Assembly: GCA_038861545.1 (NCBI GenBank)
Contig: JAWCCZ010000004.1
Span: forward strand, 32,001 to 96,000
Length of the DNA stretch: 64,000 nt
Origin: Thermofilaceae archaeon
GTDB taxonomy: Archaea; Thermoproteota; Thermoprotei; Thermofilales; Thermofilaceae
Reading direction: 5' to 3'
In this document: positions 1 to 64,000 of the stretch, piece after piece
How positions within the stretch are numbered: position 1 is the stretch's first letter
How the letters are laid out: every line of letters starts with the position of its first letter
Notes under the pieces: generated by a model
Told to the model about the DNA's origin: nothing
Database searches by the model: none
Seen by the model: the letters and a program-made list of their open reading frames with translations, nothing else
Program-made: the position numbers and the translations under genes

Positions 1-1
1 G

Positions 2-898
2 GCTTTTAGCGACGTACAAGTGGAGAAAGCTAAAGGGTTAGCCGTTAGGTTTGGAGGCAGGGCATACCCGAGTTGGCGCGAAATGCTTGAACGGGAGCAA
101 CTCGACGCCGTTTTCGTATGCCTGCCCCCTTTCGCCCATGAAGATGAAATTGAAGTTGCCGCTGAAAAGGGAATTCACATTTACATTGAGAAGCCTATAG
201 CGTTGGATATGGCTAAAGCTTGGAGCATGGTTCGCGCAATCGAAAAATACGGTGTAAAAAGCCAGGTCGGGTACCAGATGCGTTTTTCTCCCGCCGCTGA
301 GCGGGCAAAAGCAATCATAGATTCCGGCGCGGTTGGTAGAATAGGCATGGTAACTGGCTCTTATTGGTGTCGCTTTATACGCACAGACTGGTGGATCGAC
401 CGCTCTAAAAGCGGAGGGCAGATAGTTGAGCAGGCCACGCACCTCTACGATGCCTTAAGGTGGCTGTGCGGTGACGCGCGCAGCGTCTACGCTTTTATGG
501 ACAGGCTTTTCTGGAATGTCGAGGGTATGAGCATAGAGGATGCAAGCGGCGTTCTCATCCGGTTCAAGTCGAACGCAATTGGTTTAGTGTCCTCAACAAC
601 CGGTGCAGTACCCGATCAATGGTGGTTCAAGTGGTCTATAGTCGGTTTAGACGCAACCTTAGTATCAGACAACCCGGATGAAGTGACTGTTTACTACACC
701 TCCGACAAACCAGTCCGAGTTGAGACGTTTCGAGAACGGGGGCGAGACCCCATGTTGATGTCGGAGAAGAACTTTATCGATGCTATCCTCAAGGATCAGC
801 CTACGAGAACCCCAATCATCGAAGGGGCGAAGACCCTGGAGCTAACTTTGGCTGCTGTAAAGTCCGCTGATACTGGTAAGCCTGTAGACATTGAATAA
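2..898 (+). CDS. Gfo/Idh/MocA family oxidoreductase (5' end probably outside window)
   Basis: LDAVFVCLPP..H, IYIEKP motif, VGYQMRF, SGGQIVEQATH; frame is open upstream of the called GTG to the window edge. Confidence 0.9.
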   Translation, partial: AFSDVQVEKAKGLAVRFGGRAYPSWREMLEREQLDAVFVCLPPFAHEDEIEVAAEKGIHIYIEKPIALDMAKAWSMVRAIEKYGVKSQVGYQMRFSPAAERAKAIIDSGAVGRIGMVTGSYWCRFIRTDWWIDRSKSGGQIVEQATHLYDALRWLCGDARSVYAFMDRLFWNVEGMSIEDASGVLIRFKSNAIGLVSSTTGAVPDQWWFKWSIVGLDATLVSDNPDEVTVYYTSDKPVRVETFRERGRDPMLMSEKNFIDAILKDQPTRTPIIEGAKTLELTLAAVKSADTGKPVDIE

Positions 899-950
899 CT
901 ACTCAAAACCACCGGCTGATACCTGTTCCAATGTATAGAGGTGAACCTGA

Positions 951-2021
951 ATGAATAGCCGAGAGAATTACCTACGTGCAATAGATTTCAAGTATCCAGA
1001 GAGAATTCCGGCAATTATCAGCGTCTTCTGGCCAGTGTGGAACACTCACCGTGAAAGCCTAGAGAGAATAGCTGAGCAGTATGAGTGCCTCTTTCCCGGC
1101 TTCCATAAGGGTTTGATACCCTATGAGGTAGAGAGAGGGGTAATATACGAGAAGAGAGTTTTTACAGATCCTTTTGGTTGCACATGGCTCTTTAATGTAA
1201 GAGGATACCAAGGTCTAGTGGTTGGACATCCTCTTGAGAACTGGTCCGCGTGGAATAGTTACAGTTTTCCAGACCCGGACAAAGGGTTGCCCATAGAGGG
1301 GGGAGGATTAATTCCATGGGAGCAAGTTTACGAGAGCATGGATCAGGCGAGAGAGGTAGGGGGGCCTGTGGTTGCGGGGATGCCGCATGGATTCTTTTTT
1401 CAACGCCTGTACTACTTAAGGGGTTTTACAAATCTATTGAAAGACTTCGTCCGTAAGCCGCCGCAAATATACGAGTTAATTAACACGCTAGCAGAGTATA
1501 ACTTGGAACTGGTTGACCGTCTTCTCAAGTACCCCGGAGTAGACGTAGTAAGCTTTGGCGATGACTTAGGTACGCAAACGCGCATGCCGATCAGCCCCTC
1601 AATGTTCAGAGAGTTTATTTTCCCTACGTACCGTTTAATATTCTCCAGAGTTCGGTCGAGGAATGTTAGAGTTAAACTGCACACGGATGGACACGTCGTT
1701 GAAGTCTTTGATCAGCTATTAGAAACTGGAGTAAATATACTCAACATACAGGATCGGGTAAATGGGCTTGAAAATGTTGTCCGGTTGAGAAATAAGGTGT
1801 GTGTCGAGCTCGATATCGATAGGCAGCGCTTGATCCCGCTGGGGACTCCGATTGATATCGAAATGTATGTAAGAAAGGTTATCGATCTGCTTGGATCGGA
1901 GAAAGGGGGGCTTATGCTATACGCTGAAGTTCATCCCCCAACGCCTCTGGAGAATATCGTGGCATTAGCTGAGGCATTGATGAAGTATACGAGACTTACC
2001 TTCAAGAAAGCTTACCAATAG
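951..2021 (+). CDS. Uroporphyrinogen decarboxylase (URO-D/MtaA-CmuA) superfamily protein
   Basis: DPFGCTW, LRGFTNLLKD, FGDDLGTQ..PISP.MFREF, LHTDG and terminal HPPTPLENI motifs. Confidence 0.8.
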   Translation: MNSRENYLRAIDFKYPERIPAIISVFWPVWNTHRESLERIAEQYECLFPGFHKGLIPYEVERGVIYEKRVFTDPFGCTWLFNVRGYQGLVVGHPLENWSAWNSYSFPDPDKGLPIEGGGLIPWEQVYESMDQAREVGGPVVAGMPHGFFFQRLYYLRGFTNLLKDFVRKPPQIYELINTLAEYNLELVDRLLKYPGVDVVSFGDDLGTQTRMPISPSMFREFIFPTYRLIFSRVRSRNVRVKLHTDGHVVEVFDQLLETGVNILNIQDRVNGLENVVRLRNKVCVELDIDRQRLIPLGTPIDIEMYVRKVIDLLGSEKGGLMLYAEVHPPTPLENIVALAEALMKYTRLTFKKAYQ

Positions 2022-2075
2022 TTGATCTATTCAACTAGCTGTATCGTCGGCTAACGAGGCGTGATTAAAGTACAC

Positions 2076-2081
2076 TTTAAA
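2076..2081 (+). promoter_or_regulatory. TATA box for the sRNA pair
   Basis: TTTAAA ~25 nt upstream of the predicted C/D sRNA 5' end. Confidence 0.5.
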
Positions 2082-2103
2082 TGGACCAAAAATTGATACT
2101 TAA

Positions 2104-2160
2104 TGGAATGAGGCACGTTCCCCATGCCTGATCGCTGAGGAGCGATAGGTAGACTGACCC
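2104..2160 (+). ncRNA. Box C/D guide sRNA
   Basis: Box C-like ATGAGG (2108), D' CTGA (2128-2131), C' CTGAGGA (2135-2141), D CTGA (2154-2157); 12-13 nt guides; GG/CC terminal pairs closing a K-turn. Confidence 0.65.
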
Positions 2161-2233
2161 GCCCTGCCCGCGCACCCGCTGGGACACGGTGAAGCCGCGT
2201 ATGAGTAAGCGGGCCGGCGGTAGGGCGACACCG
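2160..2233 (+). ncRNA. Box H/ACA pseudouridylation guide sRNA
   Basis: Lower stem CGCCCTGCC/GGTAGGGCG followed directly by ACA (2228-2230); pocket CGCGCA/CCGGC whose top is 14 nt from ACA; upper stem CCCGCT/AGCGGG; apical K-turn (GA / TAT-GA). Confidence 0.7.
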
Positions 2234-2343
2234 CCTACGTTGATACTGCTAGATTAATGTTTGGATTGAGATTAAAACGGAGCCTTAGCGGCCTTGACAA
2301 TTTCTGAAAAGGGTTCCCTTCTTTTTAAAAAATAAATATCTCT

Positions 2344-4551
2344 TTACATTACTAACGGCTCTACTTCAACTAAGATATTATGCGGTTCCAACCCTCTACG
2401 TAACACAGCCCGACCGCGAATCCCTCGACGGAACCAGGCTAGCTCGCCTGAACCCAGCGCCATGTAGATTTGGGTCATGGACACATAGTCGGGATCGCTA
2501 TGGCTTAGAGCAAGCTTCCAGCCAGCTGTCCTTCTGAAGCTTTCCGGCACATCCCCCCAGTCATGAGTAAGCAGTATCACGGCTAGTCCGAATTTTCTTA
2601 GCATCCTTGCCGTAGTAACCACCTCTGGTTCTAGGTAACCTTCAGGCGGTCTCATGAAGAGATGAGCTTCATCTACTATTAGGAGCCATCTTGGTTCGCT
2701 AAGGCCAAGCTTTAAGGCGTGGTCGCGCATTTGGGCTAGCGTCAAACCAAATGTGAACTGCTGTATTTCTAAAGGCATAGACTTATACTCACCTAAAGCA
2801 CTGCTACCCATGCAGAGCACTAGAGGGCGGTTCGCCTCAAGCAAGTAGCGCAAGCTAGTTACAGGTTTGCTGTAGTAGGGTTCTACACGTCTTAACTTCC
2901 ATGATAAACTAGAGTCTCTAGAATTTTGAATCAAGCTTACGAGATCCCTCACTCCGCTGTCTAAGCACCTTCGTAGGATTTCTACCTCGTAGTCGTTAAG
3001 CGGAGAAATGTACCTTATGGACTTCTCTAGATCCTCCAGCCTACACTCGAGCGGATCAATAGGTCTATCAGCTAGATCCACGATTTCGAAACCGTAGTAG
3101 TTTGCGAAAGCCCTGTATTCGCCTGAGGGATCAACTATAACTGGCACGATTCCCTGTTCAACAGCTCGAACTGCCAAAGCGCGTGCGGTAGTGCTTTTAC
3201 CTGAACCCATAGGTCCTACGATTAAACCATGAACGTTCTCCAAGGCGTCAATTTCCAGATATACTTTCTCGCTTTTACGTGTACCGCGACCCAGATAGAT
3301 AGCTCTAGGCGTTCTACGGGTAGCCGCTCTAACGAAGGCATAAGGTGACAGCCATGCAAGCTGGCTGCTAACTTGAAGGGAGGAGTTTGATCCTCCCGGC
3401 AACCCTAAAATTGCCCTGGCCAACTGTAAAACAGCCTTCCTACCAAATAAAGAATTGACCTGAAAGCTTTGCTTAAGTCCAATCGATTCAAGCCTCCATA
3501 CAGGTCCTTTTGAGAAAAATTCTACCCTAAATGGCATCTGTCCTTCTTCAACTGCTCTGTAAATCTTGAATACTGCAACCGCCTTAAATTCGTCGCTTAG
3601 CTTGCTAGCTCCAGCTCGGCCAGCTTCCAACACTTCTAAAGCCTTAGAGGCTTTAGCTTGAAGCTCTGCAAGATCCTGAGGAATTACTAAGGCTACTATG
3701 GGTTCCTCGTATTGTGTGAAAAGTCTCTGAAGAATCCTTAAGCTCGACCCAAGGCTCCCAGCTTCAGGAATATCATTGGTCAGGGAGCTTAGAGAAATCA
3801 GTGGCATAAAACGTAAAACTATTCTTCCGCCTTTGACAAGCTTAAGTTCTTCGAAGATTATTGGAATAGGAATTAAAATAATTAAGATAAGCCCGGGAGC
3901 TAGAAAGTAGAGTAAAATGAGTGTTAAGAGATTTGAGAGAAGAACGTAGGGTAATGTGAACCCGTAGTTGCTCTCCTCTAAAGAAACTAACTCGGGGAGA
4001 ACTTCTGAGGGATTAACTAGAGATGTATATACACCGTAAACAGTAAGTCGTCGCCTGATCTCGGATACAAGCTGGGAAAAACTACTTATCATTGCGTTTA
4101 AATCTTCTTTATAGATCGCATTTATTTTCAGGTAGTAACTATAATTTTCCCGGCGAGGGAGCGCGATCACGTTGAAAGTTGTATTAGGAATATGTAAAGC
4201 GGATATAACTCTGGAAGCTTCTTCGCCGAGCTTGATATCGCTGTCGTGGAAATCTATATCTATAACTTTTAAGAATGAACTTAATATGCAGAAATTTCTT
4301 TTCTTAAATGATATTATTACATAGTTTTTCTTAAAAATAAGTTTATCTAAATTTAATAAAAGTAAAGCCCTCTCCCCGTAGAGGATCTCTATTAATGTTT
4401 CCCTGTTCACATAAATAAAATAAAAACCAAATAAAGTAGCTAAAAAGGTTAAGGGAACAGGCGTACCGGAGGCAAGGGCTAAGAGCATCGCTAGCATTAA
4501 AGCGAAAAACAGGAGCATTTTTTCAAAGCCGGGCAAGTACATAAAAATCAC
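2344..4551 (-). CDS. Membrane-anchored VirB4/HerA-like ATPase (CedB/TedB-like)
   Basis: N-terminal TM segments; Walker A GPMGSGKST, IVDPSGEY, Walker B LIVDEAH, RKFG arginine finger; last gene of the CedA/pilin run. Confidence 0.8.
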   Translation of the reverse strand: MIFMYLPGFEKMLLFFALMLAMLLALASGTPVPLTFLATLFGFYFIYVNRETLIEILYGERALLLLNLDKLIFKKNYVIISFKKRNFCILSSFLKVIDIDFHDSDIKLGEEASRVISALHIPNTTFNVIALPRRENYSYYLKINAIYKEDLNAMISSFSQLVSEIRRRLTVYGVYTSLVNPSEVLPELVSLEESNYGFTLPYVLLSNLLTLILLYFLAPGLILIILIPIPIIFEELKLVKGGRIVLRFMPLISLSSLTNDIPEAGSLGSSLRILQRLFTQYEEPIVALVIPQDLAELQAKASKALEVLEAGRAGASKLSDEFKAVAVFKIYRAVEEGQMPFRVEFFSKGPVWRLESIGLKQSFQVNSLFGRKAVLQLARAILGLPGGSNSSLQVSSQLAWLSPYAFVRAATRRTPRAIYLGRGTRKSEKVYLEIDALENVHGLIVGPMGSGKSTTARALAVRAVEQGIVPVIVDPSGEYRAFANYYGFEIVDLADRPIDPLECRLEDLEKSIRYISPLNDYEVEILRRCLDSGVRDLVSLIQNSRDSSLSWKLRRVEPYYSKPVTSLRYLLEANRPLVLCMGSSALGEYKSMPLEIQQFTFGLTLAQMRDHALKLGLSEPRWLLIVDEAHLFMRPPEGYLEPEVVTTARMLRKFGLAVILLTHDWGDVPESFRRTAGWKLALSHSDPDYVSMTQIYMALGSGELAWFRRGIRGRAVLRRGLEPHNILVEVEPLVM

Positions 4552-4569
4552 TTGAGCTTTAGTTACCGG

Positions 4570-7500
4570 TTATGTCAACTCATGTTGCAATTCTTGGAGG
4601 AGGTTTTCACCTAACTCCCTAAGTTTACATGCGCTATCGCATAAACTTAAGAGCACGGCATCAAGTGATTGTATAATGTTCACCATGTCGTAGAGGTCTC
4701 TGAATAGCAGCTTTGACCTATATTCATAAGCCTCAATGCGAATAGCTCGGACTTTCTCTTCAACTTCTCTTGATATACGAACAGCTTCCTCCACGGTTTT
4801 GTAGACCTTCATTGTTTCTCTACGTTCGTAATCCCTAAGAGCCGGCGAGTGCCACGGTTGAAGCGGAATCATATAACAGTTTAAAAATTTCATAGCCTCT
4901 CCAAGGTTTTTAGCAGCCGCTACGCCTTCTCGACAGGCTCTAGCGACAAAGCGGCCGAAAACTGAGTATAATTCGTCAAAGGACTTCTCTAAACTTAGGC
5001 GAAATATCTGCTCGATTATCCATTGACCTCCACCTTCTTTAGATACTTTTGCTGATGCATATCCAAGCCAGTAAGGGTCTCCACTTAATATATAGAATTC
5101 CACGGCTTTCTTTGCGTCTACACCAGCTTTTTCGAAAGTTTTCCAAAAACCTTCAATAATTTTCAGTTCTTCACGAGATAAATAAAGTTCATTTACATCG
5201 TTGATAAAGAGCTGTAATGTCTCTAGAATACTATACAATTGGTCACTCTGTTTAACTTGATCCAGAGCCATTCTAAAACTTTTTAATAGTTTCTCGGTAC
5301 CGGGAGGTAATTCGCCCACAAACCAAGGTTTATGCCCCTTCATGGTCTCTTGAACTAATCTTAAAGCTAGGTAGCGCCAACTCTCTCCTTTTTCGAGCGA
5401 GGCAAGCCAGGTAACAGCGAGACTAAATCCAGTACCTAAAGTTTCGAGTAATTTCTCATCTACATTGACCTTGGAAAGCCCTGAGAACAACGCTGTTTTA
5501 ACTTCATCGTCCGGTCTGAATATTCCAAGTGAAGCTGAGTCGGCTACTCTTAGAGCAATTTCGGGTTTCTCGCTTAGCAATTTCAATGTCAGAGTGCTAG
5601 CGTTGCCTATAGCACATGTAACTAGCGCAACTCTCCATACAAGCTCCCCTACCTCCAGCTTATCTGGTTCTGTAACCAATGCAACTCGCATTACTGATGG
5701 GGGTACGGTTATCGTGGTAAGAGCTCTAAAAAATCTTTGTATATCCTTAGGTTTCGGTTTCCCTCCTTGAAGCACCGTTTTTGATATTATATCTGAATAA
5801 GTCTTTAGAGAATCGATCCCCCTACAGCCCCCCTTATTAAGTAAGCCTACCCTAGTGGGGATCATTGATGCAAGTTTCACCTCCTGTAAAGTTCTTTTTA
5901 CAAATTTTGAAGACAGTGGTGTTGCAAACGGCTTCATGTTAAGCATCCAGGCTACTGCGTATAGCATGTCGCTTGCCGCTAACAATTTACTACCAACTGG
6001 ATGAAGCAAAGCCGCGAATAGTCGCTCTTCGTCCCGGAGCAAGGGATTCGTAACTTTGAATGCTGCTCTCCGCAACAGCTCTCCAGCCATATATAGAATA
6101 AAAGGCAGGGGGTAGGATTGCCTATGTCTCCACATAAACCTCAACATAGATTTCCCTACATGCGTGATCCTACCTTTAGGTGAAGAATTGATAGTCGCGA
6201 GGGTGGCTCTGTGAAGTTCCTTTAACGTACGCATATTATCTTCTAACCTTTTTCTTAGATCATATAACTCGTAAAGGTGAGGGCCTACAGCCATGCGGGA
6301 TAAACTTCTTCCCCTCTTTGTATTAATTAACGATTCGATAAAACCCAGTGCTGCCCTACCAAAGTCCTCAAGCAGATGAATTGATTTACTCAGTGGAATT
6401 AGAGGAATAACTCCTTTTATTGCAGTACCGCCGAAAATCCAACTTAGCATGTCGACACCTACAAATGATGCAATTAACGCGCTAGCAATTAAAGCAAGGA
6501 GCGAGATTCCATTAATTATATCAAGGGTTTCTTCTTTAATCAAATTTACATATGAGGGCTGGATTATGTCCTCCAGTAAAGTATCATAAAATAGCCCTGA
6601 AACCACGGACTCATCGAGCACTGTAAAATTAGCTATAACCAATTCAGGCTCGCATGTGCCTATTCCGCTAACCAAGGGAAGAGGCACTGTAAAGGTTGAG
6701 GCACTGGACCCCGTAGTGATTGGTCCAACAATAGCTGGTCGAGTCACGTTTCCAAAATATCTGACATTAACAGTCACAGAAGCAACATTTGTTTTAGGCC
6801 ATAGACCTTGCGAATAGAGAAGACGTTTATTCCATAAAATAGCGTGAATTCCGGACTGGTTACCATATAGACACCGGTTAGTTTCCGGGTTAACCATTGA
6901 GAGAGGTAGAGAGGCGTTTAGCACTCGAGCATATTGATCAAACCACTTAATTGCCTCGATTCTAGAGTCGGAGAAGATAAAATATTTTCGTTCCACTTGA
7001 CAGCTGAAAGCTGGTATAACTTTTAGCTTTGAACCGTTAATTGTTATTTCGCTTTCACCAGCGTCTATGATTGTAGGTTTACCGTCCTGGCATATACCAT
7101 CTGCGTTAATATCACCTTCGATCCAGATGGTGACATCTGTAACTGTCACATTAAGAGAATCAACTGATCCTTTTTCACTCTCTGGGGAAAAATCGTCAAG
7201 GACTACGTTACTCTGTAGTATATTCACTAGGCCTATTCGTGGATCAGCTACACCCACTACTTCATGGTTTAACAAATAACCTCCAACGGGGTACCATGGT
7301 AGCGATTGCCCGTACCTTTCTGAGCCTTCGTAAAGGAAAAAGCCTCGGCCAACCCATACTCCCCAGCCCTTAGGTGGGCTACCGTTAAGCTGAGCATTAT
7401 CGCTAAAAGCTACAATACCTTTACTGACTTTTATGCACACTATCGTGCAATTCTTAGATGATGAGCAGAAGTTGCTCCATCGTAAAGCTCCTTCCTCAGT

Positions 7501-8436
7501 GTCAATTGCCTGAGCTGAGAATTCAATAGGAAAATTACAAGGTTTCACATGGAAAGTGATACCTTCAAATGGCACGCTCAACCCGGAATAATATAATCCG
7601 ATTACCTCGTACTGGTCCACATACTCCATATAAGGCACGCCCGCCTGTCTCGCTGCTATACGACCGCTCGAGCTTCTATATACTATGATAAAACCCGGTG
7701 GCGCTTTAACACTTAACTCCTTAACGTTAAGTGTCGTGCTTAAACTCACGACTGGTACTGTTAGTTCGACTTCAAATTTTAATATTCCAATTTCCTTTAC
7801 TACTTCTTTTACAGGCTTGGGCTTCACGGCTATTGCGATACAGTTAAGCACAAGAGGTATCAGCAGTCCAAAGCCTACTCCGAGGGCCACCAATGTTGCT
7901 CCGAATCTTCTCGTAGTCCGGGAAACTAGGAAAACGCCACCAGTTGTAATGAGGAGTGGATATAAAAAATCTCCTAGATCGGCCACTACCATGTAAACCT
8001 GGCCGATGAATCTAAATACTTGTAAAGAGAATAAAGATGCGTTAAGGATAGAACTTATAGTATTTATGCCTGCATATGATAGCGAAGCTATTAAAGCTAT
8101 TGTGCCCCCACTCATTATAGATGAAATCAAAACAACAGATAAAATAATAGAATTAAGAGTAGAAAAAGCCAGTGCTCTTTGAATATTTACAGACATTGCT
8201 TCTTCGCATGATTGTACCGCTTCCCTACCGAGCCTTCTTGTCAATTCACTGGAAAGAATAGAAAAATCAACTCCAGCTAGACTGGCAACAATTTCTGCAA
8301 TATTGAGAGTTGTTAAAACTACAGCTAAAACAAAGTAGCCTACTGCAACAGTTAAACGATCCTGCTCTTTTCTATATCTCCAGGCTATAAATGCTGCTTC
8401 CGCTAAAAGTACATAGCCTAGTATGTTTTTCCACAT
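4570..8436 (-). CDS. Giant CedA/VirB6-like membrane protein with large extracellular insert and long helical C-terminal tail
   Basis: Multi-TM N-terminus with motif LITTGGVFLVSRTTRRFGATLVALG matching the neighbouring CedA-like gene; beta/Cys/NxS-T-rich middle; further TM near aa 640-670; ~600 aa helical tail. Confidence 0.6.
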   Translation of the reverse strand: MWKNILGYVLLAEAAFIAWRYRKEQDRLTVAVGYFVLAVVLTTLNIAEIVASLAGVDFSILSSELTRRLGREAVQSCEEAMSVNIQRALAFSTLNSIILSVVLISSIMSGGTIALIASLSYAGINTISSILNASLFSLQVFRFIGQVYMVVADLGDFLYPLLITTGGVFLVSRTTRRFGATLVALGVGFGLLIPLVLNCIAIAVKPKPVKEVVKEIGILKFEVELTVPVVSLSTTLNVKELSVKAPPGFIIVYRSSSGRIAARQAGVPYMEYVDQYEVIGLYYSGLSVPFEGITFHVKPCNFPIEFSAQAIDTEEGALRWSNFCSSSKNCTIVCIKVSKGIVAFSDNAQLNGSPPKGWGVWVGRGFFLYEGSERYGQSLPWYPVGGYLLNHEVVGVADPRIGLVNILQSNVVLDDFSPESEKGSVDSLNVTVTDVTIWIEGDINADGICQDGKPTIIDAGESEITINGSKLKVIPAFSCQVERKYFIFSDSRIEAIKWFDQYARVLNASLPLSMVNPETNRCLYGNQSGIHAILWNKRLLYSQGLWPKTNVASVTVNVRYFGNVTRPAIVGPITTGSSASTFTVPLPLVSGIGTCEPELVIANFTVLDESVVSGLFYDTLLEDIIQPSYVNLIKEETLDIINGISLLALIASALIASFVGVDMLSWIFGGTAIKGVIPLIPLSKSIHLLEDFGRAALGFIESLINTKRGRSLSRMAVGPHLYELYDLRKRLEDNMRTLKELHRATLATINSSPKGRITHVGKSMLRFMWRHRQSYPLPFILYMAGELLRRAAFKVTNPLLRDEERLFAALLHPVGSKLLAASDMLYAVAWMLNMKPFATPLSSKFVKRTLQEVKLASMIPTRVGLLNKGGCRGIDSLKTYSDIISKTVLQGGKPKPKDIQRFFRALTTITVPPSVMRVALVTEPDKLEVGELVWRVALVTCAIGNASTLTLKLLSEKPEIALRVADSASLGIFRPDDEVKTALFSGLSKVNVDEKLLETLGTGFSLAVTWLASLEKGESWRYLALRLVQETMKGHKPWFVGELPPGTEKLLKSFRMALDQVKQSDQLYSILETLQLFINDVNELYLSREELKIIEGFWKTFEKAGVDAKKAVEFYILSGDPYWLGYASAKVSKEGGGQWIIEQIFRLSLEKSFDELYSVFGRFVARACREGVAAAKNLGEAMKFLNCYMIPLQPWHSPALRDYERRETMKVYKTVEEAVRISREVEEKVRAIRIEAYEYRSKLLFRDLYDMVNIIQSLDAVLLSLCDSACKLRELGENLLQELQHELT

Positions 8437-8437
8437 G

Positions 8438-9238
8438 TTAAACCCTCAGTCTAGCTATTAGTGACTCGGGTAAGCCACCAGCAGCGGTAACGGCTCCGAT
8501 ACTTAAGGCCGCGGCTACAGTAGTGGAAAGCGTGAACCACGCTACGCAATCTCCCATTGCTTTAGCATCGTTTATTACTTCTTCTACCGCCCCTGCAAAA
8601 TATTGCGCTATCCCTGCAATCGGGATTCCAATGTACTTGAACCTTAACTCAGCAGCTGCACTATTCAAGTAGGGCGCGGCTACACCTACATAGACCTGGA
8701 GAGTAACAATACTAATCGCTAATGTAGGGCCTACCCTTTTAAACCTACTTATTCCTGTTAATACGATACCTAGGCTAGCTAGCGGTGAACCATAGATAGA
8801 ACAGAGGCGCGAGGCAACAAGGAGCGCTGTGCTGACCGTCATTAGGTATGTAGCGAAAAAATTTGCTAGGCTGCAAGCTGCATGCCATGTAGCAGCTAAA
8901 GGAGCCAATATACCAGTCAATGTAATATCTCGGGCTACATTAGCTAAATCCATTACGTAAGTCGTGTACCTATCCCTCGTTTGAAGGCAAAGTTGCTCAG
9001 CTTCAGCTGGGGATACTGAAAATATACCAAAAGCCGAAAGTATTATCTGTGAAGAAAGCAGAATAGCAGCCAGGATAAGGCCTAAAACCGCACTTTCAAA
9101 GGCATCGTATATTGTGACAAACCCTTTAGCTTTAATCTGTGGTGAAGGATTACTCAAGAGCCATGCTCCATAGAGTACCTCTATTGCAATGAAGGCGAAT
9201 GTAAAACCATATGCTGTCAAATCTATGCTGACTACCAT
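8438..9238 (-). CDS. CedA/TedA (VirB6-like) DNA-transfer channel protein
   Basis: 266 aa, ~6 TM; GAWLLSNPSPQIKAKG..IYDAFESAVL and LGIVLTGISRFKRVGPTL resemble conserved CedA segments; lies between a pilin and a VirB4-like ATPase. Confidence 0.7.
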   Translation of the reverse strand: MVVSIDLTAYGFTFAFIAIEVLYGAWLLSNPSPQIKAKGFVTIYDAFESAVLGLILAAILLSSQIILSAFGIFSVSPAEAEQLCLQTRDRYTTYVMDLANVARDITLTGILAPLAATWHAACSLANFFATYLMTVSTALLVASRLCSIYGSPLASLGIVLTGISRFKRVGPTLAISIVTLQVYVGVAAPYLNSAAAELRFKYIGIPIAGIAQYFAGAVEEVINDAKAMGDCVAWFTLSTTVAAALSIGAVTAAGGLPESLIARLRV

Positions 9239-9283
9239 AGCAATCGTAATTATAAACAGTTAAAAGATTATTTATAATTATCG

Positions 9284-9667
9284 TCACGGCTGCATGAATA
9301 TTTCGTTCCAACTAACAGTGAAAGGAGTTCCTTGAGGTAATAGGCCTATTGACACTAGTATGTCAGGTAGCCAGGCTACTAAGGCTAGAGAAAGCAACCA
9401 AAATATTGGACCTTCTAGGGTTTCGTAAAGGTCTCTGAGAGCACTACCCGAGTACACGCCACCGACTTGCTTTTTAAGTCCAGCTATCGCCGCTCGTATT
9501 AGTGAAGCTAGGAAAACTAATAAACCTGTTATTGTTATTGCTAATTTAATAGTTAGAATTGCGTAGCTTTGTAAAGCGTTAATATTTACAATGGGACCTT
9601 GGGCTTGAATAAGAGGTAAAGTAAACAAAACAAATACAACAAAAACTGCAATTATATTGCCTTTCAT
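9284..9667 (-). CDS. VirB2-like pilin (TedC/CedA1-like)
   Basis: Sec-type signal peptide (..PLIQA|QG) followed by two hydrophobic helices joined by a basic loop; directly upstream of the CedA-like gene. Confidence 0.6.
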   Translation of the reverse strand: MKGNIIAVFVVFVLFTLPLIQAQGPIVNINALQSYAILTIKLAITITGLLVFLASLIRAAIAGLKKQVGGVYSGSALRDLYETLEGPIFWLLSLALVAWLPDILVSIGLLPQGTPFTVSWNEIFMQP

Positions 9668-9692
9668 AATAATTAAATAGAGGTATTATATT

Positions 9693-10064
9693 TTAATTTT
9701 TCGATTGTTCTACAGGCATTATTTCCACGCAGTTCTTCTCGTTGCTGTAAAATATTCTCAACCGCACTCTACCTTTCGGTAAGGTATTTACACCTGTGTC
9801 TTTGCAAGCCTGATAGACCTTAATAGATAACCCGCATTCTTCTGAATATAATAAGATTGTATCCCCCTTCAATATATCTATCTTGGGTAAATCGTACACG
9901 TCGGTTATAGTACCTCTATTAATGGAAATGTATAGAAGGTCCCTTGACAATCTCCTGATATCTATGCATTTATCGTCTAATCTAAGGCTGAGCGCGTTAA
10001 TGGAGCTAATGGTGATACATACCATTGAAACCATGAAAACAATAAATAGAATTGCTTTCTCCAT
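9693..10064 (-). CDS. Pilin-like protein, N-terminal TM
   Basis: N-terminal hydrophobic helix plus small Cys-containing beta domain; in an array of similar genes. Confidence 0.55.
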   Translation of the reverse strand: MEKAILFIVFMVSMVCITISSINALSLRLDDKCIDIRRLSRDLLYISINRGTITDVYDLPKIDILKGDTILLYSEECGLSIKVYQACKDTGVNTLPKGRVRLRIFYSNEKNCVEIMPVEQSKN

Positions 10065-10074
10065 TTAACCACCT

Positions 10075-10698
10075 TTACGGAGGTATTCTTAAAATAATAC
10101 CAAATTCATCTCTCAGCTTAATCCGCTCTGGGACGCCGATTATCCACTTGCAGGGTCCATCTGGTTTTATATCAGCTATTTTCTCCGGGTCGGGGTGTAT
10201 AAGGGGGCATAGTGTAATATTAAAGAAAGGACTAACGTATCGGTGTATGTAGCTCACAGAAAAGCTGACCATATTGCATACTGCGCCCGAAATCGCTTTA
10301 ACGTATGTGTGTCCCTTGGTTACCCTTATCTCCACCTGAATCTTCACTTTAGTGTTTCCTGTTAGGGTTCTAACTTCGAAATCGGTTACATTAATTAGGT
10401 ATGTTGTCTCACCGTAGCTGAAGCGAAGTGTAGAGACGCTGAAGTTTGTAACTTCAAATAGTAGTAAGTTATAGCTTTCATTCATTGAATATAGTTGTTC
10501 AAGTAAGCTCTGGAGAACCTCGCTATTGCAGCTTTCTGTAGTTAGGCAAGCTCTTGCTAAGTGAACTAGCATTGCGGCCTGAAGATGCCCACGCTCGTAC
10601 ACGTAGATAGGCTCCTCCGGTAACGTTGAAACTATTGCAATGATTATTACAGCTAAAGCGGTAACGCCTAGTAAGGCAAACTGTGCTGTATGTTTCAT
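10075..10698 (-). CDS. Minor type IV pilin-like protein
   Basis: Class III-like signal MKHTA|QFALLG.. then hydrophobic helix; GTGAGG SD upstream. Confidence 0.6.
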   Translation of the reverse strand: MKHTAQFALLGVTALAVIIIAIVSTLPEEPIYVYERGHLQAAMLVHLARACLTTESCNSEVLQSLLEQLYSMNESYNLLLFEVTNFSVSTLRFSYGETTYLINVTDFEVRTLTGNTKVKIQVEIRVTKGHTYVKAISGAVCNMVSFSVSYIHRYVSPFFNITLCPLIHPDPEKIADIKPDGPCKWIIGVPERIKLRDEFGIILRIPP

Positions 10699-10709
10699 CT
10701 AACCTCACC

Positions 10710-11039
10710 TCAAGGCTTAACGCAAGCCCTAAGGACATCCACGTTGTTAGTAGATACATCAAAGATTGCGAAAGCATAGCAGATGCTTTTCTGGATGGTA
10801 TTGGAAGAAGATAATGAAACCTCATTTACCCATAGCTCGACTAAGTGATCACCTAGCGTGGTAATGGTTAAGTTAACGGCCGTAGCTGTATCCTGGGAGC
10901 ATAAAAGAACCCAGGCTAAAGCTCTTTGAACTGAAACTTGATGAACCGGTGTAATTTGTTTTACAACAATCGCTGTAAAGTAGGTTAGTGCGAGAGTTGT
11001 AATCATTGCTATAGCAAGAGATTCTAGATGTCTCATCAA
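10710..11039 (-). CDS. Pilin-like protein, N-terminal TM
   Basis: MRHLESLAIAMITTLALTYFTAIVV hydrophobic N-terminus, small extracellular domain. Confidence 0.55.
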   Translation of the reverse strand: MMRHLESLAIAMITTLALTYFTAIVVKQITPVHQVSVQRALAWVLLCSQDTATAVNLTITTLGDHLVELWVNEVSLSSSNTIQKSICYAFAIFDVSTNNVDVLRACVKP

Positions 11040-11158
11040 AGTAGGGTTTAACTTTTAAGTCGGTAACTAGAGTCGTAGAGGACATGAATACCTGAACTTT
11101 CAAACTTACCTAAATTGACTTTCTAGTTTTCCGCAATCGAAGCTTACCTAACGTGTAA

Positions 11159-11482
11159 CTAAGTGTCGCAGCCTTCCGAATAATCTCCCATGATTTTAAT
11201 ACAAGCCGGAAAACTAGGTGTGCTGCCTTTAGCATAATGCAAACGCGTGATATAACATTCACCTGCTTGGCAGACCTGTACCCCTCGATCGCTAACCTTG
11301 AATGCAACGGGTTTTGGAAGAATTATTATAATTTCAGCGTCAGTTGGAGAGCTATTTATGGCTTTTGCGACTAATTCAGGGTAGCAGTCGTACTTTAAGT
11401 TCCAAAGCCTTAACGCTAAGGAGAATAATCCAACCATAAGGAAAACTTCAGCCAACGCCACTAGAGTTTCATCAACTGCCAC
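11159..11482 (-). CDS. Pilin-like protein, N-terminal TM (3' end possibly frameshifted)
   Basis: Hydrophobic N-terminus; overlaps upstream gene stop; Cys pairs. Confidence 0.5.
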   Translation of the reverse strand: MAVDETLVALAEVFLMVGLFSLALRLWNLKYDCYPELVAKAINSSPTDAEIIIILPKPVAFKVSDRGVQVCQAGECYITRLHYAKGSTPSFPACIKIMGDYSEGCDT

Positions 11483-12065
11483 AGAATACCACCTTCAATT
11501 TTCGTAACCTAACTTCGCGATAGCCTTTCCAGGTATAGATAACGTTTCCATTAACTGCAATTAAACCAAAGTTCCGTGAGAATAAATGACCTACATATGT
11601 ATCGGCTGCCTGAGTTACCACTAAGCAACCGTTACTATGAGAAATATCTGTTGCAACGTACGTTATGATTAGATGCACCCCGTTTTCAATTACGTCGACA
11701 GAACTGATGACTCCTGCATGTGTGCTGTTGCCCCATACCTTCCATAATGTAGGAAGACCTTCTTCAAAGGGGTTTTGAGGAGAGCCGGGTGAGCCGCTTG
11801 CCTCATATAATACTAAAACTCTCTTTAATGGGAAAGTATAGTTAACGCCATCTATACATGAATCAATCATAAAGTCTCTTTCTTCTAGTGTTACCGATAA
11901 TCCCTCTGGCATATTAGCATAACCACGCGTTAGGGCATCCCTTAAAATAAAAGCCACTTTATAATCGTAACTGGGTTTGAAAGCCATTATTCCTATTACT
12001 GTGAACATTATCATGAAGGAGACAACAATTATAGTTAATGCCAATACTAGGTAATTCACTACCAT
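11472..12065 (-). CDS. Pilin-like protein, N-terminal TM
   Basis: Long N-terminal hydrophobic helix plus beta-rich domain; first gene of the minus-strand run, TATA ~25 nt upstream. Confidence 0.6.
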   Translation of the reverse strand: MVVNYLVLALTIIVVSFMIMFTVIGIMAFKPSYDYKVAFILRDALTRGYANMPEGLSVTLEERDFMIDSCIDGVNYTFPLKRVLVLYEASGSPGSPQNPFEEGLPTLWKVWGNSTHAGVISSVDVIENGVHLIITYVATDISHSNGCLVVTQAADTYVGHLFSRNFGLIAVNGNVIYTWKGYREVRLRKLKVVFCGS

Positions 12066-12143
12066 ACACTCTTAAGTTACTCCTTAAAATAAAAATCTTC
12101 CTCAAAGTTCTAAAGACCTCTTAGAGATGAGTGACAAGTTACG

Positions 12144-12266
12144 TTAGCTTAAACCCTTCCTTGCGGCTTTCCTTGCTATAAACCCAAGCATGAAGATTTA
12201 CCAATAAACAATAACTAGGAGACCAATTAATGTCACAACTTTTACTGAGAGAACTTGAATGACCAA
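12144..12266 (-). pseudogene. Small single-TM peptide gene interrupted by an in-frame TAA
   Basis: Reads MVIQVLSVKVVTLIGLLVIVYW*IFMLGFIARKAARKGLS*; hydrophobic helix runs across the stop and ends in a basic tail; TTATAA ~30 nt upstream. Confidence 0.4.
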
Positions 12267-12309
12267 AAAATATAATAATATCTTAATTTAACAATTATAA
12301 CTGGTAAAT

Positions 12310-12660
12310 ATGACTTTCAAGAGGGAAGAAAAGGTTGAGAGTGAAAACAAGGATTTCTTCAGAGAATATGAATCTACTAAAGCAAGAATGACTTCTTCGA
12401 ACGCCCATAAAGGACAGACGACAACTCCTGATGCAATAGAAATCCCAATGCAACGGGCGGATAAGTATACTTCACTCGACAGCTTAGTAGCAAGTTTGAA
12501 AATACTTAATTTTGACACAAAACCCCTTGAAGCATTGAGGGATTACGCTAAAAGGTTGGAGGAGGAGGAAAGCCGTCTGCTCAAGGAAATTCAAGATAAG
12601 CAAAGAATCTTAGAGAAAGTTCGTTCTGCTAGAGATATTCTGAGAAAACTCGGACTATAA
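12310..12660 (+). CDS. Hypothetical protein with C-terminal coiled coil
   Basis: 116 aa ORF, heptad-like E/K/R/L-rich C-terminus, 16 nt upstream of the pilus ATPase. Confidence 0.7.
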   Translation: MTFKREEKVESENKDFFREYESTKARMTSSNAHKGQTTTPDAIEIPMQRADKYTSLDSLVASLKILNFDTKPLEALRDYAKRLEEEESRLLKEIQDKQRILEKVRSARDILRKLGL

Positions 12661-12676
12661 TTATAAGTGAATCATT

Positions 12677-14176
12677 ATGCCCATCGGAAAGACTGCTCAA
12701 AAAATTCGGAAAATAGTACCAACGAGAGAAGGCAAAAATATACCTGAGGAAAGATCCTTGCAGCTACAGAATACGCTGTTAGCTAAAGAGAAAGACTGTG
12801 CTAAACAGTCCACCGAAAATCAAGTAAACGATAACGTCTATTCAACTTCATCATTTAACACACTACTTCAGCTGGGTTCTTTTACTACCACCTATCTTCA
12901 GCCAAAAGTAGAGTTAGGACAAACATTAAGTAAAAAGAAAGAAGGACTTCGTAAACCCAGAATGCCTGTAATAAAACTAAAGGAACCCTCAAAACTAGAA
13001 GGTGTTGAGGTACCTTTGCCTCCAATGTCCGGAAAAATCATACATATAACTAGTGGAGATATAGTTTTAGGTGATGGAAAAGTTAGAGTTTATTGCTTTA
13101 GTGAAGGCCCATGGGGGCCGCTGCAACCCCTTGCCGATTACCCCGAAACCCAAGAAATTTTCATTACTGAAAAATCCGGTTTACTCAACATAACTGCCAG
13201 TATTTCTGGAAAAAGATTCTTCGTAGAACTACCGCGAGAACTTATCGCCGAAAGACTCGCACAACGAATTGCCATTATGTCCGGTATGAGACTCTCGGAA
13301 AGGGAGCCGCAGGCTTCGGGAGAATACTGTGGTTGGAGGGTTAACATCTCCCTACCACAGCTTTCAGGTGGGTGGCAGATTGCAGCAGTTAGGGTAGTTA
13401 GAGTCGAACCATTCAAAGAAAATCCACTCCTCCTAGCTAGACTGTTGGCCTTAGCCGCTATGCCCTCATCTATCGCCTTTGTGGGACCACCAGGCTCTGG
13501 AAAAACTACAACTTTAATTAGAGTCTTAAAAGAAATGGTAAGATTGTGGCCTCACCTCAGGGTTAGCATTGTGGAAGAGGAACCCGAAGTTGCTGTGCAG
13601 GTACAGGGTCCATGCGTGATTTCCTATTTCTCCTTCGCTGGCCGTAAAGTTACAGATAATATACGTGCGACAAGGAGGTATGACAGACCCGATATCCTTG
13701 TGGTAGGTGAGCTCAAGGGTGAAGAAGTACCGAGCTGGTTTGAGGCGGCAGGTAGTGGTATACCGGTTTTTACAACAGCCCATAGCGTTACATTGAGTGA
13801 TCTTCTAAGACGGTTAGATTCGCTAATTCAAGCCAATGGTATCCATGGAGCGAGCGTAGTTGATGTTGTCAGAGTATGGGTTATATGTGGAAAAGTCATA
13901 GATTCGATTGGTAGTGTAAAGCGAGACATTTTAGCGGTTTATACTACCATGCCTAATGGGCTTCAGCCTATCTATAAGCCTGGGAGGTATCTTCCAGAAG
14001 ATGAATTTCTGGAATTGCTACCTCCTGAGCTACAGTTATCAATTAATAACGAATACGACTCGGTTGATGTTTACAGCAGCATTAAAGAAGCTCTTGACGC
14101 TACAATAAGTAATGTGCGGTTTGAACACTTAGATTCTATCCCCTTACAAGAGGTGCGAGGACATGAGGCTTTTTAA
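12677..14176 (+). CDS. Type II/IV secretion (TadA/CpaF/VirB11-like) ATPase
   Basis: Walker A GPPGSGKTT, Asp-box-like VEEEPEV, Walker B RPDILVVGELKGEE, TTAHS; WRVNI..P N-domain. Confidence 0.88.
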   Translation: MPIGKTAQKIRKIVPTREGKNIPEERSLQLQNTLLAKEKDCAKQSTENQVNDNVYSTSSFNTLLQLGSFTTTYLQPKVELGQTLSKKKEGLRKPRMPVIKLKEPSKLEGVEVPLPPMSGKIIHITSGDIVLGDGKVRVYCFSEGPWGPLQPLADYPETQEIFITEKSGLLNITASISGKRFFVELPRELIAERLAQRIAIMSGMRLSEREPQASGEYCGWRVNISLPQLSGGWQIAAVRVVRVEPFKENPLLLARLLALAAMPSSIAFVGPPGSGKTTTLIRVLKEMVRLWPHLRVSIVEEEPEVAVQVQGPCVISYFSFAGRKVTDNIRATRRYDRPDILVVGELKGEEVPSWFEAAGSGIPVFTTAHSVTLSDLLRRLDSLIQANGIHGASVVDVVRVWVICGKVIDSIGSVKRDILAVYTTMPNGLQPIYKPGRYLPEDEFLELLPPELQLSINNEYDSVDVYSSIKEALDATISNVRFEHLDSIPLQEVRGHEAF

Positions 14177-14411
14177 CATTTTTAAGAAAGGAGATGAGTT
14201 TGAGATTGAAATCAGGGAAGCCCGGAAGCTTGCTAAAAGAGCGCTAAAGAAGATGAAAGGTATCGAGAAAGCTACCCGGAAGTCCAAGTTCAAGAAAAAG
14301 AAGTGGGGCGAAATACTTGAATTTCTGCTTCCAGAAGAGCTTTTAGATCCTACCGATTATTCTGAAAGCGAGGTAATAGGCTCACATTTTTCCTACAATA
14401 AGGAGCTCTAG
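14163..14411 (+). CDS. Small basic hypothetical protein
   Basis: Overlaps ATPase stop, GAGGTG/GAGG SD upstream; Lys/Arg-rich. Confidence 0.55.
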   Translation: MRLFNIFKKGDEFEIEIREARKLAKRALKKMKGIEKATRKSKFKKKKWGEILEFLLPEELLDPTDYSESEVIGSHFSYNKEL

Positions 14412-15065
14412 TAATCTAACGATAGAAGCATCGAATTCTTCAGAGGTTAAATCAATGGTTTTCTTTAGAGTCTGAGGCGATAGCCTAGCTACGGCGGAAT
14501 CATATGGTATAACCACGTACTGACAACCAGTTTTCTTACAAAAGTTATCTATTACTTTCCTGTAGTATTCCACTATAGTTTGGTAATAAGGTCTAGGTTG
14601 ATTTAAGGCTATTATCACATGTTTATCACCAAATGTATAAAGAGACGTGCTAACTGAGGCCGGATTGGGTTCCGTAACAACAAGAATCGTGTCGGTAACT
14701 TCAATAAGGGGCATATACCTGCCGACAGTATCTACATCGGTTAGCGCTGGAAGATCTATAATTTTAATTTTAAATCCTAGAGATTTTACAAATTCAATTA
14801 CTTCATTTACATTCCTTATAGGTCCTCTATTTACTGATATAGTTAACTTAAGGTCCTTCACGTTTACACTCCTAAGTGATTCACTTGGACTCTCGGAAAG
14901 GTAAGGACCTGAAACTTCTCCAACTAGGTAAGAAGTTGCTCCACCGTCCGCGCTAGCATCTATGAGAAGCGTGGGTACTACAGTTGAAGAAACTAAGCTA
15001 AGAAAAGAGGCTAAAGTTGTTTTACCGGTACCCCCCTTGCTACCGCTAAACGTGGCTACTATCAT
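14382..15065 (-). CDS. ParA/MinD family ATPase
   Basis: Deviant Walker A KGGTGKTT, LLIDAS, IIDLP, VVTEP, VIPYD. Confidence 0.88.
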   Translation of the reverse strand: MIVATFSGSKGGTGKTTLASFLSLVSSTVVPTLLIDASADGGATSYLVGEVSGPYLSESPSESLRSVNVKDLKLTISVNRGPIRNVNEVIEFVKSLGFKIKIIDLPALTDVDTVGRYMPLIEVTDTILVVTEPNPASVSTSLYTFGDKHVIIALNQPRPYYQTIVEYYRKVIDNFCKKTGCQYVVIPYDSAVARLSPQTLKKTIDLTSEEFDASIVRLLELLIVGKM

Positions 15066-15142
15066 AATCTATAATTAAAATAGTATAATAATTTAAACTT
15101 TACGCATATTTACGCTTACTGCAGCTTAATGCGACTCTGAAT

Positions 15143-18100
15143 TTAGAGTCTTGGGGGGTATCTTATTGGTAATGGAATTATTATATAAATCTTGTTGTAA
15201 TTAGAAAATATACCTGACACCGGCTTAAGATATGCTGCTATCCACTTTTCCCTAATACCTATTCCAATGTTTAGTTTATCTTTCGGAATCTTATCTTTAA
15301 AGTAAAATACTTTAACGAGTCTTCTTGATCCCTCTTTAATGTCCCATTCTTCAATCTCGATGATTATATCTGCGTGCCAAGGTGCTTCTCCCAGAAAACT
15401 TTCGCCTACGTTTCCACTCGTAAAACATTGCCAGCCAATGCTCAAGCTATCCGCTTCCCAATTCACTGATACCACAGTTGCTGGTACAAGGGTTACGTTT
15501 ACTGGAGCTGAAAGCTGATATTTAGTCAACCTAGCGCTTGAAGCGGTACCAAGGTTGTGTTGCCATCTGACCCAAATCTGGAAAGGCTGCATGTAGCTTC
15601 CGGTAGAGTTTTTCAAGCCTGCGGGATAGACCTTCTCGTAGAAAAGTAAACTGTCACCCAGGTTCAAGCTATAGGTAACACTATCCTCTCTAAGGCTTGT
15701 AGGCTGGTAGCTCCAAAAGCCTATTTCCCCCTTATATGATTCGAGTGATACTCCTAGCTCTTCTGTAGGTAAGCCTAGTGTCGCATTAACGCTGCTAGGC
15801 GGCTTGTACTTCCACATTAGTGTAACGTTTAACGATACTATAGTTGTTCTACGCCTTAGCTGTGGAGAATACTCTTCAAAACGGTATGATGGTGTTATAT
15901 TTACAATCTCAAGTTGCGAAACTACAACTGGCTGCCGGATCTTTAACCCACTGTCTAAGTGATGGAAAATTAAGTTATATACAGCGTAAGTTACGTTGCC
16001 AATCCAAAGCTGCGACGCATCTACGGTTGAGCTTGCCTGGCTAAGTACAGCTTCTGGGTTCCATGCAACTAATGCCAGAAAATACCAATTTTTGTATAAT
16101 GATGGTATATTACCGTCTATTATTTGAGGGAAAATACCTATGCTACTTGCATTCCATTTAACCACGCACTTCGAACCAGTACACGTCTCACAAGAATCCG
16201 CTACTCTACTCCAGTCTACGGTCATGTTTACTTTCAACCAAGAAAATGGAACGTAAACAACCTCTGAACCATTAGTTAACATGACATAAATTTTGGCACT
16301 ATTATCGGTTACTCTATCAGGGTAGAAAATTGTTACATTTACCATCCACAGCCCAGATAATCCCCATATTCTATTCAGTAAAGGATTTGGTAAACCTTCA
16401 CCTGGTAGGAATATCGATCGATTTGTCAGAAGCATAGGTGAATGGTAAACATAACCTTCGGGAGCGTAACAGGCGGTAATAGTAGTTACGTTACTGGGGC
16501 GTAATCCAAATATTGTACTCCCCTTCACCTCTTGACCGTTAACGTCCCAATACTTTAAAACGAAATTCGTTGAATTCAGCTTAATCACTGACAGGTTTAC
16601 CTTACCTGTACTCCCACTATTATAGATTGTTATATAGCCATTAATATTTATATTCAATGCCGTCTTTGTAGTCCAACGAGTTGAGCCGCTACTTAAGTCG
16701 GTGATCAGGGCAGAACACCTCCAAAGCGGTGCATCCGGAGAAGGGCATATATAAACGTCTATGTCGGGGTTATTCCAAGAGGATCCTATCTTTATCACGC
16801 TGGCTGTCACGTCGTATGTTCCAGAGAAATACTGATTCCATCGATAAATCCCTCTTCCTAGCGTGATGTCTAAGACCCCCTCTAGAATCCTCACTGTAGC
16901 AGTTATCTGTAGGGGAGCAGTGAACATGTACCTGTTACTTACAACGAAACCTTGAGTATTGGAACCGTTTAAGCAAAGTAGAGGAGACACGTAAACGTCG
17001 TCCACTACGCCCTGCAACTGCACCATATCGTTCACCCAAGAGTTCTCAGGTAATGGTGTTAAGATGCGAGCTCGGAGCAACATATTAGGCTCGTATTTGT
17101 AAGCAGCTAAGGTTCCAACAATATAGTTTGCTGTGACACCGCCGGTAACTGTAGCATCCTCCACAAAACCTGTCCAATACCATTGGCTCGGAGATGATAG
17201 TCGAGCGTAACCTGTCCACCACCCTGCGAACTTATAGCCCGGCGCGGGCTGCGCTATGGCGGCATAGGCTGTCATAGCGGTACTAGACCAGCTGCGCACT
17301 CTTATACGGATAGGTTCATTTTTCAACTCTATGTCTAAGCTCTTAACCTCTAAGTCCATGGATCCCTGGTGATAGGTTAACTGGAGCCACCCGTTGCGGG
17401 TGCCTTTCTCGACCCATAGGTCGCCGATACCTTCAGCCTTGTAGTAAACCCTGTAAATGCCCGTCAGGTTAGCCGTGCTCATGGACGCTGTTCCCAGATA
17501 ATTGCGTGTCTTAACGAAGGAAACGTTGCCAGCTAAGCCTCCATTACCGTAAACTGAGTTGAAGGAGTGTGTCCACCCCACATTTAGCGCGGCGTAAGGC
17601 TTAGCATCCGGGTTAACAGTGATCGTGTACAAGTAACTAGAAGCAAGAGATACATTATAAGGGTAGTAGAGAGAGTAGGGACCAACTACTCGAGTATGAA
17701 ACATACCCGTTATAGGTACAATTAACTGTTGATATCTGCTCGGTGGGCTACTTTCACTTACTCTAGGATAATAGGCGCCGGTTACCCAAAACATAGCGGA
17801 ACCTATATCACCGTCTCCTGAGCCCACCTCTCTAATTCCTCCGCCCATGTATACGAATCCCTGAACTTTCCCATAATAGACAGTATAGTACATGGTAGCG
17901 CCTGTCCATCCACAGCCCACGACAGGGATACCAGAGCTCAGTTGTGCTGAGGGCCCGGCGAAACTGTACTGGTACTCAGGTGGATATAAATATACAGTGT
18001 TGTCCGTATCCGGCTGTGTAGGTGGTTTAATCGTCGGATTGTTATTATGGCCTCCAGTAGTTCCACTTTCCCAGCTAAGTGTGCACTCACAACTCTTATT

Positions 18101-18514
18101 ACCGTTCCAGCTCCAGAGGGAATTTACATAACTATGATCCGGATATAGCCAATACCACCATTTGATGTACATTTTCAGGTAATTGTAAGGTTGCCACATA
18201 CCATTATATGGCACGCTACCTTCGTAACGGTACTTTAAAGCCGCTATTGTCGGGCCTTTCTGTGAATCGTAGTCCCTAGGTATAGTGCCCCGCACACCTA
18301 TTCCGTGGACATCTTCTACCACTTCACCGTCATACCGGACGGAACAGTAGGTTGTAGAGCAACTGCTCAAAGCGATATCAGCGTCCCACCAATCCGGGTA
18401 TCCACAGAAACTGGTATTAGAGCAGTAGGGTGTTGATCTAACCTCCTTCACAGTCATATAATAGATCAAGAGAAGCATCAAAGCCAGTAAGGCTAACTTA
18501 TGTAACTTCATCAT
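15143..18514 (-). CDS. Large secreted surface glycoprotein / putative adhesin
   Basis: Signal peptide, many Cys and NxS/T sequons, beta/Tyr/Trp/Gly-rich; AQPAPGYKFAGW segment like InlB-B/Flg_new repeat. Confidence 0.7.
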   Translation of the reverse strand: MMKLHKLALLALMLLLIYYMTVKEVRSTPYCSNTSFCGYPDWWDADIALSSCSTTYCSVRYDGEVVEDVHGIGVRGTIPRDYDSQKGPTIAALKYRYEGSVPYNGMWQPYNYLKMYIKWWYWLYPDHSYVNSLWSWNGNKSCECTLSWESGTTGGHNNNPTIKPPTQPDTDNTVYLYPPEYQYSFAGPSAQLSSGIPVVGCGWTGATMYYTVYYGKVQGFVYMGGGIREVGSGDGDIGSAMFWVTGAYYPRVSESSPPSRYQQLIVPITGMFHTRVVGPYSLYYPYNVSLASSYLYTITVNPDAKPYAALNVGWTHSFNSVYGNGGLAGNVSFVKTRNYLGTASMSTANLTGIYRVYYKAEGIGDLWVEKGTRNGWLQLTYHQGSMDLEVKSLDIELKNEPIRIRVRSWSSTAMTAYAAIAQPAPGYKFAGWWTGYARLSSPSQWYWTGFVEDATVTGGVTANYIVGTLAAYKYEPNMLLRARILTPLPENSWVNDMVQLQGVVDDVYVSPLLCLNGSNTQGFVVSNRYMFTAPLQITATVRILEGVLDITLGRGIYRWNQYFSGTYDVTASVIKIGSSWNNPDIDVYICPSPDAPLWRCSALITDLSSGSTRWTTKTALNININGYITIYNSGSTGKVNLSVIKLNSTNFVLKYWDVNGQEVKGSTIFGLRPSNVTTITACYAPEGYVYHSPMLLTNRSIFLPGEGLPNPLLNRIWGLSGLWMVNVTIFYPDRVTDNSAKIYVMLTNGSEVVYVPFSWLKVNMTVDWSRVADSCETCTGSKCVVKWNASSIGIFPQIIDGNIPSLYKNWYFLALVAWNPEAVLSQASSTVDASQLWIGNVTYAVYNLIFHHLDSGLKIRQPVVVSQLEIVNITPSYRFEEYSPQLRRRTTIVSLNVTLMWKYKPPSSVNATLGLPTEELGVSLESYKGEIGFWSYQPTSLREDSVTYSLNLGDSLLFYEKVYPAGLKNSTGSYMQPFQIWVRWQHNLGTASSARLTKYQLSAPVNVTLVPATVVSVNWEADSLSIGWQCFTSGNVGESFLGEAPWHADIIIEIEEWDIKEGSRRLVKVFYFKDKIPKDKLNIGIGIREKWIAAYLKPVSGIFSNYNKIYIIIPLPIRYPPRL

Positions 18515-18545
18515 AGAATAAAAAAATTTTAGAGAATAAAAACTT

Positions 18546-20033
18546 TTAGCTTTCCCATTCCACGACTTCTATTTTAACGTACATAGTTCCATAGGACGTA
18601 ATAAGAAGCCAACCCTCCTTAATCCCTTCAAGTAGCCTGTATGATGGTCCACCCTGTGCTTGTCCACAGGATCTAGGTATCCCGTTCTCTAAGCCAAACT
18701 CGCATTTGATATATTTATTATACTCTGGCGAGGAAAATGGGTCGTAGCCAGGCACGTTCCAAGCCTTCAAGGCTTCCCTATCAAACAACACCACTACGTA
18801 GCCTGTTCCGTACACGTTACCTGTGGGGAGGACGTAACGGCCACATGCAAGGGTATCCGCTACGTTTCTTATGACCATCATAATGTATGAGTCGGCTATC
18901 TTACTGGGCGTGGTCGTGAGGTTCGCATATACTCTAATTTTTCTCCAGCCTTCTGGTGGCTCGATAAAAACACTTACCCTACCGCCTTCAAGCTTTAGGA
19001 CTCCATTACCTAGATACTCATACTCACCGATGAACGGGACTATCATCCACCTATCCCCGGGGATAACCGGAGCTTTTACCATTGTTCCATTAGGTGTAAG
19101 TATTTCTGTGTATTTGATTGGATACACTAGCTTCGTGTAGACAACCACCTGCTCTAGTTCTAAATCTTCCATTGCGGTTACATGAAGCCTTGGACTTGGC
19201 CACTCGCCTTTATTCACGAGCCAGGAGACAAGGCAAACTAAGTGAGTTTCATTAAAAAACACACAACCCCTTCTATCAGATCCATACGGCTCAACCGATA
19301 TAGTAGCGTTTAGCTTTACACGGAGAGATGCATCTTGTGTGCATGGGATTCTACTCATGTTCCCATTTGTAGTTATAGTGATGTTCACCGGCACGAGAAC
19401 CCTCTTCAATGTAACTAAAACCTTCGCTTTAACGAAATTAAATAACTCTGTCTTGTTGTCTTCAACCAACACTAGTAAAGTACCCCAAGGCCACTCCCAG
19501 CCTTCAGGTGGCACAGGTTTAATCTGCAACACGCTACAGGCAGGAACTTCAACTTCCACGGGCAGTATAAACAGGGACTTGTTCACCATCAGCAAACTCC
19601 CTTTAACGTTAGACTTGAAAACAACCCTATACCTGGACTTTTCGAAAACTGCTTCAACAGTAGTATTACCCCTTACATAAAGCCGGAGTTCTGGCATTGT
19701 GTCGTAAATTGTACCATTCACCAACCACCACTTAAAAGCCCAGCACCTCCTTGGCTGAGCTCGAAATTCCAGTAAAAAAGGTTCTGTAGAGTTTACCAGT
19801 GTAATCTCGCTACCATTCACCAATACTTTACCTTCTCCCTCTGAAATTATAAAAACGAAAAATGGTCTCGATTGGGTTGACTTCTCAACATTTGAAATTT
19901 CAGAACTTTCCGAGAACCCTACAGATCCCTCCTCTCTTAACAAGAATATAGATATAGTTATTCCAATGATCACTACAACTGCTGCTAATGCTACTTTGAC
20001 ACTTTTTTCTAACTTAATGCGTTTATATTTCAT
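18546..20033 (-). CDS. Membrane-anchored surface protein with InlB-B/Flg_new-like repeats
   Basis: Likely start MKYKRIK (GGGAGG SD); single TM; repeats such as GEGKVLVNG..RAQP..WAFKWWLVNG..NTTVEAVF. Confidence 0.7.
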   Translation of the reverse strand: MKYKRIKLEKSVKVALAAVVVIIGITISIFLLREEGSVGFSESSEISNVEKSTQSRPFFVFIISEGEGKVLVNGSEITLVNSTEPFLLEFRAQPRRCWAFKWWLVNGTIYDTMPELRLYVRGNTTVEAVFEKSRYRVVFKSNVKGSLLMVNKSLFILPVEVEVPACSVLQIKPVPPEGWEWPWGTLLVLVEDNKTELFNFVKAKVLVTLKRVLVPVNITITTNGNMSRIPCTQDASLRVKLNATISVEPYGSDRRGCVFFNETHLVCLVSWLVNKGEWPSPRLHVTAMEDLELEQVVVYTKLVYPIKYTEILTPNGTMVKAPVIPGDRWMIVPFIGEYEYLGNGVLKLEGGRVSVFIEPPEGWRKIRVYANLTTTPSKIADSYIMMVIRNVADTLACGRYVLPTGNVYGTGYVVVLFDREALKAWNVPGYDPFSSPEYNKYIKCEFGLENGIPRSCGQAQGGPSYRLLEGIKEGWLLITSYGTMYVKIEVVEWES

Positions 20034-20185
20034 CCCTCCCCAGTAACATGGAATATAAGCCGGCATGTCTAAGACCCTTACATGCAATTAATAAAAATAA
20101 ATATCAGAGTTATATAAAAATTTTGGAACTAAGTGAACAATCCATATATAGAAAAACTTATAAACTGGAATTTTAAAATTATTTT

Positions 20186-20605
20186 ATGACCAGAAGAAGT
20201 GGTGGAGTGCCAGGAATCGTGACGGTGATCATAACTATTGCATCAATAGCGGCAGCGGCGCTTGTTGCGTACTTCATGTATACTACAACTAGAAGTGCGA
20301 CTAGCCAACCGATAATAGAGGTAACCTCTGCTTACGCGAGCGGCTCTAATCTGGCTCTAACTATCAGGAACCTTGGATCCGTAGACGTTACGATTACAGA
20401 TGCTTCAATAGTCATTAGGGATATCAGTTGTGTGGCACAAAATGCAAATAAACAACTAGCTAAAGGAAGTAGTATAGTAGTATCTGCTTCTTGTAGCTCA
20501 TTAGCTTTAAGTGATGGTGACAGTGGTTACGTCACGTTGTCCGGAACCACACAAAATAATTTAGCTTTCAGCATAACTATAGGCTTCAGAGTAGTTGTAC
20601 CTTAG
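20186..20605 (+). CDS. Archaeal type IV major pilin
   Basis: Class III signal MTRRSGG|VPGIVTVIITIASIAAAALVAYF; LTIRNLGS motif; S/T-rich globular domain. Confidence 0.85.
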   Translation: MTRRSGGVPGIVTVIITIASIAAAALVAYFMYTTTRSATSQPIIEVTSAYASGSNLALTIRNLGSVDVTITDASIVIRDISCVAQNANKQLAKGSSIVVSASCSSLALSDGDSGYVTLSGTTQNNLAFSITIGFRVVVP

Positions 20606-20654
20606 CGTTGATTTAGCGTAATAAATTAATATAAGTAATTTCTTTTTTACCATA

Positions 20655-21872
20655 ATGAAATTAAATAAATGGATCCGATCCGAAGTTGATGCTATACCTT
20701 TAGCTCTTATAATGCTTTCTTCACCTCAACTACCTTTAACCACCTTAAGGGAGTTGAAAAAAGTTGGCTTTGATTACTTACCCGATCCTGAGGAACTCAT
20801 ATCCGGTTACGCTAAACTAAACTGGCTATCCGAGAGAATGAAGAAAATTCTAGATGGCGCTATTAAAGCTCAGCTTTCCGGTAATCGTAACTCTTTAGAG
20901 GAAAAACTAAAGGATATACTAGCTGAGCTTTCAACAACTCTTGAAACAACCGATCATAACATCTCTAACCTTTACAGCCTTGTTTCAACGTTTACGAGTA
21001 CAGTCCCAGTAACTATAGTAGCAACGCAAGCTCTGCTCGGTGGAGGTGGAACCGCAACTGCTCTAAGTATGGCATTCATTGGTTTAATTATTGCTATGCT
21101 AGTTGGCTTCTGGGCTTTCCCCTGGGAGTTCGGTATATCTACACCTAAGCTGCAGACTTACGCGTTGCTACTACTGATCATGCCTTCTTACCTTCTTTTT
21201 AACTGTTTCAGCATACCCAATCCCTTTCTGCTTTCTCTTGCACTTGGATCCGCGCCTAGCGCTGCTTTCCACCTGCACCACACATTAAGTGAACTCAAAA
21301 AAATGGATAAATCTAGGGAATTGATCCGCGTGGCGGCACGAGCTATAGGCAATCCTTACTTAGCACTCGCTAGAGAGAAACTTTTAAAGGATCCGGAAGA
21401 GCTGTTGAATCAGGAGTGGAAAGGCTTCAGCAAAGCTGCTACGCTGGGCCTATGGCAGGTTCTCTTGCATGGTGGTTACGAGAACCTGCAGAAGTTGGAT
21501 GATTATGTTTCTAAAGTACTAGAGTTCACTAAACGGCTACGCTCAAAGACTAGAATCTTCCTAGTGTATGCGATTATTGAAGCCGCGATAGTAGCAGCGA
21601 TTTACGCGGTGATCCTCGGCATTGAACCGCTGTTTACGGAAGGGGGAGAATGGATGATTAAAGCTGGGATCAGTATATTGGGTTTAAGAGAACTAAGAGA
21701 AAATATTGACCAGATACTTTCTCTAAATGCACTTACATTAGCGGTAGCCACTGCGAGTGCCCGCGAGGGAAGACCCCATTTGCTTACCATGTACCTCCCT
21801 CTAATCGCCGGTATTGTGTGGTTTTTCTGGCTTATCTCCTCTACGCTTACGCCATTGCTAGTGGGTGGTTAG
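20655..21872 (+). CDS. Type IV pilus platform protein (TadC/ArlJ-like, T2SS F domain)
   Basis: Two cytoplasmic helical domains each followed by TM bundles; directly behind the pilin. Confidence 0.7.
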   Translation: MKLNKWIRSEVDAIPLALIMLSSPQLPLTTLRELKKVGFDYLPDPEELISGYAKLNWLSERMKKILDGAIKAQLSGNRNSLEEKLKDILAELSTTLETTDHNISNLYSLVSTFTSTVPVTIVATQALLGGGGTATALSMAFIGLIIAMLVGFWAFPWEFGISTPKLQTYALLLLIMPSYLLFNCFSIPNPFLLSLALGSAPSAAFHLHHTLSELKKMDKSRELIRVAARAIGNPYLALAREKLLKDPEELLNQEWKGFSKAATLGLWQVLLHGGYENLQKLDDYVSKVLEFTKRLRSKTRIFLVYAIIEAAIVAAIYAVILGIEPLFTEGGEWMIKAGISILGLRELRENIDQILSLNALTLAVATASAREGRPHLLTMYLPLIAGIVWFFWLISSTLTPLLVGG

Positions 21873-22235
21873 GTGAAAGTTGATGCCGTTGTAACAATTT
21901 TCACAGCTGTATTAGCAGTAACGTTAATTCTAACTGCTTATTCTAAATACAATTCACTACAAGTTGAGGCCTACAACTGTTATGGAATAGCTCAATATAT
22001 AGCTAAGCATATTGCAAGAAAACTGGTTGAAGGAGAATCTCTTAATCTTGCTTCTTTGAAGGGGTGGGAAGTCTACATTTACTATTCCAACGGTACTGTA
22101 TGCCACTACGCGCTTAACATAATCCTGTGTGAACATGTAAATAACTTTAAACCTCAAAGCAAGTATAGGTGTTACACGTACTTCCTCGCTAGCGATAACT
22201 CTCCACAGCCCGTACTAGTAGAGGTGAGGGGATGA
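21873..22235 (+). CDS. Pilin-like protein, N-terminal TM
   Basis: MKVDAVVTIFTAVLAVTLIL N-terminus; abuts the TadC-like stop; C-terminal CYTYF..VLVEV similar to the 10710-11039 protein ending. Confidence 0.6.
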   Translation: MKVDAVVTIFTAVLAVTLILTAYSKYNSLQVEAYNCYGIAQYIAKHIARKLVEGESLNLASLKGWEVYIYYSNGTVCHYALNIILCEHVNNFKPQSKYRCYTYFLASDNSPQPVLVEVRG

Positions 22236-22248
22236 ATGTACCCAGATT

Positions 22249-22284
22249 TGGGTCTTTAGACCCATTAATGGGTCTAAAGACCCA
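22249..22284. repeat. Perfect 36-bp palindrome made of two 16-bp palindromic units (putative parS-like centromere/operator)
   Basis: TGGGTCTTTAGACCCA-TTAA-TGGGTCTAAAGACCCA equals its own reverse complement; extra half-site ACCCA at 22240-22244. Confidence 0.92.
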
Positions 22285-22330
22285 GCATTGATGCAAACCT
22301 TCATAAGCAAGTATAGGAAAAAGAGGGGAA

Positions 22331-22663
22331 ATGAGCGAGTGTGATCCAAGCTTAATTACACGTTCACTGCTTGAAGAGGGAATGTACCAGCACATTGCAG
22401 TTCTGGTTCTTCTTTATAGGGAGAAAAATAAAAATAAAGATGAAATCATGATGAGTGACCTAAGGTATTTGCTTGGGAGTGGAAAATATCTTGCAAGCAA
22501 TAGGTATGCCGAATCAATAGTTAAAGATTTAAAAAATTTAGGTTTATTAAACGAAAAAAAAGTTAAAAAATTTAGATTTTTAAGTTTGACAAGATGTGGT
22601 GAGGAGGTTTCTAAACTATTAAATAATTTGATAGAGGATGTTGAACGATCTTCAAACCCTTAA
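22331..22663 (+). CDS. Winged helix-turn-helix DNA-binding protein (AspA/PadR/MarR-like)
   Basis: IVKDLKNLGLLNEKKVKKFRFLSLTRCGEEV wing motif; directly upstream of ParB. Confidence 0.75.
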   Translation: MSECDPSLITRSLLEEGMYQHIAVLVLLYREKNKNKDEIMMSDLRYLLGSGKYLASNRYAESIVKDLKNLGLLNEKKVKKFRFLSLTRCGEEVSKLLNNLIEDVERSSNP

Positions 22664-22687
22664 GGGGAAAGTTTTAATAAGTTCGTT

Positions 22688-23608
22688 ATGTATTTAATAC
22701 TCATGGAACAGGTAACCTTTATACCTTTAGATAAGTTAGTGCCTTCATCAGTTAACGTGCGAGTATATGTTGACCAGCTAAGGGTCCGTGATTTAGCAGA
22801 GAATATCTCGGTAAATGGACTCCTCCACCCTTTGGTAGTGAGGCCAGAGGGGAAAGTTTACGGGATAATCTGCGGGCGGATGAGGTTCGAGGCAATAAAG
22901 TTGCTGCATGAAGAAAGCCCTGAAATCTTTACGAAACTATTCTCAAACGGGGTTCCATGTTTTGTTAAAGAGCTTTCTGATAGAGAAGCTGTCGAATTAT
23001 CTCTCAGTGAAAACCTGCGTCAGAACAATCTAACACCTGAGGAAGTTGGTAGAGCAGTAGCCAGACTTTACGAGCAAGGGCTTGAGGAGGAAGATATTAG
23101 AAGGAGAGTGCAGCTACCTTTAGAGGATATTAAGAGATTTGTGAGGCTCTATGCGAGGCTTCGAGAAATTACGCCATTCACTGCAGAATCGAGGCCCGGT
23201 AGACCTTCACCGAGGAGACGTAGGGTAAGCAGAACCGGTATGGAGAAAGTTGTCCGTGTAGTGGAAAACCTGGAAAGACAAGGATTGGTGGAGAAGCCGG
23301 AGGAGGTTACCAGGAAACTTGCTGAAATAGCTTCTGAAAAAAAGCTGAGTACAAGTGAACTTGAGATACTGGCGCATAAGCTGCGCGAAAAGCCAGAGCT
23401 AGTGAGAAAACCGGAAGAACTGAGCAGATTAGCGGACGAGATAGCTGGTGAAGAGATGGTTGAGCGAATAGTATTGCTGAGGAGAAAGGTGATAGACGAT
23501 GTTAGCGAGTATGCAAAACTTAAAGGATTAACTTTCAACGAAGCGGTTAACGAGCTTCTCGAACGCGCTTTATCCCGAATACGCCATGAGCAGTTTAGCG
23601 TTCACTAA
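22688..23608 (+). CDS. parB: ParB/RepB/Spo0J family protein with C-terminal RHH-like domain
   Basis: NVR, GLLHPLVVRP, GRMRFEA (GxxRxxA), SENLRQNNLTPEE; C-terminal strand-helix-helix pattern. Confidence 0.85.
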   Translation: MYLILMEQVTFIPLDKLVPSSVNVRVYVDQLRVRDLAENISVNGLLHPLVVRPEGKVYGIICGRMRFEAIKLLHEESPEIFTKLFSNGVPCFVKELSDREAVELSLSENLRQNNLTPEEVGRAVARLYEQGLEEEDIRRRVQLPLEDIKRFVRLYARLREITPFTAESRPGRPSPRRRRVSRTGMEKVVRVVENLERQGLVEKPEEVTRKLAEIASEKKLSTSELEILAHKLREKPELVRKPEELSRLADEIAGEEMVERIVLLRRKVIDDVSEYAKLKGLTFNEAVNELLERALSRIRHEQFSVH

Positions 23609-23613
23609 ACTGC

Positions 23614-24450
23614 GTGGTTTTCTTGGCCAAAGGTGTCGAGTTTCTATTAGAATTGCTAGACAATGGAAGGCAGCTCACAATAATAGGATTACCGGGAGCC
23701 GAGCGAGCTGCTTTCTTATCTTCGATTATTCAAGCAGCATTTAGCGGTAAGTATGACATATTAGTGCTTGACTGGTACGGCAACCTTGCTGGATTAAACC
23801 TCCCCTCAGCAGGCTTCGCTCTACCCTACACCGCTATCCGCCCATACATCCATCGTGCTCTTTCAACGCCACCAGATCTGCGATCAAGCTCTGCAACTTT
23901 GGAGGCTGTAATAACTGAATGCGTCTCTGAAGCGACAAATTTGCAGCAAGCACTTTCAAGCCTATTAACTAAAAGTAGTGTAAACCCTGCGTCAAAGCTT
24001 GCATATTTAAGATTCCAGAGCATTTTGGCATACATTTCAGATATTGAAAACATGCAAACACATGCTTACGTTGATCTATCAAAAATACCTATTTTGGTTA
24101 GAGGCGTGATGCTACAGCTGTGGATAGCCTTCGCTCATCACCTTCTCTTAAGCAACCGACCGCTTAAGAAACAACTACTCGTGGTTGAGGAGGTGGGACG
24201 GGCACTTAGAAAAAGTGTATGGGTATGGGACTTAATCGATGAGATGACAGTGCGTGGAGTACGTTTAATATTAACTGACCAATACGTCAGAAGATCGTAC
24301 CTTAACTCTGTACTGGTGATTGTAAACATGAGCAACGAGACCCTTTACTCTACTATGCGATTTAGGATCCAGCTACCCATGATACCTAAGAGAACTGGTG
24401 AAGCAGTAGTAGTCGATGGAGCGGAACATTACACCGTACACTTCAGTTAG
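23614..24450 (+). CDS. Degenerate (probably inactive) HerA/VirB4-like P-loop protein
   Basis: TIIGLPGAERAA in place of Walker A, VLDWYG, LLVVEEVG, RGVRLILTDQ, GEAVVV. Confidence 0.65.
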   Translation: MVFLAKGVEFLLELLDNGRQLTIIGLPGAERAAFLSSIIQAAFSGKYDILVLDWYGNLAGLNLPSAGFALPYTAIRPYIHRALSTPPDLRSSSATLEAVITECVSEATNLQQALSSLLTKSSVNPASKLAYLRFQSILAYISDIENMQTHAYVDLSKIPILVRGVMLQLWIAFAHHLLLSNRPLKKQLLVVEEVGRALRKSVWVWDLIDEMTVRGVRLILTDQYVRRSYLNSVLVIVNMSNETLYSTMRFRIQLPMIPKRTGEAVVVDGAEHYTVHFS

Positions 24451-24459
24451 CAAATTATA

Positions 24460-24535
24460 TGGCGGGCCCGCCGGGATTCGAACCCGGGATCTCCGGCTTA
24501 GGAGGCCGACGCCTTTCCAGCTAGGCCACGGGCCC
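24460..24535 (-). tRNA. tRNA-Arg (anticodon CCT), CCA encoded, no intron
   Basis: GGGCCCGTGGCCTAGCTGGAAAGGCGTCGGCCTCCTAAGCCGGAGATCCCGGGTTCGAATCCCGGCGGGCCCGCCA cloverleaf. Confidence 0.98.
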
Positions 24536-24538
24536 ACT

Positions 24539-24587
24539 ACCCTCAGTTAATGATGCGGCAAAGCACCGCACCGATCTTCATAGGGTC
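24539..24587 (-). ncRNA. K-turn / C/D-like small RNA immediately upstream of tRNA-Arg
   Basis: ACCC-TATGAAGA...CTGA-GGGT terminal K-turn, internal hairpin GGTGCGGT/GCCGCATC; CTTAAAA TATA ~23 nt upstream. Confidence 0.55.
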
Positions 24588-24666
24588 AAACCTTTAGATA
24601 AGAGAGAGTTTTAAGCGTTACCTTAGCGTAACTCATTTTTGAGTAGAACTTCCAAGGCATGCTAGT

Positions 24667-26892
24667 ATGAGGGGGAAGTTTATCGTAACCCTTGTGGTGC
24701 TTATTACTGTAGTAGCAGGTTTCATATACATCTACTTGCCAAGAACTTCTGAGGTAGCGAGGATGAAACCATTTATCAAGGTTACTGGTATAAGCAAGGA
24801 AAGAGTAGAGGTTTTCTCCCCGGTAGAGTTAGACTTTAACGTCACAGCCGATTACGAAAATCCTTTTGACCCAAACGAGGTTAACATTTCAGTTTTTTTG
24901 AATTTACCTAACGGCGAGGTTGTCGAAATCCCAGCCTTTTACTACCAAGAGTACCATAGATCCCTATCCAGTTACGGTGAGAGACTTGACCCTGTGGGCA
25001 GACCTTGCTGGAAAGCACGGTTCACTCCCACAGTGCCCGGGTATTATACACTTTACGCTCAAGTTCGGGATAAATGGGGGAACACTGCGAGAAGCGAAAC
25101 CTACCGCTTTGAAGCAGTTCCATCGCAACTACCAGGTTTCGTGAGAATTAGCTCCGAGAACCCTTTAACCCTAGAGTTCGATAACGGCTCTTCGGTGTTT
25201 TTCGTAGGTTTAAATGTATGCTGGAGTGGGAGTAAGGGGACTTATGATTACGATGAATGGTTTTCAGCTTTAGCTAAATCTGGAGTAAATATTGTCAGGA
25301 TCTGGATGGCTCCTTGGCGTTTTGGTATTGAATGGAGGGAATTGGGTAGATATGATTTGGCTGAAGCTTGGAGATTAGATTACGTTGTTAAGCTAGCGGA
25401 ACGTTACAATATATATATTATATTTTGTCTGATAAATCATGGACAATTTTCCACTACTACGAATCCTCAGTGGGACGATAACCCCTATAATGTAAGGCGG
25501 AAAGGGCCTCTATCTAAACCGGAGGAATTTTGGATAAATGAGGAAGCTATTGAGCTTTTTAAGAAAAGGTTAAGGTATATAATAGCCAGATGGGGGTACT
25601 CGCCGAATATCCTTGCCTGGGAACTCTGGAACGAGGTAGATCTTACCGATAATTACATGAACATGAGAGAAAGGGTAGCACAATGGCATAAAGAGATAGC
25701 AAAACACTTGAAAAGCATAGATCCCTACAAGCGCATAGTGACGACGAGCTTTGCCAACCCGAATCTTGATCCCCTTATCTGGCGGCTTGAAGAAATAGAC
25801 TTAGTTACAATACATAAATACGGTCCTGAGGGTTTCCGCAACATAGCGGATAATTCCTATGAGCTGATACGCAAAGCTAGAGAGGAATACGGTAAACCGG
25901 TAATACTGGCAGAATTCGGTGTAGACTGGAGGTGGGAAGGGGAACCTTACTACTATAAGGATAGAGAGGGCGTTGGGCTTCATGACGGCTTATGGGCTAC
26001 TCTCATGGCAGGTTCACCAAGCACTGGGATGTCATGGTGGTGGGACAATTACATCCACCCTTATGGTTTGCATCACCACTTTAAGGCTATATCAGAGTTC
26101 ATCAAAAATATCGATCCAAGGAAGTTCAGGTACCTAGAATCGGAACCTATTGCGAAGGAGGGGGGAGAATTATGCGACGTTGTATTATACCCCTCTCTCG
26201 GCTGGGCGAGGCCTCAGTCCAACTACTTCGTAGTGCAATTAAACGGAAGAGTTGAGGGGGATTTAACTCAGCTAAGCTCATTTATTCATGGTATGTGGCA
26301 CTCGGAGCTTAGAAACAACCCTCGTTTTAAAGTTACCTTCCCCGAGGGGGGACGAGTAGTGGTTCGAATTAATTCCGTACCAACCGGTGGGGCTATAGCT
26401 GCAGTTTATGTTGATGGAAAGCTTGCAAAAAGATTAGATTTACCGGATAAGGATGGGAAAAACGACGCATCTGCAAATGAGTATGGAACTGAGTTGAAGG
26501 TTGATGTTCCGCCCGGAATCCATGAAATCTTTCTAGACAACCTTGGAGCCGACTGGTTCAGCATTGATTACATTAATTTCGAGAAATCTGCATATAAGCA
26601 AGCTACTGCTCGCACTTACGGATTAACTAATGGGACCTTCGCTCTACTTTGGGTTAAAAACCCAGAGTATAACTGGTGGAAAATCGTAAATAACGAAGAG
26701 ATTGAGCCATTAAAAGACGTTACAGTGGTTCTTCATGGATTTGAAGACGGTGATTATGTGGTGGAGTACTGGAACACTTACAACTGTACAATAGTAAATG
26801 TTGAAAAACTTTCAGTGTCAGGTGGCGAGCTTATAGTCCACATAGGCGATTTAATCAATGATATCGCCTTAAAGATCAAGAGGGCAAGCTAG
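24667..26892 (+). CDS. Membrane-anchored glycoside hydrolase (DUF5060 + GH5/clan GH-A catalytic domain + CBM-like insert)
   Basis: N-terminal TM; NPFDP, WKARFTP..PG (DUF5060); RYIIARWG, WELWNE acid/base, ILAEFG nucleophile, WWWD. Confidence 0.85.
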   Translation: MRGKFIVTLVVLITVVAGFIYIYLPRTSEVARMKPFIKVTGISKERVEVFSPVELDFNVTADYENPFDPNEVNISVFLNLPNGEVVEIPAFYYQEYHRSLSSYGERLDPVGRPCWKARFTPTVPGYYTLYAQVRDKWGNTARSETYRFEAVPSQLPGFVRISSENPLTLEFDNGSSVFFVGLNVCWSGSKGTYDYDEWFSALAKSGVNIVRIWMAPWRFGIEWRELGRYDLAEAWRLDYVVKLAERYNIYIIFCLINHGQFSTTTNPQWDDNPYNVRRKGPLSKPEEFWINEEAIELFKKRLRYIIARWGYSPNILAWELWNEVDLTDNYMNMRERVAQWHKEIAKHLKSIDPYKRIVTTSFANPNLDPLIWRLEEIDLVTIHKYGPEGFRNIADNSYELIRKAREEYGKPVILAEFGVDWRWEGEPYYYKDREGVGLHDGLWATLMAGSPSTGMSWWWDNYIHPYGLHHHFKAISEFIKNIDPRKFRYLESEPIAKEGGELCDVVLYPSLGWARPQSNYFVVQLNGRVEGDLTQLSSFIHGMWHSELRNNPRFKVTFPEGGRVVVRINSVPTGGAIAAVYVDGKLAKRLDLPDKDGKNDASANEYGTELKVDVPPGIHEIFLDNLGADWFSIDYINFEKSAYKQATARTYGLTNGTFALLWVKNPEYNWWKIVNNEEIEPLKDVTVVLHGFEDGDYVVEYWNTYNCTIVNVEKLSVSGGELIVHIGDLINDIALKIKRAS

Positions 26893-27030
26893 ATATCTTC
26901 AGTGGTTTAAAGCTTAGTTGTAATACTTTACGTAATAAATGAACTAGTAAGCTGAGGGATTTTAGCGACATTCCTGAAAATCTATCCTGATAACCCATAA
27001 GCTCTTAATATATGAGTAGATACAATACCT

Positions 27031-30000
27031 ATGGTTTTGGATACTAAATCGCTCCTTGATACTCTAGGCTACAGTTACTATAGTTACGAGGAAGAAGGGG
27101 CAGAACCAGAAAGAGTTAATGTAACCTTTGCAGATCTTTTACCAGCTTTGTCTAAAACCAGGCTGGGTAGCGAACGGTTGTATATGCATCAGCTAGAGGC
27201 TTTGAGCTCCCTAGATCAAGGGTTCAATGTAGTAATGGTTGCGGGAACTGGTAGTGGTAAAACTGAGGCATGGTTCCTGCATACCTCAAGGAAAAATGCA
27301 AAGACTCTCGCGATATACCCTACCTTAGCTCTAGCTAACGATCAAATGCAAAGGTTGAACCTATACTGCTCGCTCCTAGGCGCTGAGATGGTTCAGATAG
27401 ATGCTCCCAGTCTTCAAACTTTAGGAATCGCAAGTAAAAGAGCACTAAGAGAAAGAATAGGTAGAGCCCTTATCGTAGTAAGCAATCCGGCTTTCCTTCT
27501 TCAGGACCTAAAGAGATATGCCTCATCTTCTTCCAGAAGCTTCATCGTACCTGAGATTCACAAATTCAGTTTGCTAGTGCTTGACGAACTGGACTTTTAC
27601 AGCCCAAGGGAACTAGCATTAATAATTGGAATGTTAAGGGTATTATCAGAGTTAGGGTGGAAACCACAGGTAGCCGTGCTAACAGCCACGTTAAGTAACC
27701 CAGAAGAGATGGGAGAAGTACTTAAGGAAGTTACTAACCACAAATATGCGGTAGTTCGGGGAACGCCTTTCAGGGTCCCTAATAAATTATATGTGGTGCT
27801 CGGTAAAAACCTAGATCATTTAAGGTCCCAAATACTCGAAAAAATAGGTGACGCAGAGCAACTCCAGGTAGGTCAGGACATAAAAAAAGCGCTTCAAGAT
27901 CCTGAGGAGTTTCGAAAAAACTCATTCAAAGTGGTGGTGGCTCTTAGATCGCTCGGTATAGAAGTCGCGGCTCCTCACACGGATCCCTTAGAGATACTCG
28001 CCGGCTATGTAAACGACGACGGAGTTACCTTGGCGTTCACAAAGAGCATAGGAGCTGCCGAAGAGGTGGCGCGAAGACTTAAAATAGCTGTGGGCCAAGC
28101 CGGAGCTGCCATTGCAACCCATCACCATCTTATATCGAAAGAGGAAAGGGTAAAAGTTGAGGAGGGTGCTCGCAAAGGTCTTACTAAGATTATTTTCACA
28201 CCCCGTACTTTAGTACAAGGTATAGATATTGGAACGGTTGTACGCGTTGTTCACATAGGTTTGCCGGATGACGTGAGAGAATTTTGGCAACGAGAGGGGA
28301 GAAAAGGAAGAAGGAAAGAGATACCCTTCTCTGAAACCGTGATTATACCCTATACTAGATGGGATCATGAACTCCTTGAAAGAGGATTTAATGCTCTAAG
28401 AGAATGGTTAAGCTTACCCCTTGAGAAAACTGTGGTTAACAGGGATAACAAGTATACGATGCTTTTCACTGGCCTATTCAAAATAATCATTAATCGAACC
28501 TTAGGATTAAGGGTAAGTGAAGAGGAATTAAGGTTACTGAGTCATCTGAATCTCGCTAAGGGCGGTGAACTCACAGCTAGGGGGAAACGTACATGGCAAC
28601 GGTTAAACTTTTACGAGTTTGGACCACCATATGGTGTTAAGCGTGTAAAAATTACAGAAAACGGTTACGAATACCTGCAGGAGGCATCCCACGTAGATGT
28701 AGTCGAAAAGCTGCAACCTGGCTGCTTTGATTACACATCGGATTTCCTAGTAACTAATTTAAAAGTATCAAAGGGGAGATGGGTTACTCTTATTGAAGAA
28801 GAGCGGCCAACTTTGCATACGATATACAAGCATGAGTTCCTCGCTATGGCTTACGAGGAGTATAGGAGAGTCAAAAACAGTTGGGGCGAGGAGGGGAATT
28901 TCTGGAGAGATTATTTAAGAGGCCTTTTACGTTCAGAAGTTATCTGCACTTTACATCCCCCTACAGAAGGCTTTGGGCTATACTTAGAGATACCATACAG
29001 GGTGATCTGGATAAGCGAGGGGGAAAGAGTTAGGTCTAAAGTCGTTGATAAGAAAACTCATGTGTACCGACCTAGGCGGGCTATCGACGTCCCGTCAACA
29101 ACTATGGGGAGGTACGAAGATTACAGTTACGGTCGACTCTACGAACTAGATCCCTCAATGAATTTAGAGCTGGCAAGGCTCAGTTTAGCCCTCACTAAAA
29201 CAGTCTTACGCAAGGTCTTCTCAATAGGCTTGAAAAGGATCAGCTATGACCTCTCAGCCGTAGGAGGCAGGAAAATTCTTGTGCTTTTCGAAGACGATGC
29301 TGCAGGCCTTATAGAAAGACTTGACTGGTTGCAAGTTAAAAAAGCAGTAGAACAATATGAGCCGAGTGAGCTCGACGAAGTGTTGATCGAATCTATGGAT
29401 GATATATCGTACGCGAAACTAGTTGAAGTGGGTTTTCGTTGGGATCTAGCTAAAGTTTATGCTTTAGCAATACTTGACACTATCCTAGCCTCGGAAAAAG
29501 TGCGAGTTAACGTCAGGGGTTTGGAAATCCATGTCCCACGCCCCTCCAAGGCCCTTAAGCTACTCGCTCTAGACACCCTAGCTTTGCCCCTTACCGAAAA
29601 CGGCGATGTAATTCTTCTCTACTTAACACTTTATGACGGGGAATCCGAACACAGTTTTAAATTACTTAAGGAGTTTTACCTCGTAGATCCAAGCTCAGCT
29701 AAAGCCATCCAAACGATAGCTGATTACATCAACAAAGGTTATAAAATCCTCGTGTATAGCTCGGATCGAGTCTTTAGAGAGTTAAGTGATGCGGGGCTCA
29801 CCGGGCTAAAGGCCATGCTGACAGGGCTGAATAACGAAAGTAAGCTTCTAGATGTAGTTAATACTGTAAAACAAATCTTCAACGTTAGCCTGGGCGCTGA
29901 TGAGCTTTCCTCTTACATCGGTTTTAAAACATCAGTAACACTCGACGATGTTAGAAGAGAATACGAGGAAAGCCTTAAAAAAATACGCAATCTGCCTTAC

Positions 30001-30132
30001 TCTAAATGGATTTTCTTTACACAGTACCTGTCCAAGAAAGCGGAAAAATACCTTGAAGAAAGAACTAAACATATTTATATGCTAAACCTTGCCTTAGAAC
30101 AGTTAAAGGATAAGTATTTTGAGCAGAGTTAA
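27031..30132 (+). CDS. SF2 DEAD/DEAH helicase, Hrq1/SftH/MrfA-like, with C-terminal RNase H-like domain
   Basis: LYMHQ, GTGSGKT, YPTLALANDQ, LDELD, TAT, GIDIG, QREGRKGRR. Confidence 0.85.
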   Translation: MVLDTKSLLDTLGYSYYSYEEEGAEPERVNVTFADLLPALSKTRLGSERLYMHQLEALSSLDQGFNVVMVAGTGSGKTEAWFLHTSRKNAKTLAIYPTLALANDQMQRLNLYCSLLGAEMVQIDAPSLQTLGIASKRALRERIGRALIVVSNPAFLLQDLKRYASSSSRSFIVPEIHKFSLLVLDELDFYSPRELALIIGMLRVLSELGWKPQVAVLTATLSNPEEMGEVLKEVTNHKYAVVRGTPFRVPNKLYVVLGKNLDHLRSQILEKIGDAEQLQVGQDIKKALQDPEEFRKNSFKVVVALRSLGIEVAAPHTDPLEILAGYVNDDGVTLAFTKSIGAAEEVARRLKIAVGQAGAAIATHHHLISKEERVKVEEGARKGLTKIIFTPRTLVQGIDIGTVVRVVHIGLPDDVREFWQREGRKGRRKEIPFSETVIIPYTRWDHELLERGFNALREWLSLPLEKTVVNRDNKYTMLFTGLFKIIINRTLGLRVSEEELRLLSHLNLAKGGELTARGKRTWQRLNFYEFGPPYGVKRVKITENGYEYLQEASHVDVVEKLQPGCFDYTSDFLVTNLKVSKGRWVTLIEEERPTLHTIYKHEFLAMAYEEYRRVKNSWGEEGNFWRDYLRGLLRSEVICTLHPPTEGFGLYLEIPYRVIWISEGERVRSKVVDKKTHVYRPRRAIDVPSTTMGRYEDYSYGRLYELDPSMNLELARLSLALTKTVLRKVFSIGLKRISYDLSAVGGRKILVLFEDDAAGLIERLDWLQVKKAVEQYEPSELDEVLIESMDDISYAKLVEVGFRWDLAKVYALAILDTILASEKVRVNVRGLEIHVPRPSKALKLLALDTLALPLTENGDVILLYLTLYDGESEHSFKLLKEFYLVDPSSAKAIQTIADYINKGYKILVYSSDRVFRELSDAGLTGLKAMLTGLNNESKLLDVVNTVKQIFNVSLGADELSSYIGFKTSVTLDDVRREYEESLKKIRNLPYSKWIFFTQYLSKKAEKYLEERTKHIYMLNLALEQLKDKYFEQS

Positions 30133-30241
30133 AGCCAGCATTACTATTTATTAATAAAATGGTTAAAATAAAGTAGCGTAACTATCATGATAAAACTGTA
30201 AACACGTTATCTTTTTTAAATTAGGCTAGTTAAGTTCAGAG

Positions 30242-30796
30242 ATGAATGGAGCTGGACTAGATGATAAAAGAGGCTGGAGAGTTACAGAACTTAAACGAGA
30301 ACTCTCATCTAGACTAGTCAGCGCTGCTGTTTACCTTTTTGTGTCGACGGGATTCTATGTTTTAAGCCTGATCTTACCCGGGCTATTTGCTGGGATAAAA
30401 ATACCTGGTCTACCTTCACCGCTTTCGGACCTAGAGTGGTTACTTTGGGCTTCTCTCTTTGTCAGCTACCTATTATTCGCCACTACTGCCATTTATGAAG
30501 TATTTAAAGCCGTGGATCCTCTTTTCGAAGTACTTGCCAGACGAATTCACGGGGATGTGAAGCCGGTAAGAAGAATAGCCAGAGACCTTGCGCTTATTTT
30601 GCTTGTAGTTTTACTAGTAACCGCTATCAACCCGCTAACAACGCTTGCCGGATCAGCAGCTATAGCCCTTAGGGTAGTAGTGGGTTTAGCCACTTTCATA
30701 GTGCTGATAGTGCTTCTTTATGATATTTCCAGAACCATTTACCAGTATGTGAAAAATTACGTGGAAATACTTATCAATAAATTTTTCCCTACTTAG
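30242..30796 (+). CDS. Hypothetical 4-TM membrane protein
   Basis: Four hydrophobic segments; 4 nt before the permease gene. Confidence 0.7.
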   Translation: MNGAGLDDKRGWRVTELKRELSSRLVSAAVYLFVSTGFYVLSLILPGLFAGIKIPGLPSPLSDLEWLLWASLFVSYLLFATTAIYEVFKAVDPLFEVLARRIHGDVKPVRRIARDLALILLVVLLVTAINPLTTLAGSAAIALRVVVGLATFIVLIVLLYDISRTIYQYVKNYVEILINKFFPT

Positions 30797-30800
30797 TGAA

Positions 30801-32063
30801 ATGCTTGACCCGAGACCCTACCTACTCAGCTATGTTTTAACGATAACACTGTCGCTTAGCGGACTGTTCTCCCTATCGCTGTCGGCAATCATTGGAGCTG
30901 CTCTTACAGTTTTATTCGGCGTTAACGATAGGCTTTTCACTTTTGAGGAAGCTTTGACTTTCATCGACTTAGACTTAATAACATTGCTCATCGGTGTCAT
31001 GATAGTAGCTGAAGTTATTGATAGAAGTGGGCTTTTCAGACTACTAGCAATAAAATTAATTAAAAGAACTCAAAGTAAGCCTAAGCATTTATTGGTAATA
31101 GTACCGCTTTTTGCAGCTATAGTATCCTTACTTGTAAGCGATGAAGCTGCGTTATTGCTCTCGGCTGCGATTCTCATAAGTATTTCGAGAATCTTGGGAA
31201 TTGATCCCAAGCCTGTGGCGCTTTCGGCAGCTGTTATGGTTAACTTAGGAGGTACAGGGACGCTGATAGGTTCCATACCTAACATGGCTATAGGGCTTCG
31301 CGCAGGGCTTGATTTTATTGAATTTGCAACATATATACTCCCCTGCGAGTTCATGTTGTACGGAGTTACGTTAGCCTACCTGTTTGCCATATTCAAAGAT
31401 AAGGTGCCTTCGGAGATCGCCGTTCTCCCAGATATACGAGAGGAGGTTGATATAAGAGAAGTAGTCAAAGGTGCTTTCATTCTGGCTTTCATGCTGACAA
31501 CCCTTGTCTTCTCAAGCTTTTTAGGGTCCCCCGCTAGCGTTGCAGCGCTGGCTTCAGCCGTTCTCGCATTAGCTATCTGTGGCTACGATACAACTGAAGT
31601 TTTTCGAGAACTGGACTGGGATACCGTTTTCTTTACAGCTGCTTTTAACGTTATAGTTGAAGTCCTCAGTGAGGCCGAGGCACTTCAAGGGCTAAGTCAA
31701 TTGTTGCATACAATATCTGCAAGTGAGTGGATTGGATACTCAATGGTTACCTTGTTCATAAGCGCTATAGTAAGTATTGTAATACCTAACTTGGTCGTCG
31801 CACTAACGTTTATCCCGGTGGTTAACGGATTACAATTGCTTGATAAACGACCGGTGTGGTCGGCGCTTGTGCTAGGCGTAAACCTCCCGGGCATAACTTT
31901 ACCTACAAGCAGTTTTGTTATTGTCATGACTATTGGTGCTCTTAGGAAAGAGGGAATTCACATCGATCCATGGGAAGTCGCAAAGATTGGAATTCCTCTC
32001 ACTTTTATTTGGTTAAGCTTAGCAGCACTCTATATATTTTTGCTGTTCAGTGTGTTCTTATAA
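30801..32063 (+). CDS. ArsB/NhaD/SLC13 (ion transporter superfamily) permease
   Basis: IDLDLITLLIGVM, NLGGTGTLIGSIPN, LDWDTVFF motifs. Confidence 0.85.
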   Translation: MLDPRPYLLSYVLTITLSLSGLFSLSLSAIIGAALTVLFGVNDRLFTFEEALTFIDLDLITLLIGVMIVAEVIDRSGLFRLLAIKLIKRTQSKPKHLLVIVPLFAAIVSLLVSDEAALLLSAAILISISRILGIDPKPVALSAAVMVNLGGTGTLIGSIPNMAIGLRAGLDFIEFATYILPCEFMLYGVTLAYLFAIFKDKVPSEIAVLPDIREEVDIREVVKGAFILAFMLTTLVFSSFLGSPASVAALASAVLALAICGYDTTEVFRELDWDTVFFTAAFNVIVEVLSEAEALQGLSQLLHTISASEWIGYSMVTLFISAIVSIVIPNLVVALTFIPVVNGLQLLDKRPVWSALVLGVNLPGITLPTSSFVIVMTIGALRKEGIHIDPWEVAKIGIPLTFIWLSLAALYIFLLFSVFL

Positions 32064-32136
32064 AGCTCTTCATCCCGCAATTGCTTATTACGATGGACTT
32101 ATAACTCCTTGGCGTAAACTTATCCTAAGGATCATC

Positions 32137-32367
32137 ATGGAAAGCTTTATTGAAAAAAGATTTAAGAAGTATAAGGAAAAATGTAAAAAAGAAGAAGAAA
32201 TTGTTGAGGAAATGCTTGGATATCCACATATTACACTTAATATAAGGCTTCCAGATAATTGTGAAAATTTAGCTGATAAGTTTATTAATTTGCCCAATGA
32301 TTTAAATTTCATAAAAGAATTAGAAAAATTTATAAAAGAATATTTGATAAAAAGCAAAAATAACTAA
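32137..32367 (+). CDS. Small, very AT-rich hypothetical protein
   Basis: 76 aa ORF from ATG 32137 with strongly A/T-ending codons, unlike its neighbours. Confidence 0.5.
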   Translation: MESFIEKRFKKYKEKCKKEEEIVEEMLGYPHITLNIRLPDNCENLADKFINLPNDLNFIKELEKFIKEYLIKSKNN

Positions 32368-32435
32368 GATTTATAAACAAGCATCCACCTCCGTAAGATA
32401 GTAAGACTTTTAATATCACTTGAGGGTTAACGCTT

Positions 32436-33263
32436 ATGAGACTAGGAATTTCAACCTATTCATATTGGCATTTTAGGGGATATAAATCCCCTCTGAAAAA
32501 CTACATAAAGTGGGCCTTCGAGGATGGTTTCGATGGAGTAGAGGTACTCGTAAACCATGTCGAATCGAAAGCTAAAAGCTATTTAAAAGAGATAAAACGT
32601 TTAGCATTTAATTACGGTTTAGATATTTACGCTTTAGCTCTTCATAATAACTTCCTCAAGCCAGATCCGTTAGAGCGTGAAGCTCAAGTTAAGTATGTGA
32701 TAAACTGGTTGGATGTAGCACATGTATTGGGTGCCAGCATAGTGAGGATTAACTCGGGTCGATGGGGTACGGTTAAAAGCTTTGATGAGTTAATGGCAAG
32801 GAAGGGAGTTGAACCCCCGCTTGAAGGTTACACAGAGATGGATGCTATCGAATGGGTTGTGGACTCTATTTATTGTTGCCTCGATAAAGCTGAAGATTTG
32901 GGAATTATCCTCGGACTCGAGAACCATTGGGGATTAACAACGAAAGCTGAGACGATGCTGGAAATAGTTAAAAGGGTTGAATCGAAGTGGCTTGGCGTTA
33001 TAATGGACACAGGAAACTTTGTTCATGACACTTATACAGAGCTTGAAATGATAGCCCCCTACACGGTAATGGTCCATGCGAAAACTTACTTCGGTGAAGG
33101 TGAATGGTACTCTCTTGAGCTCGACTATAACCGTATATTTAACATGCTCGAAAAGTATAGCTTCAGAGGTTGGATATCGTTAGAGTATGAGGGTAAAGAG
33201 GATTACCGTGAGGGAGTAAGGAAGAGTTGGGAGCTACTTAGACAGTTTGTGCGAATTAACTAA
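32436..33263 (+). CDS. Sugar phosphate isomerase/epimerase (xylose isomerase-like TIM barrel)
   Basis: GFDGVE, LGLENH, MDTGN, VHAK, ISLEYE. Confidence 0.88.
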   Translation: MRLGISTYSYWHFRGYKSPLKNYIKWAFEDGFDGVEVLVNHVESKAKSYLKEIKRLAFNYGLDIYALALHNNFLKPDPLEREAQVKYVINWLDVAHVLGASIVRINSGRWGTVKSFDELMARKGVEPPLEGYTEMDAIEWVVDSIYCCLDKAEDLGIILGLENHWGLTTKAETMLEIVKRVESKWLGVIMDTGNFVHDTYTELEMIAPYTVMVHAKTYFGEGEWYSLELDYNRIFNMLEKYSFRGWISLEYEGKEDYREGVRKSWELLRQFVRIN

Positions 33264-33267
33264 CTGG

Positions 33268-34335
33268 TTATTCACTTTGCAAGGATTTGGTCGACAACGT
33301 AGTTTCACGTAAACTCTTCAGTGGTGGAGTCTTAACTGTAATCGGCGGTTTTTCGGGGACAAGTCCACCTGGTCTCCTCATTATAATAACTATTAACACT
33401 ATTCCAAGTATGATGTAAGATACATAATTTACATCAAATGGCATAGGTATTAAATGCTTCGTAAATGTAATTATCCTATCCACAAGCATGTATACTGCAG
33501 CGCCTATGGGAGGCCCCAGGGGGTTCCCGCGTCCGCCAAGCACTACCATTAACACTACCAGGAATGTTTTAGAGACTGTAAAATCATCCGGGTTTACTGA
33601 ACCTATATAGAAAGCGTAAAGAACACCAGCTAGTGCTGCCATTCCGGATCCTATTGCCATAGTCCAAGCTCTCAGCCTGGCAACGTCTTTGCCAAAAGCT
33701 TTAGCAGCTATTTCATCATCCCTTATAGCCCTAAGCGCCCGGCCGAAAGGCGAAGTAGAGAGTTTACGGTATCCTACCCAAACACATGCTGCGATGAAAG
33801 ATGATATACAAAGTTTAGCTAGTTCACGCCAAGGACTATCCAACCAAGCTAAGAAGTCGGGTACACCTGCTCCGAAAGTCCCTCCAACAAGTGGCTCATA
33901 GTTACGTGTTATGATCCTTACAAGCTCGCTAAACGCGATAAGGCTTATTGCTAAGTAGTCCTCCGGCAAACGTAGTGCAGGGTAGGAGGCTAAAATACCT
34001 AATGCCATAGCGGTAACTAAAGCTATGAGCATAGGGATAGTAAATATAATTAAGCCTATGAGCGGATTCCTGGCTATACTAGAAGACACTAATGTGGTAT
34101 AGTAGTAACTTTTCAACTTAAATTCACCTTCCCAAGTTATCCCAGCTAAGAAAGCACCTAACCTAACCGATGAAGCTCCAACAGCAAAAGCGCCAACAGC
34201 GAAGAAAGCGGCTTTCGCGAAGTTGGGTAAACCCAGCTCACCATATTCAAGCTCCATAGATGTGGCTAGTATCAAGTATATCGAGTACAAGGTACCTATA
34301 CTAAGCGCGAACATCAAGATCTCCACTTGAACCAC
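33268..34335 (-). CDS. livM: Branched-chain amino acid ABC transporter permease
   Basis: ALRLPEDYLAI, SPFGRALRAIRDDEIAA, VVLGG, RPGGL. Confidence 0.9.
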   Translation of the reverse strand: MVQVEILMFALSIGTLYSIYLILATSMELEYGELGLPNFAKAAFFAVGAFAVGASSVRLGAFLAGITWEGEFKLKSYYYTTLVSSSIARNPLIGLIIFTIPMLIALVTAMALGILASYPALRLPEDYLAISLIAFSELVRIITRNYEPLVGGTFGAGVPDFLAWLDSPWRELAKLCISSFIAACVWVGYRKLSTSPFGRALRAIRDDEIAAKAFGKDVARLRAWTMAIGSGMAALAGVLYAFYIGSVNPDDFTVSKTFLVVLMVVLGGRGNPLGPPIGAAVYMLVDRIITFTKHLIPMPFDVNYVSYIILGIVLIVIIMRRPGGLVPEKPPITVKTPPLKSLRETTLSTKSLQSE

Positions 34336-35240
34336 CTCTTCCGGTTACCTAGAAAACCGGTTAACCCCCTTGGCGACAACAACAGCGTCACTATAATGGC
34401 GGTAAAGGATACTGCAGGTCTATATGCAGTGCTTAAGCCAATGGATGATAACGAGTACGAAAAAAGGGTCTCGGAAAAACCTATCAGGTAGGCCCCCGCG
34501 ATGCTGCCACTTAAATTGCCAAGCCCCCCCACGGTTACTGATGCAAACATAGATAAGAGTAATGACCAACCAGTATCAGGTGTTACCTGAATCCGGAAAG
34601 GTAGGAAGACTCCAGCAGTAGCTGCGAGGGCTCCTGAAAGAAACCAGCTTATAGCAAACACTTTTTTCACGTTAACGCCTAAAGCTTCAGCTAGACTGGG
34701 GTTCTCTATGGCGGCCCGCATGGCTACTCCAAGGTTTGTCTTGTAAAGGAGAAAGTAAAGCGCAACCATCATAGCTGATGCAATGCAAGCTGACATTATT
34801 AACACGCCCGGCAGGATATAACCAGCAACCTGGAAATGAAAGTCTTTGAACATGAACTGTCTTGTATAAACGCCCAAGGATCTTTGCATTAAATCTGCGT
34901 ATATATGGAGTGTATATCGGATAATCATGTCGACGGCCATTGAAACTACCATTAATGTTGTAAGCTCAGCTTTACTCCTTAAGGGTTCGAACACTATCAA
35001 AAAAGCTACTAAGGAGATTAAACCACCGATAATGAAAGCAACAGGTATACAAAAGTAGGGTGTGATTCCAAGCAGAACGCTGGCTGTATAGGCAGCGTAA
35101 ACTCCAACAGTTGCAAAGTCCCCATGAGCGAAATTCGAGACTTTGCATGTAAGGAGAGCTATGCTTAGACCTACTGCTAATAGCGCTAAAAGGTTACTAT
35201 ACACTAGAGCTCCTACAAGGACATCAATCATATCTGACAC
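34314..35240 (-). CDS. livH: Branched-chain amino acid ABC transporter permease
   Basis: NFAHG, GVAMRAAIENPSLAEALGVN, VGGLG. Confidence 0.9.
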   Translation of the reverse strand: MSDMIDVLVGALVYSNLLALLAVGLSIALLTCKVSNFAHGDFATVGVYAAYTASVLLGITPYFCIPVAFIIGGLISLVAFLIVFEPLRSKAELTTLMVVSMAVDMIIRYTLHIYADLMQRSLGVYTRQFMFKDFHFQVAGYILPGVLIMSACIASAMMVALYFLLYKTNLGVAMRAAIENPSLAEALGVNVKKVFAISWFLSGALAATAGVFLPFRIQVTPDTGWSLLLSMFASVTVGGLGNLSGSIAGAYLIGFSETLFSYSLSSIGLSTAYRPAVSFTAIIVTLLLSPRGLTGFLGNRKRWFKWRS

Positions 35241-35960
35241 CTAGAGACCGAGATACATTTTAGCAAGCTCTTTATTTTCAAGTAAATCCTGGGCATTTCC
35301 GAGAAACCTAATACGACCCGACACCATGAGCAATGCCTTATCGCCAATCTCAAGTGCAGCTCTTGCGTTCTGCTCTACAAGCAATACAGATACCCCTCTA
35401 TCATCCCTTAAAGCTAAGGCTTTTTTTAATACTTGAGAAGCTAAACGAGGGGCTAGAGCTGTAGTGGGTTCATCGAACATCACAAGCGATGGATTACGAA
35501 GAAGACTCATAGCTAGAGCTACCATTTGACGCTCACCTCCGCTGAGCACCCTGACTTTTTTCTGCATAAAACCTTTAAGCTCAGGCAGAAACGAAAGCAC
35601 ATTCTCTAATCTATCTTTCAATTCTTCCTGCATGATATCGTGAGCAGCTAACGCTAAATTCTCTTGCACGGTCAAGCCCTCAAAAACATTATTCACTTGA
35701 GGAAGGTAAGCCACACCTTTCATTGAGCGCCTATAAGGTGGTAAACGTGTCAAATCCTCTCCGCGGAATAAAACTTCACCTTTGAAAACCCTACATAGCC
35801 CGAAAAGCGCTTTCAGGAGAGTACTTTTACCGCTGCCGTTTGGCCCAACAACAACGAGTATCTCTTTTTCATTAGAACTGAACGAGATCCCATTTATAAT
35901 TTCAACTTTTCCATAACCGGCACTGAGGTCGTTAACTTCTAAGAGCGACATTTTAACCAC
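35241..35960 (-). CDS. livF: Branched-chain amino acid ABC transporter ATP-binding protein
   Basis: GPNGSGKST, LSGGERQM, DEPT, LVEQN. Confidence 0.92.
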   Translation of the reverse strand: MVKMSLLEVNDLSAGYGKVEIINGISFSSNEKEILVVVGPNGSGKSTLLKALFGLCRVFKGEVLFRGEDLTRLPPYRRSMKGVAYLPQVNNVFEGLTVQENLALAAHDIMQEELKDRLENVLSFLPELKGFMQKKVRVLSGGERQMVALAMSLLRNPSLVMFDEPTTALAPRLASQVLKKALALRDDRGVSVLLVEQNARAALEIGDKALLMVSGRIRFLGNAQDLLENKELAKMYLGL

Positions 35961-36714
35961 TCAGGTAGGCTTCAATTACTGTTGGATCTTTCACTACTTT
36001 ATCGGGCGGCCCCTCCGATATAACACGACCGTGATGAAGAACATATACATAGGTAGCGTATCGAAGCGCCACATCTAACCTGTGCTCGACCATGAGGAAG
36101 GTAACCCCTAATTCATTGCGTAGGTACACTAGATGTTTCATGATCCCTTCGGCTAGAGAAGGGTTTACACCTGCAAGGGGTTCGTCGAGAAGTAGAAGTG
36201 AGGGATTACCCATAAGAGCACGTGCTAATTCAAGAAGTTTCATTTGACCCCCGCTTAACTCGTAAGCAGGGGAATCCCACATATGGTCTAAGTTTAAGAG
36301 CTCTAATAGCTTAAATGCCTTCTCAATATGCACATGCTCAGCTTTTCTCCAGCTTCTTCGCGTGAGGATTAATATAGGATTTTCAATGCCGCTCTCCCAT
36401 GGGATTAAAACGTTCTCTAGGACGCTCAACGAATAAAATAGACGAGGTATTTGAAAAGTTCTAGTTATGCCTAACTCGTACCTGCGATAGGGTGGCAGCT
36501 TGGTTATATTTTCCCCCTTGAAAAGCAGCCTTCCCGCGTCAGGTTCAAGCACTCCGCTAACTATGTTGAGTAACGTAGTTTTACCACTGCCATTAGGACC
36601 TATGAGTAGCGTTAGAGAATACCTGCTTACCTCGACAGTAACATCATCGAGAGCTCGAATTCCTCCAAAACTCTTACCTAATTTATCTGCGAGAAAAAGA
36701 GGAGGACTATTCAA
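35953..36714 (-). CDS. livG: Branched-chain amino acid ABC transporter ATP-binding protein
   Basis: GPNGSGKTT, RTFQ, LSGGQ, DEPLAGVN, VEH, VIEAYL. Confidence 0.92.
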   Translation of the reverse strand: MNSPPLFLADKLGKSFGGIRALDDVTVEVSRYSLTLLIGPNGSGKTTLLNIVSGVLEPDAGRLLFKGENITKLPPYRRYELGITRTFQIPRLFYSLSVLENVLIPWESGIENPILILTRRSWRKAEHVHIEKAFKLLELLNLDHMWDSPAYELSGGQMKLLELARALMGNPSLLLLDEPLAGVNPSLAEGIMKHLVYLRNELGVTFLMVEHRLDVALRYATYVYVLHHGRVISEGPPDKVVKDPTVIEAYLSG

Positions 36715-36729
36715 TAATTCTTCACCCGG

Positions 36730-38001
36730 CTATCCTTCCGCTCTCGTTACGCTATCCGTATCTATGTGGTAAATGGCTACAAGCTTCCAGTCGAAACCCG
36801 TTGTCGTCCTGACTAGTTGGTATACACCATAGTCTCCTGCCGCTCTATCCCCGCTTGAGTCTAATGCGACTGTACCAGTTATACCGTAATACCTGGTCGC
36901 GACCAAGGGCATTACCTGTGCTATTTTTTCGCCATCGTACTCGCCGGATATCATGACGGATAAAGCTATAAGCCAGGCCGCGTCATAGCTGTTCATCGAG
37001 TAAGAATCTGGCTCTTCACCAAACCTGCTTTTGAACCTAGAAATGAAGTTGTCTTGTAGAGGGTTACCGGGGGGCACGAAGACCGTACAGGGTAGACCTC
37101 CAATCGCGATCGTTTCAGAGCTGGCTTCCTCGATCAGCTTCGAGTTCTTTGCAAGACCGTCAGTTCCATACCATTTCAATTTCGATAATATTGGGTTCTG
37201 TGCGGCTAGTTTTATAATAGGTATTCCCTCTTCAAATGATATTATTAGAACCGCTACATCTGATCCAAGTTTACCAGCAACATCCGCTAATTTGGCCACC
37301 TCACTTGAGAATTCCGCTGAATTCGGATCGTAGGGAACCCCTTCAACCGTGCCACCTAATCCTCTAAATCTATCTCTAAAGCTCTCGAATAAGCCCACTC
37401 CCCAAGCGTCGTTCGAATATATGACAGCGGCCTTTCGGAATCCATCGTTCCAAATTAATCTAGCAAGTGCTTTACCCTGGTATGTGTCTGGGGGTACAAC
37501 TCTGAATACAAAATCGCCAGCTATCGATAAAGCAGGAGCGGTTGATGACTGGCTGATAACTATTAATTTACGATCATCGGCAAAGGGCTTAACGGATGAA
37601 ACTTCCCTGCTAGCCATCGGACCTATAAACGCCTTAACTCCTTGGGCTGCGAGAGCCTCGATCTTAGATCGAGCTGTTTGTGGATCTGTAGCTGTGTCTT
37701 CGATTTTTAACTTAAATCTAAACTTGCTTCCTGTAGACTGTGCAAACGAATTAATATCTTCGATTGCTATTTCTAAGGAACGTTGATTACGTTTACCAAA
37801 TGAGGATAACCCGCCTGTTAAAGGGAGCAATGCTCCAATGTCGATAGTTACTGTTTCCTGCTCAGCTGGAGCAGGAGCTGGTAATACAAAGCGATCAACA
37901 GCTATTCCGGCAGCAATACCTGCCACAAGGCAGATAATCAATAGCGCGGCAGCTTTAGCCGGGAAGGCTCCTATTTTCTTAACTGACACCTTTGTCCTCA
38001 T
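36730..38001 (-). CDS. Branched-chain amino acid ABC transporter substrate-binding protein (LivK/LivJ-like)
   Basis: TM anchor, IGALLPLTG, EDT, FRVVPPD, YDAA, G.TG. Confidence 0.9.
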   Translation of the reverse strand: MRTKVSVKKIGAFPAKAAALLIICLVAGIAAGIAVDRFVLPAPAPAEQETVTIDIGALLPLTGGLSSFGKRNQRSLEIAIEDINSFAQSTGSKFRFKLKIEDTATDPQTARSKIEALAAQGVKAFIGPMASREVSSVKPFADDRKLIVISQSSTAPALSIAGDFVFRVVPPDTYQGKALARLIWNDGFRKAAVIYSNDAWGVGLFESFRDRFRGLGGTVEGVPYDPNSAEFSSEVAKLADVAGKLGSDVAVLIISFEEGIPIIKLAAQNPILSKLKWYGTDGLAKNSKLIEEASSETIAIGGLPCTVFVPPGNPLQDNFISRFKSRFGEEPDSYSMNSYDAAWLIALSVMISGEYDGEKIAQVMPLVATRYYGITGTVALDSSGDRAAGDYGVYQLVRTTTGFDWKLVAIYHIDTDSVTRAEG

Positions 38002-38154
38002 TAGAGCACCCCATTCGTTATCCTTTTATAAGTGTTTTCATCCAGAAACAGACATCCATCATGTATTAAATTTTAATTATATAAAAACTTTATTACACTA
38101 ATATATAAAAAGTGCAAGCATTACTAATATTTAAGATAACCATTTCGTAGAATT

Positions 38155-38895
38155 GTGACGCAAATAGCTATCTTGGGTAGTGCGGGGAGTGCTCCTTGGG
38201 CGCATAAAAACCTACCAAGCGTATTTATTGATGGCACTCTATTCGACTGCGGAGAGGGGGTTACCCGAGCCTTAGCGGAGCTCGATCTTTTAGATAAAGT
38301 TGAGCGAGTTTTTCTTACCCATATGCATATGGATCACGTGTCTGGTCTTCCGACATTGCTGCAGCTATATGCACTATCCGGAATAAAGGATGAAGTTTCT
38401 ATTATTGTTCCACTAAGTTGTAAGGATAAACTTCTTACTTTTTTGAATTCGCTTCATGTAGCAGGTAAGCTAAAATTAAATATATATGAAATACATGCCG
38501 ATGAATCACTAGGTTCGGTTAAAGCTTGTAAAGCCCTCCATTCAACCGAGGCTTTAGCCTATAAAATATTCGCTAGCAACGAGAAGATAGTTTACACTGG
38601 GGATACGGCACCGTGTAGTGAAGTTTTGGAGCTCTCCAGAGGGTGTAGTGTGATTATACATGAGTCCACATTACCTCCTGAGAAAGAGGAGCTAGTCAAG
38701 GTACTAGGTCATTCAACCCCGCGCGATGCTGGACGAGTTGCCGAAGACGCCGGAGCAAAAACTTTAGTTTTATTTCATCTTCCATATTTCTATTACCGAG
38801 GTCCAGGTTTCCTGGAGAAATTCATTAAGGTAGCTGCCAGCGAATTTACTGGCAACATAGTCATACCTGATGAACCACAATTCCTTGAATTATGA
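38155..38895 (+). CDS. Metallo-beta-lactamase fold hydrolase, RNase Z/ElaC-like
   Basis: LGSAG, DCGEG, THMHMDH, YTGDT, HES, HST, LFH. Confidence 0.85.
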   Translation: MTQIAILGSAGSAPWAHKNLPSVFIDGTLFDCGEGVTRALAELDLLDKVERVFLTHMHMDHVSGLPTLLQLYALSGIKDEVSIIVPLSCKDKLLTFLNSLHVAGKLKLNIYEIHADESLGSVKACKALHSTEALAYKIFASNEKIVYTGDTAPCSEVLELSRGCSVIIHESTLPPEKEELVKVLGHSTPRDAGRVAEDAGAKTLVLFHLPYFYYRGPGFLEKFIKVAASEFTGNIVIPDEPQFLEL

Positions 38896-38916
38896 GAGGA
38901 ATAGTTTTTACACCCC

Positions 38917-39624
38917 TTGAGCAGCAGCCATGCTATGCTACCGTCGATAGATCTACACATACATAGCCAGTTCTCACCATGCGCTGAGAACGTAACTATG
39001 TTAGACGACGCTAGAGTAGCCGTTGAAAAGGGCTTGCAACTGGTCGCTATCACCGATCATGGTACTGTTAGACACCCAGCTTGGCTCAACAAATACCTTA
39101 AGGAACTTGAGCGCGTTAAGGAGGTTTTCGGAGATAAATTAACTATTTTGAGTGGGATGGAGGTAGATATAATTGAGGGAGGTAAGCTTGCGGTTAGTAG
39201 GGAAATAATAAAATCTCTTGAAATCATCGTAGCTTCAATACACGTGGTGCCAGTAGGTGTCGGTATTATAGAATATTGGAGAAAAAGTTTGCTTAAAGCT
39301 ATCAAAGGAGGATATGTGAAGGTCTTAGGCCATCCCACAGACATAGGGTGGAAGAAGATTGCTCCACCTGTGGATTACGTACTCGAAGTTTTAGACGAGG
39401 CCAGAGAAGCTGAAGTTGCTATTGAAATTAATTTTCACCATAAGGATCCACATTTAAGTTTTCTGAAGTCCGCTGTGGAGAGGAAAGTAAAGTTAGTGCC
39501 CAATTCTGATGCACATAACTTATCAGAGATCGGGATGAGGAAGTGGCATTTAGAACAAATAAAAATTGTGTGTTCTCAGCCTGATAGCCTCAACTGGCTG
39601 AAGATTGAGGACCTCTTAACTTAG
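38917..39624 (+). CDS. PHP domain phosphoesterase (YcdX-like)
   Basis: DLHIHS, ITDH, GME, ASIH, GHP, EIN, SDAH. Confidence 0.88.
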   Translation: MSSSHAMLPSIDLHIHSQFSPCAENVTMLDDARVAVEKGLQLVAITDHGTVRHPAWLNKYLKELERVKEVFGDKLTILSGMEVDIIEGGKLAVSREIIKSLEIIVASIHVVPVGVGIIEYWRKSLLKAIKGGYVKVLGHPTDIGWKKIAPPVDYVLEVLDEAREAEVAIEINFHHKDPHLSFLKSAVERKVKLVPNSDAHNLSEIGMRKWHLEQIKIVCSQPDSLNWLKIEDLLT

Positions 39625-39667
39625 ATTTACCGTTTAGCTTTTTAAGTAACCCTTACAGTTAAAGTCG

Positions 39668-40912
39668 ATGGAAAAAATCGGTGTTGGAATAATTGGCTCC
39701 GGTTTTGCAGCTAAATTCCATGTCAAGGGGTGGGTCGGAGTTCGAAACTCTGAGATATCTGCCGTATATAGTAGGACGGAGGTGCATGCAAAAGAACTCG
39801 CTGCTCTTTGCGAGCAATTAGGTGTTGGAAAACCCAGGGTTTACACCGATATCCACAGCATGCTTCAGGATCCCACAATCAATGCTGTATGGGTTACATC
39901 GCCCAATTACACGAGGCTCGAAGTGGTGAGAGCTATAGCTGAGGAGGCCAGGCAGGGTAAAGGTAATTTAGTAGGTGTTGCCTGTGAAAAACCTTTGGCA
40001 AGGAATGTAAGAGAGGCACGTGAAATGCTGAATTTAGTCGAGAAAGCTGGTCTTCTTCACGGTTATTTGGAGAACCAGGTTTTCATGCCATCGGTGATGC
40101 GGGGTAAAGAAGTAGTTTGGAGATTTGGAGCCAAGTACAGTGGGAGACCTTACCTGGCTAGAGCCGCGGAGGAGCATGGGGGACCTCACGCTTCCTGGTT
40201 CTGGAAACCAACTCTTTCCGGGGGAGGTGTCCTGCTCGATATGATGTGTCATAGCCTTGAGGCTGCTAGATATGTAATGTGGAGCCCGGAACGTGGAAAG
40301 GATAGCATTAAGCCGAAGAAAATTTGGGGTGACATAGCTTCACTTAAATGGACTAGAAGAAATTACGCTGAACAACTTAGACAAATCTATGGTGCAGACT
40401 ACAATGCTGAGCCTGCTGAGGATTATGCTACAGCAGTTGTAATCTATGAGGATGAAGAAGGGAGTATCGCACTTACAGAGACCCATACTTCCTGGTCGTT
40501 TATTGGAGCCGGCCTAAGGCTTTCATTCGAAGTCTTGGGACCCGAGTACTCCCTCTCGATAAATACCCTGCAACCAGAACTTTTCACGTTTTTCAGTAGA
40601 CATGTAAAAATCCCTCCGAGTGAAGAATTTGTCGAAAAACAAAATTCTGACCAGGGGTTAATGCCAGTTATTCCGGATGAGGCGGTAACATACGGTTATC
40701 AAGCGGAAGATCGCTATATGATCGAATGTTTTCTTAGAGGAAAACAGCCTGGCGAAAATTGGCGGGATGGTCTACTTATAGTCCAACTAATGATGCTAGC
40801 TTATTTAAGCGCGGAAAAAGGACAGAAGTTAAACTTTGACCCAACACTTGTTGAGGACTATATACCACTTGTCCAGAGAGGTGGCTGGAAGCCTAAAGCC
40901 GTACTAATGTAA
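39668..40912 (+). CDS. Gfo/Idh/MocA family oxidoreductase
   Basis: GIIGSGF, CEKP, SGGGVLLDMMCH. Confidence 0.9.
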   Translation: MEKIGVGIIGSGFAAKFHVKGWVGVRNSEISAVYSRTEVHAKELAALCEQLGVGKPRVYTDIHSMLQDPTINAVWVTSPNYTRLEVVRAIAEEARQGKGNLVGVACEKPLARNVREAREMLNLVEKAGLLHGYLENQVFMPSVMRGKEVVWRFGAKYSGRPYLARAAEEHGGPHASWFWKPTLSGGGVLLDMMCHSLEAARYVMWSPERGKDSIKPKKIWGDIASLKWTRRNYAEQLRQIYGADYNAEPAEDYATAVVIYEDEEGSIALTETHTSWSFIGAGLRLSFEVLGPEYSLSINTLQPELFTFFSRHVKIPPSEEFVEKQNSDQGLMPVIPDEAVTYGYQAEDRYMIECFLRGKQPGENWRDGLLIVQLMMLAYLSAEKGQKLNFDPTLVEDYIPLVQRGGWKPKAVLM

Positions 40913-40963
40913 AACAATAATAAAAATTACTTTACCTTTTTATTAATTATTAAGGTTTCCAAG

Positions 40964-41887
40964 TCACCTTATGCATCGAGCGAAAGCTGTCAGTAGAACT
41001 CCTTTAGCTGCTTCTAACGGCTCTCTCCAGGTTTGCCCATCCTCCGGTTTAATTTCAAAACCTATATAACCGCTATAACCAATTTCAAGGAGTACTCTAA
41101 GCAAATCTGCGACCTCTTCGACTCCGTTCACCGAGCCTGGTCTATAAAAACCCGGATGTGTATCTACGAGCCGCCCGTCAGGTAAACGCTTAGCGCAACC
41201 GATATGGATGTGAGCCAAGTGGTTGCGCGCAATTTTGAGGTCTTCTGGCTTCTCATCAAGCATCGGAGCATGGCTTAAATCCCATAGCAAGCCGAAGTTT
41301 TCATGGAATTCTTTTACTTCGCAAGCAACCTCTACGGCATCATGGAGAGAGCCTATAAGCTGTTTTCGGTCCCATTCCCTATCAAAAGTCTCAAGGATTA
41401 AAGTAATCCCTAACCTGCTAGCTTCGGCTGTAAGCTCATTCAGGCTCTTGACTAAAGCGTCCTTCGCCGCTTCTCGATTTTCCATGCCTGGATCCTGTCC
41501 ACTACATAGAGCAACCTTTCTAGCACCTCGCTTAAAGGAGACATGAAGAGCTTTCGAAATAAACTCTACAGATTTCTTTCGCTCTTCTTCTTTAAGCGAG
41601 CAAAGGTTAACTCCCTGTGATAGAACTAACGGTTGTAGACTGACGACTATTTCAACATTAGCTGTCTCGATTAAACGGGAAGCAATTTCCCAGGAGTTAT
41701 CATCCATCAAGTTAATCTCAAACATTCTGAAGATACTGTCCTTCACTAGCGGTTCAAAGGTCTCCTTAACGGATGCAGGATCTCCGCTTGTAACACGGGG
41801 ATTCGCTATAAATACTACTAAGCTGAGATCCCAGGGAAATTTGCAGAAAGCTTCAAGCTGTCCCTTTCGCACGTTGATTGAAAACAT
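40964..41887 (-). CDS. Sugar phosphate isomerase/epimerase (TIM barrel)
   Basis: ILETFD, WDLSH, HIHIG, DTH, GFEIKP. Confidence 0.85.
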   Translation of the reverse strand: MFSINVRKGQLEAFCKFPWDLSLVVFIANPRVTSGDPASVKETFEPLVKDSIFRMFEINLMDDNSWEIASRLIETANVEIVVSLQPLVLSQGVNLCSLKEEERKKSVEFISKALHVSFKRGARKVALCSGQDPGMENREAAKDALVKSLNELTAEASRLGITLILETFDREWDRKQLIGSLHDAVEVACEVKEFHENFGLLWDLSHAPMLDEKPEDLKIARNHLAHIHIGCAKRLPDGRLVDTHPGFYRPGSVNGVEEVADLLRVLLEIGYSGYIGFEIKPEDGQTWREPLEAAKGVLLTAFARCIR

Positions 41888-41935
41888 GTTCTCAAGGGAA
41901 ATATTTTAACTGGTAGATAAATACCTCGTCTTTAT

Positions 41936-42793
41936 ATGAATGAAATGAGTGGCTCGCTTGTAAGATGCAACGTAAGCTTGGCGTACAGTATTAATGACCC
42001 AGCCGGAAAAGGTATCGCAGAAGCGCTTAGAAAACTTACGGAGGCGAGACCCATTCAGGCGCCCTATGCTGTTGAAGCTTGGCTTCTACCCGCCTTCAAT
42101 GCGCTTCTAGCGGGGTTTGCAGAAGACGTTCTCTACTTTGAATTCTTGGACAAGGTTACTGAGTGTAGCTTTCATCTAATTCTATCAAGACATAGTAGCG
42201 AAGCTGGCATAAAGTCGCTTACAGTCCACCACCCCGGTAACCCAGTAAAGGAGGCTAAAGCGGGAGGACAACCACTAGAGCTTCCACCATCTAACCCTCA
42301 TTATACTAAAGTACTTCTTCTAAATCTTTTCGCTAGCAAAGACAAGCTAAAAAATTTCAAAGTAACATATGAAGTAACTCACCATGGTCCCTCGTCGCTT
42401 TGCCGACCAGTCACCTTCATTGAAATCGGAAGTAGCGAGAATGAATGGTTGCTTAAGGAGGCACATGAAGTAGTTGCGGAGGCAGTAATTGAAACTTTGG
42501 TTAGGCAACCACCCTACTGTGAACCGACAGTGGGAATTGGAGGGAATCATTATGCGGGGCTCTTCACTGAAAGAGCATTATCTACAAACGAGGCCTACGG
42601 CCACATGATCGCAAAATACGCGTTACGGGATCTCGAAAATCCCACATTAGTGGAGAAAATTATTGAGCTATCAGTTTTGAGGAGTTCTATAATAACTAAA
42701 AAACTTGTTGTCGAGGAGAAACTTCGTAAAGCTTGGAGGGAAGCTGCGGAAAGAGTCGCTGAGAAACATGATCTAGAGTTAACCTACATTTAA
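41936..42793 (+). CDS. dtdA: D-aminoacyl-tRNA deacylase (archaeal DTD2)
   Basis: DPAG, LSRHSS, LTVH.PGN, YEVTHHGP, FIEIGS, GGNHY, GHMIAKY. Confidence 0.92.
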   Translation: MNEMSGSLVRCNVSLAYSINDPAGKGIAEALRKLTEARPIQAPYAVEAWLLPAFNALLAGFAEDVLYFEFLDKVTECSFHLILSRHSSEAGIKSLTVHHPGNPVKEAKAGGQPLELPPSNPHYTKVLLLNLFASKDKLKNFKVTYEVTHHGPSSLCRPVTFIEIGSSENEWLLKEAHEVVAEAVIETLVRQPPYCEPTVGIGGNHYAGLFTERALSTNEAYGHMIAKYALRDLENPTLVEKIIELSVLRSSIITKKLVVEEKLRKAWREAAERVAEKHDLELTYI

Positions 42794-42833
42794 CAGCCGC
42801 ACTTTTAAATACGACTGTACAACTCTCACTTAT

Positions 42834-43565
42834 GTGTACTTGAGGATACTTTTCGAGGAAGGTAAAGGGGACCTGGTGGCTTGGATCGATCAGGAGATAA
42901 CAGTTTTACCTTTGGAAAGTATTGCTAGAAAGTGGAAACATGAAATTTTCTTTGAAGTACCTATTGAAATTGGTAAGGAAGGGGTTGGAACCATAGAGAA
43001 GGGGGATATAGCTTACTGGCCGCCTGGCAAAGCATTGTGCCTATTTTACGGCTTTAGTCAGCCTTATAGTCCTGTCATCAAGCTCGGCGCTCTTTTAGGA
43101 GTACCTGATTTATTGGCTACCGTTGAAGATAATGTAAAAGTCAGGGTTGATCAGTACACCGACTATGGTAGACATGGAGAGATCGCTAGAAACCTAAGAG
43201 AGGTGGGTCTTAAAGCGGCATCTCACACGTGGGAGGGGGATGAGTACATCGCGGTTTTAGTTGAGGGTGCTAATAGTCGAGTTGGAATCGAAGTTTCAGC
43301 CGAAGATTTTGGATTCCATGCCCAAACTCAGCCGATAGCATTTTTCGATAATGTTCCTTCAACGGTAGCGTTCGTCAAAACAGTTGCAAAGGATATCTAC
43401 CCCACAGGTGTTAAGCTTGATGTAGATGAGGAAGGTTACCTAGTGCTCTCAGGCTTTTTTCAGAGTGTCGATGAGCTAGCTAGAGGATTGAAAAGGATGC
43501 TCTCAACCTATATGTATGTTGAACGCTCCATGATATCTTTTTATGGAGTACGTAGACCTGTTTAA
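42834..43565 (+). CDS. Cyclophilin-like (TM1367/DUF369) domain protein with extra C-terminal domain
   Basis: LPLES.ARKW..EIFF, GDIAYWPPGKALCLFYG..QP.SPV. Confidence 0.8.
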   Translation: MYLRILFEEGKGDLVAWIDQEITVLPLESIARKWKHEIFFEVPIEIGKEGVGTIEKGDIAYWPPGKALCLFYGFSQPYSPVIKLGALLGVPDLLATVEDNVKVRVDQYTDYGRHGEIARNLREVGLKAASHTWEGDEYIAVLVEGANSRVGIEVSAEDFGFHAQTQPIAFFDNVPSTVAFVKTVAKDIYPTGVKLDVDEEGYLVLSGFFQSVDELARGLKRMLSTYMYVERSMISFYGVRRPV

Positions 43566-43570
43566 GCAGA

Positions 43571-44485
43571 CTAAAAGGCTCTTAGCACGTGGGGGATCAT
43601 TAACTTAGTACTTTCAAATGGGTCAACAAATCCTATTAAACTGATTTCGATATTCAAATTCTTACGTTCTCTTACTTCAAAAAGCGTTTTCAAGAAAGCG
43701 TAAACGTCATCTACATCAAATAAAACAAAAGCTGAAACTCTGTTCACTTTAGGAACTACAATGTATGCTTCCTCAACTTTGAGAAACATAGCTACGGTGG
43801 ATTCGTCATGTGCTTTCATCTCGGCTAGCAATAAAGGTTTGGTGTAAAACCCTTCTAAAGCTGGATCTATAAAGATTCTCAGAAGAGGTTTAACATGCTT
43901 CCTATAATGATATGATAACCTGCTTTTACTAACATCTGGCAAAGCTCTAGAAATGGAGTTTGATAAATCTTCGTTGAGAACTTCTATAATTGCTATATCA
44001 TCTTTATCAATTCTTGTACGAGGTGGCTCAGGTAGCTTAAAATCTCCTTCCACCTTAATTTCTGCAAGCTTCAGTTGCGGCGCTGCTGGGATTACGTCAA
44101 AAACTTCAAATATACTTGAATTAGGAGGCAGTAAGACTTTAAACTCGTTAAACATCTCGCGTGGAACTAAGTAAACTGCTGCTTCTCCTCGTGTTCCATT
44201 TAACATGTAAACCGACAACTTGGCTATAGTGTTGGTGTTTAAGGGAAGAGAACCTTTAGCTGAGAAAACAAAAAACACTCGTCCCAGTGCCGCGAACGAT
44301 GGTAACGCACGTATTCTAAAACCTCTTCCCCTTAAGCTATTAAGCACTTCGTAGACATACTGCCTAGAAACACGTGCGATTCTAGCGGCTTCAGCAGCAT
44401 TGCCGTGTGTCTCGATGAAAGCAGCTAAAACCTTCTTTTTACTCGTACTGATATTGAAACCCCGGTTTTGGTACAAACCATTCAC
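43571..44485 (-). CDS. HTH/Lrp-like transcriptional regulator with two HTH modules
   Basis: GNAAEAARIARVSRQYVYEVL HTH; second IDKDDIAII..VSKSRLSYHYRKHV module; start moved to GTG 44485 to avoid overlap with the divergent gene. Confidence 0.7.
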   Translation of the reverse strand: MNGLYQNRGFNISTSKKKVLAAFIETHGNAAEAARIARVSRQYVYEVLNSLRGRGFRIRALPSFAALGRVFFVFSAKGSLPLNTNTIAKLSVYMLNGTRGEAAVYLVPREMFNEFKVLLPPNSSIFEVFDVIPAAPQLKLAEIKVEGDFKLPEPPRTRIDKDDIAIIEVLNEDLSNSISRALPDVSKSRLSYHYRKHVKPLLRIFIDPALEGFYTKPLLLAEMKAHDESTVAMFLKVEEAYIVVPKVNRVSAFVLFDVDDVYAFLKTLFEVRERKNLNIEISLIGFVDPFESTKLMIPHVLRAF

Positions 44486-44546
44486 CCGTTGAGTAAGCAG
44501 AAAAGAAAAACAACACATAAAAACCTCTTGCAAATTGCCCATCTTG

Positions 44547-44900
44547 ATGTCCGAAGAAGAAATGTTCGACCAGTTCGATAAAATGGTATTAGCAGGTATC
44601 GTACAAGAATACTTTGGCAGCATACTGTTTTCTAGAGGTGGTATGAGCCAGCATGAGTTTGTCGCCAGAGCCATAGCTGAGTTAACCGGCGCTCAGCAGG
44701 GTACAACTGAATATGAAGAACTCGTCAAAAGACTCTTAAAATCTGTTCAAAAACTTGCTGAATGGGGGCTTCTGGATCTTAGAGAGTATGAAGTAAAACT
44801 GACGGCATGGGGGCAGAGCGTAGCAAATTCAATAAGCGGTGATGAATTCAATAAAATAAAATCCGAGTTAGCTAAAATAGGGAGCCGGAAACGCAGGTGA
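44547..44900 (+). CDS. Hypothetical winged-helix protein
   Basis: VQKLAEWGLL..VKLTAWGQ wing pattern; ATG 44547. Confidence 0.65.
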   Translation: MSEEEMFDQFDKMVLAGIVQEYFGSILFSRGGMSQHEFVARAIAELTGAQQGTTEYEELVKRLLKSVQKLAEWGLLDLREYEVKLTAWGQSVANSISGDEFNKIKSELAKIGSRKRR

Positions 44901-45905
44901 TTAGATATCTACTTTGATTCCTTGCTCTCGTAAGAAAGCTTCTAACTCGCTCCTTCGGGGCATTCCAGACGTTGCTCCACGCTTAGTGCACTTAATGCCT
45001 GCTATGGCATTAGCCAGCATAGTGGCCTCCTCAAGGCTTCTCTCCTCTATAAGTTTGAAAACTATGAAACCAGCTGCCCATGCATCACCCGCTCCCGTTG
45101 TATCAACTACTTGAACCTTAAAAGCCTTGGAAAAGACTTCTTCACCGTTTCTGTTAGCGACGTAGGCTCCTTTTGAACCTAACCTTATTGCCACGTACTC
45201 CAACCGGCTGTTACAGGAAAACAAAAACCTAGCTGCCTGTACGTGATCCTCTGTTCCGAAGAGGGGAAGCATTTCGTCGTAACCGAACATCGCTACATCC
45301 GTGTAATTTAAAGCCTTATTAACGACTTCCTTTGCGGCCCATTGTGCGTTTGACCATATATCCGGCCTATAGTTAGGGTCTAAGGACACGTGAATACCCT
45401 CTTCAGCTGCGACTTTTATAACCTCAAGTATAGTATCGCGGAGCGGGGGTTGGGATAAAGCTACCCCGGATACATGAATTACACGTGATTTTTTAACCGC
45501 GCTCCAATCAATGTCTTCCACGGATAATAAAGCGTCCGCAGTCAACGCCCAAGGCGGTCTATAAAAGAAGAACTCCCTCTCCCCGTCCGGTTTAGCTGTC
45601 ACAAAAGCAAGGCTTGTCCTAGCACTTTTTCTGGCTACCCATCTTTCAAAAACCTTTTCCATCCTCAGGTACTCAATCAACATATCTCCAAGAGGATCAT
45701 TTCCAACGGCTCCCAAGAACGCGCTTTTGACGCCAAGCCTAGATACACCAATAGCAACGTTAGCTGGCGCACCGCCAAAGTGTACCTCAATGACTTCTCC
45801 CTCTTGGTAGCGGCCTACTTCTCTTGGTATTAAATCCACTAGTATTTCACCTGTGCATATTACTGGAATATCCATACGTGACACTCGGTTTTTAACCGAT
45901 CTCAC
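44901..45905 (-). CDS. PfkB family carbohydrate kinase
   Basis: GGAPANVA, DPNYR, DTTGAGDA. Confidence 0.93.
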   Translation of the reverse strand: MRSVKNRVSRMDIPVICTGEILVDLIPREVGRYQEGEVIEVHFGGAPANVAIGVSRLGVKSAFLGAVGNDPLGDMLIEYLRMEKVFERWVARKSARTSLAFVTAKPDGEREFFFYRPPWALTADALLSVEDIDWSAVKKSRVIHVSGVALSQPPLRDTILEVIKVAAEEGIHVSLDPNYRPDIWSNAQWAAKEVVNKALNYTDVAMFGYDEMLPLFGTEDHVQAARFLFSCNSRLEYVAIRLGSKGAYVANRNGEEVFSKAFKVQVVDTTGAGDAWAAGFIVFKLIEERSLEEATMLANAIAGIKCTKRGATSGMPRRSELEAFLREQGIKVDI

Positions 45906-45979
45906 GGCTTTAAATAAGTAAAGTTGGGGAAACTTTATATTTGAAAGTTCATTTCCCTGTGGACGGAAAGGGGGTTAAA

Positions 45980-46423
45980 ATGCTTGGCTTTAACAGGAAC
46001 GCGCGGGCAGCTACTGAAGCCCTGCTGGTTATAGCGTACTTGCTTATTTCAGCTGGATTACCCCGAAGTAGCGCTATTGTGTTAGCAGCGCTATATTTGT
46101 TCAGTCAACCTCTCAGCAGTAAAGAGTTAATTCGGATTACCGGCTATAGTAAGTCCGCAATTTCAGCCGCTACCAGAATGCTTGAAAGTAAACGCTTGAT
46201 TGCTAGATGCAAGCATGGAAGGGAATTCGCCTACAAGCCTCAAACAACATTAGGGAAGGCCCTGCTTGAACTACATGCTAGTATATTGGAAAGGGCTAGG
46301 AGGCATGTAGCCATTTTACTTAAAAACAATAATCTTTTGCACGAGCTTAATCTCGCTTCGATTGAAAATGAGCTTAACTCACTTCTCAATAAATTCGCTG
46401 GTGAGTTGAATGAAAGAAACTAA
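45980..46423 (+). CDS. MarR/GbsR-like transcriptional regulator
   Basis: PLSSKELIRITGYSKSAISAATRMLE wHTH. Confidence 0.75.
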   Translation: MLGFNRNARAATEALLVIAYLLISAGLPRSSAIVLAALYLFSQPLSSKELIRITGYSKSAISAATRMLESKRLIARCKHGREFAYKPQTTLGKALLELHASILERARRHVAILLKNNNLLHELNLASIENELNSLLNKFAGELNERN

Positions 46424-46613
46424 GATAATCCTACGAAAAAACGCGGATGAAACTACCAATCTCTTAGCTGTAAGCTCCGAAGCTCAGAGAATCATCATAG
46501 TAGTAGAAGCAGATGATAAAACTTCCGCTATAGAGAAGCTCAGGGATTTCCTTCTATCTAACATAGACAAAACGATCGTAGTTTACGCCAGTAACTTAGG
46601 TGGAGAGGGATGA
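46410..46613 (+). CDS. Small hypothetical protein
   Basis: Overlaps both neighbours (GGTGAG SD; ATGA overlap with next gene). Confidence 0.6.
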   Translation: MKETKIILRKNADETTNLLAVSSEAQRIIIVVEADDKTSAIEKLRDFLLSNIDKTIVVYASNLGGEG

Positions 46614-48169
46614 ATTTTGACGTAATTATAACATCGGATAGGACGATGATGAGCAATCACCACGGTAAGGAGTTCCTAGGCTTTATAGCTACGGGTCCTC
46701 CTCTTGGTTTACCAGAGCATCTCTGGATGTGGATGTGCGCACCAAAACCAAAGGTAGATAAAATGGGGAGACCACTAGAGGCCCCTTACGGCTTAAGAAA
46801 AATCGAAGCTTCACTGATAAATGCTGGGATTAATGCAGCTGTAATCGATCCCGACTACCTGAATAGATATCTCAAGCACGCTAAAATTCTCATGGTAGGG
46901 CATCACGACTTCTTCGCTATGTGTTCTCCAAGCATAGAGTGGTGGCTGATCACCGGTTCAGAACCCCTCAACAGTAGAAGCTTCAAAAGGTTTATGCGTA
47001 AACCGGAGATCAGAGAAGCGAAAAAGCATGGGCTCAAAATTATTGTTGGAGGACCTGCGGCTTGGCAATGGTTATGGAGAACTGATTACTGGCGAGAATT
47101 TGGAGTAGATACAGTCGTAGAAGGCGAGGCTGATAAAGTTATAGTAGAGCTGGCAAATAAGGTGTTTAACGGAGAAGATCTTCCGCTCTACGTTTATGTT
47201 GGCCCAGGAGATTCGCCTTCATTGAATGAAATACCAGATATTAAAGGTGCAAGCGTTAATGGACTTATAGAGATTACCAGGGGGTGCCCCCGGAAATGCA
47301 GGTTCTGCTCGGTAACGTTAAGGCCGCTCCGCCACTATCCGCTCGATAAAATTGAAAGAGAAATTCGGGTTAATGTACATGCCGGATTGAAGAACTGTAT
47401 CTTTCATTCAGAAGATGTACTTATGTACGGCTCTATAGGCATTGAGCCTAATCTAGATTTACTTATTCAGTTACATAAACTCGCTAAAAAATACTGTAAG
47501 ATTGTCACGTGGAGCCATGCTACACTAGCATTGGTGAAGTATTCTCAGGAGAAGTACAACTTAATCAGCCGATTAACTGAGATCCTGTACGACGATAATC
47601 AAGAGTGGATTGGAGTAGAAGTTGGTATCGAAACCGGCTCCTCGAGACTTGTTGGAGAAATAATGCCGGCTAAAGCTGCCCCCTATCCAGTCAGCAAGTG
47701 GCCAGAAGTGGTGAGAGATGCTTTCGCTATTATGCACGAGCACAAGATTGTGCCGGCGGCCACTCTAATTCTGGGGCTCCCCAACGAACAAGAAGAAGAT
47801 ACTACTGCTACGCTGGAATTGCTTGACGAGTTAAGCGGTTATCGAAGCATTATTGTACCAATGTTCTTTGTCCCACTAGGCTCACTTAAAGATAAAGCTT
47901 GGTTCCTCAGGAATCATTTAACCGATCAGCATGTGGAAATCCTCAGGAAATGCCTTTGGCATTCGATAAAGTGGGCGGAGGATATATTATCTAACATGTA
48001 CTTAAAAGGGGTGTACTATGCGCCACTTAAAACCCTTTTGAAGTTCTTTATAGCTTACGTGAAAAAGAAAGGAAAAGAAGCTGAGAAAACTCTGGTAAAG
48101 TTACGCCATGAAGAAGTTGCCCAACCGAAATTTAAAAACCAGTTGTTACCCACCTTAACTCCTATTTAG
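46610..48169 (+). CDS. B12-binding-like domain radical SAM protein
   Basis: APYGLRKIEA, IIVGGP, EGEAD, RGCPRKCRFC (CxxxCxxC), GIETGS. Confidence 0.88.
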   Translation: MNFDVIITSDRTMMSNHHGKEFLGFIATGPPLGLPEHLWMWMCAPKPKVDKMGRPLEAPYGLRKIEASLINAGINAAVIDPDYLNRYLKHAKILMVGHHDFFAMCSPSIEWWLITGSEPLNSRSFKRFMRKPEIREAKKHGLKIIVGGPAAWQWLWRTDYWREFGVDTVVEGEADKVIVELANKVFNGEDLPLYVYVGPGDSPSLNEIPDIKGASVNGLIEITRGCPRKCRFCSVTLRPLRHYPLDKIEREIRVNVHAGLKNCIFHSEDVLMYGSIGIEPNLDLLIQLHKLAKKYCKIVTWSHATLALVKYSQEKYNLISRLTEILYDDNQEWIGVEVGIETGSSRLVGEIMPAKAAPYPVSKWPEVVRDAFAIMHEHKIVPAATLILGLPNEQEEDTTATLELLDELSGYRSIIVPMFFVPLGSLKDKAWFLRNHLTDQHVEILRKCLWHSIKWAEDILSNMYLKGVYYAPLKTLLKFFIAYVKKKGKEAEKTLVKLRHEEVAQPKFKNQLLPTLTPI

Positions 48170-48183
48170 TATAGCTCACATAT

Positions 48184-49617
48184 TTAATATCTGAAACATA
48201 GGTCTACAATTAAGCTAGGGTAAGTACCTAAAACAATTAAAAGCAACGCTAGAACAAGCGGGGCAATCTGGATTATAGATAACCTATTTTCATGAGTTTC
48301 GAATCCCTTAGTAGTACCATAAAATACCTTTTTGAAAGTCGACAACCCATATGCCGCGGTAAGAGTAGACGAAACCAGTAATACAATACCCATTATAAAA
48401 CCGAAATACCCGCTATTTAGGCTAGTAGTAAATACTCCAAAAAATATCTCGAGTTCTGCCCAGAATCCTAGTGTGGGCGGTATTCCTGAAAGGCATAGGA
48501 ACCCGATAAACGCAGAAATAGCTGCTAAAGGCATGCGATCCGCTAAACCACCTAGCTTATCAATTAGCCTAGTATTCGTTTCCCTCTCTATGCACCCGGA
48601 TACCATGAACAACAAAGACTTAGCTATAGAATGTGCTATGAACATAAATGCAGCACTAGCTATGCCTACTTCGGCTCCACTGGTTATACCGAGTAACGCG
48701 TAACCGCTCTGGCTTACACTAGAGAACGCTAGCACTCTTTTTATATCTCTTTGAGATAAAGCCGCTAAACTTCCATAAATCATCGTCACGGCGGCCATTA
48801 CCATTAAGGTAGTCCTTAGGGGAGAAACTTCAAATGCATCCGGTGCAGAAAAAAGGAGAATCTTAGTTAAAGCCCAGTTGCCTATTCCGACTGCAAGCGT
48901 TAATTGTATCGAAACAGGTGTTGGAGCTTCGGAGTGTGCATCGGGCAGCCATGCATGCAATGGAAACAAAGCAGACTTCACTAGAGGTCCCGCAATTAAA
49001 AGCGATAGAGGAGCGATTACATCACTGGGAACCGCATTTTTTAAGACTTCTTTTAATTCTACAAACGCTAGAGTATGATACTGATCATATATTAACGCTA
49101 TACCAGCCATCGTAACGAGGGCACCTGCTTCAGTAAATAAAAGATACTTAAAACTGATACTTTTTGCTTCAGTTCCACCCCAGTAAAGGAGGAGAAGCCA
49201 TGAAGGTATGAGGAAAAACTCATAGAAGAGGAAGAACGTGGTTAAACTCCCAGAGAGCACCACTCCTACTAACGAAGAAGATGCTACTAAGTAGAGCGCC
49301 AGGAAAACGCTTGGATTCTCGAAATGATACATATAGCTAGATGCGTAAATCACCGAAAATGTGCAAATAATAAGTACTGTCAAAGCATAAATCACGTTGA
49401 AACCATCTCCCTCCAAAGTTATCAGGTATAGAGTAGGTTCAATATCGTAAACCTCCCGATTTGAAAAACCCTCATAAGCCTTTATGGCCTCTGGTACCAT
49501 AATAGAAATGGCTAAAATTAAAGAGGACACTGCTATAAACCCTCCTTTTCTCCAGTCCTTTGTCGCAAGCAATAAAGGAGCCGTTATCAGAGGCGCTACT
49601 ATGGAAGCCAGTAGCAT
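48184..49617 (-). CDS. Antiporter-like subunit (NuoM/MrpD-like) of membrane-bound hydrogenase
   Basis: FFLFYEFFLIP, FPLHAWLPDAHSEAP, DIKRVLAFSS, GF.AE. Confidence 0.88.
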   Translation of the reverse strand: MLLASIVAPLITAPLLLATKDWRKGGFIAVSSLILAISIMVPEAIKAYEGFSNREVYDIEPTLYLITLEGDGFNVIYALTVLIICTFSVIYASSYMYHFENPSVFLALYLVASSSLVGVVLSGSLTTFFLFYEFFLIPSWLLLLYWGGTEAKSISFKYLLFTEAGALVTMAGIALIYDQYHTLAFVELKEVLKNAVPSDVIAPLSLLIAGPLVKSALFPLHAWLPDAHSEAPTPVSIQLTLAVGIGNWALTKILLFSAPDAFEVSPLRTTLMVMAAVTMIYGSLAALSQRDIKRVLAFSSVSQSGYALLGITSGAEVGIASAAFMFIAHSIAKSLLFMVSGCIERETNTRLIDKLGGLADRMPLAAISAFIGFLCLSGIPPTLGFWAELEIFFGVFTTSLNSGYFGFIMGIVLLVSSTLTAAYGLSTFKKVFYGTTKGFETHENRLSIIQIAPLVLALLLIVLGTYPSLIVDLCFRY

Positions 49618-49621
49618 TTTC

Positions 49622-51511
49622 TCACCTAAATATTACTAATAAAGCTAGGATTAACGCTCCCCCAACTATCCATAGAAGCTCTTCATGACTAAGTACTCCT
49701 GTTTGAAGAACTTTGAGTTTTTCCCCAAGCTTATTAACACCTGCTACACTCGAGAGAAGAAAACTTGTGTAAAGTTTATCAAAAAACCCCACGTATGTTC
49801 CTGTAGATGTAATACCTCCCGCGATTAAATAATATATAGTATTTAGATAAAGTCTACGTTTAAGTGCATATCTGAAGGGTTCTAGAAAGCTTGGAAAACA
49901 AAATATCTTTAAATAAAACAAAACCGCAAGTGTCGTCCCAGCTGCAGCTACGCTTAACGTGAAATAGGTATATGCTAAGCTACCTGCCTCTGTGACATTA
50001 AATGTTGAATATAAAACCTCTTCGAATGTTGGTCCTAGTAGCCCTAGAATTAAACAAGCTGTCGCTAGGGAGGCACATGGCACAAGCATAGCCAGCTTTA
50101 AACCCTCATGAGTGTAAATAATTTGCTTTACCCCGACTCCAAAAATTAAAATCAGCATTCTTACAGTGTAAAAAGCTGTGATACCTACAGTCGTAATAGC
50201 CAGTAAAGCTGCCACAGTATTAGTTTTTACGATGCCGGCTAGCACAGCCTCTTTGCTCCAGAAACCCATTAGCGGTGGTATTCCTATTAGTGAAAACGCG
50301 GCAATAGCGAAGAAAGCATATAAGATTTTCATGTGCCTGCCAACACCTTTTAAATCCTCGTAAAAACGTGAACCTACAATGTGAATCATAACACCAGCGC
50401 ATAGAAAAAGTGTCGATTTGAAAACCGCGTGGCTAATTAAGTGAAAGAAAGTTGATGCCAGAGATTGTTCCCGGATTAAGCTGGCCGTTCCCAGACCCGC
50501 TAACATGTAACCAACTTGGCTTATGGTTGAATATGCCAATGTCTTTTTCAGCTCAGAAGTTGCAGTAGCTTGAAGCGCTGCAATGAAAGCAGTTAAAACT
50601 CCAATCCATAAGATGAACTCAAATAGTGAAGGTGAGTATGTCTCCAGACCCCATGCTAAAGCTATTTGAACCACGCGCGCTGTTAAGAATACACCCGCCT
50701 TCACCATAGTGGCAGCGTGAATAAGAGCGCTAGCGCTAGTTGGTCCAGCCATGGCATCCGGAAGCCACTCTGTTAAAGGTAACTGTGCGCTTTTTCCCAT
50801 AGCACCTATGAATAAAAGCGCTAATGCTATATGCAGTAGTTGATTACTCCTAATATCGAATGTAAGGAGCTCTGCAAAAGATGTAGTCTTAGCTATGATG
50901 GATAGCGTGATGATCCCGGCTACGATAAAAGTGTCACCGAGCCGTGTTACTAGGAAAGCCTTCAGACCGCAGTGAGAGGGCGGGTATTCTTCGGGGGGTT
51001 CACCTACCCATTTTACTCGCTTGTCCTCTTTCAAATCCTTATACCAATAACTAATCAGGGCAAAACTACATATGCCTACGATCTCCCAACCAAATAACAT
51101 TTGAATTAAATTTTCAGAAATAACCAGTAGCTCCATTCCACCAAGGAATAACAACATGAAAAACCAGTATCTATCAAGGCTTGAGTCATCCTTCATGTAT
51201 CCTAACGAATATATAAAAACCGCCAGGGAAATCCAAGCAACTACGTTTGACATTACAATGCTGCAAGTATCAATGTATAAGCCAAACTGTACCTTGCCGA
51301 AACCTGGTAAAAATACCCAATCGAATTTCAGTAATACTGGGGCTCTACTTAGCGTCTTCGGAAGCAAAGCTGCTGTAACGGCAGTTGCAGTGCATACAAG
51401 CAAGGGTGCGATGTCCCTGAAAAGTTTACTTATCTTGCTAAGTAAAGGTATAGAAACTGCACATAAAGTTGGCATTATCCAAAGAAGATTAATCCATTCG
51501 TACATACTCAC
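49622..51511 (-). CDS. Antiporter-like subunit (NuoL/MrpA-like)
   Basis: GWEIVG, KAFLVTRLGD, GKSAQLP..WLPDAMAGPT..SALIHAATMV. Confidence 0.92.
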   Translation of the reverse strand: MSMYEWINLLWIMPTLCAVSIPLLSKISKLFRDIAPLLVCTATAVTAALLPKTLSRAPVLLKFDWVFLPGFGKVQFGLYIDTCSIVMSNVVAWISLAVFIYSLGYMKDDSSLDRYWFFMLLFLGGMELLVISENLIQMLFGWEIVGICSFALISYWYKDLKEDKRVKWVGEPPEEYPPSHCGLKAFLVTRLGDTFIVAGIITLSIIAKTTSFAELLTFDIRSNQLLHIALALLFIGAMGKSAQLPLTEWLPDAMAGPTSASALIHAATMVKAGVFLTARVVQIALAWGLETYSPSLFEFILWIGVLTAFIAALQATATSELKKTLAYSTISQVGYMLAGLGTASLIREQSLASTFFHLISHAVFKSTLFLCAGVMIHIVGSRFYEDLKGVGRHMKILYAFFAIAAFSLIGIPPLMGFWSKEAVLAGIVKTNTVAALLAITTVGITAFYTVRMLILIFGVGVKQIIYTHEGLKLAMLVPCASLATACLILGLLGPTFEEVLYSTFNVTEAGSLAYTYFTLSVAAAGTTLAVLFYLKIFCFPSFLEPFRYALKRRLYLNTIYYLIAGGITSTGTYVGFFDKLYTSFLLSSVAGVNKLGEKLKVLQTGVLSHEELLWIVGGALILALLVIFR

Positions 51512-52983
51512 TGACCCAAAAGAGCTTCTGCACAGCTATGCGCGGTCTCTACAATCAAAGCGGGGTCAATTGAGAAGATAACGCAAGCCAAAGCTAAGAC
51601 TACTTCCGGAAGAACCATATACAGAGAAGCCTCCTTAATTTTGGGCTTTGAACCTTTATACCCTCTGAATATAAAGTAAGCGTATGCACCTGCCGCTAAC
51701 GCAAAGTTTGCTTCAAGTAGTACTAATGCAAGCATGATGCTAGGATCTTGTAATTTAAACGCCAGACCAGCTGTTATAAACATTTTCCCCCAATAGCCGG
51801 CTAGAGGGGGTATACCGGTCAAGTTTAACAATCCAATTGCTGATAGAACGCCGGTTAACCGCATTCTTCTTCCATAACCTTCTAAGCTTTCAAAAAGGCG
51901 GCTTCCCATCTCATGGATTACATTTCCTATGCATAAGAATAGTAAACTTTTTGCTATCGAATGGTTTACCATATGGATGAGTATTCCAGTAACTGCTTCA
52001 ACAGCTTGATCTGATGAACCAACTGATAACGCTCTATGGGCTGCACCAAGACCAACTAGCATGTACCCAACGTTGGCAATTGTTGAATACGCTAAAAACC
52101 GCTTAACATCTAACTGCCTTAGAGCAGCAATGTTACCTATAATACTTGAAAGCAATCCCATAGCGATCAATGCATAGCTAAAGCTTAAATTGGTTGGCAA
52201 TACCCGTAGGTATAAGCGCATCATAAGGTATAAAGGTACGTTGATAACTACGCCGGAGAGAAGGGCGCTAACTGGTGAGGGAGCTGCTGGGTGTGCGTCT
52301 GGAAGCCAGCTATGAAATGGAACAAGCGCCGCTGAAGTACCTAACCCAATATAGAAAAGTGCTGAAATAACTTGTATCACAAAGCTTCCCTCTAGTTTAG
52401 CTAGAGATAATTTAACTTCATCAAAATTTGTAGTCCCGGCTAGTCCATAGATGAAGGATATGGAGTAAAGGGTAACAAGAGCTCCAGTTGTGCATATAAA
52501 CAAGTACTTGAGGCTAGCCTCGGCCGGTTCCCAATGCCACCATCTGAAACCAACTAAAGAGTAAGCGGAGACCGAAGTTAACTCCCAGAAACAGTAGAAT
52601 GTAAAGAGGTCGTTAGATAAAATCGCTCCTGTAACTCCTGTGGCTAACAGTAATAGTAGAGTGAAATAAACTCCAAGATCCTTATCTCCTTTCATATATG
52701 ATAAGGAATGCATCGACGCAGTTAACGCTACAGCCAAGAAGAGTTGCATTAGAAATTTCGAAAGCTCATCGACTATCAACTCAGCTTTAGGAATAGGTGT
52801 AACAGTTTGCGGTATATATTTACCGGGCTTTAAACTTAGTGAAAGTATCAGAATCACTATTAAGCTGAGCGATGCTACATAGCCTGGAATCAATTTAATG
52901 CCAAATTTTCTTCCTAAAATATCCGAAAGAAGTGTAGCTATAGCTGAGCCAAAAAGAGTTAAAAGAAGGTCTTGAGGAAGTAT
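51508..52983 (-). CDS. Antiporter-like subunit (NuoN/MrpD-like); start probably non-canonical
   Basis: WELTS, EASLKY, PFHSWLPDAHPAAP, KRFLAYS; frame stays open 30 codons upstream of the called TTG to an ATA overlapping the NuoK stop. Confidence 0.85.
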   Translation of the reverse strand: MLPQDLLLTLFGSAIATLLSDILGRKFGIKLIPGYVASLSLIVILILSLSLKPGKYIPQTVTPIPKAELIVDELSKFLMQLFLAVALTASMHSLSYMKGDKDLGVYFTLLLLLATGVTGAILSNDLFTFYCFWELTSVSAYSLVGFRWWHWEPAEASLKYLFICTTGALVTLYSISFIYGLAGTTNFDEVKLSLAKLEGSFVIQVISALFYIGLGTSAALVPFHSWLPDAHPAAPSPVSALLSGVVINVPLYLMMRLYLRVLPTNLSFSYALIAMGLLSSIIGNIAALRQLDVKRFLAYSTIANVGYMLVGLGAAHRALSVGSSDQAVEAVTGILIHMVNHSIAKSLLFLCIGNVIHEMGSRLFESLEGYGRRMRLTGVLSAIGLLNLTGIPPLAGYWGKMFITAGLAFKLQDPSIMLALVLLEANFALAAGAYAYFIFRGYKGSKPKIKEASLYMVLPEVVLALACVIFSIDPALIVETAHSCAEALLGQ

Positions 52984-53291
52984 TACCAGCGTAGCCTACT
53001 CACCTTATAGGCATCAAGAGAACCATAATGTCTGTATACGATCACTAAAAAGCTAAGGGCTAGCGCTATTACCACAGCACCAATAGCCATGTTTATGGCT
53101 ACGTAAGCTTGAGCTAATGGATCGGGCCCGCTTTCCCTCATTCCCATACCCATGAAACTCAAGTTTACAGCAGTTGTTACTATCTCTATACCCATTACTA
53201 ATTTTACCAAGTTGCGTTTAGATGCTAAACAATATAGGCCAATTGCAAAGAGAACTGTCGCAGCTATCGTGTAGGCGTTAAGGATTCCCAA
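52983..53291 (-). CDS. NuoK/MrpC-like subunit
   Basis: LFAIGLY..KRNLVKLVMGIEI; TTG start after GAGGTG. Confidence 0.85.
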   Translation of the reverse strand: MGILNAYTIAATVLFAIGLYCLASKRNLVKLVMGIEIVTTAVNLSFMGMGMRESGPDPLAQAYVAINMAIGAVVIALALSFLVIVYRHYGSLDAYKVSRLRW

Positions 53292-53515
53292 CGCTCGACC
53301 ACCTCTTTTAACAAATGTGAAATGGCAACTATTATAGCGAGCAACATCATGGATTGTGCTAATAAATCCAACCATCTAGCTATCCACATATATGCTACTG
53401 GAAAACCGCTTCTACTAGCCCATAAGGGTTGTATTTCACGCTCAGCGTTAAGGATGATTAAAAAAATGATAGCTATGAAAAAAGCCGCTAAGGCCACTAG
53501 ATACCTACTCGGCAT
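53264..53515 (-). CDS. NuoJ C-terminal-half/MrpB-like small membrane subunit
   Basis: Two TM segments, MW..RWLDLLAQ; position between NuoJ-N and NuoK. Confidence 0.65.
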   Translation of the reverse strand: MPSRYLVALAAFFIAIIFLIILNAEREIQPLWASRSGFPVAYMWIARWLDLLAQSMMLLAIIVAISHLLKEVVERWESLTPTR

Positions 53516-53738
53516 GTTCACCACCTAAGTGTAAGATTGATAAGGTAAGCATAGTAACCGCTCCTGCGTAAACACTGAGCTGAAATACCGCTAAGAGCCG
53601 CGCGCCTGCTATATAATGCGCAAGTGCGACTAATGCGCTCATAGCAGCCAGGGCTATAACGGCTTTCTCCAGATCCCTTAACTCCACTGCTAGAAGAGCC
53701 GCTACCACGGCTGTAGTCAAAGTAAATTCGAGTAGCAT
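53505..53738 (-). CDS. NuoJ N-terminal-half-like subunit
   Basis: RDLEKAVIAL..GA.LLAVFQLSVYAGAV. Confidence 0.8.
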   Translation of the reverse strand: MLLEFTLTTAVVAALLAVELRDLEKAVIALAAMSALVALAHYIAGARLLAVFQLSVYAGAVTMLTLSILHLGGEHAE

Positions 53739-54068
53739 TTACTTCACCACCAAATCGCTTTTTTTGAAAGCTACTACAGCATATTCTTTGCGGGGTTTAA
53801 TTGCTTTCGTTGGACAGACTTCGATACATAAGTAGCAGTAAATACATCGTTCAATGTGAAAGATTGGTCTCACACCCTTTCCATTATCCTCCATTTCAAT
53901 TGCGGAAGCCGGGCACACTCTACGACAAAGTCCGCATCCTATACATTCATTTCTGTTAAAACCAAGCTTACCTCTAAAACTATCAGGAGGATCACTTCGC
54001 TCTTCAGGGTACATTATAGTAGCCCTTTTTTTGAATAAGTTCCATAACATATCTTTCAAGATCACCAT
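53739..54068 (-). CDS. 2x[4Fe-4S] subunit (NuoI/MbhN-like)
   Basis: TIMYP, FRG, CIGCGLCRRVCP, CIYCYLCIEVCP. Confidence 0.92.
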   Translation of the reverse strand: MVILKDMLWNLFKKRATIMYPEERSDPPDSFRGKLGFNRNECIGCGLCRRVCPASAIEMEDNGKGVRPIFHIERCIYCYLCIEVCPTKAIKPRKEYAVVAFKKSDLVVK

Positions 54069-54069
54069 T

Positions 54070-55020
54070 TCAAACCACCCATATCATAGCAATGAAATAC
54101 GCTAAAGCTAAGGGTATCAGATAACGCCAGCACAGTCCTATGAACTGATCCAGTCTAATTCTAGCGAATAGTGTGCTTAGAAGAGAGAAAAGAAAGAGCA
54201 CTGAAATCGATTTTATGAAAAAATACAAGAGATGGAGAAAAGCCTCTAATCCTGAAATAACCGGACCTGTAGGTCCTCCTAGGTAAAGGGCTGTTGCTAA
54301 TCCCGAAAGGAGGACAAGCTCCAAGTCTCTTGAGAACTTGAAAAAAGCTAATCTCCAACTAGAGAACTCGACAAGCCAGCCAGAAACTATTTCTGTTTCT
54401 GCTTCTGGTATGTCGAAAGGTAACTTTTCAAGCTCTGCCTGAGCCGCAATTAGGAATATTATAAACCCTATAAGGTGAGGACCTGCAATAAAAGGTTTCT
54501 CAGACTGCTTTGCAACTATTTTACTTAATTCAAAACTCCCTGCAGCAAACCCCACGCTGAGCGATGAAAACATGAGCGGTAACTCGAAACCCAGCAGCAT
54601 GATAGCTGCCCTAGTAGCACCCATTAACGAGTACCTACTTGAAGCCGCTGAGCCAGCAGTATAAATTGTAAGCAAGTACAAGGTTATGACCGCAAGGATT
54701 ATGATTAGATCCCCCTCTGCCGTAAGTATTCCCTCCATTTGAACAGTCGGTACAAGAGAGTTTGCTATAAAAAGTAGTAAAACTGCGGCTACCGGACATA
54801 TATTAAATAAAAAAAGTTTAGTACCCTCGGGGACTACATCCTCCTTAGAGAGGAGTTTTATGAAATCCGCAAACGGTTGAAGCGCACCGAACGGACCCGT
54901 GTACCTAGGACCAATCCTGTTTTGTAGTTTGGCAACAAACTTCCTATCAAGCCATTCAAATAGCAAAGCTAAACCTGATATAAAAATGACTCTAAGAACT
55001 ATATACCCAACCTGCCACAT
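54070..55020 (-). CDS. NuoH/MbhM-like membrane subunit
   Basis: DRK..AKLQNRIGP, QPFADFIKLLSKE, PFDIPEAETEIV. Confidence 0.92.
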   Translation of the reverse strand: MWQVGYIVLRVIFISGLALLFEWLDRKFVAKLQNRIGPRYTGPFGALQPFADFIKLLSKEDVVPEGTKLFLFNICPVAAVLLLFIANSLVPTVQMEGILTAEGDLIIILAVITLYLLTIYTAGSAASSRYSLMGATRAAIMLLGFELPLMFSSLSVGFAAGSFELSKIVAKQSEKPFIAGPHLIGFIIFLIAAQAELEKLPFDIPEAETEIVSGWLVEFSSWRLAFFKFSRDLELVLLSGLATALYLGGPTGPVISGLEAFLHLLYFFIKSISVLFLFSLLSTLFARIRLDQFIGLCWRYLIPLALAYFIAMIWVV

Positions 55021-55023
55021 CGC

Positions 55024-56199
55024 TTACCCGCCCCTAGATTTTCTGAGGTCTTTAAGCTGAAGAATCCTGCTACTTCTTTCCTCTAGCACGAAAACACGAG
55101 CTGTACAGCATATGCAGGGGTCTATGCTACCGAAGATTACTGGAACATCAGCCATGTAGATCACCCTATCACTTCTTTTAAGCATACGGATTAAAGCTGC
55201 TAGATTAGCTAAGGTGGGAGTTCTCATCCTATACCTGTAAGGCTTCTCTGAGCCATCAGACCTTGCATAATGGAAAAGCTCACCTCTCGGGGCCTCTACT
55301 CTAGCTATGCTTTCCCCGGAGGAGACCTTAAAAATCAGAGGCACGCGCTCTCGAATTGAACCCGAGGGCATATGGTCAAGCGAATATATAATCATATCGA
55401 CAGACTCAAGCAATTCCTCGACTCTGACCATGGCTCTCCCCCACGCGTCACAAGTTTCGAACGTAACAACATTGAAGGGAACCTCATCATGAACTAAGTA
55501 CGGATCATCAACTCTCACATCATGTTTAACTCCAGAGGCCCTAGCAACTGGGCCTACTGCGTGAAGTTCTTCGGCTTCGCTGCGCTCCAGTATTCCCACA
55601 TCTATAGTTCTAGCCCTCACCGAGGAATCCTCCTCGAGCAGCTTCCTATACTGTTTTATTCTACCTCGAAGCCCCTCAAGAACATTTCTAATCCTTTGCT
55701 CAAGAGCTGGGTCAATATCTCTACGAACTCCTCCTACAACATTGTAGGCAGTGGTTATCCTGTTCCCGGTTAACTCTTCCATTAAATCTAACACTTTTTC
55801 CCTATCCCTGAAAATCAACATGAAGAGGGATTGAAAACCTATCAAATGTGCTAACAAGCCTAACCAAAGCATATGTGAATGAATCCTAGCAAGCTCCTCA
55901 ATTACTAGTCTTAGGTACTGAGCCCTTGTCGGTGCCTCTATTCCTAGCAATTTTTCGACATTTAAAACGTAGCAAGTAGAATGAGCTACATTGCATATTC
56001 CACATACCCTTTCAACAAGGTATAAACCTTGTAGCCAAGTCTTGTGCTCTAAGGCTTTTTCAATTCCCCTGTGAACAAAGCTTGAGTCAACCTCTGCGTC
56101 TACCACCCGCTCTCCTTCAACTTTCAGTTTAAGTAAAACGGCTTCTGGGTGTATCGGATGCTGAGGCCCTACTGGAATGTAAACACTCATGATGCACAC
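55024..56199 (-). CDS. Group 4 [NiFe]-hydrogenase large subunit (NuoD homolog)
   Basis: GPQHP, HRGIEK, L1 ERVCGICNVAH, EAPRGE, L2 DPCICCTAR plus C-terminal extension. Confidence 0.92.
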   Translation of the reverse strand: MCIMSVYIPVGPQHPIHPEAVLLKLKVEGERVVDAEVDSSFVHRGIEKALEHKTWLQGLYLVERVCGICNVAHSTCYVLNVEKLLGIEAPTRAQYLRLVIEELARIHSHMLWLGLLAHLIGFQSLFMLIFRDREKVLDLMEELTGNRITTAYNVVGGVRRDIDPALEQRIRNVLEGLRGRIKQYRKLLEEDSSVRARTIDVGILERSEAEELHAVGPVARASGVKHDVRVDDPYLVHDEVPFNVVTFETCDAWGRAMVRVEELLESVDMIIYSLDHMPSGSIRERVPLIFKVSSGESIARVEAPRGELFHYARSDGSEKPYRYRMRTPTLANLAALIRMLKRSDRVIYMADVPVIFGSIDPCICCTARVFVLEERSSRILQLKDLRKSRGG

Positions 56200-56202
56200 C
56201 TT

Positions 56203-56658
56203 TCATTTAGAATCGCTGGGTTCGTAATCCTTTCTAAGTGGGTAAACGTTTTCAGGCCAATTCTCTGGAAGGAATGTTCTTGATAATCTGGGGTTACCTT
56301 CGAAAATGATCCCTAACATCTCCCAAGTTTCACGCTCATAGAATTCAGCACCTTTGTAGAGGTCAATTAAGCTGGAAATGCTCGCGTCGCTCTTGGGTAT
56401 AATAGCCTTTACTGAAACCACCAATTCTCTACCAACATGTGCAATAACTTCGAAGTAATCGCCAGCATCTACCCCCGTTATGGCTATGAGGTGATCAAAG
56501 CCGGCCTCCCGTAAGACTTCAAGCGCGGCCCTATAATGATCTCTATCAACCGTAACGAATACTCTTCTCCTTTGGAGAACCTTGACCTCTAGTATGACTG
56601 TGCCCAACCTAGCTTTCAGCTCCTCAACTACTTTCTCCTCATCCATTAAACCCACCAT
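56203..56658 (-). CDS. NuoC/MbhK-like subunit
   Basis: ITGVD, YERETWEMLGIIFEGNP, YPLRKD. Confidence 0.9.
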   Translation of the reverse strand: MVGLMDEEKVVEELKARLGTVILEVKVLQRRRVFVTVDRDHYRAALEVLREAGFDHLIAITGVDAGDYFEVIAHVGRELVVSVKAIIPKSDASISSLIDLYKGAEFYERETWEMLGIIFEGNPRLSRTFLPENWPENVYPLRKDYEPSDSK

Positions 56659-57085
56659 TTTCGATTCTTGTTTTCAACGCGTTAATAGCCTCAATTACAG
56701 CTTCCGGTTTGACAGGGCAACCCGATACATAGACGTGGACTGGAAGCACTTCATCAACGCCTTTATACACGTTATAGCAATGATTATAAACTCCACCGCT
56801 TACGGCGCACGTGCCCACGGCTACTACATACTTTGGCTCAGGTATCTGCCTGTAAATCCTCAGTAATCGATCCTTAACCTGACGAGTGACAGCTCCCGTT
56901 ATCAATAATACATCAGCATGTCTAGGACTTCCCTTTAATAAAACACCAAAACGTTCGATATCGTACTTCGGTGATAAAGCCGCTATTACCTCTATGTCGC
57001 ATGCGTTGCAGGCTCCTGTGTTAATTAATAACACCCAGAGGCTTCTAGACCTACTCCAATGGACTAGTCTAGTTAGAGGCTTCAT
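56639..57085 (-). CDS. Hydrogenase small subunit (NuoB/MbhJ-like)
   Basis: CNACDIE, SPRHAD, GTCA..GG, GCP. Confidence 0.92.
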   Translation of the reverse strand: MKPLTRLVHWSRSRSLWVLLINTGACNACDIEVIAALSPKYDIERFGVLLKGSPRHADVLLITGAVTRQVKDRLLRIYRQIPEPKYVVAVGTCAVSGGVYNHCYNVYKGVDEVLPVHVYVSGCPVKPEAVIEAINALKTRIENGGFNG

Positions 57086-57438
57086 TGACTACTCGCCATT
57101 AATATGGCAATTATTAGCACTAGACCATATGCTGTAATTAAGAAACGGGCAACAGACTGCTCGGCGGGTGGTAAGGGACCCGCTGCGAAAGCAAAGAGGA
57201 GAGCCGTTACATCGACGACAAGGAAAAGGCAAACATATTTGAAAAGAAGAAGTTTAACTGGGATCCTCTCTGGCGGAAGTTCCTCACCGCAAGCGTAAGG
57301 GGCGCGCTTCAGTTTATCTTCGCGTGGCCTGGGAGCTATAAGTCTATGTAATGCATAAGCTCCTAATAATAAAGCTCCAGTAGCTGCTAACAGCATAGCT
57401 AGCCCTACTACTCCATCCACGGGGGTAGGAAATTCCAC
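57082..57438 (-). CDS. NuoA-like subunit
   Basis: K..PYACGE motif, 3 TM. Confidence 0.82.
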   Translation of the reverse strand: MEFPTPVDGVVGLAMLLAATGALLLGAYALHRLIAPRPREDKLKRAPYACGEELPPERIPVKLLLFKYVCLFLVVDVTALLFAFAAGPLPPAEQSVARFLITAYGLVLIIAILMASSQ

Positions 57439-57494
57439 CCCTTATTTAATTATTCTGAAGCCGCGCTCTTCTGATTAATTGTTTATGACGAAGC

Positions 57495-58028
57495 TTATCT
57501 TCTTGTTAGCTCCTCCAATTGCCTAGCTATTTCAAGCGCTTTCCGCTTGAATTCCTCTATGACCTGCTTCTCTTTTTCCAGTTCTCTCACCTTAGCCTCT
57601 AACTCCTCGATCCGTTTCTTGTATCCTGCCTCTATAGCCTTGACCCGTTCCTCGTATACCTTAACTTCCTTCTCTGGTATGAACCTGTCGATTATGGGCT
57701 CTCCAAAAACTAGCCGCCTATTTTCTTCATCATAGACCACGTCTACTGTCACTCTCACTAAATCGCTTTTTGCGCATTTCATTTCATTAACTATTATATC
57801 GTAAAGTTTACGGTTAAATTCTGCAACATCTCTAATGATAATATCCCTTGGTACATAACCTTTAAAGGTAGCTAACGCTACGCGCCGGATTTTATCGGCG
57901 AAACGCGCTGCTGGTATAATACCGGTTCTCAGTTCAGCAGTTCTTGGAGCCTTTAAAGTCACACCTGTGTAAATTGCCTTATACTCTTCCACGCGTGCCT
58001 CATCCCGAACAATTTCTTCGTCTATCAC
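57495..58028 (-). CDS. DUF2258 / ThermoDBP-like single-stranded nucleic acid binding protein
   Basis: LRTGII.A.RFADKIRRV, AEFN..LY, K.DLVRVTV; C-terminal coiled coil. Confidence 0.78.
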   Translation of the reverse strand: MIDEEIVRDEARVEEYKAIYTGVTLKAPRTAELRTGIIPAARFADKIRRVALATFKGYVPRDIIIRDVAEFNRKLYDIIVNEMKCAKSDLVRVTVDVVYDEENRRLVFGEPIIDRFIPEKEVKVYEERVKAIEAGYKKRIEELEAKVRELEKEKQVIEEFKRKALEIARQLEELTRR

Positions 58029-58078
58029 TCTGATATAAAATACAGAAAATTAATTTAAAAATCTATTTTGAGAGATTC

Positions 58079-59332
58079 TTACCAAAGACCTTCCTCCCTA
58101 GCCCCCTCATCAACCCTAGCTAAGAAAGATCTATACGCTCCAGCGTTAACGGCCTCCTCTGCAACCTTCCTTCCGGTTTGCTCATCTACTAAGGCTATTA
58201 AGGCTCCTCCTAACCCAGCTCCGCTTATTTTAGCGCCATAAGCACCGGCGTTCAACATGGCTTCTCTGATATTCTCTAGCTCCGGTAAACTAACCTCGTA
58301 TAGATCTCTAAGCAGTTCATGCTGCTTATCTATTATAGCGCCTAGGATTTCTAAAAATGTTGCATCAACCTTGGAGCCTATTTCTTCGAGCTCGCTGAGG
58401 GTGAGACTTCTCGTTTTAATCAGCTTGAGCGCCAGCAATGTTAGACGATGCATTAAAAGGGTGAACCGAATCCTCTTCGCAGCTTTCTCGTCAATTTCAT
58501 TTAAATAGGGGTTTAGCTCCTCTAATCTAAGTTCTTCCCACTTTGGCTCCCAATATTTCCTTCCTAGAAGCCTTTTTATCTTAACCGGCAAATCATCAAG
58601 CTCAAGAAGCTGGGAGAGCCCTAGCTCGATCTCGGCTTGTCTCACCGGATGTATTGAAGCTACTCTGTGTTTGATTCCAGAGTCTGCGATAGCGAAGTTT
58701 ACATTGCTAAGGGGCAACTCTTCTACCTGAACAGGGAGTTTTGTGTAAAGTAAAATTGCGCCGCCGTATGAAGACCCATATTGGTCAAGCCTACCGCATG
58801 GTATACGCATAATCTCATTTTCGGCTTTAAAGGCAAGCTCAGCTAATTGATCCTTGCCTAACTTTAAGCCGTAGTGTGTGTCGAGCAACTTTATGAACGC
58901 GACCTCTAGCGCCGCACTACTACCTAAACCAGCACCCACGGGCACGTCGCTGTCTATTACTATCTTTAAACCGGACTTTATGCTGAAACCGTTTCCTCTG
59001 AGAGCAAGCACACATGCTCTTAAGTAATCTCCGAAAACACCTTTACCTTCAAGCTTGGGATTAAGAGCAAAACTTTCTGTATGGGCACGTCCCTCCCGTT
59101 TCATATTCAAGCTGATAACTTCAAACCTGTCGGGGAGCTCTTCGATAGCTACTGCATAGGTCCTAAGGTTTACTGCAACCGGGACCACTGGTAGACCTTT
59201 GTAATCTTGATGGGTATTAAGAAAATCTGCTCTACCCGGTGCAGAGGCTGCTCGGATAGGTTTGCCAAATGTTCTTCTGATTTCATCTAATACTTCCAGC
59301 TTAGATCTTGGCGTAGCGAATTTGCCCCTCAC
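58079..59332 (-). CDS. GHMP family sugar kinase (galactokinase-like)
   Basis: APGR..NTHQDY, PVGAGLGSSAA, CGRLDQ, GAKISGAGLGG. Confidence 0.88.
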   Translation of the reverse strand: MRGKFATPRSKLEVLDEIRRTFGKPIRAASAPGRADFLNTHQDYKGLPVVPVAVNLRTYAVAIEELPDRFEVISLNMKREGRAHTESFALNPKLEGKGVFGDYLRACVLALRGNGFSIKSGLKIVIDSDVPVGAGLGSSAALEVAFIKLLDTHYGLKLGKDQLAELAFKAENEIMRIPCGRLDQYGSSYGGAILLYTKLPVQVEELPLSNVNFAIADSGIKHRVASIHPVRQAEIELGLSQLLELDDLPVKIKRLLGRKYWEPKWEELRLEELNPYLNEIDEKAAKRIRFTLLMHRLTLLALKLIKTRSLTLSELEEIGSKVDATFLEILGAIIDKQHELLRDLYEVSLPELENIREAMLNAGAYGAKISGAGLGGALIALVDEQTGRKVAEEAVNAGAYRSFLARVDEGAREEGLW

Positions 59333-59381
59333 ATGTTAAGCTTACCGCTAAATCTATAAATGTGTACCTCACTGCGCCTCC

Positions 59382-60347
59382 GTGAGAATATTAGTAACTG
59401 GGGGGGCCGGCTTCATAGGTAGTCATCTGGTTGACAAACTCTTATCAGAAGACTATGAGTTAGTAGTAATAGATAACTTCAGCAGTGGTTACTTTGATAA
59501 TCTAAGTAATTCTATAGCTTCACCAAAGCTAAAGGTTATAAAAGGTGACCTGAGGGATCTGAGTGTACTAATAGAATCGTTGAGCGATGTTCAAGCTGTA
59601 TTCCACTTTGCAGCTAATCCCGAAGTTAGGGTAGGTGATCCTAATGAGCATTTTGAACATAATATTAAGGCAACTTATAATCTTCTCGAGACTATGAGAA
59701 AGAGGGACGTCACAGATATAGTTTTCGCTTCATCGAGCACTGTTTACGGGGATGCAGAAATTCTTCCCACGCCCGAGAGCTATGGTCCGCTTAAACCGAT
59801 ATCGGTTTATGGTGCTTCGAAGCTAGCTTGCGAGGCTTTAATCTCCTCTTATGTACATACGTACAGTTTCAGAGGCATTTCACTTAGATACGCTAATGTT
59901 GTTGGTCCTAGAAACAGGAAAGGAGTTACCTATGACTTTGTACGAAAACTGCTAGCAAACCCTAAGCGACTGAAAGTATTAGGCGATGGAACTCAGACGA
60001 AATCCTACATATGGATTGAAGACGCCGTCGCAGCTACTCTAACAGCCTGGAAGCATTCAGGCAAGGAGTTTGAGGTATTTAACGTTGGAGGCGTTGACGC
60101 AATAACTGTAAGGCGCGTCGCGGAGATAGTGATTGAGGAAGGTGAATTAAATAATGTAGAGGTAGAGTATACTGGAGGAGTTGAGGGAAGAGGATGGGTT
60201 GGCGATGTCAAGAAAATGCATTTAGATATAAGCAAACTAATTGGCCTCGGATGGTCTCCACGCTACAAGAGTGAGGAATCCGTGCGTTTAGCTGCTCGCC
60301 ATTACTGGAAACTTGCACGTGAAGGCTTAATTAAACCATTCACGTAA
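59382..60347 (+). CDS. NAD-dependent epimerase/dehydratase (UDP-glucose 4-epimerase-like)
   Basis: TGGAGFIGS, SSSTVYG, YGASK. Confidence 0.92.
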   Translation: MRILVTGGAGFIGSHLVDKLLSEDYELVVIDNFSSGYFDNLSNSIASPKLKVIKGDLRDLSVLIESLSDVQAVFHFAANPEVRVGDPNEHFEHNIKATYNLLETMRKRDVTDIVFASSSTVYGDAEILPTPESYGPLKPISVYGASKLACEALISSYVHTYSFRGISLRYANVVGPRNRKGVTYDFVRKLLANPKRLKVLGDGTQTKSYIWIEDAVAATLTAWKHSGKEFEVFNVGGVDAITVRRVAEIVIEEGELNNVEVEYTGGVEGRGWVGDVKKMHLDISKLIGLGWSPRYKSEESVRLAARHYWKLAREGLIKPFT

Positions 60348-60450
60348 AGTAGCACTCCTAATATACCTTCCCAGCAACTTCATCACGGCACTCTGCAGGC
60401 CCTAAAGCTCTTCCAGCGTTGTAGTTTCATCCTAAGTCCCGCTAGTGTTG

Positions 60451-62157
60451 TTAAATACAGCCAATAGCTCTCGGTTCACCAGCTACTGATCGAGTTTGAT
60501 TCCTTTGAAAACGAAAGATCTCGCTAATATTTACTTCAGCTACTACCACAGGTTTCTCAAGTCCCCAGTTTATGAGTACCTGAGGATGTACTTCCCCGAT
60601 GAAACCTAGTGATTGACCTATGATTTTAAGCATAGCAAATCGACCGTCAATAAAACTGGGATGTTTACTCTCTTCTAGCTCATAATTTAAGTTTAATAAT
60701 CTGAAAATCTCATTTACTACCGCGTGAAGATCGGTTAAAGTTGCCTTGCTATCTGAGAAAGCTAAAGCTAATCTTCTCTCCCCTCTTACCATGTTCTCCT
60801 CATGTTCATCAACCATCATAACGTCGCCGCACTCAAAGATCTTTTGCGGGTAATCGGCATGTTTACTCTTTGATAGCACTTGAATTAACTGAGGAGTTAA
60901 CCACGTCCTCAGGCATGTATACGCTTCTTGCCTAGGATTCAGAACCTCAACTGTAGGGAAATCGGATAAGCACATTTTACTATAAAGTACTTCCTTACTG
61001 GTCATCATGTAATTATTCACCTCTTGAAAACCGAAACCAACCAATATTTCTCGAATCTTTCTACTGAATGCTTCAAGAGGATCCATCTTACCACGATGCT
61101 GGGGTGGCATCATCTTAGGCTCTAGCTTGTCAAATCCATAGCCCATTAATACTTCCTCGACGAGGTCGACCGGATGCAATATATCTAACCTGTAAGCTGG
61201 GCACAACACTCTAATAGACTGATTTATGGGTTCAGCTCCAAATCTCATCGCTTTTAGACTATTTACCGCTTCTTCAACCGTGACCTTTAAACCACCTATT
61301 CTTTCAACGAGCTCTACATTAAGAATATGCTGCGAGGGGGAAAAATCCGGAACCTCCACAGAGCTCTTCCCTATAACTTTAACCAAGCCTATTCTTTCAC
61401 CTCTTTCAGCTAAAGATGTCGCTACGATTGTCAGTACCTCAACTGCTGATCTAAAATCGGTAGCAGTTACGTCAATCAAAATATCCCTGGTACCTGTAGT
61501 TACTCGAGTGTTTTCACTGTTAACAATTGGGGGTAATGAAAGGACATTCCCGGTTGAATCGATAAGCAAGGGGTACTTCTCTCTATTGGCTATTAAGTGT
61601 CCATATTGCTGGCCTTTGGGGTGAAATTGTAATATTTCCCTAAGGTTTAGCTCGCTCTCATAGTCCAGCGGTTGGAAACTTACAGTATTTGGGTCAGCCT
61701 CTATGTACCTAATTGGTGGGTGTACTTTAGATAAGTCATATACTCCGATTGAAACTTTAGCTCTATTTCTACCGTAGGTTGTATGCAGTTTCTCCTGTAG
61801 TTGCATTATCTGGCGTATCGCTTCATCGCTAAGCTTCATGCCGTGAACGGTAGCGAAGAATGCGTAAGGTCTATAGAATGGCCCCTCATTATATGCATCT
61901 AAAGCCTCTTCGATTTTAAATTCCCTAAGTCCAACTTCAATGTGGAGTAGTCCTTTGAGGGCCCTAGCCAACCCTTCAGCTGAAAATAAATCCGCTCTAT
62001 CATGAGTAACCTCGTAGTACACTAGTCCACCCTCTATTTTCTCAAGTTCGCACTTTAACCTTGGAAGAGCCTCAGTTAGTAAATCTTCGTCAAGTTTTCT
62101 ACCTAAGAGCTCAGAGAGATCATCCATAGATACATAGCATACCGGCATACTCACCAC
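60451..62157 (-). CDS. pheT: Phenylalanine--tRNA ligase beta subunit
   Basis: DRADLFSAEG, QEKLH..GRNR, LPPIVNS, YRLDILHPVDLVEE, GEVHP. Confidence 0.97.
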   Translation of the reverse strand: MVSMPVCYVSMDDLSELLGRKLDEDLLTEALPRLKCELEKIEGGLVYYEVTHDRADLFSAEGLARALKGLLHIEVGLREFKIEEALDAYNEGPFYRPYAFFATVHGMKLSDEAIRQIMQLQEKLHTTYGRNRAKVSIGVYDLSKVHPPIRYIEADPNTVSFQPLDYESELNLREILQFHPKGQQYGHLIANREKYPLLIDSTGNVLSLPPIVNSENTRVTTGTRDILIDVTATDFRSAVEVLTIVATSLAERGERIGLVKVIGKSSVEVPDFSPSQHILNVELVERIGGLKVTVEEAVNSLKAMRFGAEPINQSIRVLCPAYRLDILHPVDLVEEVLMGYGFDKLEPKMMPPQHRGKMDPLEAFSRKIREILVGFGFQEVNNYMMTSKEVLYSKMCLSDFPTVEVLNPRQEAYTCLRTWLTPQLIQVLSKSKHADYPQKIFECGDVMMVDEHEENMVRGERRLALAFSDSKATLTDLHAVVNEIFRLLNLNYELEESKHPSFIDGRFAMLKIIGQSLGFIGEVHPQVLINWGLEKPVVVAEVNISEIFRFQRNQTRSVAGEPRAIGCI

Positions 62158-63674
62158 CTAATTGGTGGACACCACTTCCTTAAGAAATCCAAGTCCTGAG
62201 TAAAAAGAGTCCGTATATCGTCTACGTTCAGTGCAATCATGGCTATCCTGTCAATTCCTATACCCCAGGCGGCTACATTGCTTTCTTTAATCCCTAATGA
62301 TCGTAAAACCTCAGGTCTGAACATGCCGCCTGGAAAAACTTCCATCCACCCAAGTTTTTCGTGCTTAACGAACCCTTCCACACTAGGTTCTGTGAAGGGA
62401 AAATATCCTGGCTTTATTTTCACTGGACCAAGCCCTAGCTCTCTAGCTAGCTCATGAAAGAAGCCCACTAAGTGTCTAAGCGTTACATGCCGGCTAACGA
62501 TTATCCCCTCCAACTGATAGAACTCCATGCTATGCTTCGCATCAAGATTCTCCGGTCTGAAAACCCTATCCAGAGCGAAACACCTGTACTCTCCATCACC
62601 TCTCCTGTATAATGTACGAGCAGAGACAGCGGTTGTCTGAGTTCTAAGAACTAAATGCAGTGCTTTAATAGGATCCCACTTGTACCTCCATCCCTTTGAA
62701 CCTACGTCACCGCCGAACTCGTGTACCTCCCCTATTCTCCTAAGTAAGCCTTGATCACTTACCCTACCCATAGCAGGGTATTTCACAAAGAAAGTATCAT
62801 GTATCTCCCTGGCTGGATGATCTTGAGCCTGGAAAAGTGCATCAAAGTTCCATAATTCCAGTTCAACATGGGGTCCTTTTACCTCCTCAAAACCCATAGC
62901 AACAAGTAACTCTCTTATATAATCGAGAAACTCCAAGTATGGATGTTTTCTGCCTGGATAAAGGCTGGGTGGTCTCAGCGACAGGTCGTAGCTTTTAAAC
63001 TGAACGCTCCTCCATTCGCCGCTTATGATTAACTGCGGGGTAAGCGCTGTCACTAACCTTGTACCGGTTATCATGCCTTTCCTCAACAAGTTCTTAGCAT
63101 CATCCGTAAGAACTACCCTTAGCTCGAATACCCTTTTAGCAGAGACCATTCTCCTACGCTTAAGTATTTCAATGAGTTCTTTCTTCGGGGACTCGCCTGC
63201 GGCTATTGCCTCTAAAGCTCTTCTGAGCTCAGAAGCTTGCATCAATGCACTTGTTAGTGCTTCTTCATTTACAATCTTCACACGAGTCCCGTCTACCTTC
63301 AACGCCCCAGCTTTAGCTAGGTGCATTACCCCTATACGCACATCATCTTCGCTAAAACCGGGTAATCTTGGGAGTGAGCTGAGATCCAATTCGCCGAGCT
63401 CTCTTATAAGGCCAACAACTCTCTCCTCCGGAAGCCCGATATTAACGTATTGATGTCCCTCTTTTGTTAGCTCGACTTTCTCCGTGAGACTCTTATCAAT
63501 CTCTATTAAACCCTTTGCCTTAAGTTCTTCTATATCCCGCATCAAATCCTCTCTTCTACATCTGAGCTCAGATGCTAACTCGTCAAGCTCCCGGGAACCA
63601 CTTGCACAGGAATCGAGGATTTTCTTCTGACGTTCACTCAAGACTAAAATTGGCGCTCCATCCACCTTCGCCAC
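62151..63674 (-). CDS. pheS: Phenylalanine--tRNA ligase alpha subunit
   Basis: WNFDALF..QDHPAREIHDTF, LRTQTT, YFPFTEPS, GMFRPE, WGIGIDR. Confidence 0.97.
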   Translation of the reverse strand: MAKVDGAPILVLSERQKKILDSCASGSRELDELASELRCRREDLMRDIEELKAKGLIEIDKSLTEKVELTKEGHQYVNIGLPEERVVGLIRELGELDLSSLPRLPGFSEDDVRIGVMHLAKAGALKVDGTRVKIVNEEALTSALMQASELRRALEAIAAGESPKKELIEILKRRRMVSAKRVFELRVVLTDDAKNLLRKGMITGTRLVTALTPQLIISGEWRSVQFKSYDLSLRPPSLYPGRKHPYLEFLDYIRELLVAMGFEEVKGPHVELELWNFDALFQAQDHPAREIHDTFFVKYPAMGRVSDQGLLRRIGEVHEFGGDVGSKGWRYKWDPIKALHLVLRTQTTAVSARTLYRRGDGEYRCFALDRVFRPENLDAKHSMEFYQLEGIIVSRHVTLRHLVGFFHELARELGLGPVKIKPGYFPFTEPSVEGFVKHEKLGWMEVFPGGMFRPEVLRSLGIKESNVAAWGIGIDRIAMIALNVDDIRTLFTQDLDFLRKWCPPIRW

Positions 63675-63739
63675 CCTTACGTGTAAAAGAAGGTTTTTTA
63701 AATTTTAACTTGTGGGATCGTTACCGATTTATAAGTTTC

Positions 63740-64000
63740 ATGTTCTCCGTGGGTATAGCACATATCGAGTGGCCGATTCCACCTAGAATGGGTCAAGAAG
63801 AAGTTGCTAGTAAGCTTGCTGAACTTCTTTTAGATGGAAAAAGAATCCTTTTCAGCGCACCCACAGGATGGGGGAAGACAATGACCGTACTCGCCGCATT
63901 AAAAGCCTCCGATCTCCTTCCAGCAGTATGGATGGGGCGAAGTTTAGTGCTTGGAAAACGTGTAGGCGATGACGCAGCTCTTTGGAGCTTAAGGGCGTTC
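63740..64000 (+). CDS. XPD/Rad3/DinG-like helicase, N-terminal fragment (runs off window)
   Basis: Translates as ..PIPPRMGQEEV..ILFSAPTGWGKTMTVL (Q motif plus Walker A); not in the supplied ORF track. Confidence 0.75.
   Translation, partial: MFSVGIAHIEWPIPPRMGQEEVASKLAELLLDGKRILFSAPTGWGKTMTVLAALKASDLLPAVWMGRSLVLGKRVGDDAALWSLRAF

Follow-up and report, generated by a model that had tools for sequence, protein, structure and literature searches.

A 22-kb chromosomal locus at positions 2344-24450 of the window (the whole stretch of DNA that was analysed, 64,000 nucleotides, from a hot-spring archaeon of the Thermofilaceae) may well encode a resident Ted-type, conjugation-derived apparatus for cell-to-cell DNA exchange, to which, in Thermofilales, an adhesive type IV pilus of its own and a DNA-site module of ParB and wHTH would have been added; this reading, drawn from sequence comparison, is held with moderate confidence. 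One fixed site of the chromosome here unites components that lie apart or are missing in those archaea whose DNA exchange has been studied. All 21 ORFs and the 36-bp palindrome lie exactly where the earlier note had placed them, and the 9-nt gap between the last stop codon (24450) and tRNA-Arg(CCT) is likewise borne out (Table 1). The genes are organized in four transcription units across both strands, one of which begins with g09 and runs to g01.

Table 1. Genes and sites of the locus, with positions in the window and the main basis of each assignment.
Feature	Position	Strand	Length (aa)	Assignment	Basis or remark
g01	2344..4551	-	735	Membrane-anchored VirB4/TedB-like ATPase	Walker A GPMGSGKST, Walker B VDEAH
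g02	4570..8436	-	1288	Giant polytopic protein	Topology; weak alignment to g03 profile
g03	8438..9238	-	266	TedA (VirB6/CedA-like) homologue	~7 hydrophobic segments; hhalign
g04	9284..9667	-	127	Candidate conjugative-type (TedC/VirB2-like) pilin	Signal peptide and predicted hairpin
g05	9693..10064	-	123	N-terminally anchored small protein	One N-terminal TM segment
g06	10075..10698	-	207	Pilin-like protein	Class-III-like signal; sequon-rich
g07	10710..11039	-	109	N-terminally anchored small protein	MRHLEA... motif
g08	11159..11482	-	107	N-terminally anchored small protein	MAVDEA... motif, common to g18
g09	11472..12065	-	197	N-terminally anchored exposed protein	Kept in all relatives
g10	12310..12660	+	116	Disordered N-terminus and conserved C-terminal coiled coil	Between ParA and ATPase in relatives
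g11	12677..14176	+	499	PilB/TadA/VirB11-type secretion ATPase	Pfam T2SSE 9e-13
g12	14163..14411	+	82	Basic small ORF, doubtful as a real gene	This genus only; 60 % identical in G001 only
g13	14382..15065	-	227	ParA/MinD/VirC1-like ATPase	KGGTGKT; Pfam CbiA 7e-4
g14	15143..18514	-	1123	Large secreted or anchored surface protein	20 N-x-S/T sequons
g15	18546..20087	-	513	Anchored surface protein	12 sequons; fast-evolving
g16	20186..20605	+	139	Major type IV pilin	Class III signal peptide
g17	20655..21872	+	405	Polytopic pilus platform (TadC/GspF/UpsF-like)	ESM-Atlas structure
g18	21873..22235	+	120	N-terminally anchored small protein, possible minor pilin	Always 3' of platform gene
Palindrome	22249..22284	.		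Perfect 36-bp palindrome	Two 16-bp palindromic boxes, TGGGTCTWWAGACCCA
g19	22331..22663	+	110	Winged helix-turn-helix protein	Profile matches
g20	22688..23608	+	306	ParB	Pfam ParB_N 1e-11
g21	23614..24450	+	278	Small HerA/DUF87-like P-loop protein	Degenerate Walker A
tRNA-Arg(CCT)	24460..24535	-		Right-hand locus boundary	ARAGORN and Rfam

The relationship to Ted, which the earlier note had suggested in speaking of a Ced/Ted-like DNA channel, is real for the ATPase and the channel protein. The VirB4-like ATPase g01 matches Pfam DUF87 (7e-11) and the NCBIfam models VirB4_plasma (5e-13) and CedB (7e-9), its N-terminal hydrophobic segments form two pairs, and its HMM matches TedB of P. calidifontis at 5e-20. 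The channel protein g03 is a true TedA homologue: its 16-member family aligns with Pyrobaculum TedA over 244 columns (hhalign 95.8 %, E 7e-9), the Pyrobaculum Ted locus being anchored by the match of its TedC to PDB 8dft_A (7.5e-64). The family is narrow, with 18 clusters among 1.84 billion proteins, and the similarity of g03 to a "CedA1 domain" cluster (ESM-Atlas features, 0.93) is taken as a lead only. A second CedA/VirB6-like protein had been proposed in g02, for which the likeness is weak: residues 72-202, at the N-terminus, align with the TedA-like g03 profile at hhalign 22 % (E 1e-3), the two have the motif R-x-x-R-x-G-x-T-L in common, and the g02 orthologues of G030 and G006 are matched by the g03 profile. 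No Pfam match was found for g02, which has its multi-TM domain at the N-terminus and further contains a ~430-aa exposed domain, two TM segments and a 600-aa helical tail in the cytoplasm. The label of a VirB2-like pilin holds for the architecture of g04, whereas sequence similarity to TedC is not detectable: the signal peptide is of the SPI type and ends AQ/G in every orthologue, the AF2 model (pLDDT 74) consists of a signal helix and a hairpin (29-68 / 73-106), and the gene lies directly upstream of the TedA homologue, as does tedC. A fold as simple as a helical hairpin does not discriminate in the comparison of g04 with TedC.

A T2SSE ATPase, a GspF-like platform and class III pilins together make up a complete Ups-like pilus set, in agreement with the earlier assignment of a TadA-like ATPase, a TadC-like platform and a major pilin. 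In addition to its Pfam match, g11 matches the NCBIfam model of conjugal-transfer-associated TadA (5e-14), as well as ComGA, TrbB and VirB11. The platform protein g17 is without a Pfam match and resembles T2SSF/GspF clusters in ESM-Atlas structure (TM 0.76-0.79) and features (0.94); its gene always adjoins pilin genes. The signal [KR]xGG/VPPIVTV is shared by every orthologue of g16, counting 11 orthologues and paralogues together; g16 itself matches NCBIfam UpsA weakly (1e-4), and a single A24 prepilin peptidase is encoded elsewhere in the genome. All six proteins previously called pilin-like have an N-terminal hydrophobic helix, whereas the class-III-like motif (RRGQ/LAL) is confined to g06, whose orthologues display it and which is kept in 6/6 relatives. 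Among the other small proteins, g05 is kept in G001, G017, G019 and G006, and the g08 orthologues of G019 and G017 measure 206 and 762 aa, respectively. The exposed parts of the locus evolve fastest (63-68 % identity within the genus for g14, g15 and g02 vs 79-88 % for cytoplasmic parts), and g14 falls from 68 % within the genus to 24-27 % between genera, compared with 50-60 % for core genes; this divergence is counted for a recognition role of the surface parts.

The ParA-like label of g13 is sustained by its deviant Walker A motif KGGxGK, which is invariant in 8 orthologues, whereas its Pfam match is weak; the g13 HMM also matches (4e-7) the ParA encoded in the Ted locus of P. calidifontis. 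ParA, a small coiled-coil protein and the ATPase form a trio in every relative, and in the window ParA is displaced by ~2 kb from g10 and the ATPase. The coiled-coil protein g10 is a possible ParA adaptor. A complex prediction of g10 with a ParA dimer scored 0.53 (best control 0.00), with runs agreeing in at least 25 % of contacts and a partner pLDDT of at least 56, which amounts to weak support; of 80 solved complexes, 58 attained the support mark, as did 2 of 110 mismatched pairs, but only 7 of these solved complexes did so with scores of 0.60 or below, together with both mismatches.

At the right-hand end, the wHTH and ParB labels are confirmed. The profile of g19 matches PDB 2qvo (AF_1382, 7e-5) and MarR/HxlR-type wHTH proteins, and the gene is linked to ParB in every relative. 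Residues 6-218 of g20, the sole ParB_N protein of the genome, match Spo0J (7e-17) and Noc (2e-13), and the protein is composed of an N-terminal ParB domain, an HTH, a basic PGRP/RRRR linker and a helical C-terminus. The palindrome lies 46 nt upstream of g19 and occurs once in the 1.63-Mb genome; it is kept in G001, and in G019, which belongs to another genus, a different 36-bp palindrome occupies the same place. The designation of this region as a centromere-wHTH-ParB-ParA cassette did not survive the comparison: in every relative, ParA is partnered by the small coiled-coil protein and the pilus/VirB11-like ATPase and never by ParB, and an AspA-ParB-ParA cassette was therefore rejected. The slot after ParB is filled by g21, and the g19 profile search found no AspA similarity. 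The description of g21 as a dead HerA-like protein is weakly supported: Walker A is degenerate (GLPGAERAA, with a Walker-B-like VVEEVG retained), and hhalign gives only 13 % (E 2e-3). Two proteins were aligned with it, the G030 orthologue, which has an intact GKT (DUF87 1e-4), and the small ATPase encoded in the Ted locus of Pyrobaculum.

About half of the coding capacity of the locus is devoted to exposed or anchored protein, and T4SS relatives also secrete proteins. These points suit a quite unlikely alternative, an island for surface filaments, adhesion or secretion that takes no part in DNA transfer. The VirB4/TedA-like genes would then encode only a filament for adhesion or protein secretion, attachment or biofilm formation would fall to the pilus and the large surface proteins, and ParB/wHTH would be no more than a local, KorB-like repressor. 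The palindrome is placed at the promoter of the regulator genes, as expected of an operator, and no relaxase-like or nuclease gene was found in the locus. However, the closest characterised relatives of the core, Ted and Ced, are tied to DNA exchange (PMC9905601, PMC11868833), and a CTPase-type ParB would be unusual as a simple repressor, though KorB shows the possibility. Recombinase paralogues also recur near the locus: a RadA paralogue lies within 8 kb of it in G006, G025 and G030, three lineages, and another inside the P. calidifontis Ted locus, which is counted as a link to recombination; the RadA paralogue of the present genome is on another contig.

Linkage of the modules was followed across relatives. 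Despite inversions and reshuffling, the full set remains together in six other genomes from three families of Thermofilales (G001, G017, G019, G006, G025 and G030), which indicates one conserved unit and excludes chance as the source of the observation. That the three modules are unrelated systems, neighbours by accident, is highly improbable, as their linkage outlasts repeated rearrangement in these families and the "pilus" and "Ted" parts are bridged by the ParA-g10-ATPase trio. Such independence would fit the four transcription units on both strands, the compact locus of G011, where the trio accompanies a Ted-like core with no pilin, platform or ParB genes adjacent, and the occurrence of a g20-type ParB in some genomes in which a search for a g01-type ATPase found none. 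In favour of linkage, this ParB is present in 10/11 genomes with the full-length ATPase.

The position of the locus against the 3' end of a tRNA gene raises the question of mobility. An old integrated conjugative plasmid or ICE, or a decaying remnant of one, is an unlikely source; its T4SS-like genes would move the element itself, the type IV pilus would stabilise mating pairs (cf. the thin pili of some bacterial plasmids), wHTH-ParB and ParA would be partition genes, and integrase and replication genes would be lost or elsewhere. Both ParB and ParA count among the classic genes of plasmids, crenarchaeal conjugative plasmids such as pNOB8 typically carry ParA/ParB cassettes, and no other ParB is encoded in this genome. 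The GC content is slightly below that of the left flank, g21 is in fragments and decaying in the sister genome G001, and in G006, G025 and G030 the locus has other genomic surroundings. The distribution across the order is patchy (8/22 Thermofilaceae genomes searched; 1/8 in one genus), which also fits gain by transfer. On the other hand, integrase, relaxase and Rep domains are missing from all 21 products, there is no att repeat, the far border lacking a direct copy of the tRNA end, PLSDB plasmids contain nothing related to g01 or g03, and every gene but g21 is intact in all copies examined. ATPase and ParB are carried by 7/7 genomes of two genera, and in the three genomes with both borders assembled (G001, G017 and G019) the same flanking genes lie beside the locus and a tRNA match adjoins g21; GFO and GH5 are common to the two genera, and a URO-D-like gene is matched in G001 only. 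Identities of 50-60 % for core proteins are comparable with those of the flanks (57-67 %). The same flanks and tRNA in two genera, together with flank-like divergence, agree better with the domesticated system proposed in the earlier note, which had seen no integrase or relaxase, than with an active ICE, and the sequence evidence thus favours a resident chromosomal system.

In such a resident DNA-exchange apparatus, g11, g17 and g16, with small anchored proteins as minor subunits, would assemble Ups-like pili after cleavage by the A24 peptidase; the individual parts are identified by homology. The pili and the sequon-heavy, fast-evolving g14 and g15 may bring cells of the same kind together. 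By its architecture, g04 could form a VirB2/TedC-like tube, and the TedA homologue g03 would make up the membrane channel with the giant TedA-related g02, homology being clear for g03. The channel would be powered by g01, whose homology to VirB4/TedB is established. The ParA-like g13 and the coiled-coil g10, in line with the weak fold prediction, may place or feed the machine as VirC1 does. Finally, g19 and g20 are presumed to bind the unique palindrome at their own promoter, which would control the locus, and might also label DNA for delivery to the channel.

The Ted system of Thermoproteales comprises TedA, TedB and TedC with ParA/VirC1-like, HerA-like/TedD and recombinase genes (Beltran et al. 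2023, PMC9905601; PMC11823120), and was reported from five genera, Thermofilaceae not among them (PMC9905601). For Ced of Sulfolobales, import of DNA has been demonstrated; for Ted it is a literature inference (PMC9905601). Like Ted, the present locus is chromosomal and without a relaxase, and contains a TedA homologue preceded by a small two-helix protein with a signal peptide, a membrane-anchored VirB4-like ATPase, a ParA-like ATPase followed by a small protein, and a small HerA-like P-loop protein. Unlike Ted, its candidate pilin is without detectable TedC similarity, its HerA-like protein has lost Walker A, and it has an extra giant TedA-related protein; it also adds the type IV pilus set, two large surface proteins, at least five small anchored proteins, and wHTH-ParB with the palindrome. 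In the Ted locus examined, that of P. calidifontis, searches with the g11 and g20 HMMs gave no match.

Sulfolobales encode the DNA-import channel Ced and the UV-inducible aggregation pili Ups at separate loci, whereas channel and pilus form one unit here. The pairing of a T4SS-derived channel with a type IV pilus (ATPase, platform, class III pilins) is nevertheless the same (PMC11868833, PMC11823120). The ATPase is of the full VirB4 type, in contrast to the split CedB/CedD of Ced; for Thermofilales, VirB4 plus CedD has been noted (PMC11868833). No counterpart of UpsX was identified in this locus.

AspA-ParB-ParA is the partition cassette of the Sulfolobus plasmid pNOB8, with which the locus has in common the order of palindromic site, small wHTH gene and ParB-domain gene. 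It differs in that no AspA similarity was found, g20 resembles bacterial Spo0J/Noc, HTH included, the third gene is the degenerate HerA-like g21 in place of ParA, and the ParA-like gene is in another operon in all relatives. On the Agrobacterium Ti plasmid, VirC1 and VirC2, a ParA-like ATPase and its small DNA-binding partner, recruit the transfer substrate to the T4SS (PMC9905601). The present T4SS-related locus likewise has a ParA-like ATPase with a small partner protein after it and a specific DNA site nearby, but g10 is a coiled-coil protein in which no DNA-binding fold is recognised, wHTH and ParB, which bind DNA, are encoded by genes of their own, and the locus has no relaxosome. KorB, of the KorB/KorA pair of IncP plasmids, is a ParB-family regulator of transfer genes. 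The present locus resembles that pair in placing a ParB-family protein in a transfer-gene region beside a small DNA-binding partner and a palindromic operator, whereas it is archaeal and chromosomal, with a single site in the genome.

The locus comprises 21 ORFs in four transcription units, listed in the table together with the flanking genes. The ORFs, the 36-bp palindrome and the 9-nt gap between the g21 stop codon and the CCA-encoding 3' end of tRNA-Arg were all re-found in place, which confirms the coordinates and gene inventory of the earlier note. The palindrome is perfect, lies 46 nt 5' of the winged-helix (wHTH) gene g19 and consists of two 16-bp palindromic boxes, TGGGTCTWWAGACCCA, with TTAA between them; no second copy exists elsewhere in the 1.63-Mb assembly. 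An Rfam scan returned the tRNA only. The spacer between the URO-D-like gene and g01 contains a G+C-rich element of about 150 nt (window 2085-2245) that is approximately 90 % identical to the same spacer of the sister genome G001, surrounded by unconserved sequence, and for which Rfam gave nothing even with E up to 1; possibly it is a structured RNA not yet described.

Features of the locus and its borders, and the gene blocks recognised among its relatives
Feature	Position in window	Strand	Content
Left flank	2-2021		GFO-type oxidoreductase and URO-D-like gene
Transcription unit	12065-2344	minus	g09 to g01
Transcription unit	12310-14411	plus	g10 to g12
Transcription unit	20087-14382	minus	g15, g14, g13
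Transcription unit	20186-24450	plus	g16 to g21
Palindrome	22249-22284		36 bp
Right flank	24460-26892		tRNA-Arg(CCT), then GH5 cellulase
Block T			g15-g14-g09-g08-g07-g06-g05-g04-g03-g02-g01; a single co-directional run in G025 and G030
Block P			g13(ParA)-g10-g11(ATPase)-g16 pilins-g17-g18
Block C			g19(wHTH)-g20(ParB), g21 present or not

The stretch occurs in DNA runs from two studies, all of them hot-spring metagenomes. The sister genome, which belongs to the same genus, has a full-length relative of g01, the VirB4/TedB-like ATPase (79 % identity). Further full-length relatives are found in each of the five genomes that represent a second genus (50-53 %), in single genomes from two more genera of the family and in two other families of the order (34-36 %), and in none of the remaining genomes searched; a related-locus search of the genome contigs yielded only one true relative. 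The 30-60 kb around six relatives (the sister genome G001; G017 and G019 of the second genus; and G006, G025 and G030) were compared by tblastn and with HMMs built from orthologues. Essentially the whole gene set is present in all six and can be divided into three blocks (T, P and C in the table), which are inverted and permuted among lineages yet kept together. Linkage of the modules in relatives had been set beforehand as the test of whether they form one unit, and the unit passed: in the six loci the blocks are reshuffled but never parted. G006 is a closed single-contig genome from a genus with several complete genomes, which suggests that a cultured carrier strain may exist.

Ted consists of the VirB2-like pilin TedC, whose signal is of the signal-peptidase-I type, the 7-TM, VirB6/CedA-like TedA and the VirB4-like TedB; ParA/VirC1-like, HerA-like and recombinase genes lie near the published Ted genes, and the system was described for five Thermoproteales genera, Thermofilaceae not included (PMC9905601). 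An exhaustive HMMER search produced a 16-member alignment for g03, a narrow family with 18 clusters among 1.84 billion representatives. Against the genomes of the class, the g03 profile matches 260-400-aa ORFs in families holding closed 1.8-2.5-Mb genomes. Beside one such match, in the Pyrobaculum genome G093, lies a 153-aa ORF that corresponds to PDB 8dft_A ('Pilin protein', 7.5e-64) over residues 38-149, the very segment that is reported as ordered in P. calidifontis TedC (PMC9905601). This neighbour is therefore TedC, which identifies the next ORF (310 aa, 7 TM) as TedA and the upstream 685-aa ORF as TedB. An hhalign comparison of the g03 family with TedA of two Pyrobaculum genomes gives a probability of 95.8 % (E 7e-9) across 244 aligned columns, covering almost the full length, and the g01 HMM matches P. 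calidifontis TedB at 5e-20; these two results bear out the relationship to Ted that the earlier note had proposed. Additionally, the HMM of the ParA-like g13 matches the ParA encoded in the Ted locus of P. calidifontis (4e-7), and g01 matches VirB4_plasma (5e-13) and CedB (7e-9) in NCBIfam, both under those families' own cut-offs. The g03 product has seven hydrophobic segments; its NCBIfam scan gave no match, and an AF2 model from 4 sequences was unusable (pLDDT 50).

The g03 gene adjoins the candidate pilin gene g04, which lies directly 5' of it, the same position as TedC. All seven g04 orthologues have a signal peptide that ends with AQ (AVA/QA in TedC), and the AF2 model of g04 is a hairpin of two long hydrophobic helices. 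Neither sequence nor profile similarity to TedC and PDB 8DFT was found, and fold searches (Foldseek against the PDB, VIA-align wide and the atlas by shape) returned only generic helical hairpins, which are uninformative on VirB2. PDB profile searches with the g04, g03 and g21 families gave nothing meaningful, and the hhalign comparisons of g04 with g03, of a shallow g03 profile with g02 and of g21 with g01 were all insignificant. Two VirB6-like proteins had been proposed, of which g03 is solid, whereas the 1288-aa g02 is tentative: its N-terminal membrane domain aligns weakly with the g03 profile (hhalign 22 %, E 1e-3), with the common motif R-x-x-R-x-G-x-T-L. The g03 profile also matches the g02 orthologues of G030 and G006.

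In four Pyrobaculum-like genomes (G097:C1:519672, G093:C1:722934, G112 and G105), giant frames (4386-5058 aa) come immediately after TedA, in an order like that of g02 after g03, and contain a short segment matching positions 126-200 of the g03/TedA-like profile. The best CedD/TedD-like ATPase of the genome (G000:C3:71624-72406; NCBIfam CedD, 2e-37; a 362-aa frame) lies on a separate contig from the locus.

A recombinase gene recurs near these loci, at a distance of 8 kb or less in three lineages. A RadA (Rad51-family) paralogue with an HhH domain directly follows g01 in G006 (L016:8635-9600), and such paralogues lie approximately 3 kb from the ParA end in G025 (L021:1619-2575), approximately 6 kb beyond g19 in G030 (G030:C13:35508-36203) and inside the P. 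calidifontis Ted locus, beside a small HerA-like ATPase (L042:12226-13164). In the present genome the paralogue is unlinked, on another contig (C1:202966). The recurrence provides circumstantial support for the idea in the literature that Ted is coupled to homologous recombination.

Comparable arrangements were observed elsewhere in the class. The closed Thermofilaceae genome G011 lacks the big locus and has a compact Ted-like locus instead (5620-15420 of L044, G011:C1:866001-882000), which encodes a 3-TM protein (197 aa), a g03-like protein (257 aa), a six-TM protein (860 aa) and a VirB4/CedD-like ATPase in two parts of 360 and 350 aa. Transcribed divergently from these are the genes for ParA, a coiled-coil protein (122 aa), a VirB11/PilB-like ATPase (384 aa) and an XPD-like helicase; the 16 kb examined hold no pilin, platform or ParB gene. 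In the Vulcanisaeta-like G081, from another family of the class, a composite cluster (L029+L030, G081:C1:957001-997000), possibly the published Ted locus of that genus, encodes a PilB-like (527 aa) and a VirB4-like (697 aa) ATPase together with ParA, pilin-like ORFs, polytopic proteins of 382 and 294 aa, a two-TM protein (137 aa) and a six-TM protein (1431 aa). Its similarity to TedC and TedA is weak (8-21 %), and the small two-TM protein has no TedC match in the PDB. A fifth family has HerA/VirB4-like ATPase, g03-like and ParB-like matches within 8 kb (G026:C27:8807-16738). The association of ParB with Ted-like genes may reach beyond the locus type studied.

The pilus part of the locus contains an assembly ATPase, a platform protein and pilins, which is the content of the Ups operon and supports the type IV pilus of the earlier note. 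The ATPase g11 matches Pfam T2SSE (9e-13), and its best NCBIfam rows mix TadA, ComGA, TrbB and VirB11; VirB11/TrbB score almost as high, and the G011 orthologue has no adjacent pilus genes. No Pfam match, T2SSF included, was obtained for the platform protein g17. Its ESM Atlas model superposes on archaeal GspF/T2SSF clusters with TM 0.76-0.79 (feature score 0.94), and 27 of the 30 nearest feature matches are in clusters with some T2SSF-carrying members (12-21 % among the matches listed). The major pilin g16 and 10 orthologues or paralogues have a basic stretch followed by GG/VPPIVTV ([KR]xGG/VPPIVTV), an archaeal class III signal, and g16 weakly matches UpsA. The genome encodes one Peptidase_A24 prepilin peptidase (contig 3, 1.4e-11), and two other canonical T2SSF loci are present.

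Six further proteins (g05-g09 and g18) had been described as pilin-like. All have an N-terminal hydrophobic helix, but a class-III-like motif is seen only in g06 (RRGQ/LAL in orthologues). The genes g05-g09 always accompany block T and not the pilus genes; their products may belong to the transfer machine instead of serving as minor pilins. The orthologues of g08 vary in length: 107 aa in the window, 206 aa in G019 (L019:18511-19131) and, in G017 (L017:18719-21007), the N-terminus of a 762-aa protein, as if a large exposed domain had been added to a minor-pilin-like anchor. The proteins g14 and g15 carry an anchor or signal at the N-terminus, and their density of N-x-S/T sequons is 18-23 per 1000 residues, versus 0-7 in cytoplasmic proteins; together with g02 they are the fastest-evolving products; these features suit a cell-surface role for g14 and g15.

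The g20 product is the sole ParB_N protein in the genome (1e-11) and matches Spo0J/Noc at 7e-17 to 2e-13 over residues 6-218, HTH included. The motifs GxxR and ENLRQN are conserved, PGRP is invariant and has a basic run behind it, and the C-terminus is helical; on these sequence features g20 is judged to be a genuine ParB. In its C-terminal third (window 23190-23600), the PGRP and basic run are AT-hook-like, and the stretch ..ERIVLL..LTFNEAVNELLE.. resembles a ribbon-helix-helix pattern by eye, with no Pfam match. The adjacent g19 is a winged helix of the AF_1382 type (7e-5). The sister genome keeps the palindrome with two changes at its centre, and the second genus has a different 36-bp palindrome in the same position 5' of g19, whose product is 27-35 % identical. 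The palindrome and its putative binding protein thus appear to have changed together, which argues for a function, be it as operator, as loading site or as both, between which this joint change does not distinguish.

The earlier note had also described a dead HerA-like protein, g21. This is plausible but weakly supported: g21 is collinear with the G030 orthologue (intact GKT, DUF87 1e-4) as well as with the small P-loop ATPase encoded in the Ted locus of Pyrobaculum, and its Walker A is lost, reading GAERAA, YGRRNE or PGFREK in two Thermofilaceae genera with a Walker-B-like hhhhEE/DEAG kept; the alignment itself is weak (hhalign 13 %, E 2e-3). In G001 (L013:4452-4839) the g21 orthologue is a pseudogene in two fragments in different frames, all other locus genes being intact.

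The proposed centromere-wHTH-ParB-ParA cassette, on the model of AspA-ParB-ParA partition, does not hold. In the window, g13 lies 7.6 kb from ParB, and the slot after ParB is occupied by the degenerate g21; in the relatives ParA is joined to g10-g11 and is never next to ParB, and AspA is absent from the PDB profile matches of g19. Instead, g13 heads a trio of ParA, a small coiled-coil protein and an ATPase in G006, G017, G019, G025 and G030. The trio also stands beside the compact locus of G011, where pilin, platform and ParB genes are not adjacent, and in P. calidifontis ParA and a 133-aa ORF precede TedB. The trio of ParA, small protein and VirB11-like ATPase therefore seems to belong to the Ted-like core of Thermofilales, with ParA in the manner of VirC1 rather than in a partition cassette. 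A predicted complex of a ParA dimer with g10 scores 0.53 (best control 0.00). Of 80 solved complexes 58 reach the score mark, as do 2 of 110 mismatched pairs, and scores at 0.60 or below include only 7 of the 80 solved complexes and both mismatches, so the prediction lends weak support to a ParA dimer-g10 complex.

The border at a tRNA gene could indicate that the locus is an old, immobilised element, which is the main rival explanation, but no direct repeat of the tRNA end (att) is found near the left border (2022-2343). The ParA/ParB content would suit such an element as well; against this, none of the 21 products has an integrase, recombinase, relaxase or Rep domain (Pfam, E up to 0.1), in agreement with the earlier note, and PLSDB plasmids contain no relative of g01 or g03. 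The distribution is patchy and the contexts differ in G006, G025 and G030, whereas in two genera the core genes are present in 7 of 7 genomes, with a common site in the 3 that have both borders assembled. The flanks also match (GFO, URO-D and GH5 in G001, GFO in G019 and GH5 in G017), and a tRNA match adjoins g21 in each. Between the genera, the core proteins are 50-60 % identical, similar to the flanks (57-67 %).

Contigs of four further hot-spring metagenome samples carry the locus letter for letter at approximately 5-7x. No credible excision joint was found in these contigs, which cannot exclude a rare excised form; a single 5164>24463 joint was discounted, one of its sides being only 25 nt in length and inside the tRNA. 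The flanking genes are absent from the genus with complete genomes, and hence no empty-site comparison is available there. Taken together, the lack of mobility domains, att repeat, plasmid relatives and credible joint, with the matching flanks and flank-like divergence, favours long residence in the chromosome, with losses.

A full-text literature search found no paper pairing Thermofilum with VirB4, conjugation or pilins, and no archaeal locus described as combining VirB4, type IV pili and ParB. For Thermofilales, PMC11868833 gives no more than the occurrence of VirB4 and CedD; the same paper proposes that a ParB-domain nuclease acts in DNA processing in Sulfolobales. TedD has been added to Ted, and the remaining Ted-locus genes have been called 'of particular interest' (PMC11823120). 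The present results extend Ted-type systems to Thermofilales, where the TedA family is detectable by profile methods. The literature on the archaeal Ced/Ted machines leaves open how they select donor DNA and how it is fed in (PMC9905601, PMC11868833, PMC11823120). The locus combines, as one inherited unit, a Ted-type channel, a contact pilus, candidate recognition proteins and a putative sequence-specific DNA-binding pair with one unique site, and thereby offers candidates for the missing steps, with ParB/wHTH for marking the substrate, ParA-g10 for positioning and g14/g15 for recognition of the species.

In a possible mechanism, the wHTH/ParB pair would load at the single palindrome beside the machine and, with ParA-g10, would deliver this chromosomal site to the Ted-like channel while the cells are kept in contact by pili and fast-evolving adhesins that the locus itself encodes. 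The palindrome would then be a relaxase-independent origin of transfer, giving oriented, Hfr-like export or import of the chromosome. That the locus is such a self-contained archaeal 'chromosomal fertility' system is, in our estimation, a long shot.

The locus is probably a variant of Ted and not a categorically new system, its function being deduced from sequence. The VirB4-like ATPase, TedA and ParA/VirC1-like ATPase of Ted are matched by g01, g03 and g13, whereas for its HerA-like ATPase and nearby recombinase the locus has a collinear g21 that has lost Walker A and an unlinked RadA paralogue. Compared with an AspA-ParB-ParA cassette, a wHTH gene and a palindrome are present, but AspA is not among the PDB profile matches of g19, and ParA is not downstream of ParB. 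Unlike an ICE, the locus has no integrase, relaxase, Rep or att repeats, and its site is constant among the close relatives with borders assembled (n=3). As in the Ups-like archaeal type IV pilus, there is an assembly ATPase (g11), a platform (g17) and class III pilins (g16), and the ParA-like g13 may, by analogy, serve the Ted-like core in a manner similar to VirC1.

Follow-up and report, generated by a model that had tools for sequence, protein, structure and literature searches.

An 'extended VirB6'-type protein as the probable fourth core component of a Ted/Ced-like gene cluster in a Thermofilaceae archaeon

The T4SS-derived systems for DNA exchange described so far in archaea, Ced and Ted, come from few lineages and are made up of a handful of small components. 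How, in the absence of VirB3, VirB5, VirB8 and VirB10, their membrane platform is coupled to the cell surface and the ATPase is an open question (PMC9905601, PMC11868833). The window analysed here, a stretch of 64,000 nucleotides (positions 32,001 to 96,000 of contig JAWCCZ010000004.1, assembly GCA_038861545.1) from a heat-loving archaeon of the Thermofilaceae, includes a large gene, P0001 (4570..8436, minus strand), that lies between genes for a small polytopic membrane protein and a VirB4-like ATPase. From the sequence alone, its product had been read as a giant CedA-like protein with an outer domain and a cytoplasmic tail, analogous to the extended VirB6 proteins of bacteria. This raises the question of whether P0001 is a subunit of a DNA-transfer apparatus, and what its two large domains may contribute.

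The P0001 frame begins with ATG, 1 nt past the stop codon of the upstream gene for a 266-aa protein, and is uninterrupted for 1288 codons. It encodes six hydrophobic helices (aa 1-205), a beta-rich insert (about aa 206-640), a further helix (aa 641-668) and an all-alpha tail (aa 669-1288), and the open frame, hydropathy and AlphaFold2 modelling confirmed what the sequence-only reading had observed. Full-length homologues share 80%, 63–64% or 29–36% identity with P0001. The sister species has one, without stops (64% identity), and a second genus of the Thermofilaceae has one stop-free copy in each of its five genomes. These organisms are Thermofilaceae MAGs, and several of the relatives come from complete, single-contig genomes. 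A search of 1.84 billion proteins gave homologues in 13 representative clusters, all of 1064–1654 aa. Hence P0001 is not an assembly fusion, a possibility raised with the original reading and given up here for the reason that full-length copies occur in relatives. Joining of genes for a CedA-like, a secreted and a cytoplasmic protein by misassembly or frameshift is scarcely conceivable, as the uninterrupted architecture recurs in at least 10 genomes that were assembled independently, and neither the core (aa 1-215) nor the tail (aa 691-1288) has a stand-alone homologue among shorter proteins. Nothing was found in favour of such an artefact, and the conservation data refute it.

Big proteins at more distant loci are shorter (783–1448 aa) and keep the layout of about six helices, insert, one helix and tail. 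Profile comparison by hhalign gave 98.2% over P0001 aa 4-826 and 93.3% over aa 2-299, the mid-size and short groups match each other at 98.6%, and hmmsearch E values within the family range from 3e-143 to 6e-4. Judged by these profiles, the distant proteins and P0001 are one family. No family in Pfam, NCBIfam or PHROGs, scanned down to E 10, corresponds to the whole of P0001 or any part of it; a PDB sequence-profile search with the P0001 family returned coiled-coil noise only, VirB6 being absent, and tblastn against 72,556 plasmid records gave no match.

Upstream of P0001 and on the same strand, in line with it, are the genes for a 127-aa TedC/VirB2-like pilin candidate (9284..9667, minus strand) and the 266-aa polytopic protein P0003 (8438..9238, minus strand); the VirB4/HerA-like ATPase gene P0002 (2344..4551, minus strand) follows downstream. 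The family alignment of the 127-aa protein shows a cleavable leader followed by two hydrophobic helices. P0002, which has membrane helices of its own, matches Pfam DUF87/HerA and, weakly, the NCBIfam models for VirB4-like proteins, CedB and CedD; judging by its alignment with orthologues, translation probably begins at the ATG at 4542 (MYLPG...). The order pilin, 266-aa protein, P0001, ATPase is the same in the window and in the relatives, and the order pilin, polytopic protein of 257–302 aa, big protein, VirB4-like gene was found at 11 of 13 more distant loci. A VirB4-family ATPase and a VirB2-like pilin candidate thus accompany P0001; VirB6 genes occur with the former and, in systems that make pili, also with the latter. 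Flanking housekeeping genes are syntenic across the two genera, and the setting is chromosomal. VirB5, B8, B9 and B10 are absent from the locus, and no VirD4-like gene was seen in it. Two secreted proteins, one of 1123 aa and the other of 513 aa, are also encoded there.

The 266-aa family, whose profile matched in 20 of 120 genomes of the class, has an N-terminus that resembles the pilin family (hhalign 68%, E 5e-5; an HMM match in a single genome, E 2e-3), and the Atlas places the protein at 0.93 to a 'CedA1 domain-containing' cluster. A PDB profile search with this family gave only coiled-coil noise and one stray match. Since an N-terminal region homologous to the pilin (CedA1/TedC) has been reported for CedA and TedA (PMC9905601), the pilin-like N-terminus and the Atlas score indicate that the 266-aa family is CedA-like. 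The P0001 core has no such N-terminus (hhalign 0.5% against the pilin family), and with its 1288 aa and its pair of large soluble domains P0001 does not have the compact form of CedA and TedA (about 250–300 aa, 6–7 TM helices). As the pilin-like N-terminus is seen only in the 266-aa protein, that protein, and not P0001, is the CedA/TedA counterpart.

The P0001 core (aa 1-205; 7822..8436, minus strand) is nevertheless related to it. In P0001 and an alignment of 15 family members, hydrophobic segments lie at about 1-21, 26-53, 87-110, 110-141, 149-175, 177-205 and 639-671, which makes seven where the VirB6 superfamily is characterised by at least five hydrophobic helices. Core helices 5 and 6 are joined by a conserved turn, R-x-x-R-R-x-G, predicted to be cytoplasmic, in which R176 and G179 are invariant or nearly so. 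AlphaFold2 modelled aa 1-700 with a mean pLDDT of 74 and a pTM of 0.65, and the best structural matches of this model by VIA-align are TrwI/VirB6 proteins, the alignments with TrwI extending to residues 665-667 and so taking in helix 7. The predicted fold of the core therefore resembles solved VirB6 structures, and in the model the seven-helix core (aa 1-205 and 641-668) is closest to TrwI/VirB6 of R388.

Sequence comparison does not show this relationship: Pfam TrbL and NCBIfam gave nothing with P0001 even at E 10, and hhalign against a shallow alignment of eight proteobacterial TrwI-type VirB6 proteins from plasmids remained under 1%. This is not decisive, because published archaeal VirB6 homologues likewise lack plain sequence similarity (PMC9905601). 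Within the locus, the core (23 sequences) matched the 266-aa family (19 members) at 96.2% (E 2e-9) over P0001 aa 137-205, with none of 30 column-shuffled controls, nor a reversed one, exceeding 0.3%. The homology is confined to one helical hairpin, helices 5-6, and on this basis there are two VirB6-like paralogues in the locus. A score of 0.84 between aa 1-215 and a CedA1-domain cluster in the Atlas is a lead only. The CedA/VirB6-like core of the original reading is thus borne out by the structural matches and by profile homology to the adjacent CedA-like protein. In the solved R388 machine, most VirB6 helices are outside the membrane (PMC12857230), and a topology of the P0001 core based on helix counts may therefore fail in the assembled machine.

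The seventh helix (aa 641-668; 6433..6516, minus strand) returns the chain to the cytoplasm in the predicted topology and belongs to the VirB6-like core in the TrwI alignments. Hydropathy places it at 637-668 in P0001 and 639-671 in the family consensus, and AlphaFold2 shows a single helix, 627-667, between insert and tail. As only this one helix separates them, the insert and the tail should be on opposite sides of the membrane. In 15 homologues, N-x-S/T sequons are enriched 4.9-fold in the insert (144 observed, 29.2 expected) and not in the tail (11 observed, 12.9 expected, 0.85-fold), which places the insert outside; its sequons form the pattern expected of an extracellular domain that is N-glycosylated, a pattern that the tail does not have. 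Positively charged residues cluster in the loops 21-27 and 170-178 and after helix 7. The proposed arrangement of an outer insert and a cytoplasmic tail is upheld by the single helix and the sequons together.

The insert (aa 206-640; 6517..7821, minus strand), about 430 aa, predicted to be extracellular and rich in beta sandwiches, is lodged between helices 6 and 7. AlphaFold2 gives a beta-rich module at aa 216-606 with pLDDT mostly 84–95, bordered by helices 176-201 and 627-667. In P0001 it has eight Cys and eight sequons, in agreement with the Cys- and sequon-rich beta region noted from the sequence, and Cys 324, 449, 479, 522 and 595 are invariant among eight closer homologues. Foldseek searches of the PDB with both P0001 models (aa 1-700 and the tail) yielded nothing that reached E 1e-3. 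Weak rows for Cry and Vip3 toxins, Gram-positive pilins and integrins were rejected as evidence of kinship and reflect a helical bundle and beta sandwiches.

The tail (aa 669-1288; 4573..6432, minus strand), predicted to be cytoplasmic, extends for about 620 aa beyond helix 7 and is all-alpha in the AlphaFold2 model of aa 680-1288 (pLDDT 68). Its proximal part of about 140 residues (to about aa 830) is conserved throughout the family, hhalign of the P0001 group against the mid-size relatives reaching aa 826; a subdomain at about 869-989 is modelled confidently, and a three-helix bundle (about 1153-1287) forms the C-terminus. In P0001 the tail has six Cys, two sequons and 87 K+R as compared with 71 D+E. 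Its net charge varies across the family between -25 and +22, and only in the close clade is the tail basic. The tail had been described as helical, basic and without recognisable motif; the first and the last hold, and the basic character does not extend beyond the close clade. No DNA-binding fold or motif was detected in the tail by PDB profile search, Foldseek against the PDB or a wide scan with VIA-align; the latter barely covered the middle, and its only matches, all of a generic three-helix-bundle or spectrin-like kind, were to the final 135 residues. A model of tail aa 691-1190 with aa 245-735 of the VirB4-like ATPase scored 0.00, which speaks neither for nor against binding.

These data bear on the functions first suggested for the two domains: partner-cell recognition as the main task of the outer domain, which would thereby set mating specificity, and direct binding of the tail to DNA or ParA/ParB. 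Identity to the second genus is 32–41% for the insert and 19–31% for the tail. The insert, expected to vary if it served recognition, is thus not hypervariable, and its conservation, at least equal to that of the tail, gives no sign of strain-specific diversification and would be unusual for a specificity determinant. Better adhesin candidates are found in the locus, namely the two secreted proteins. The absence of a DNA-binding fold or motif, together with a tail charge that is not conserved (-16 to -25 in three distant homologues), likewise leaves DNA binding without support. This combination of roles is therefore improbable.

It is also possible, though rather unlikely, that P0001 simply accompanies the Ted-like genes and serves as a membrane scaffold or surface adhesin specific to this lineage. 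The resemblance to VirB6 would then be that of a generic helical bundle, and the hairpin match with the 266-aa family would come from a similar composition of membrane segments or from local duplication and not from a shared role.

The best explanation, more likely than not, is that P0001 is an 'extended VirB6'-type subunit of a chromosomal, T4SS-derived (Ted/Ced-like) DNA-transfer apparatus in a Thermofilaceae archaeon; the original interpretation is partly supported. The P0001 core and the 266-aa paralogue would form a membrane platform or protochannel that serves as the base for building the pilus and as the passage for DNA. The outer module, seated directly on this platform, may be an extracellular collar or stalk beneath the S-layer that replaces the missing VirB5/VirB8/VirB10-type parts and possibly contacts surfaces, and the tail may reach into the cytoplasm as an arm on which the VirB4-like ATPase or DNA-handling factors dock. 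More speculatively, P0001 could be a single-chain module spanning the envelope, with the glycosylated insert as the stalk or collar standing in for VirB5/VirB8/VirB10, the tail recruiting the VirB4-like motor, and the short CedA-like paralogue specialised in pilin handling. If this tentative view were true, one polypeptide would join the motor, the membrane platform and the outer conduit, an independent archaeal solution to a T4SS-derived DNA conduit in an S-layered cell, and 'extended VirB6' domains would have a first function. Even for the bacterial proteins no role of these additional domains is known (PMC12857230), which makes P0001, compact, conserved and with well-modelled domains, a useful structural target.

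The core of P0001 is predicted to be alike in fold to TrwI/VirB6 of R388 (PDB 7o3v, 8rt9, 8rtd), the central platform of a bacterial T4SS. TrwI, at 342 aa, lacks the large central insert and the long cytoplasmic tail that P0001 has, sequence or profile similarity between the two is not detectable, and VirB5, B8, B9 and B10 are missing from the archaeal locus. In conjugative plasmids of Sulfolobus, a large membrane protein that includes an Smc-like domain is conserved beside VirB4- and VirD4-like genes (summarised in PMC12857230 after Erauso et al. 2006). Going by that summary, it and P0001 are both big and polytopic, with a long helical, coiled-coil-like cytoplasmic part, and adjoin the transfer ATPase of an archaeal DNA-transfer system; compared by BLAST only, the tblastn search of the plasmids was empty, and the P0001 locus differs in that no VirD4-like gene was seen there.

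CedA, TedA and CedE are VirB6-like membrane proteins, Ced being described in Sulfolobales and Ted in Thermoproteales (PMC9905601, PMC11868833). The P0001 locus shares with these systems a chromosomal signal-peptide pilin, a polytopic protein and a VirB4-like ATPase, and its 266-aa protein shows the CedA hallmarks of about 7 helices and a pilin-like N-terminus. Its two VirB6-like paralogues have a precedent in CedA and CedE, which occur in one archaeal system (PMC11868833). By their descriptions, CedA, TedA and CedE (about 250–300 aa, 5–7 helices) are without large soluble domains, which sets P0001 apart. Thermofilaceae are not one of the lineages from which Ced or Ted has been described, and the locus extends such systems to this family, where no cluster of this kind had been described earlier. 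With P0001 it contributes a fourth conserved core gene, whose product physically ties a domain outside the cell and a large arm in the cytoplasm to a VirB6-like core.

Rickettsiales RvhB6 paralogues, F-type TraG and Legionella DotA are examples of 'extended VirB6' proteins, as are the 700–900-aa VirB6 homologues of Gram-positive MPF_FA systems, e.g. TcpH. This class is defined by at least five hydrophobic helices and large central or C-proximal hydrophilic domains (PMC12857230), and the analogy drawn in the sequence-only reading fits the definition exactly, P0001 having both a central insert (aa 206-640) and a C-proximal tail (aa 669-1288), a layout kept in its relatives of 783–1654 aa. A further common feature is its position beside a shorter VirB6-like paralogue. 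P0001 is archaeal, and no sequence relationship with the bacterial members was found. It differs from them further in that its insert is a beta module, rich in glycosylation sequons, between the last two helices.

P0001, encoded by a conserved core gene of a Thermofilaceae Ted/Ced-like DNA-transfer locus, is probably an archaeal extended VirB6-like paralogue. Its 1288-codon ORF (4570-8436, minus strand) is uninterrupted, and its ATG start lies one base past the stop codon of the upstream gene for P0003, a 266-aa polytopic protein (8438-9238, minus strand). Further upstream (9284-9667, minus strand), a 127-aa gene encodes a small protein in which a signal peptide is accompanied by two hydrophobic helices, and a 735-aa ATPase gene (2344-4551, minus strand) follows P0001 after a gap of 18-27 nt; the four genes share one strand. 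Pfam assigns the ATPase to HerA/DUF87, and the VirB4-like, CedB and CedD models of NCBIfam match it weakly. Since its orthologues begin MYLPG, the predicted start at ATG 4542 is likelier than GTG 4551. The ATPase has membrane helices of its own, two at the N-terminus followed by another hydrophobic pair (aa 196-241), and this arrangement recalls VirB3-VirB4 fusions.

Full-length homologues of P0001 at 80% and 63% identity turned up in a word-indexed search of 5.8 billion proteins, and 1.84 billion representatives scanned exhaustively with HMMER yielded no more than 13 clusters, with lengths of 1064-1654 aa throughout. The named records come from Thermofilaceae/Thermofilales MAGs. In whole genomes, one uninterrupted copy is present in the sister species (64% identity) and in 5/5 genomes of a second genus (30-34% identity, 1242-1298 aa), showing that P0001 is a real conserved gene; weaker matches occur in three further genera. 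Shorter proteins included no stand-alone homologue of either core or tail, and BLAST against plasmid records gave zero matches. The flanking housekeeping genes are syntenic between two genera, which marks the transfer locus as a stable chromosomal one and not a recent mobile element. Past the ATPase gene, a 292-aa gene and, in part, a URO-D/MtaA-like gene (20-2021, plus strand) are syntenic with the transfer locus in two genera (loci L012-L014), in favour of the system being domesticated and chromosomal. A tRNA-Arg gene (24460-24535) lies at the other end of the locus, most of which (4001-16000) has a G+C content of ~0.40-0.41 as compared with 0.43-0.48 in the flanks, a difference that may stem from membrane-protein composition or from foreign origin.

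P0001 could not be placed in any family of Pfam, NCBIfam or PHROGs, even when its parts were scanned separately at E 10. Hydropathy of the protein and of a 15-sequence family alignment indicated six hydrophobic segments in aa 1-205, none in aa 206-638, one at ~639-671 (helix 7) and none convincing beyond. In the AlphaFold2 model of aa 1-700 (mean pLDDT 74, pTM 0.65), aa 216-606 fold into a beta-rich module (pLDDT 84-95 for the most part) placed between a helix at 176-201 and a single long helix at 627-667; the hydrophobic core was modelled at lower confidence (pLDDT 50-80). The tail (aa 680-1288) is modelled as all-alpha with pLDDT 68 and includes a confident subdomain at ~869-989 and a C-terminal three-helix bundle. 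Neither the insert nor the tail gave an informative fold match, those for the tail being generic helical bundles only.

The insert has a membrane helix on either side and a single helix leads into the tail; therefore, the two must lie on opposite sides of the membrane. The side taken by each was assigned from N-glycosylation sequons (N-x-S/T). Among 15 homologues, the insert has 144 against 29.2 expected from composition and the tail 11 against 12.9, or 6-15 and 0-3 per homologue, respectively. The single-helix separation and the insert-only sequon excess thus speak against both domains being on one side and agree with the sequence-only reading, which had proposed an extracellular insert and a cytoplasmic tail. 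Positive residues are concentrated in loops 21-27 and 170-178, the latter a conserved R-x-x-R-R-x-G turn, and directly past helix 7. In the R388 machine as solved, the majority of VirB6 helices are outside the membrane (PMC12857230); hence, helix counting in the core may fail to describe the assembled state.

The insert might recognise partner cells, and the tail might bind DNA or couple the ATPase or ParA/B, as that reading suggested. A rapidly diversifying specificity determinant is disfavoured, because by per-domain identity the insert is no less conserved than the tail: identity to the second genus is 32-41% for the insert versus 19-31% for the tail, and to the closest homologue 77% versus 81-82%. 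Five Cys residues of the insert are invariant among closer homologues. The tail had also been described as basic, which holds in the close clade only (charge +8 to +22); the charge is -16 to -25 in three of the distant homologues.

The profile of the 266-aa neighbour matches relatives in 20/120 genomes of the class, and 13 of these loci were retrieved. Eleven share the order pilin-like gene (134-197 aa), polytopic gene (257-302 aa), big gene (783-1448 aa, one truncated by a contig end) and VirB4-like gene(s). The big proteins have ~six N-terminal helices, a 300-400-aa gap, one helix and a tail, and match the P0001 family with E 3e-143 to 6e-4 (hmmsearch). In hhalign, the 1021-1196-aa group aligned with P0001 at 98.2% over P0001 4-826, the 783-865-aa group at 93.3% over P0001 2-299, and the two groups with each other at 98.6%. 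By these profile comparisons, the big proteins and P0001 belong to one family, and the spans across long, mid-size and short groups indicate a conserved unit of core, insert, helix 7 and proximal tail, with a distal tail variable in length.

In the short-form loci (783-865 aa; L041, L042, L047, L050 and L051, genus g6), a ~355-aa membrane ORF precedes a separate ATPase-domain ORF of ~350-395 aa. The pair has the look of a VirB4 divided between two ORFs, much as described for CedB and CedD (PMC11868833). One complete genome (G006, contig C1) has both a short-type (818 aa) and a long-type (1403 aa) locus (L047 and L048, at ~1,193,000-1,197,000 and ~1,397,000-1,403,000); therefore, two versions of the system can coexist.

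The VirB6/CedA-like nature of the core, proposed in the sequence-only reading, was supported by profile homology to the CedA-like 266-aa family. With inputs enlarged to 23 cores and 19 members of that family, P0001 137-205 aligned with P0003 128-196 at 96.2% (E 2e-9; hhalign), as compared with 46% for small alignments and ≤0.3% for all controls (30 column-shuffled and one reversed). The matched region is the helix 5-6 hairpin with its arginine-rich turn. The N-terminus of the 266-aa family is similar to the pilin family (hhalign 68%, E 5e-5; single-genome HMM match, E 2e-3), a relation published for CedA/CedA1 and VirB6/VirB2 (PMC9905601), and the 266-aa protein scored 0.93 to a 'CedA1 domain-containing' cluster in the ESM Atlas. 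A pilin-like N-terminus was not found in P0001 (0.5%, hhalign against the pilin family). Because only the 266-aa protein has this feature, it is the predicted CedA/TedA counterpart, and P0001 the putative second, extended paralogue. No sequence-level match to bacterial VirB6 was obtained with Pfam TrbL, a PDB profile search gave nothing relevant, and hhalign with eight TrwI-type VirB6 proteins gave <1%.

Three stretches beside the Ted-like core (9693-12065, minus strand; 12677-14176 and 20655-21872, plus strand) hold five small N-terminally hydrophobic pilin-like genes along with genes for a 405-aa polytopic protein and an ATPase of TadA/VirB11/FlaI type (T2SSE). As a group, these genes look like an Ups-like type IV pilus set attached to the transfer locus, and most are kept in the sister species and distant loci. 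A 1123-aa protein (15143-18514, minus strand) and a 513-aa protein (18546-20087, minus strand) are without family match; their relatives elsewhere start with a single hydrophobic helix, and the position of both genes by the pilin-like genes is maintained in distant loci. These two proteins are better adhesin candidates than the VirB6-like insert.

The three-component Ted system (TedC, TedA and TedB) was described for five Thermoproteales genera (PMC9905601). In Saccharolobus, Ced includes two small VirB6-like paralogues, CedA and CedE (PMC11868833). Sulfolobus plasmids encode, beside VirB4/VirD4, a large Smc-like-domain membrane protein (PMC12857230) that is a possible analogue of P0001, though without BLAST similarity. 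The analogy with bacterial extended VirB6 proteins drawn in the sequence-only reading is upheld, as P0001 fits the published definition of that class, in which the role of the extended domains is stated as unknown (PMC12857230). Within the searchable literature, P0001 seems to be the first extended VirB6 from an archaeon.

Follow-up and report, generated by a model that had tools for sequence, protein, structure and literature searches.

A perfect 36-bp palindrome made up of two 16-bp dyads lies immediately upstream of a gene cassette for a winged-helix protein and a ParB homolog in the archaeal DNA analysed here (a stretch of 64,000 nt, referred to as the window), and is kept in a related genome more closely than the rest of the intergenic gap that contains it. 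We consider it about an even bet (probability roughly 0.5) that this element is an operator or a centromere-like nucleation array bound by the winged-helix protein in the manner of AspA from pNOB8, and that it would also engage ParB and ParA and set expression of the operon, a reading that draws on the DNA and on analogy. We infer here the identity of the binder, the recruitment of ParB and the role of the element (operator, centromere-like or both). A previous reading of the same DNA, made from the letters without database searches (hereafter the sequence-only reading), had proposed a parS-like centromere or operator. The selective conservation of the element, its position before a conserved promoter-like block and the 19-20-bp repeats found in orthologous loci uphold that proposal in its either/or form, whereas, by sequence alone, operator and centromere-like anchor are inseparable from each other and from a mark for DNA handling.

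Two dyads form a perfect palindrome that occurs once in the genome

The repeat finder and direct reading both placed the palindrome at 22249-22284 of the window, with two arms of 18 nt each (22249-22266 and 22267-22284) that are 100% complementary and separated by a spacer of 0. This reproduces the two 16-bp inverted repeats at a 20-bp period described in the sequence-only reading. The palindrome can be divided into two 7-2-7 dyads with the arrangement TGGGTCT-NN-AGACCCA. Site 1 (TGGGTCTTTAGACCCA; TGGGTCT-TT-AGACCCA) covers 22249-22264 and site 2 (TGGGTCTAAAGACCCA; TGGGTCT-AA-AGACCCA), its exact reverse complement, covers 22269-22284, with a 4-bp TTAA spacer (22265-22268) between them at the centre of the palindrome. 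The upstream ACCCA half-site, also described previously, is present at 22240-22244. It precedes the TGGGT of site 1 by 4 nt, which keeps the 20-bp register, and corresponds to the right arm of a third, degenerate site, one that overlaps the stop codon of the preceding 120-aa gene.

Perfect palindromes with arms of at least 18 nt are expected by chance ~2e-5 times in the 1.63-Mb genome, which excludes a chance origin for the 36-bp element, the third-longest perfect palindrome of that genome. Elsewhere in the genome, outside the window, we noted perfect palindromes of 50 bp (C3:214605-214654), 46 bp (AT-rich; C5:93173-93218) and 34 bp (C4:135581-135614), as well as a 36-bp palindrome with a 4-nt loop (C4:191245-191280). 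Neither ParB nor a close winged-helix paralog is encoded beside any of these four.

The array is single. A scan of the whole window and the 1.63-Mb genome gave no second copy of the dyad 16-mer with 0 or 1 mismatch, copies with two mismatches were not commoner genome-wide than those of a reversed control, and the heptamer half-site was not enriched in the genome (131 observed, about 172 expected). The GGGTCT and AGACCC hexamer half-sites were likewise absent from every other intergenic gap of the locus. A degenerate copy (12105-12120) had been reported before the pilin-like operon promoter. This copy is mismatched at 5 of the 14 specified positions and is not kept in the same-genus genome described below, and 81 16-mers of the window have exactly five mismatches (99 have five or fewer). 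Because it is absent from that genome and 99 window 16-mers are as close or closer, we rejected it as a chance match.

The dyads are conserved upstream of a promoter-like block

Between 20186 and 24450, all genes are on the plus strand, and the palindrome lies within their sole sizeable gap (95 bp), 47-82 nt before the ATG (22331) of the winged-helix gene. This gene (P0001, 110 aa; 22331-22663, plus strand), assigned by the AF2 fold of its product and its adjacency to parB, ends 24 nt before the parB gene (P0002, 306 aa; 22688-23608, plus strand), which was recognized by Pfam ParB_N and Spo0J matches and is followed by the third gene of the cassette (P0003, 278 aa; 23614-24450, plus strand). 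A tRNA-Arg(CCT) on the minus strand (24460-24535), 9 nt after the P0003 stop codon, is at the right edge of the locus.

The conservation footprint rests on G001, the only same-genus genome compared, whose ParB is 88% identical. G001 carries the palindrome at the equivalent position with two substitutions (34/36 identical), compared to 31/46 identical positions for the remainder of the 95-bp gap (Fisher p = 0.003); the flanking genes are 76% (upstream 120-aa gene) and 82% (winged-helix gene) identical. The two substitutions fall in the last base of site 1, which is thus 15/16 identical, and in the spacer (TTAA to CTAA), while site 2 is identical at 16/16 positions. The region of the ACCCA half-site (TACCCAGAT) is conserved at 8/9 positions. 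The location of the substitutions indicates that the two dyads are kept and not the centre of a large hairpin, and, as judged from this alignment, selection is acting on the dyads. The sequence-only reading had allowed for an assembly fold-back artefact, which is excluded by the presence of the element, with its two substitutions, in an independent genome. It had also looked to conservation upstream of orthologs, and this extends from G001 to periodic sites in part of the more distant loci (see below).

The block AAACC TTCATAAG CAAG (22295-22311, plus strand) is a putative BRE/TATA of the winged-helix/parB operon, given its conservation in G001 and likeness to orthologous loci. The block begins 11 bp downstream of site 2; the TATA-like core within it is ~24-31 nt before the ATG, and the dyad array ends 15 bp upstream of this conserved core. 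Within the block, the promoter-like TTCATAAGCAAG (22300-22311) is conserved at 12/12 positions in G001 and resembles AAAGCTTATTAG, the BRE/TATA at the equivalent position in loci of the g9 type (see below). TTCATAAGCAAG is a plausible TATA of the operon, in agreement with the BRE/TATA previously suggested at ~22300. We also noted an exact 13-bp direct repeat, AAGCAAGTATAGG, with one copy in the 120-aa gene (22157-22169) and the other overlapping the putative TATA region (22305-22317). In G001 the copies have diverged (AAGCAGATATAGG and AAGCAAGCGTAAG) and no longer match each other, and the repeat is therefore probably due to chance.

The cassette encodes a predicted winged-helix protein and a Spo0J-like ParB

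P0001 gave no Pfam or NCBIfam match. Its AF2 model (pLDDT 92) shows a wHTH with a long C-terminal helix, and on the basis of this model we are confident in predicting a wHTH fold of the dimer type. The best structural matches (Foldseek, VIA) were MarR/RosR/PadR/HxlR/TubR-type and MepR wHTH proteins (Z 11-13). AspA was not among the best 50 structural matches listed, which does not exclude homology. When the P0001 family profile was compared with the PDB, AspA chains were matched at a borderline E of 0.02-0.03, TubR was also weakly matched, and other wHTH proteins scored better (6aht, 1.5e-5; AF1382, QsrR and F-93). The PLSDB plasmid collection contained no P0001 homolog, and matches to ParB in that collection were only distant and bacterial.

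P0002 is the only ParB in the genome. It matches Pfam ParB_N (1.2e-11) and, across residues 8-155 spanning the N-domain and HTH, Spo0J (1vz0; 7e-17 with the protein and 2.8e-25 with the profile); it also aligns to Noc, through residue 155 or beyond. The CTPase-fold N-domain and the HTH are present, with the GxxRxxA box as GRMRFEA and the ENLRQ box as SENLRQN. Of the three GERRxRA arginines, only one is retained, the score for TIGR00180 (54.3 bits) is under the cut-off of 58.45, and the N-terminus (MYLILMEQVTFIPL) has no LG[KR]GL ParA-binding motif (motif as given in 10.1101/2025.10.10.680097). The remainder of the protein consists of a basic, disordered linker with an invariant AT-hook-like PGRP, a helical middle and a tail, which forms a coil and two helices in the AF2 monomer, a pattern that fits a ribbon-helix-helix (RHH). 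The pNOB8 ParB chain was not among the sequence matches of P0002 or its profile. A word-based homolog search returned the query protein itself and the G001 ortholog only, and a scan of metagenomes queried with the single ParB protein gave no match.

The third protein, P0003, has a degenerate Walker A (GLPGAERA) and a Walker-B-like LLVVEE, and gave no Pfam or NCBIfam match; its homologs come after ParB in g9-type loci. Downstream of parB in G001 (L006), we detected two partial tblastn segments of P0003 (residues 104-234) and no full-length ORF. The G001 homolog, as read from these segments, may be a pseudogene.

A ParA/MinD-like ATPase (227 aa) is encoded at 14382-15065 on the minus strand, with a weak match to CbiA and weak ParA/MinD NCBIfam matches. 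Homologs that are 52-56% identical are found directly beside the winged-helix/ParB pair in relatives, and this ATPase is presumed to be the third partner of the two proteins. That ParA is beside the pair in relatives and ~7 kb away here indicates that the locus was rearranged internally in this genus. The intervening ~7 kb, which encodes 1123-aa and 513-aa proteins on the minus strand and the pilin, p405 and p120 on the plus strand, is common to G001.

Periodic sites are found in part of the orthologous loci

ParB relatives from related genomes and metagenomes gave a family set of 66 loci. The winged-helix gene adjoins parB in almost every locus for which there is upstream sequence, and the ParA gene is adjacent in many. 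Two layouts are seen: type A, with ParA on the minus strand next to wHTH-ParB-P3 on the plus strand, and type B, with wHTH on the minus strand next to ParB-ParA on the plus strand. For three loci (L057, L056 and L059), the region between the divergently oriented winged-helix and ParB genes, beside the winged-helix promoter, contains three 15-bp dyads, GGGCTCT-N-AGAGCCC, with a period of 19 bp; their architecture and arm sequence are close to those of the window element. Sites of the type GGTCT-TTG-AGACC are found at L068. In the large g9 group, whose recognition helix is AQYNWT, G[AT][AG]GTA is repeated up to three times at a 19-bp period, and the third or last repeat abuts or overlaps the AAAGCTTATTAG-type BRE/TATA. 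L009 has repeats as well as its own perfect 36-bp palindrome, unrelated in sequence, that is formed by two imperfect dyads 19 bp apart.

Using a crude measure of periodicity (15-mers at offsets of 18-22 bp in 28 non-redundant loci), we detected a significant signal in six of the loci compared to 1.4 expected (binomial p = 0.002). No periodic array was detected by this crude test in 22 of the 28, many of them type B. A search for a parS-like motif common to the g1 and g9 loci gave only palindromes that stem from conserved codons of the parB gene itself. For loci of a more distant family, with ParB on the plus strand, perfect palindromes of 28 bp (L014:2381-2408) and 23 bp (L015:2408-2430) were seen immediately downstream of parB, and one of 26 bp (L016:1136-1161) immediately upstream. 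These may be equivalent sites or terminators.

Site sequence varies with the winged-helix recognition helix

Across the family, the repeat hexamers are specific to groups defined by the winged-helix recognition helix. The HTH helix of ParB ([ED][ED]IKRFVRLYARL) is identical in the g1 and g9 groups, whose repeats differ (GGGTCT versus GAGGTA/GTAGTA), and the RHH-like strand of ParB (VERVVLL) is conserved across the family. The variation of the motif with the winged-helix helix, with one ParB HTH helix in both g1 and g9 and a conserved RHH-like strand, points to the winged-helix protein as the specificity determinant. Together with the analogy to AspA in pNOB8 (PMC5120986), these sequences are suggestive of a winged-helix protein that sets site specificity. 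The motif groups are also phylogenetic clades, however, such that the covariation with the winged-helix protein could be mere shared descent. Judging from its sequence, ParB could contribute as well, with the HTH, the RHH-like tail and the AT-hook-like PGRP linker each a candidate reader of the sites. In g9, a single recognition helix is associated with two repeat variants, GAGGTA and GTAGTA, and this observation, along with the combination of repeats and palindrome at L009, suggests that more than one reader may be involved.

We favor the model of an array bound by the winged-helix protein. With a 20-bp spacing, both dyads and the half-site would face the same side of the DNA, and winged-helix dimers could occupy all three. 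If these dimers behave as AspA does in pNOB8, they would nucleate a larger assembly in which ParB and, through it, the VirC1-like ParA ATPase are engaged. As 11 bp separate the end of the array from the putative BRE, and 15 bp separate it from the TATA-like core, expression of the winged-helix/parB/P3 operon from its own promoter would also be set or tuned by this complex. Against this model, the window array sits upstream of the putative TATA and not over it, which departs from the classic position for an archaeal repressor.

Bacterial parS sites are dyadic and 16 bp long, the size of each dyad here, and the array adjoins the gene for the sole ParB of the genome, a protein that aligns to Spo0J and Noc over the N-domain and HTH and keeps GRMRFEA and ENLRQ. 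These features fit a true parS, for which each dyad would be recognized by a ParB dimer through its HTH, a CTP-dependent clamp would slide off the site, and the winged-helix protein would act as a co-regulator. We think this unlikely given that g1 and g9 differ in their repeats and yet share one ParB recognition helix, that one of the three GERRxRA arginines is kept, that the TIGR00180 score is below the cut-off (54.3 versus 58.45 bits) and that LG[KR]GL is absent.

It is standard for wHTH regulators to have dyads at their own promoters, as is seen for P0001, and the closest folds are MarR, RosR and MepR. Along with the presence of one array in the genome and the overlap of the third g9 repeat with the BRE/TATA, this would be consistent with a plain operator through which a MarR/PadR-like repressor or activator regulates its own gene, with ParB merely co-transcribed and having no partition or DNA-handling role. 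The linkage between the winged-helix, ParB and ParA genes, however, is kept across several families in two gene orders, which argues for a joint function beyond co-transcription, and a set of two or three sites spaced two helical turns apart is more characteristic of partition sites or iterons than of a lone operator. The operator explanation therefore seems distinctly unlikely to us.

Also quite improbable, from what can be read in the sequence, is a more specific proposal, in which the array would be the single chromosomal loading site of the winged-helix/ParB/ParA (VirC1-like) module in a Ted-like apparatus derived from conjugation. It would act as an archaeal "transfer centromere" or oriT analogue that marks chromosomal DNA, or tethers it to the channel, for cell-to-cell exchange and not for segregation.

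An oriT-like or cruciform site that marks or processes chromosomal DNA for the neighbouring Ted/Ced-like apparatus would be in keeping with the genes of the locus (VirB4/HerA-like ATPase, T2SSE ATPase, pilins and VirC1-like ParA), with the VirC1-like function proposed for the Ted ParA (PMC9905601), and with the strong fold of the palindrome as a single strand (-19.2 kcal/mol, z = -7.9; a stem of 16-18 bp is possible). The cruciform origin of transfer suggested as an alternative in the sequence-only reading is nevertheless weakened by the relatives, whose same-orientation tandem dyads or direct repeats form no long hairpin. In addition, the palindrome centre differs in G001, and the locus proteins that were scanned, several large ones of which matched nothing, gave no relaxase-like Pfam domain, leaving this explanation very unlikely. 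Although the genes from 20186 to 24450 are all in the same orientation with the palindrome in their only 95-bp gap, and a stable 16-18-bp stem could form, an RNA hairpin that terminates or processes read-through from the pilin/p405/p120 genes is extremely unlikely, given that no T-run follows the palindrome when archaeal termination uses oligo-T tracts and not hairpins, that Rfam returned nothing above threshold for the palindrome (the sole match being a sub-threshold miRNA hairpin), and that orthologous repeats sit between divergent genes, where read-through does not exist.

Comparison with known partition and DNA import systems

The AspA-ParB-ParA system of pNOB8 (Sulfolobus) has a 23-bp palindromic centromere and a ParB of 470 aa with a CenpA-like C-domain (PMC5120986). 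As in pNOB8, a small wHTH gene is directly upstream of parB, a palindromic site is upstream of the wHTH gene and ParA is a third partner, and both systems are crenarchaeal and linked to conjugation-type genes. The differences are that the similarity between P0001 and AspA is borderline (E 0.02-0.03), that the window ParB is a 306-aa, Spo0J-like protein with its own HTH and an RHH-like tail, and that two or more tandem 16-bp dyads take the place of the single 23-bp palindrome. Further, the gene after parB is P0003, with ParA encoded 7 kb away on the opposite strand (divergently or after parB in relatives), and the cassette is chromosomal, inside a Ted-like/pilus locus. Thus, of the AspA analogy drawn in the sequence-only reading, the fold, the gene order and the position of the site stand, whereas homology is borderline and the Spo0J-like ParB with its own HTH departs from the pNOB8 ParB.

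The window system is similar to bacterial ParABS in having a 16-bp dyad and a ParB with a CTPase-fold N-domain, GxxRxxA, ENLRQ and an HTH. It differs in the extra winged-helix partner, the degenerate arginine box, the lack of an N-terminal ParA-binding motif, the RHH-like C-terminus instead of the usual dimerisation domain and the presence of one array only. Palindromes upstream of an archaeal ParA-type cassette are also known for SegB, whose imperfect palindromes are found upstream of segAB on the Sulfolobus chromosome and for which the role as centromere or operator is similarly ambiguous (PMC5120986; PMC8682754). SegB, compared here by description, differs from the window system in that it is without the ParB fold and without a winged-helix adaptor.

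The locus resembles the Ted and Ced import systems of Thermoproteales and Sulfolobales (PMC9905601) with respect to the VirB4/HerA-like ATPase, the small membrane or pilin-like proteins and the VirC1/ParA-like ATPase, and differs in also having a type IV pilus set, with a T2SSE ATPase and a UpsA-like pilin. The Ted description names ParA; ParB or wHTH have 0 occurrences in it and no cis site is given (PMC9905601). The palindrome would supply the missing cis element, as a short, unique and conserved DNA target that can be tested in vitro even though the organisms are uncultured or genetically intractable. At stake is whether archaeal DNA-exchange machines handle DNA with partition-type proteins, as the Ted paper proposed for the VirC1-like ParA (PMC9905601).

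The cassette is part of an accessory pilus and VirB4/HerA locus

A 2025 survey considered archaeal chromosomal ParA-ParB pairs to be probable contamination (10.1101/2025.10.10.680097). In contrast, the Spo0J-like ParB, the ParA homolog and the winged-helix protein studied here make up a conserved module found in complete or near-complete genomes of several related families, and invariably within the one pilus plus VirB4/HerA locus. For nine genomes, drawn from five families, the cassette belongs to the same locus of roughly 20 kb, which also encodes ParA, the T2SSE ATPase, a UpsA-like pilin, p405, small membrane proteins, two very large proteins and the VirB4/HerA-like ATPase. The GH5 and DEAD-helicase flank of the locus is syntenic in another genus.

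Among the related genomes compared (G001-G022), ParB and a close p405 ortholog occur in exactly the same nine members of the host's family, and both are missing from five genomes of a single genus, of which four are complete or nearly complete. This perfect co-occurrence, together with the joint absence, suggests that the locus is an accessory and dispensable, yet chromosomally stable, Ted-like/pilus unit. We also considered an integrated element and obtained no support for this possibility: no integrase domain was found in the proteins scanned, there was no flanking direct repeat with an exact seed of at least 14 nt despite the tRNA-Arg, and the GH5/DEAD-helicase flank is syntenic. With respect to the pilus genes, the pilin (20186-20605) shows weak similarity to UpsA (NCBIfam, 1e-4) and the T2SSE ATPase is encoded at 12677-14176, such that one locus combines a pilus set of the Ups-like type with a Ced/Ted-like channel.
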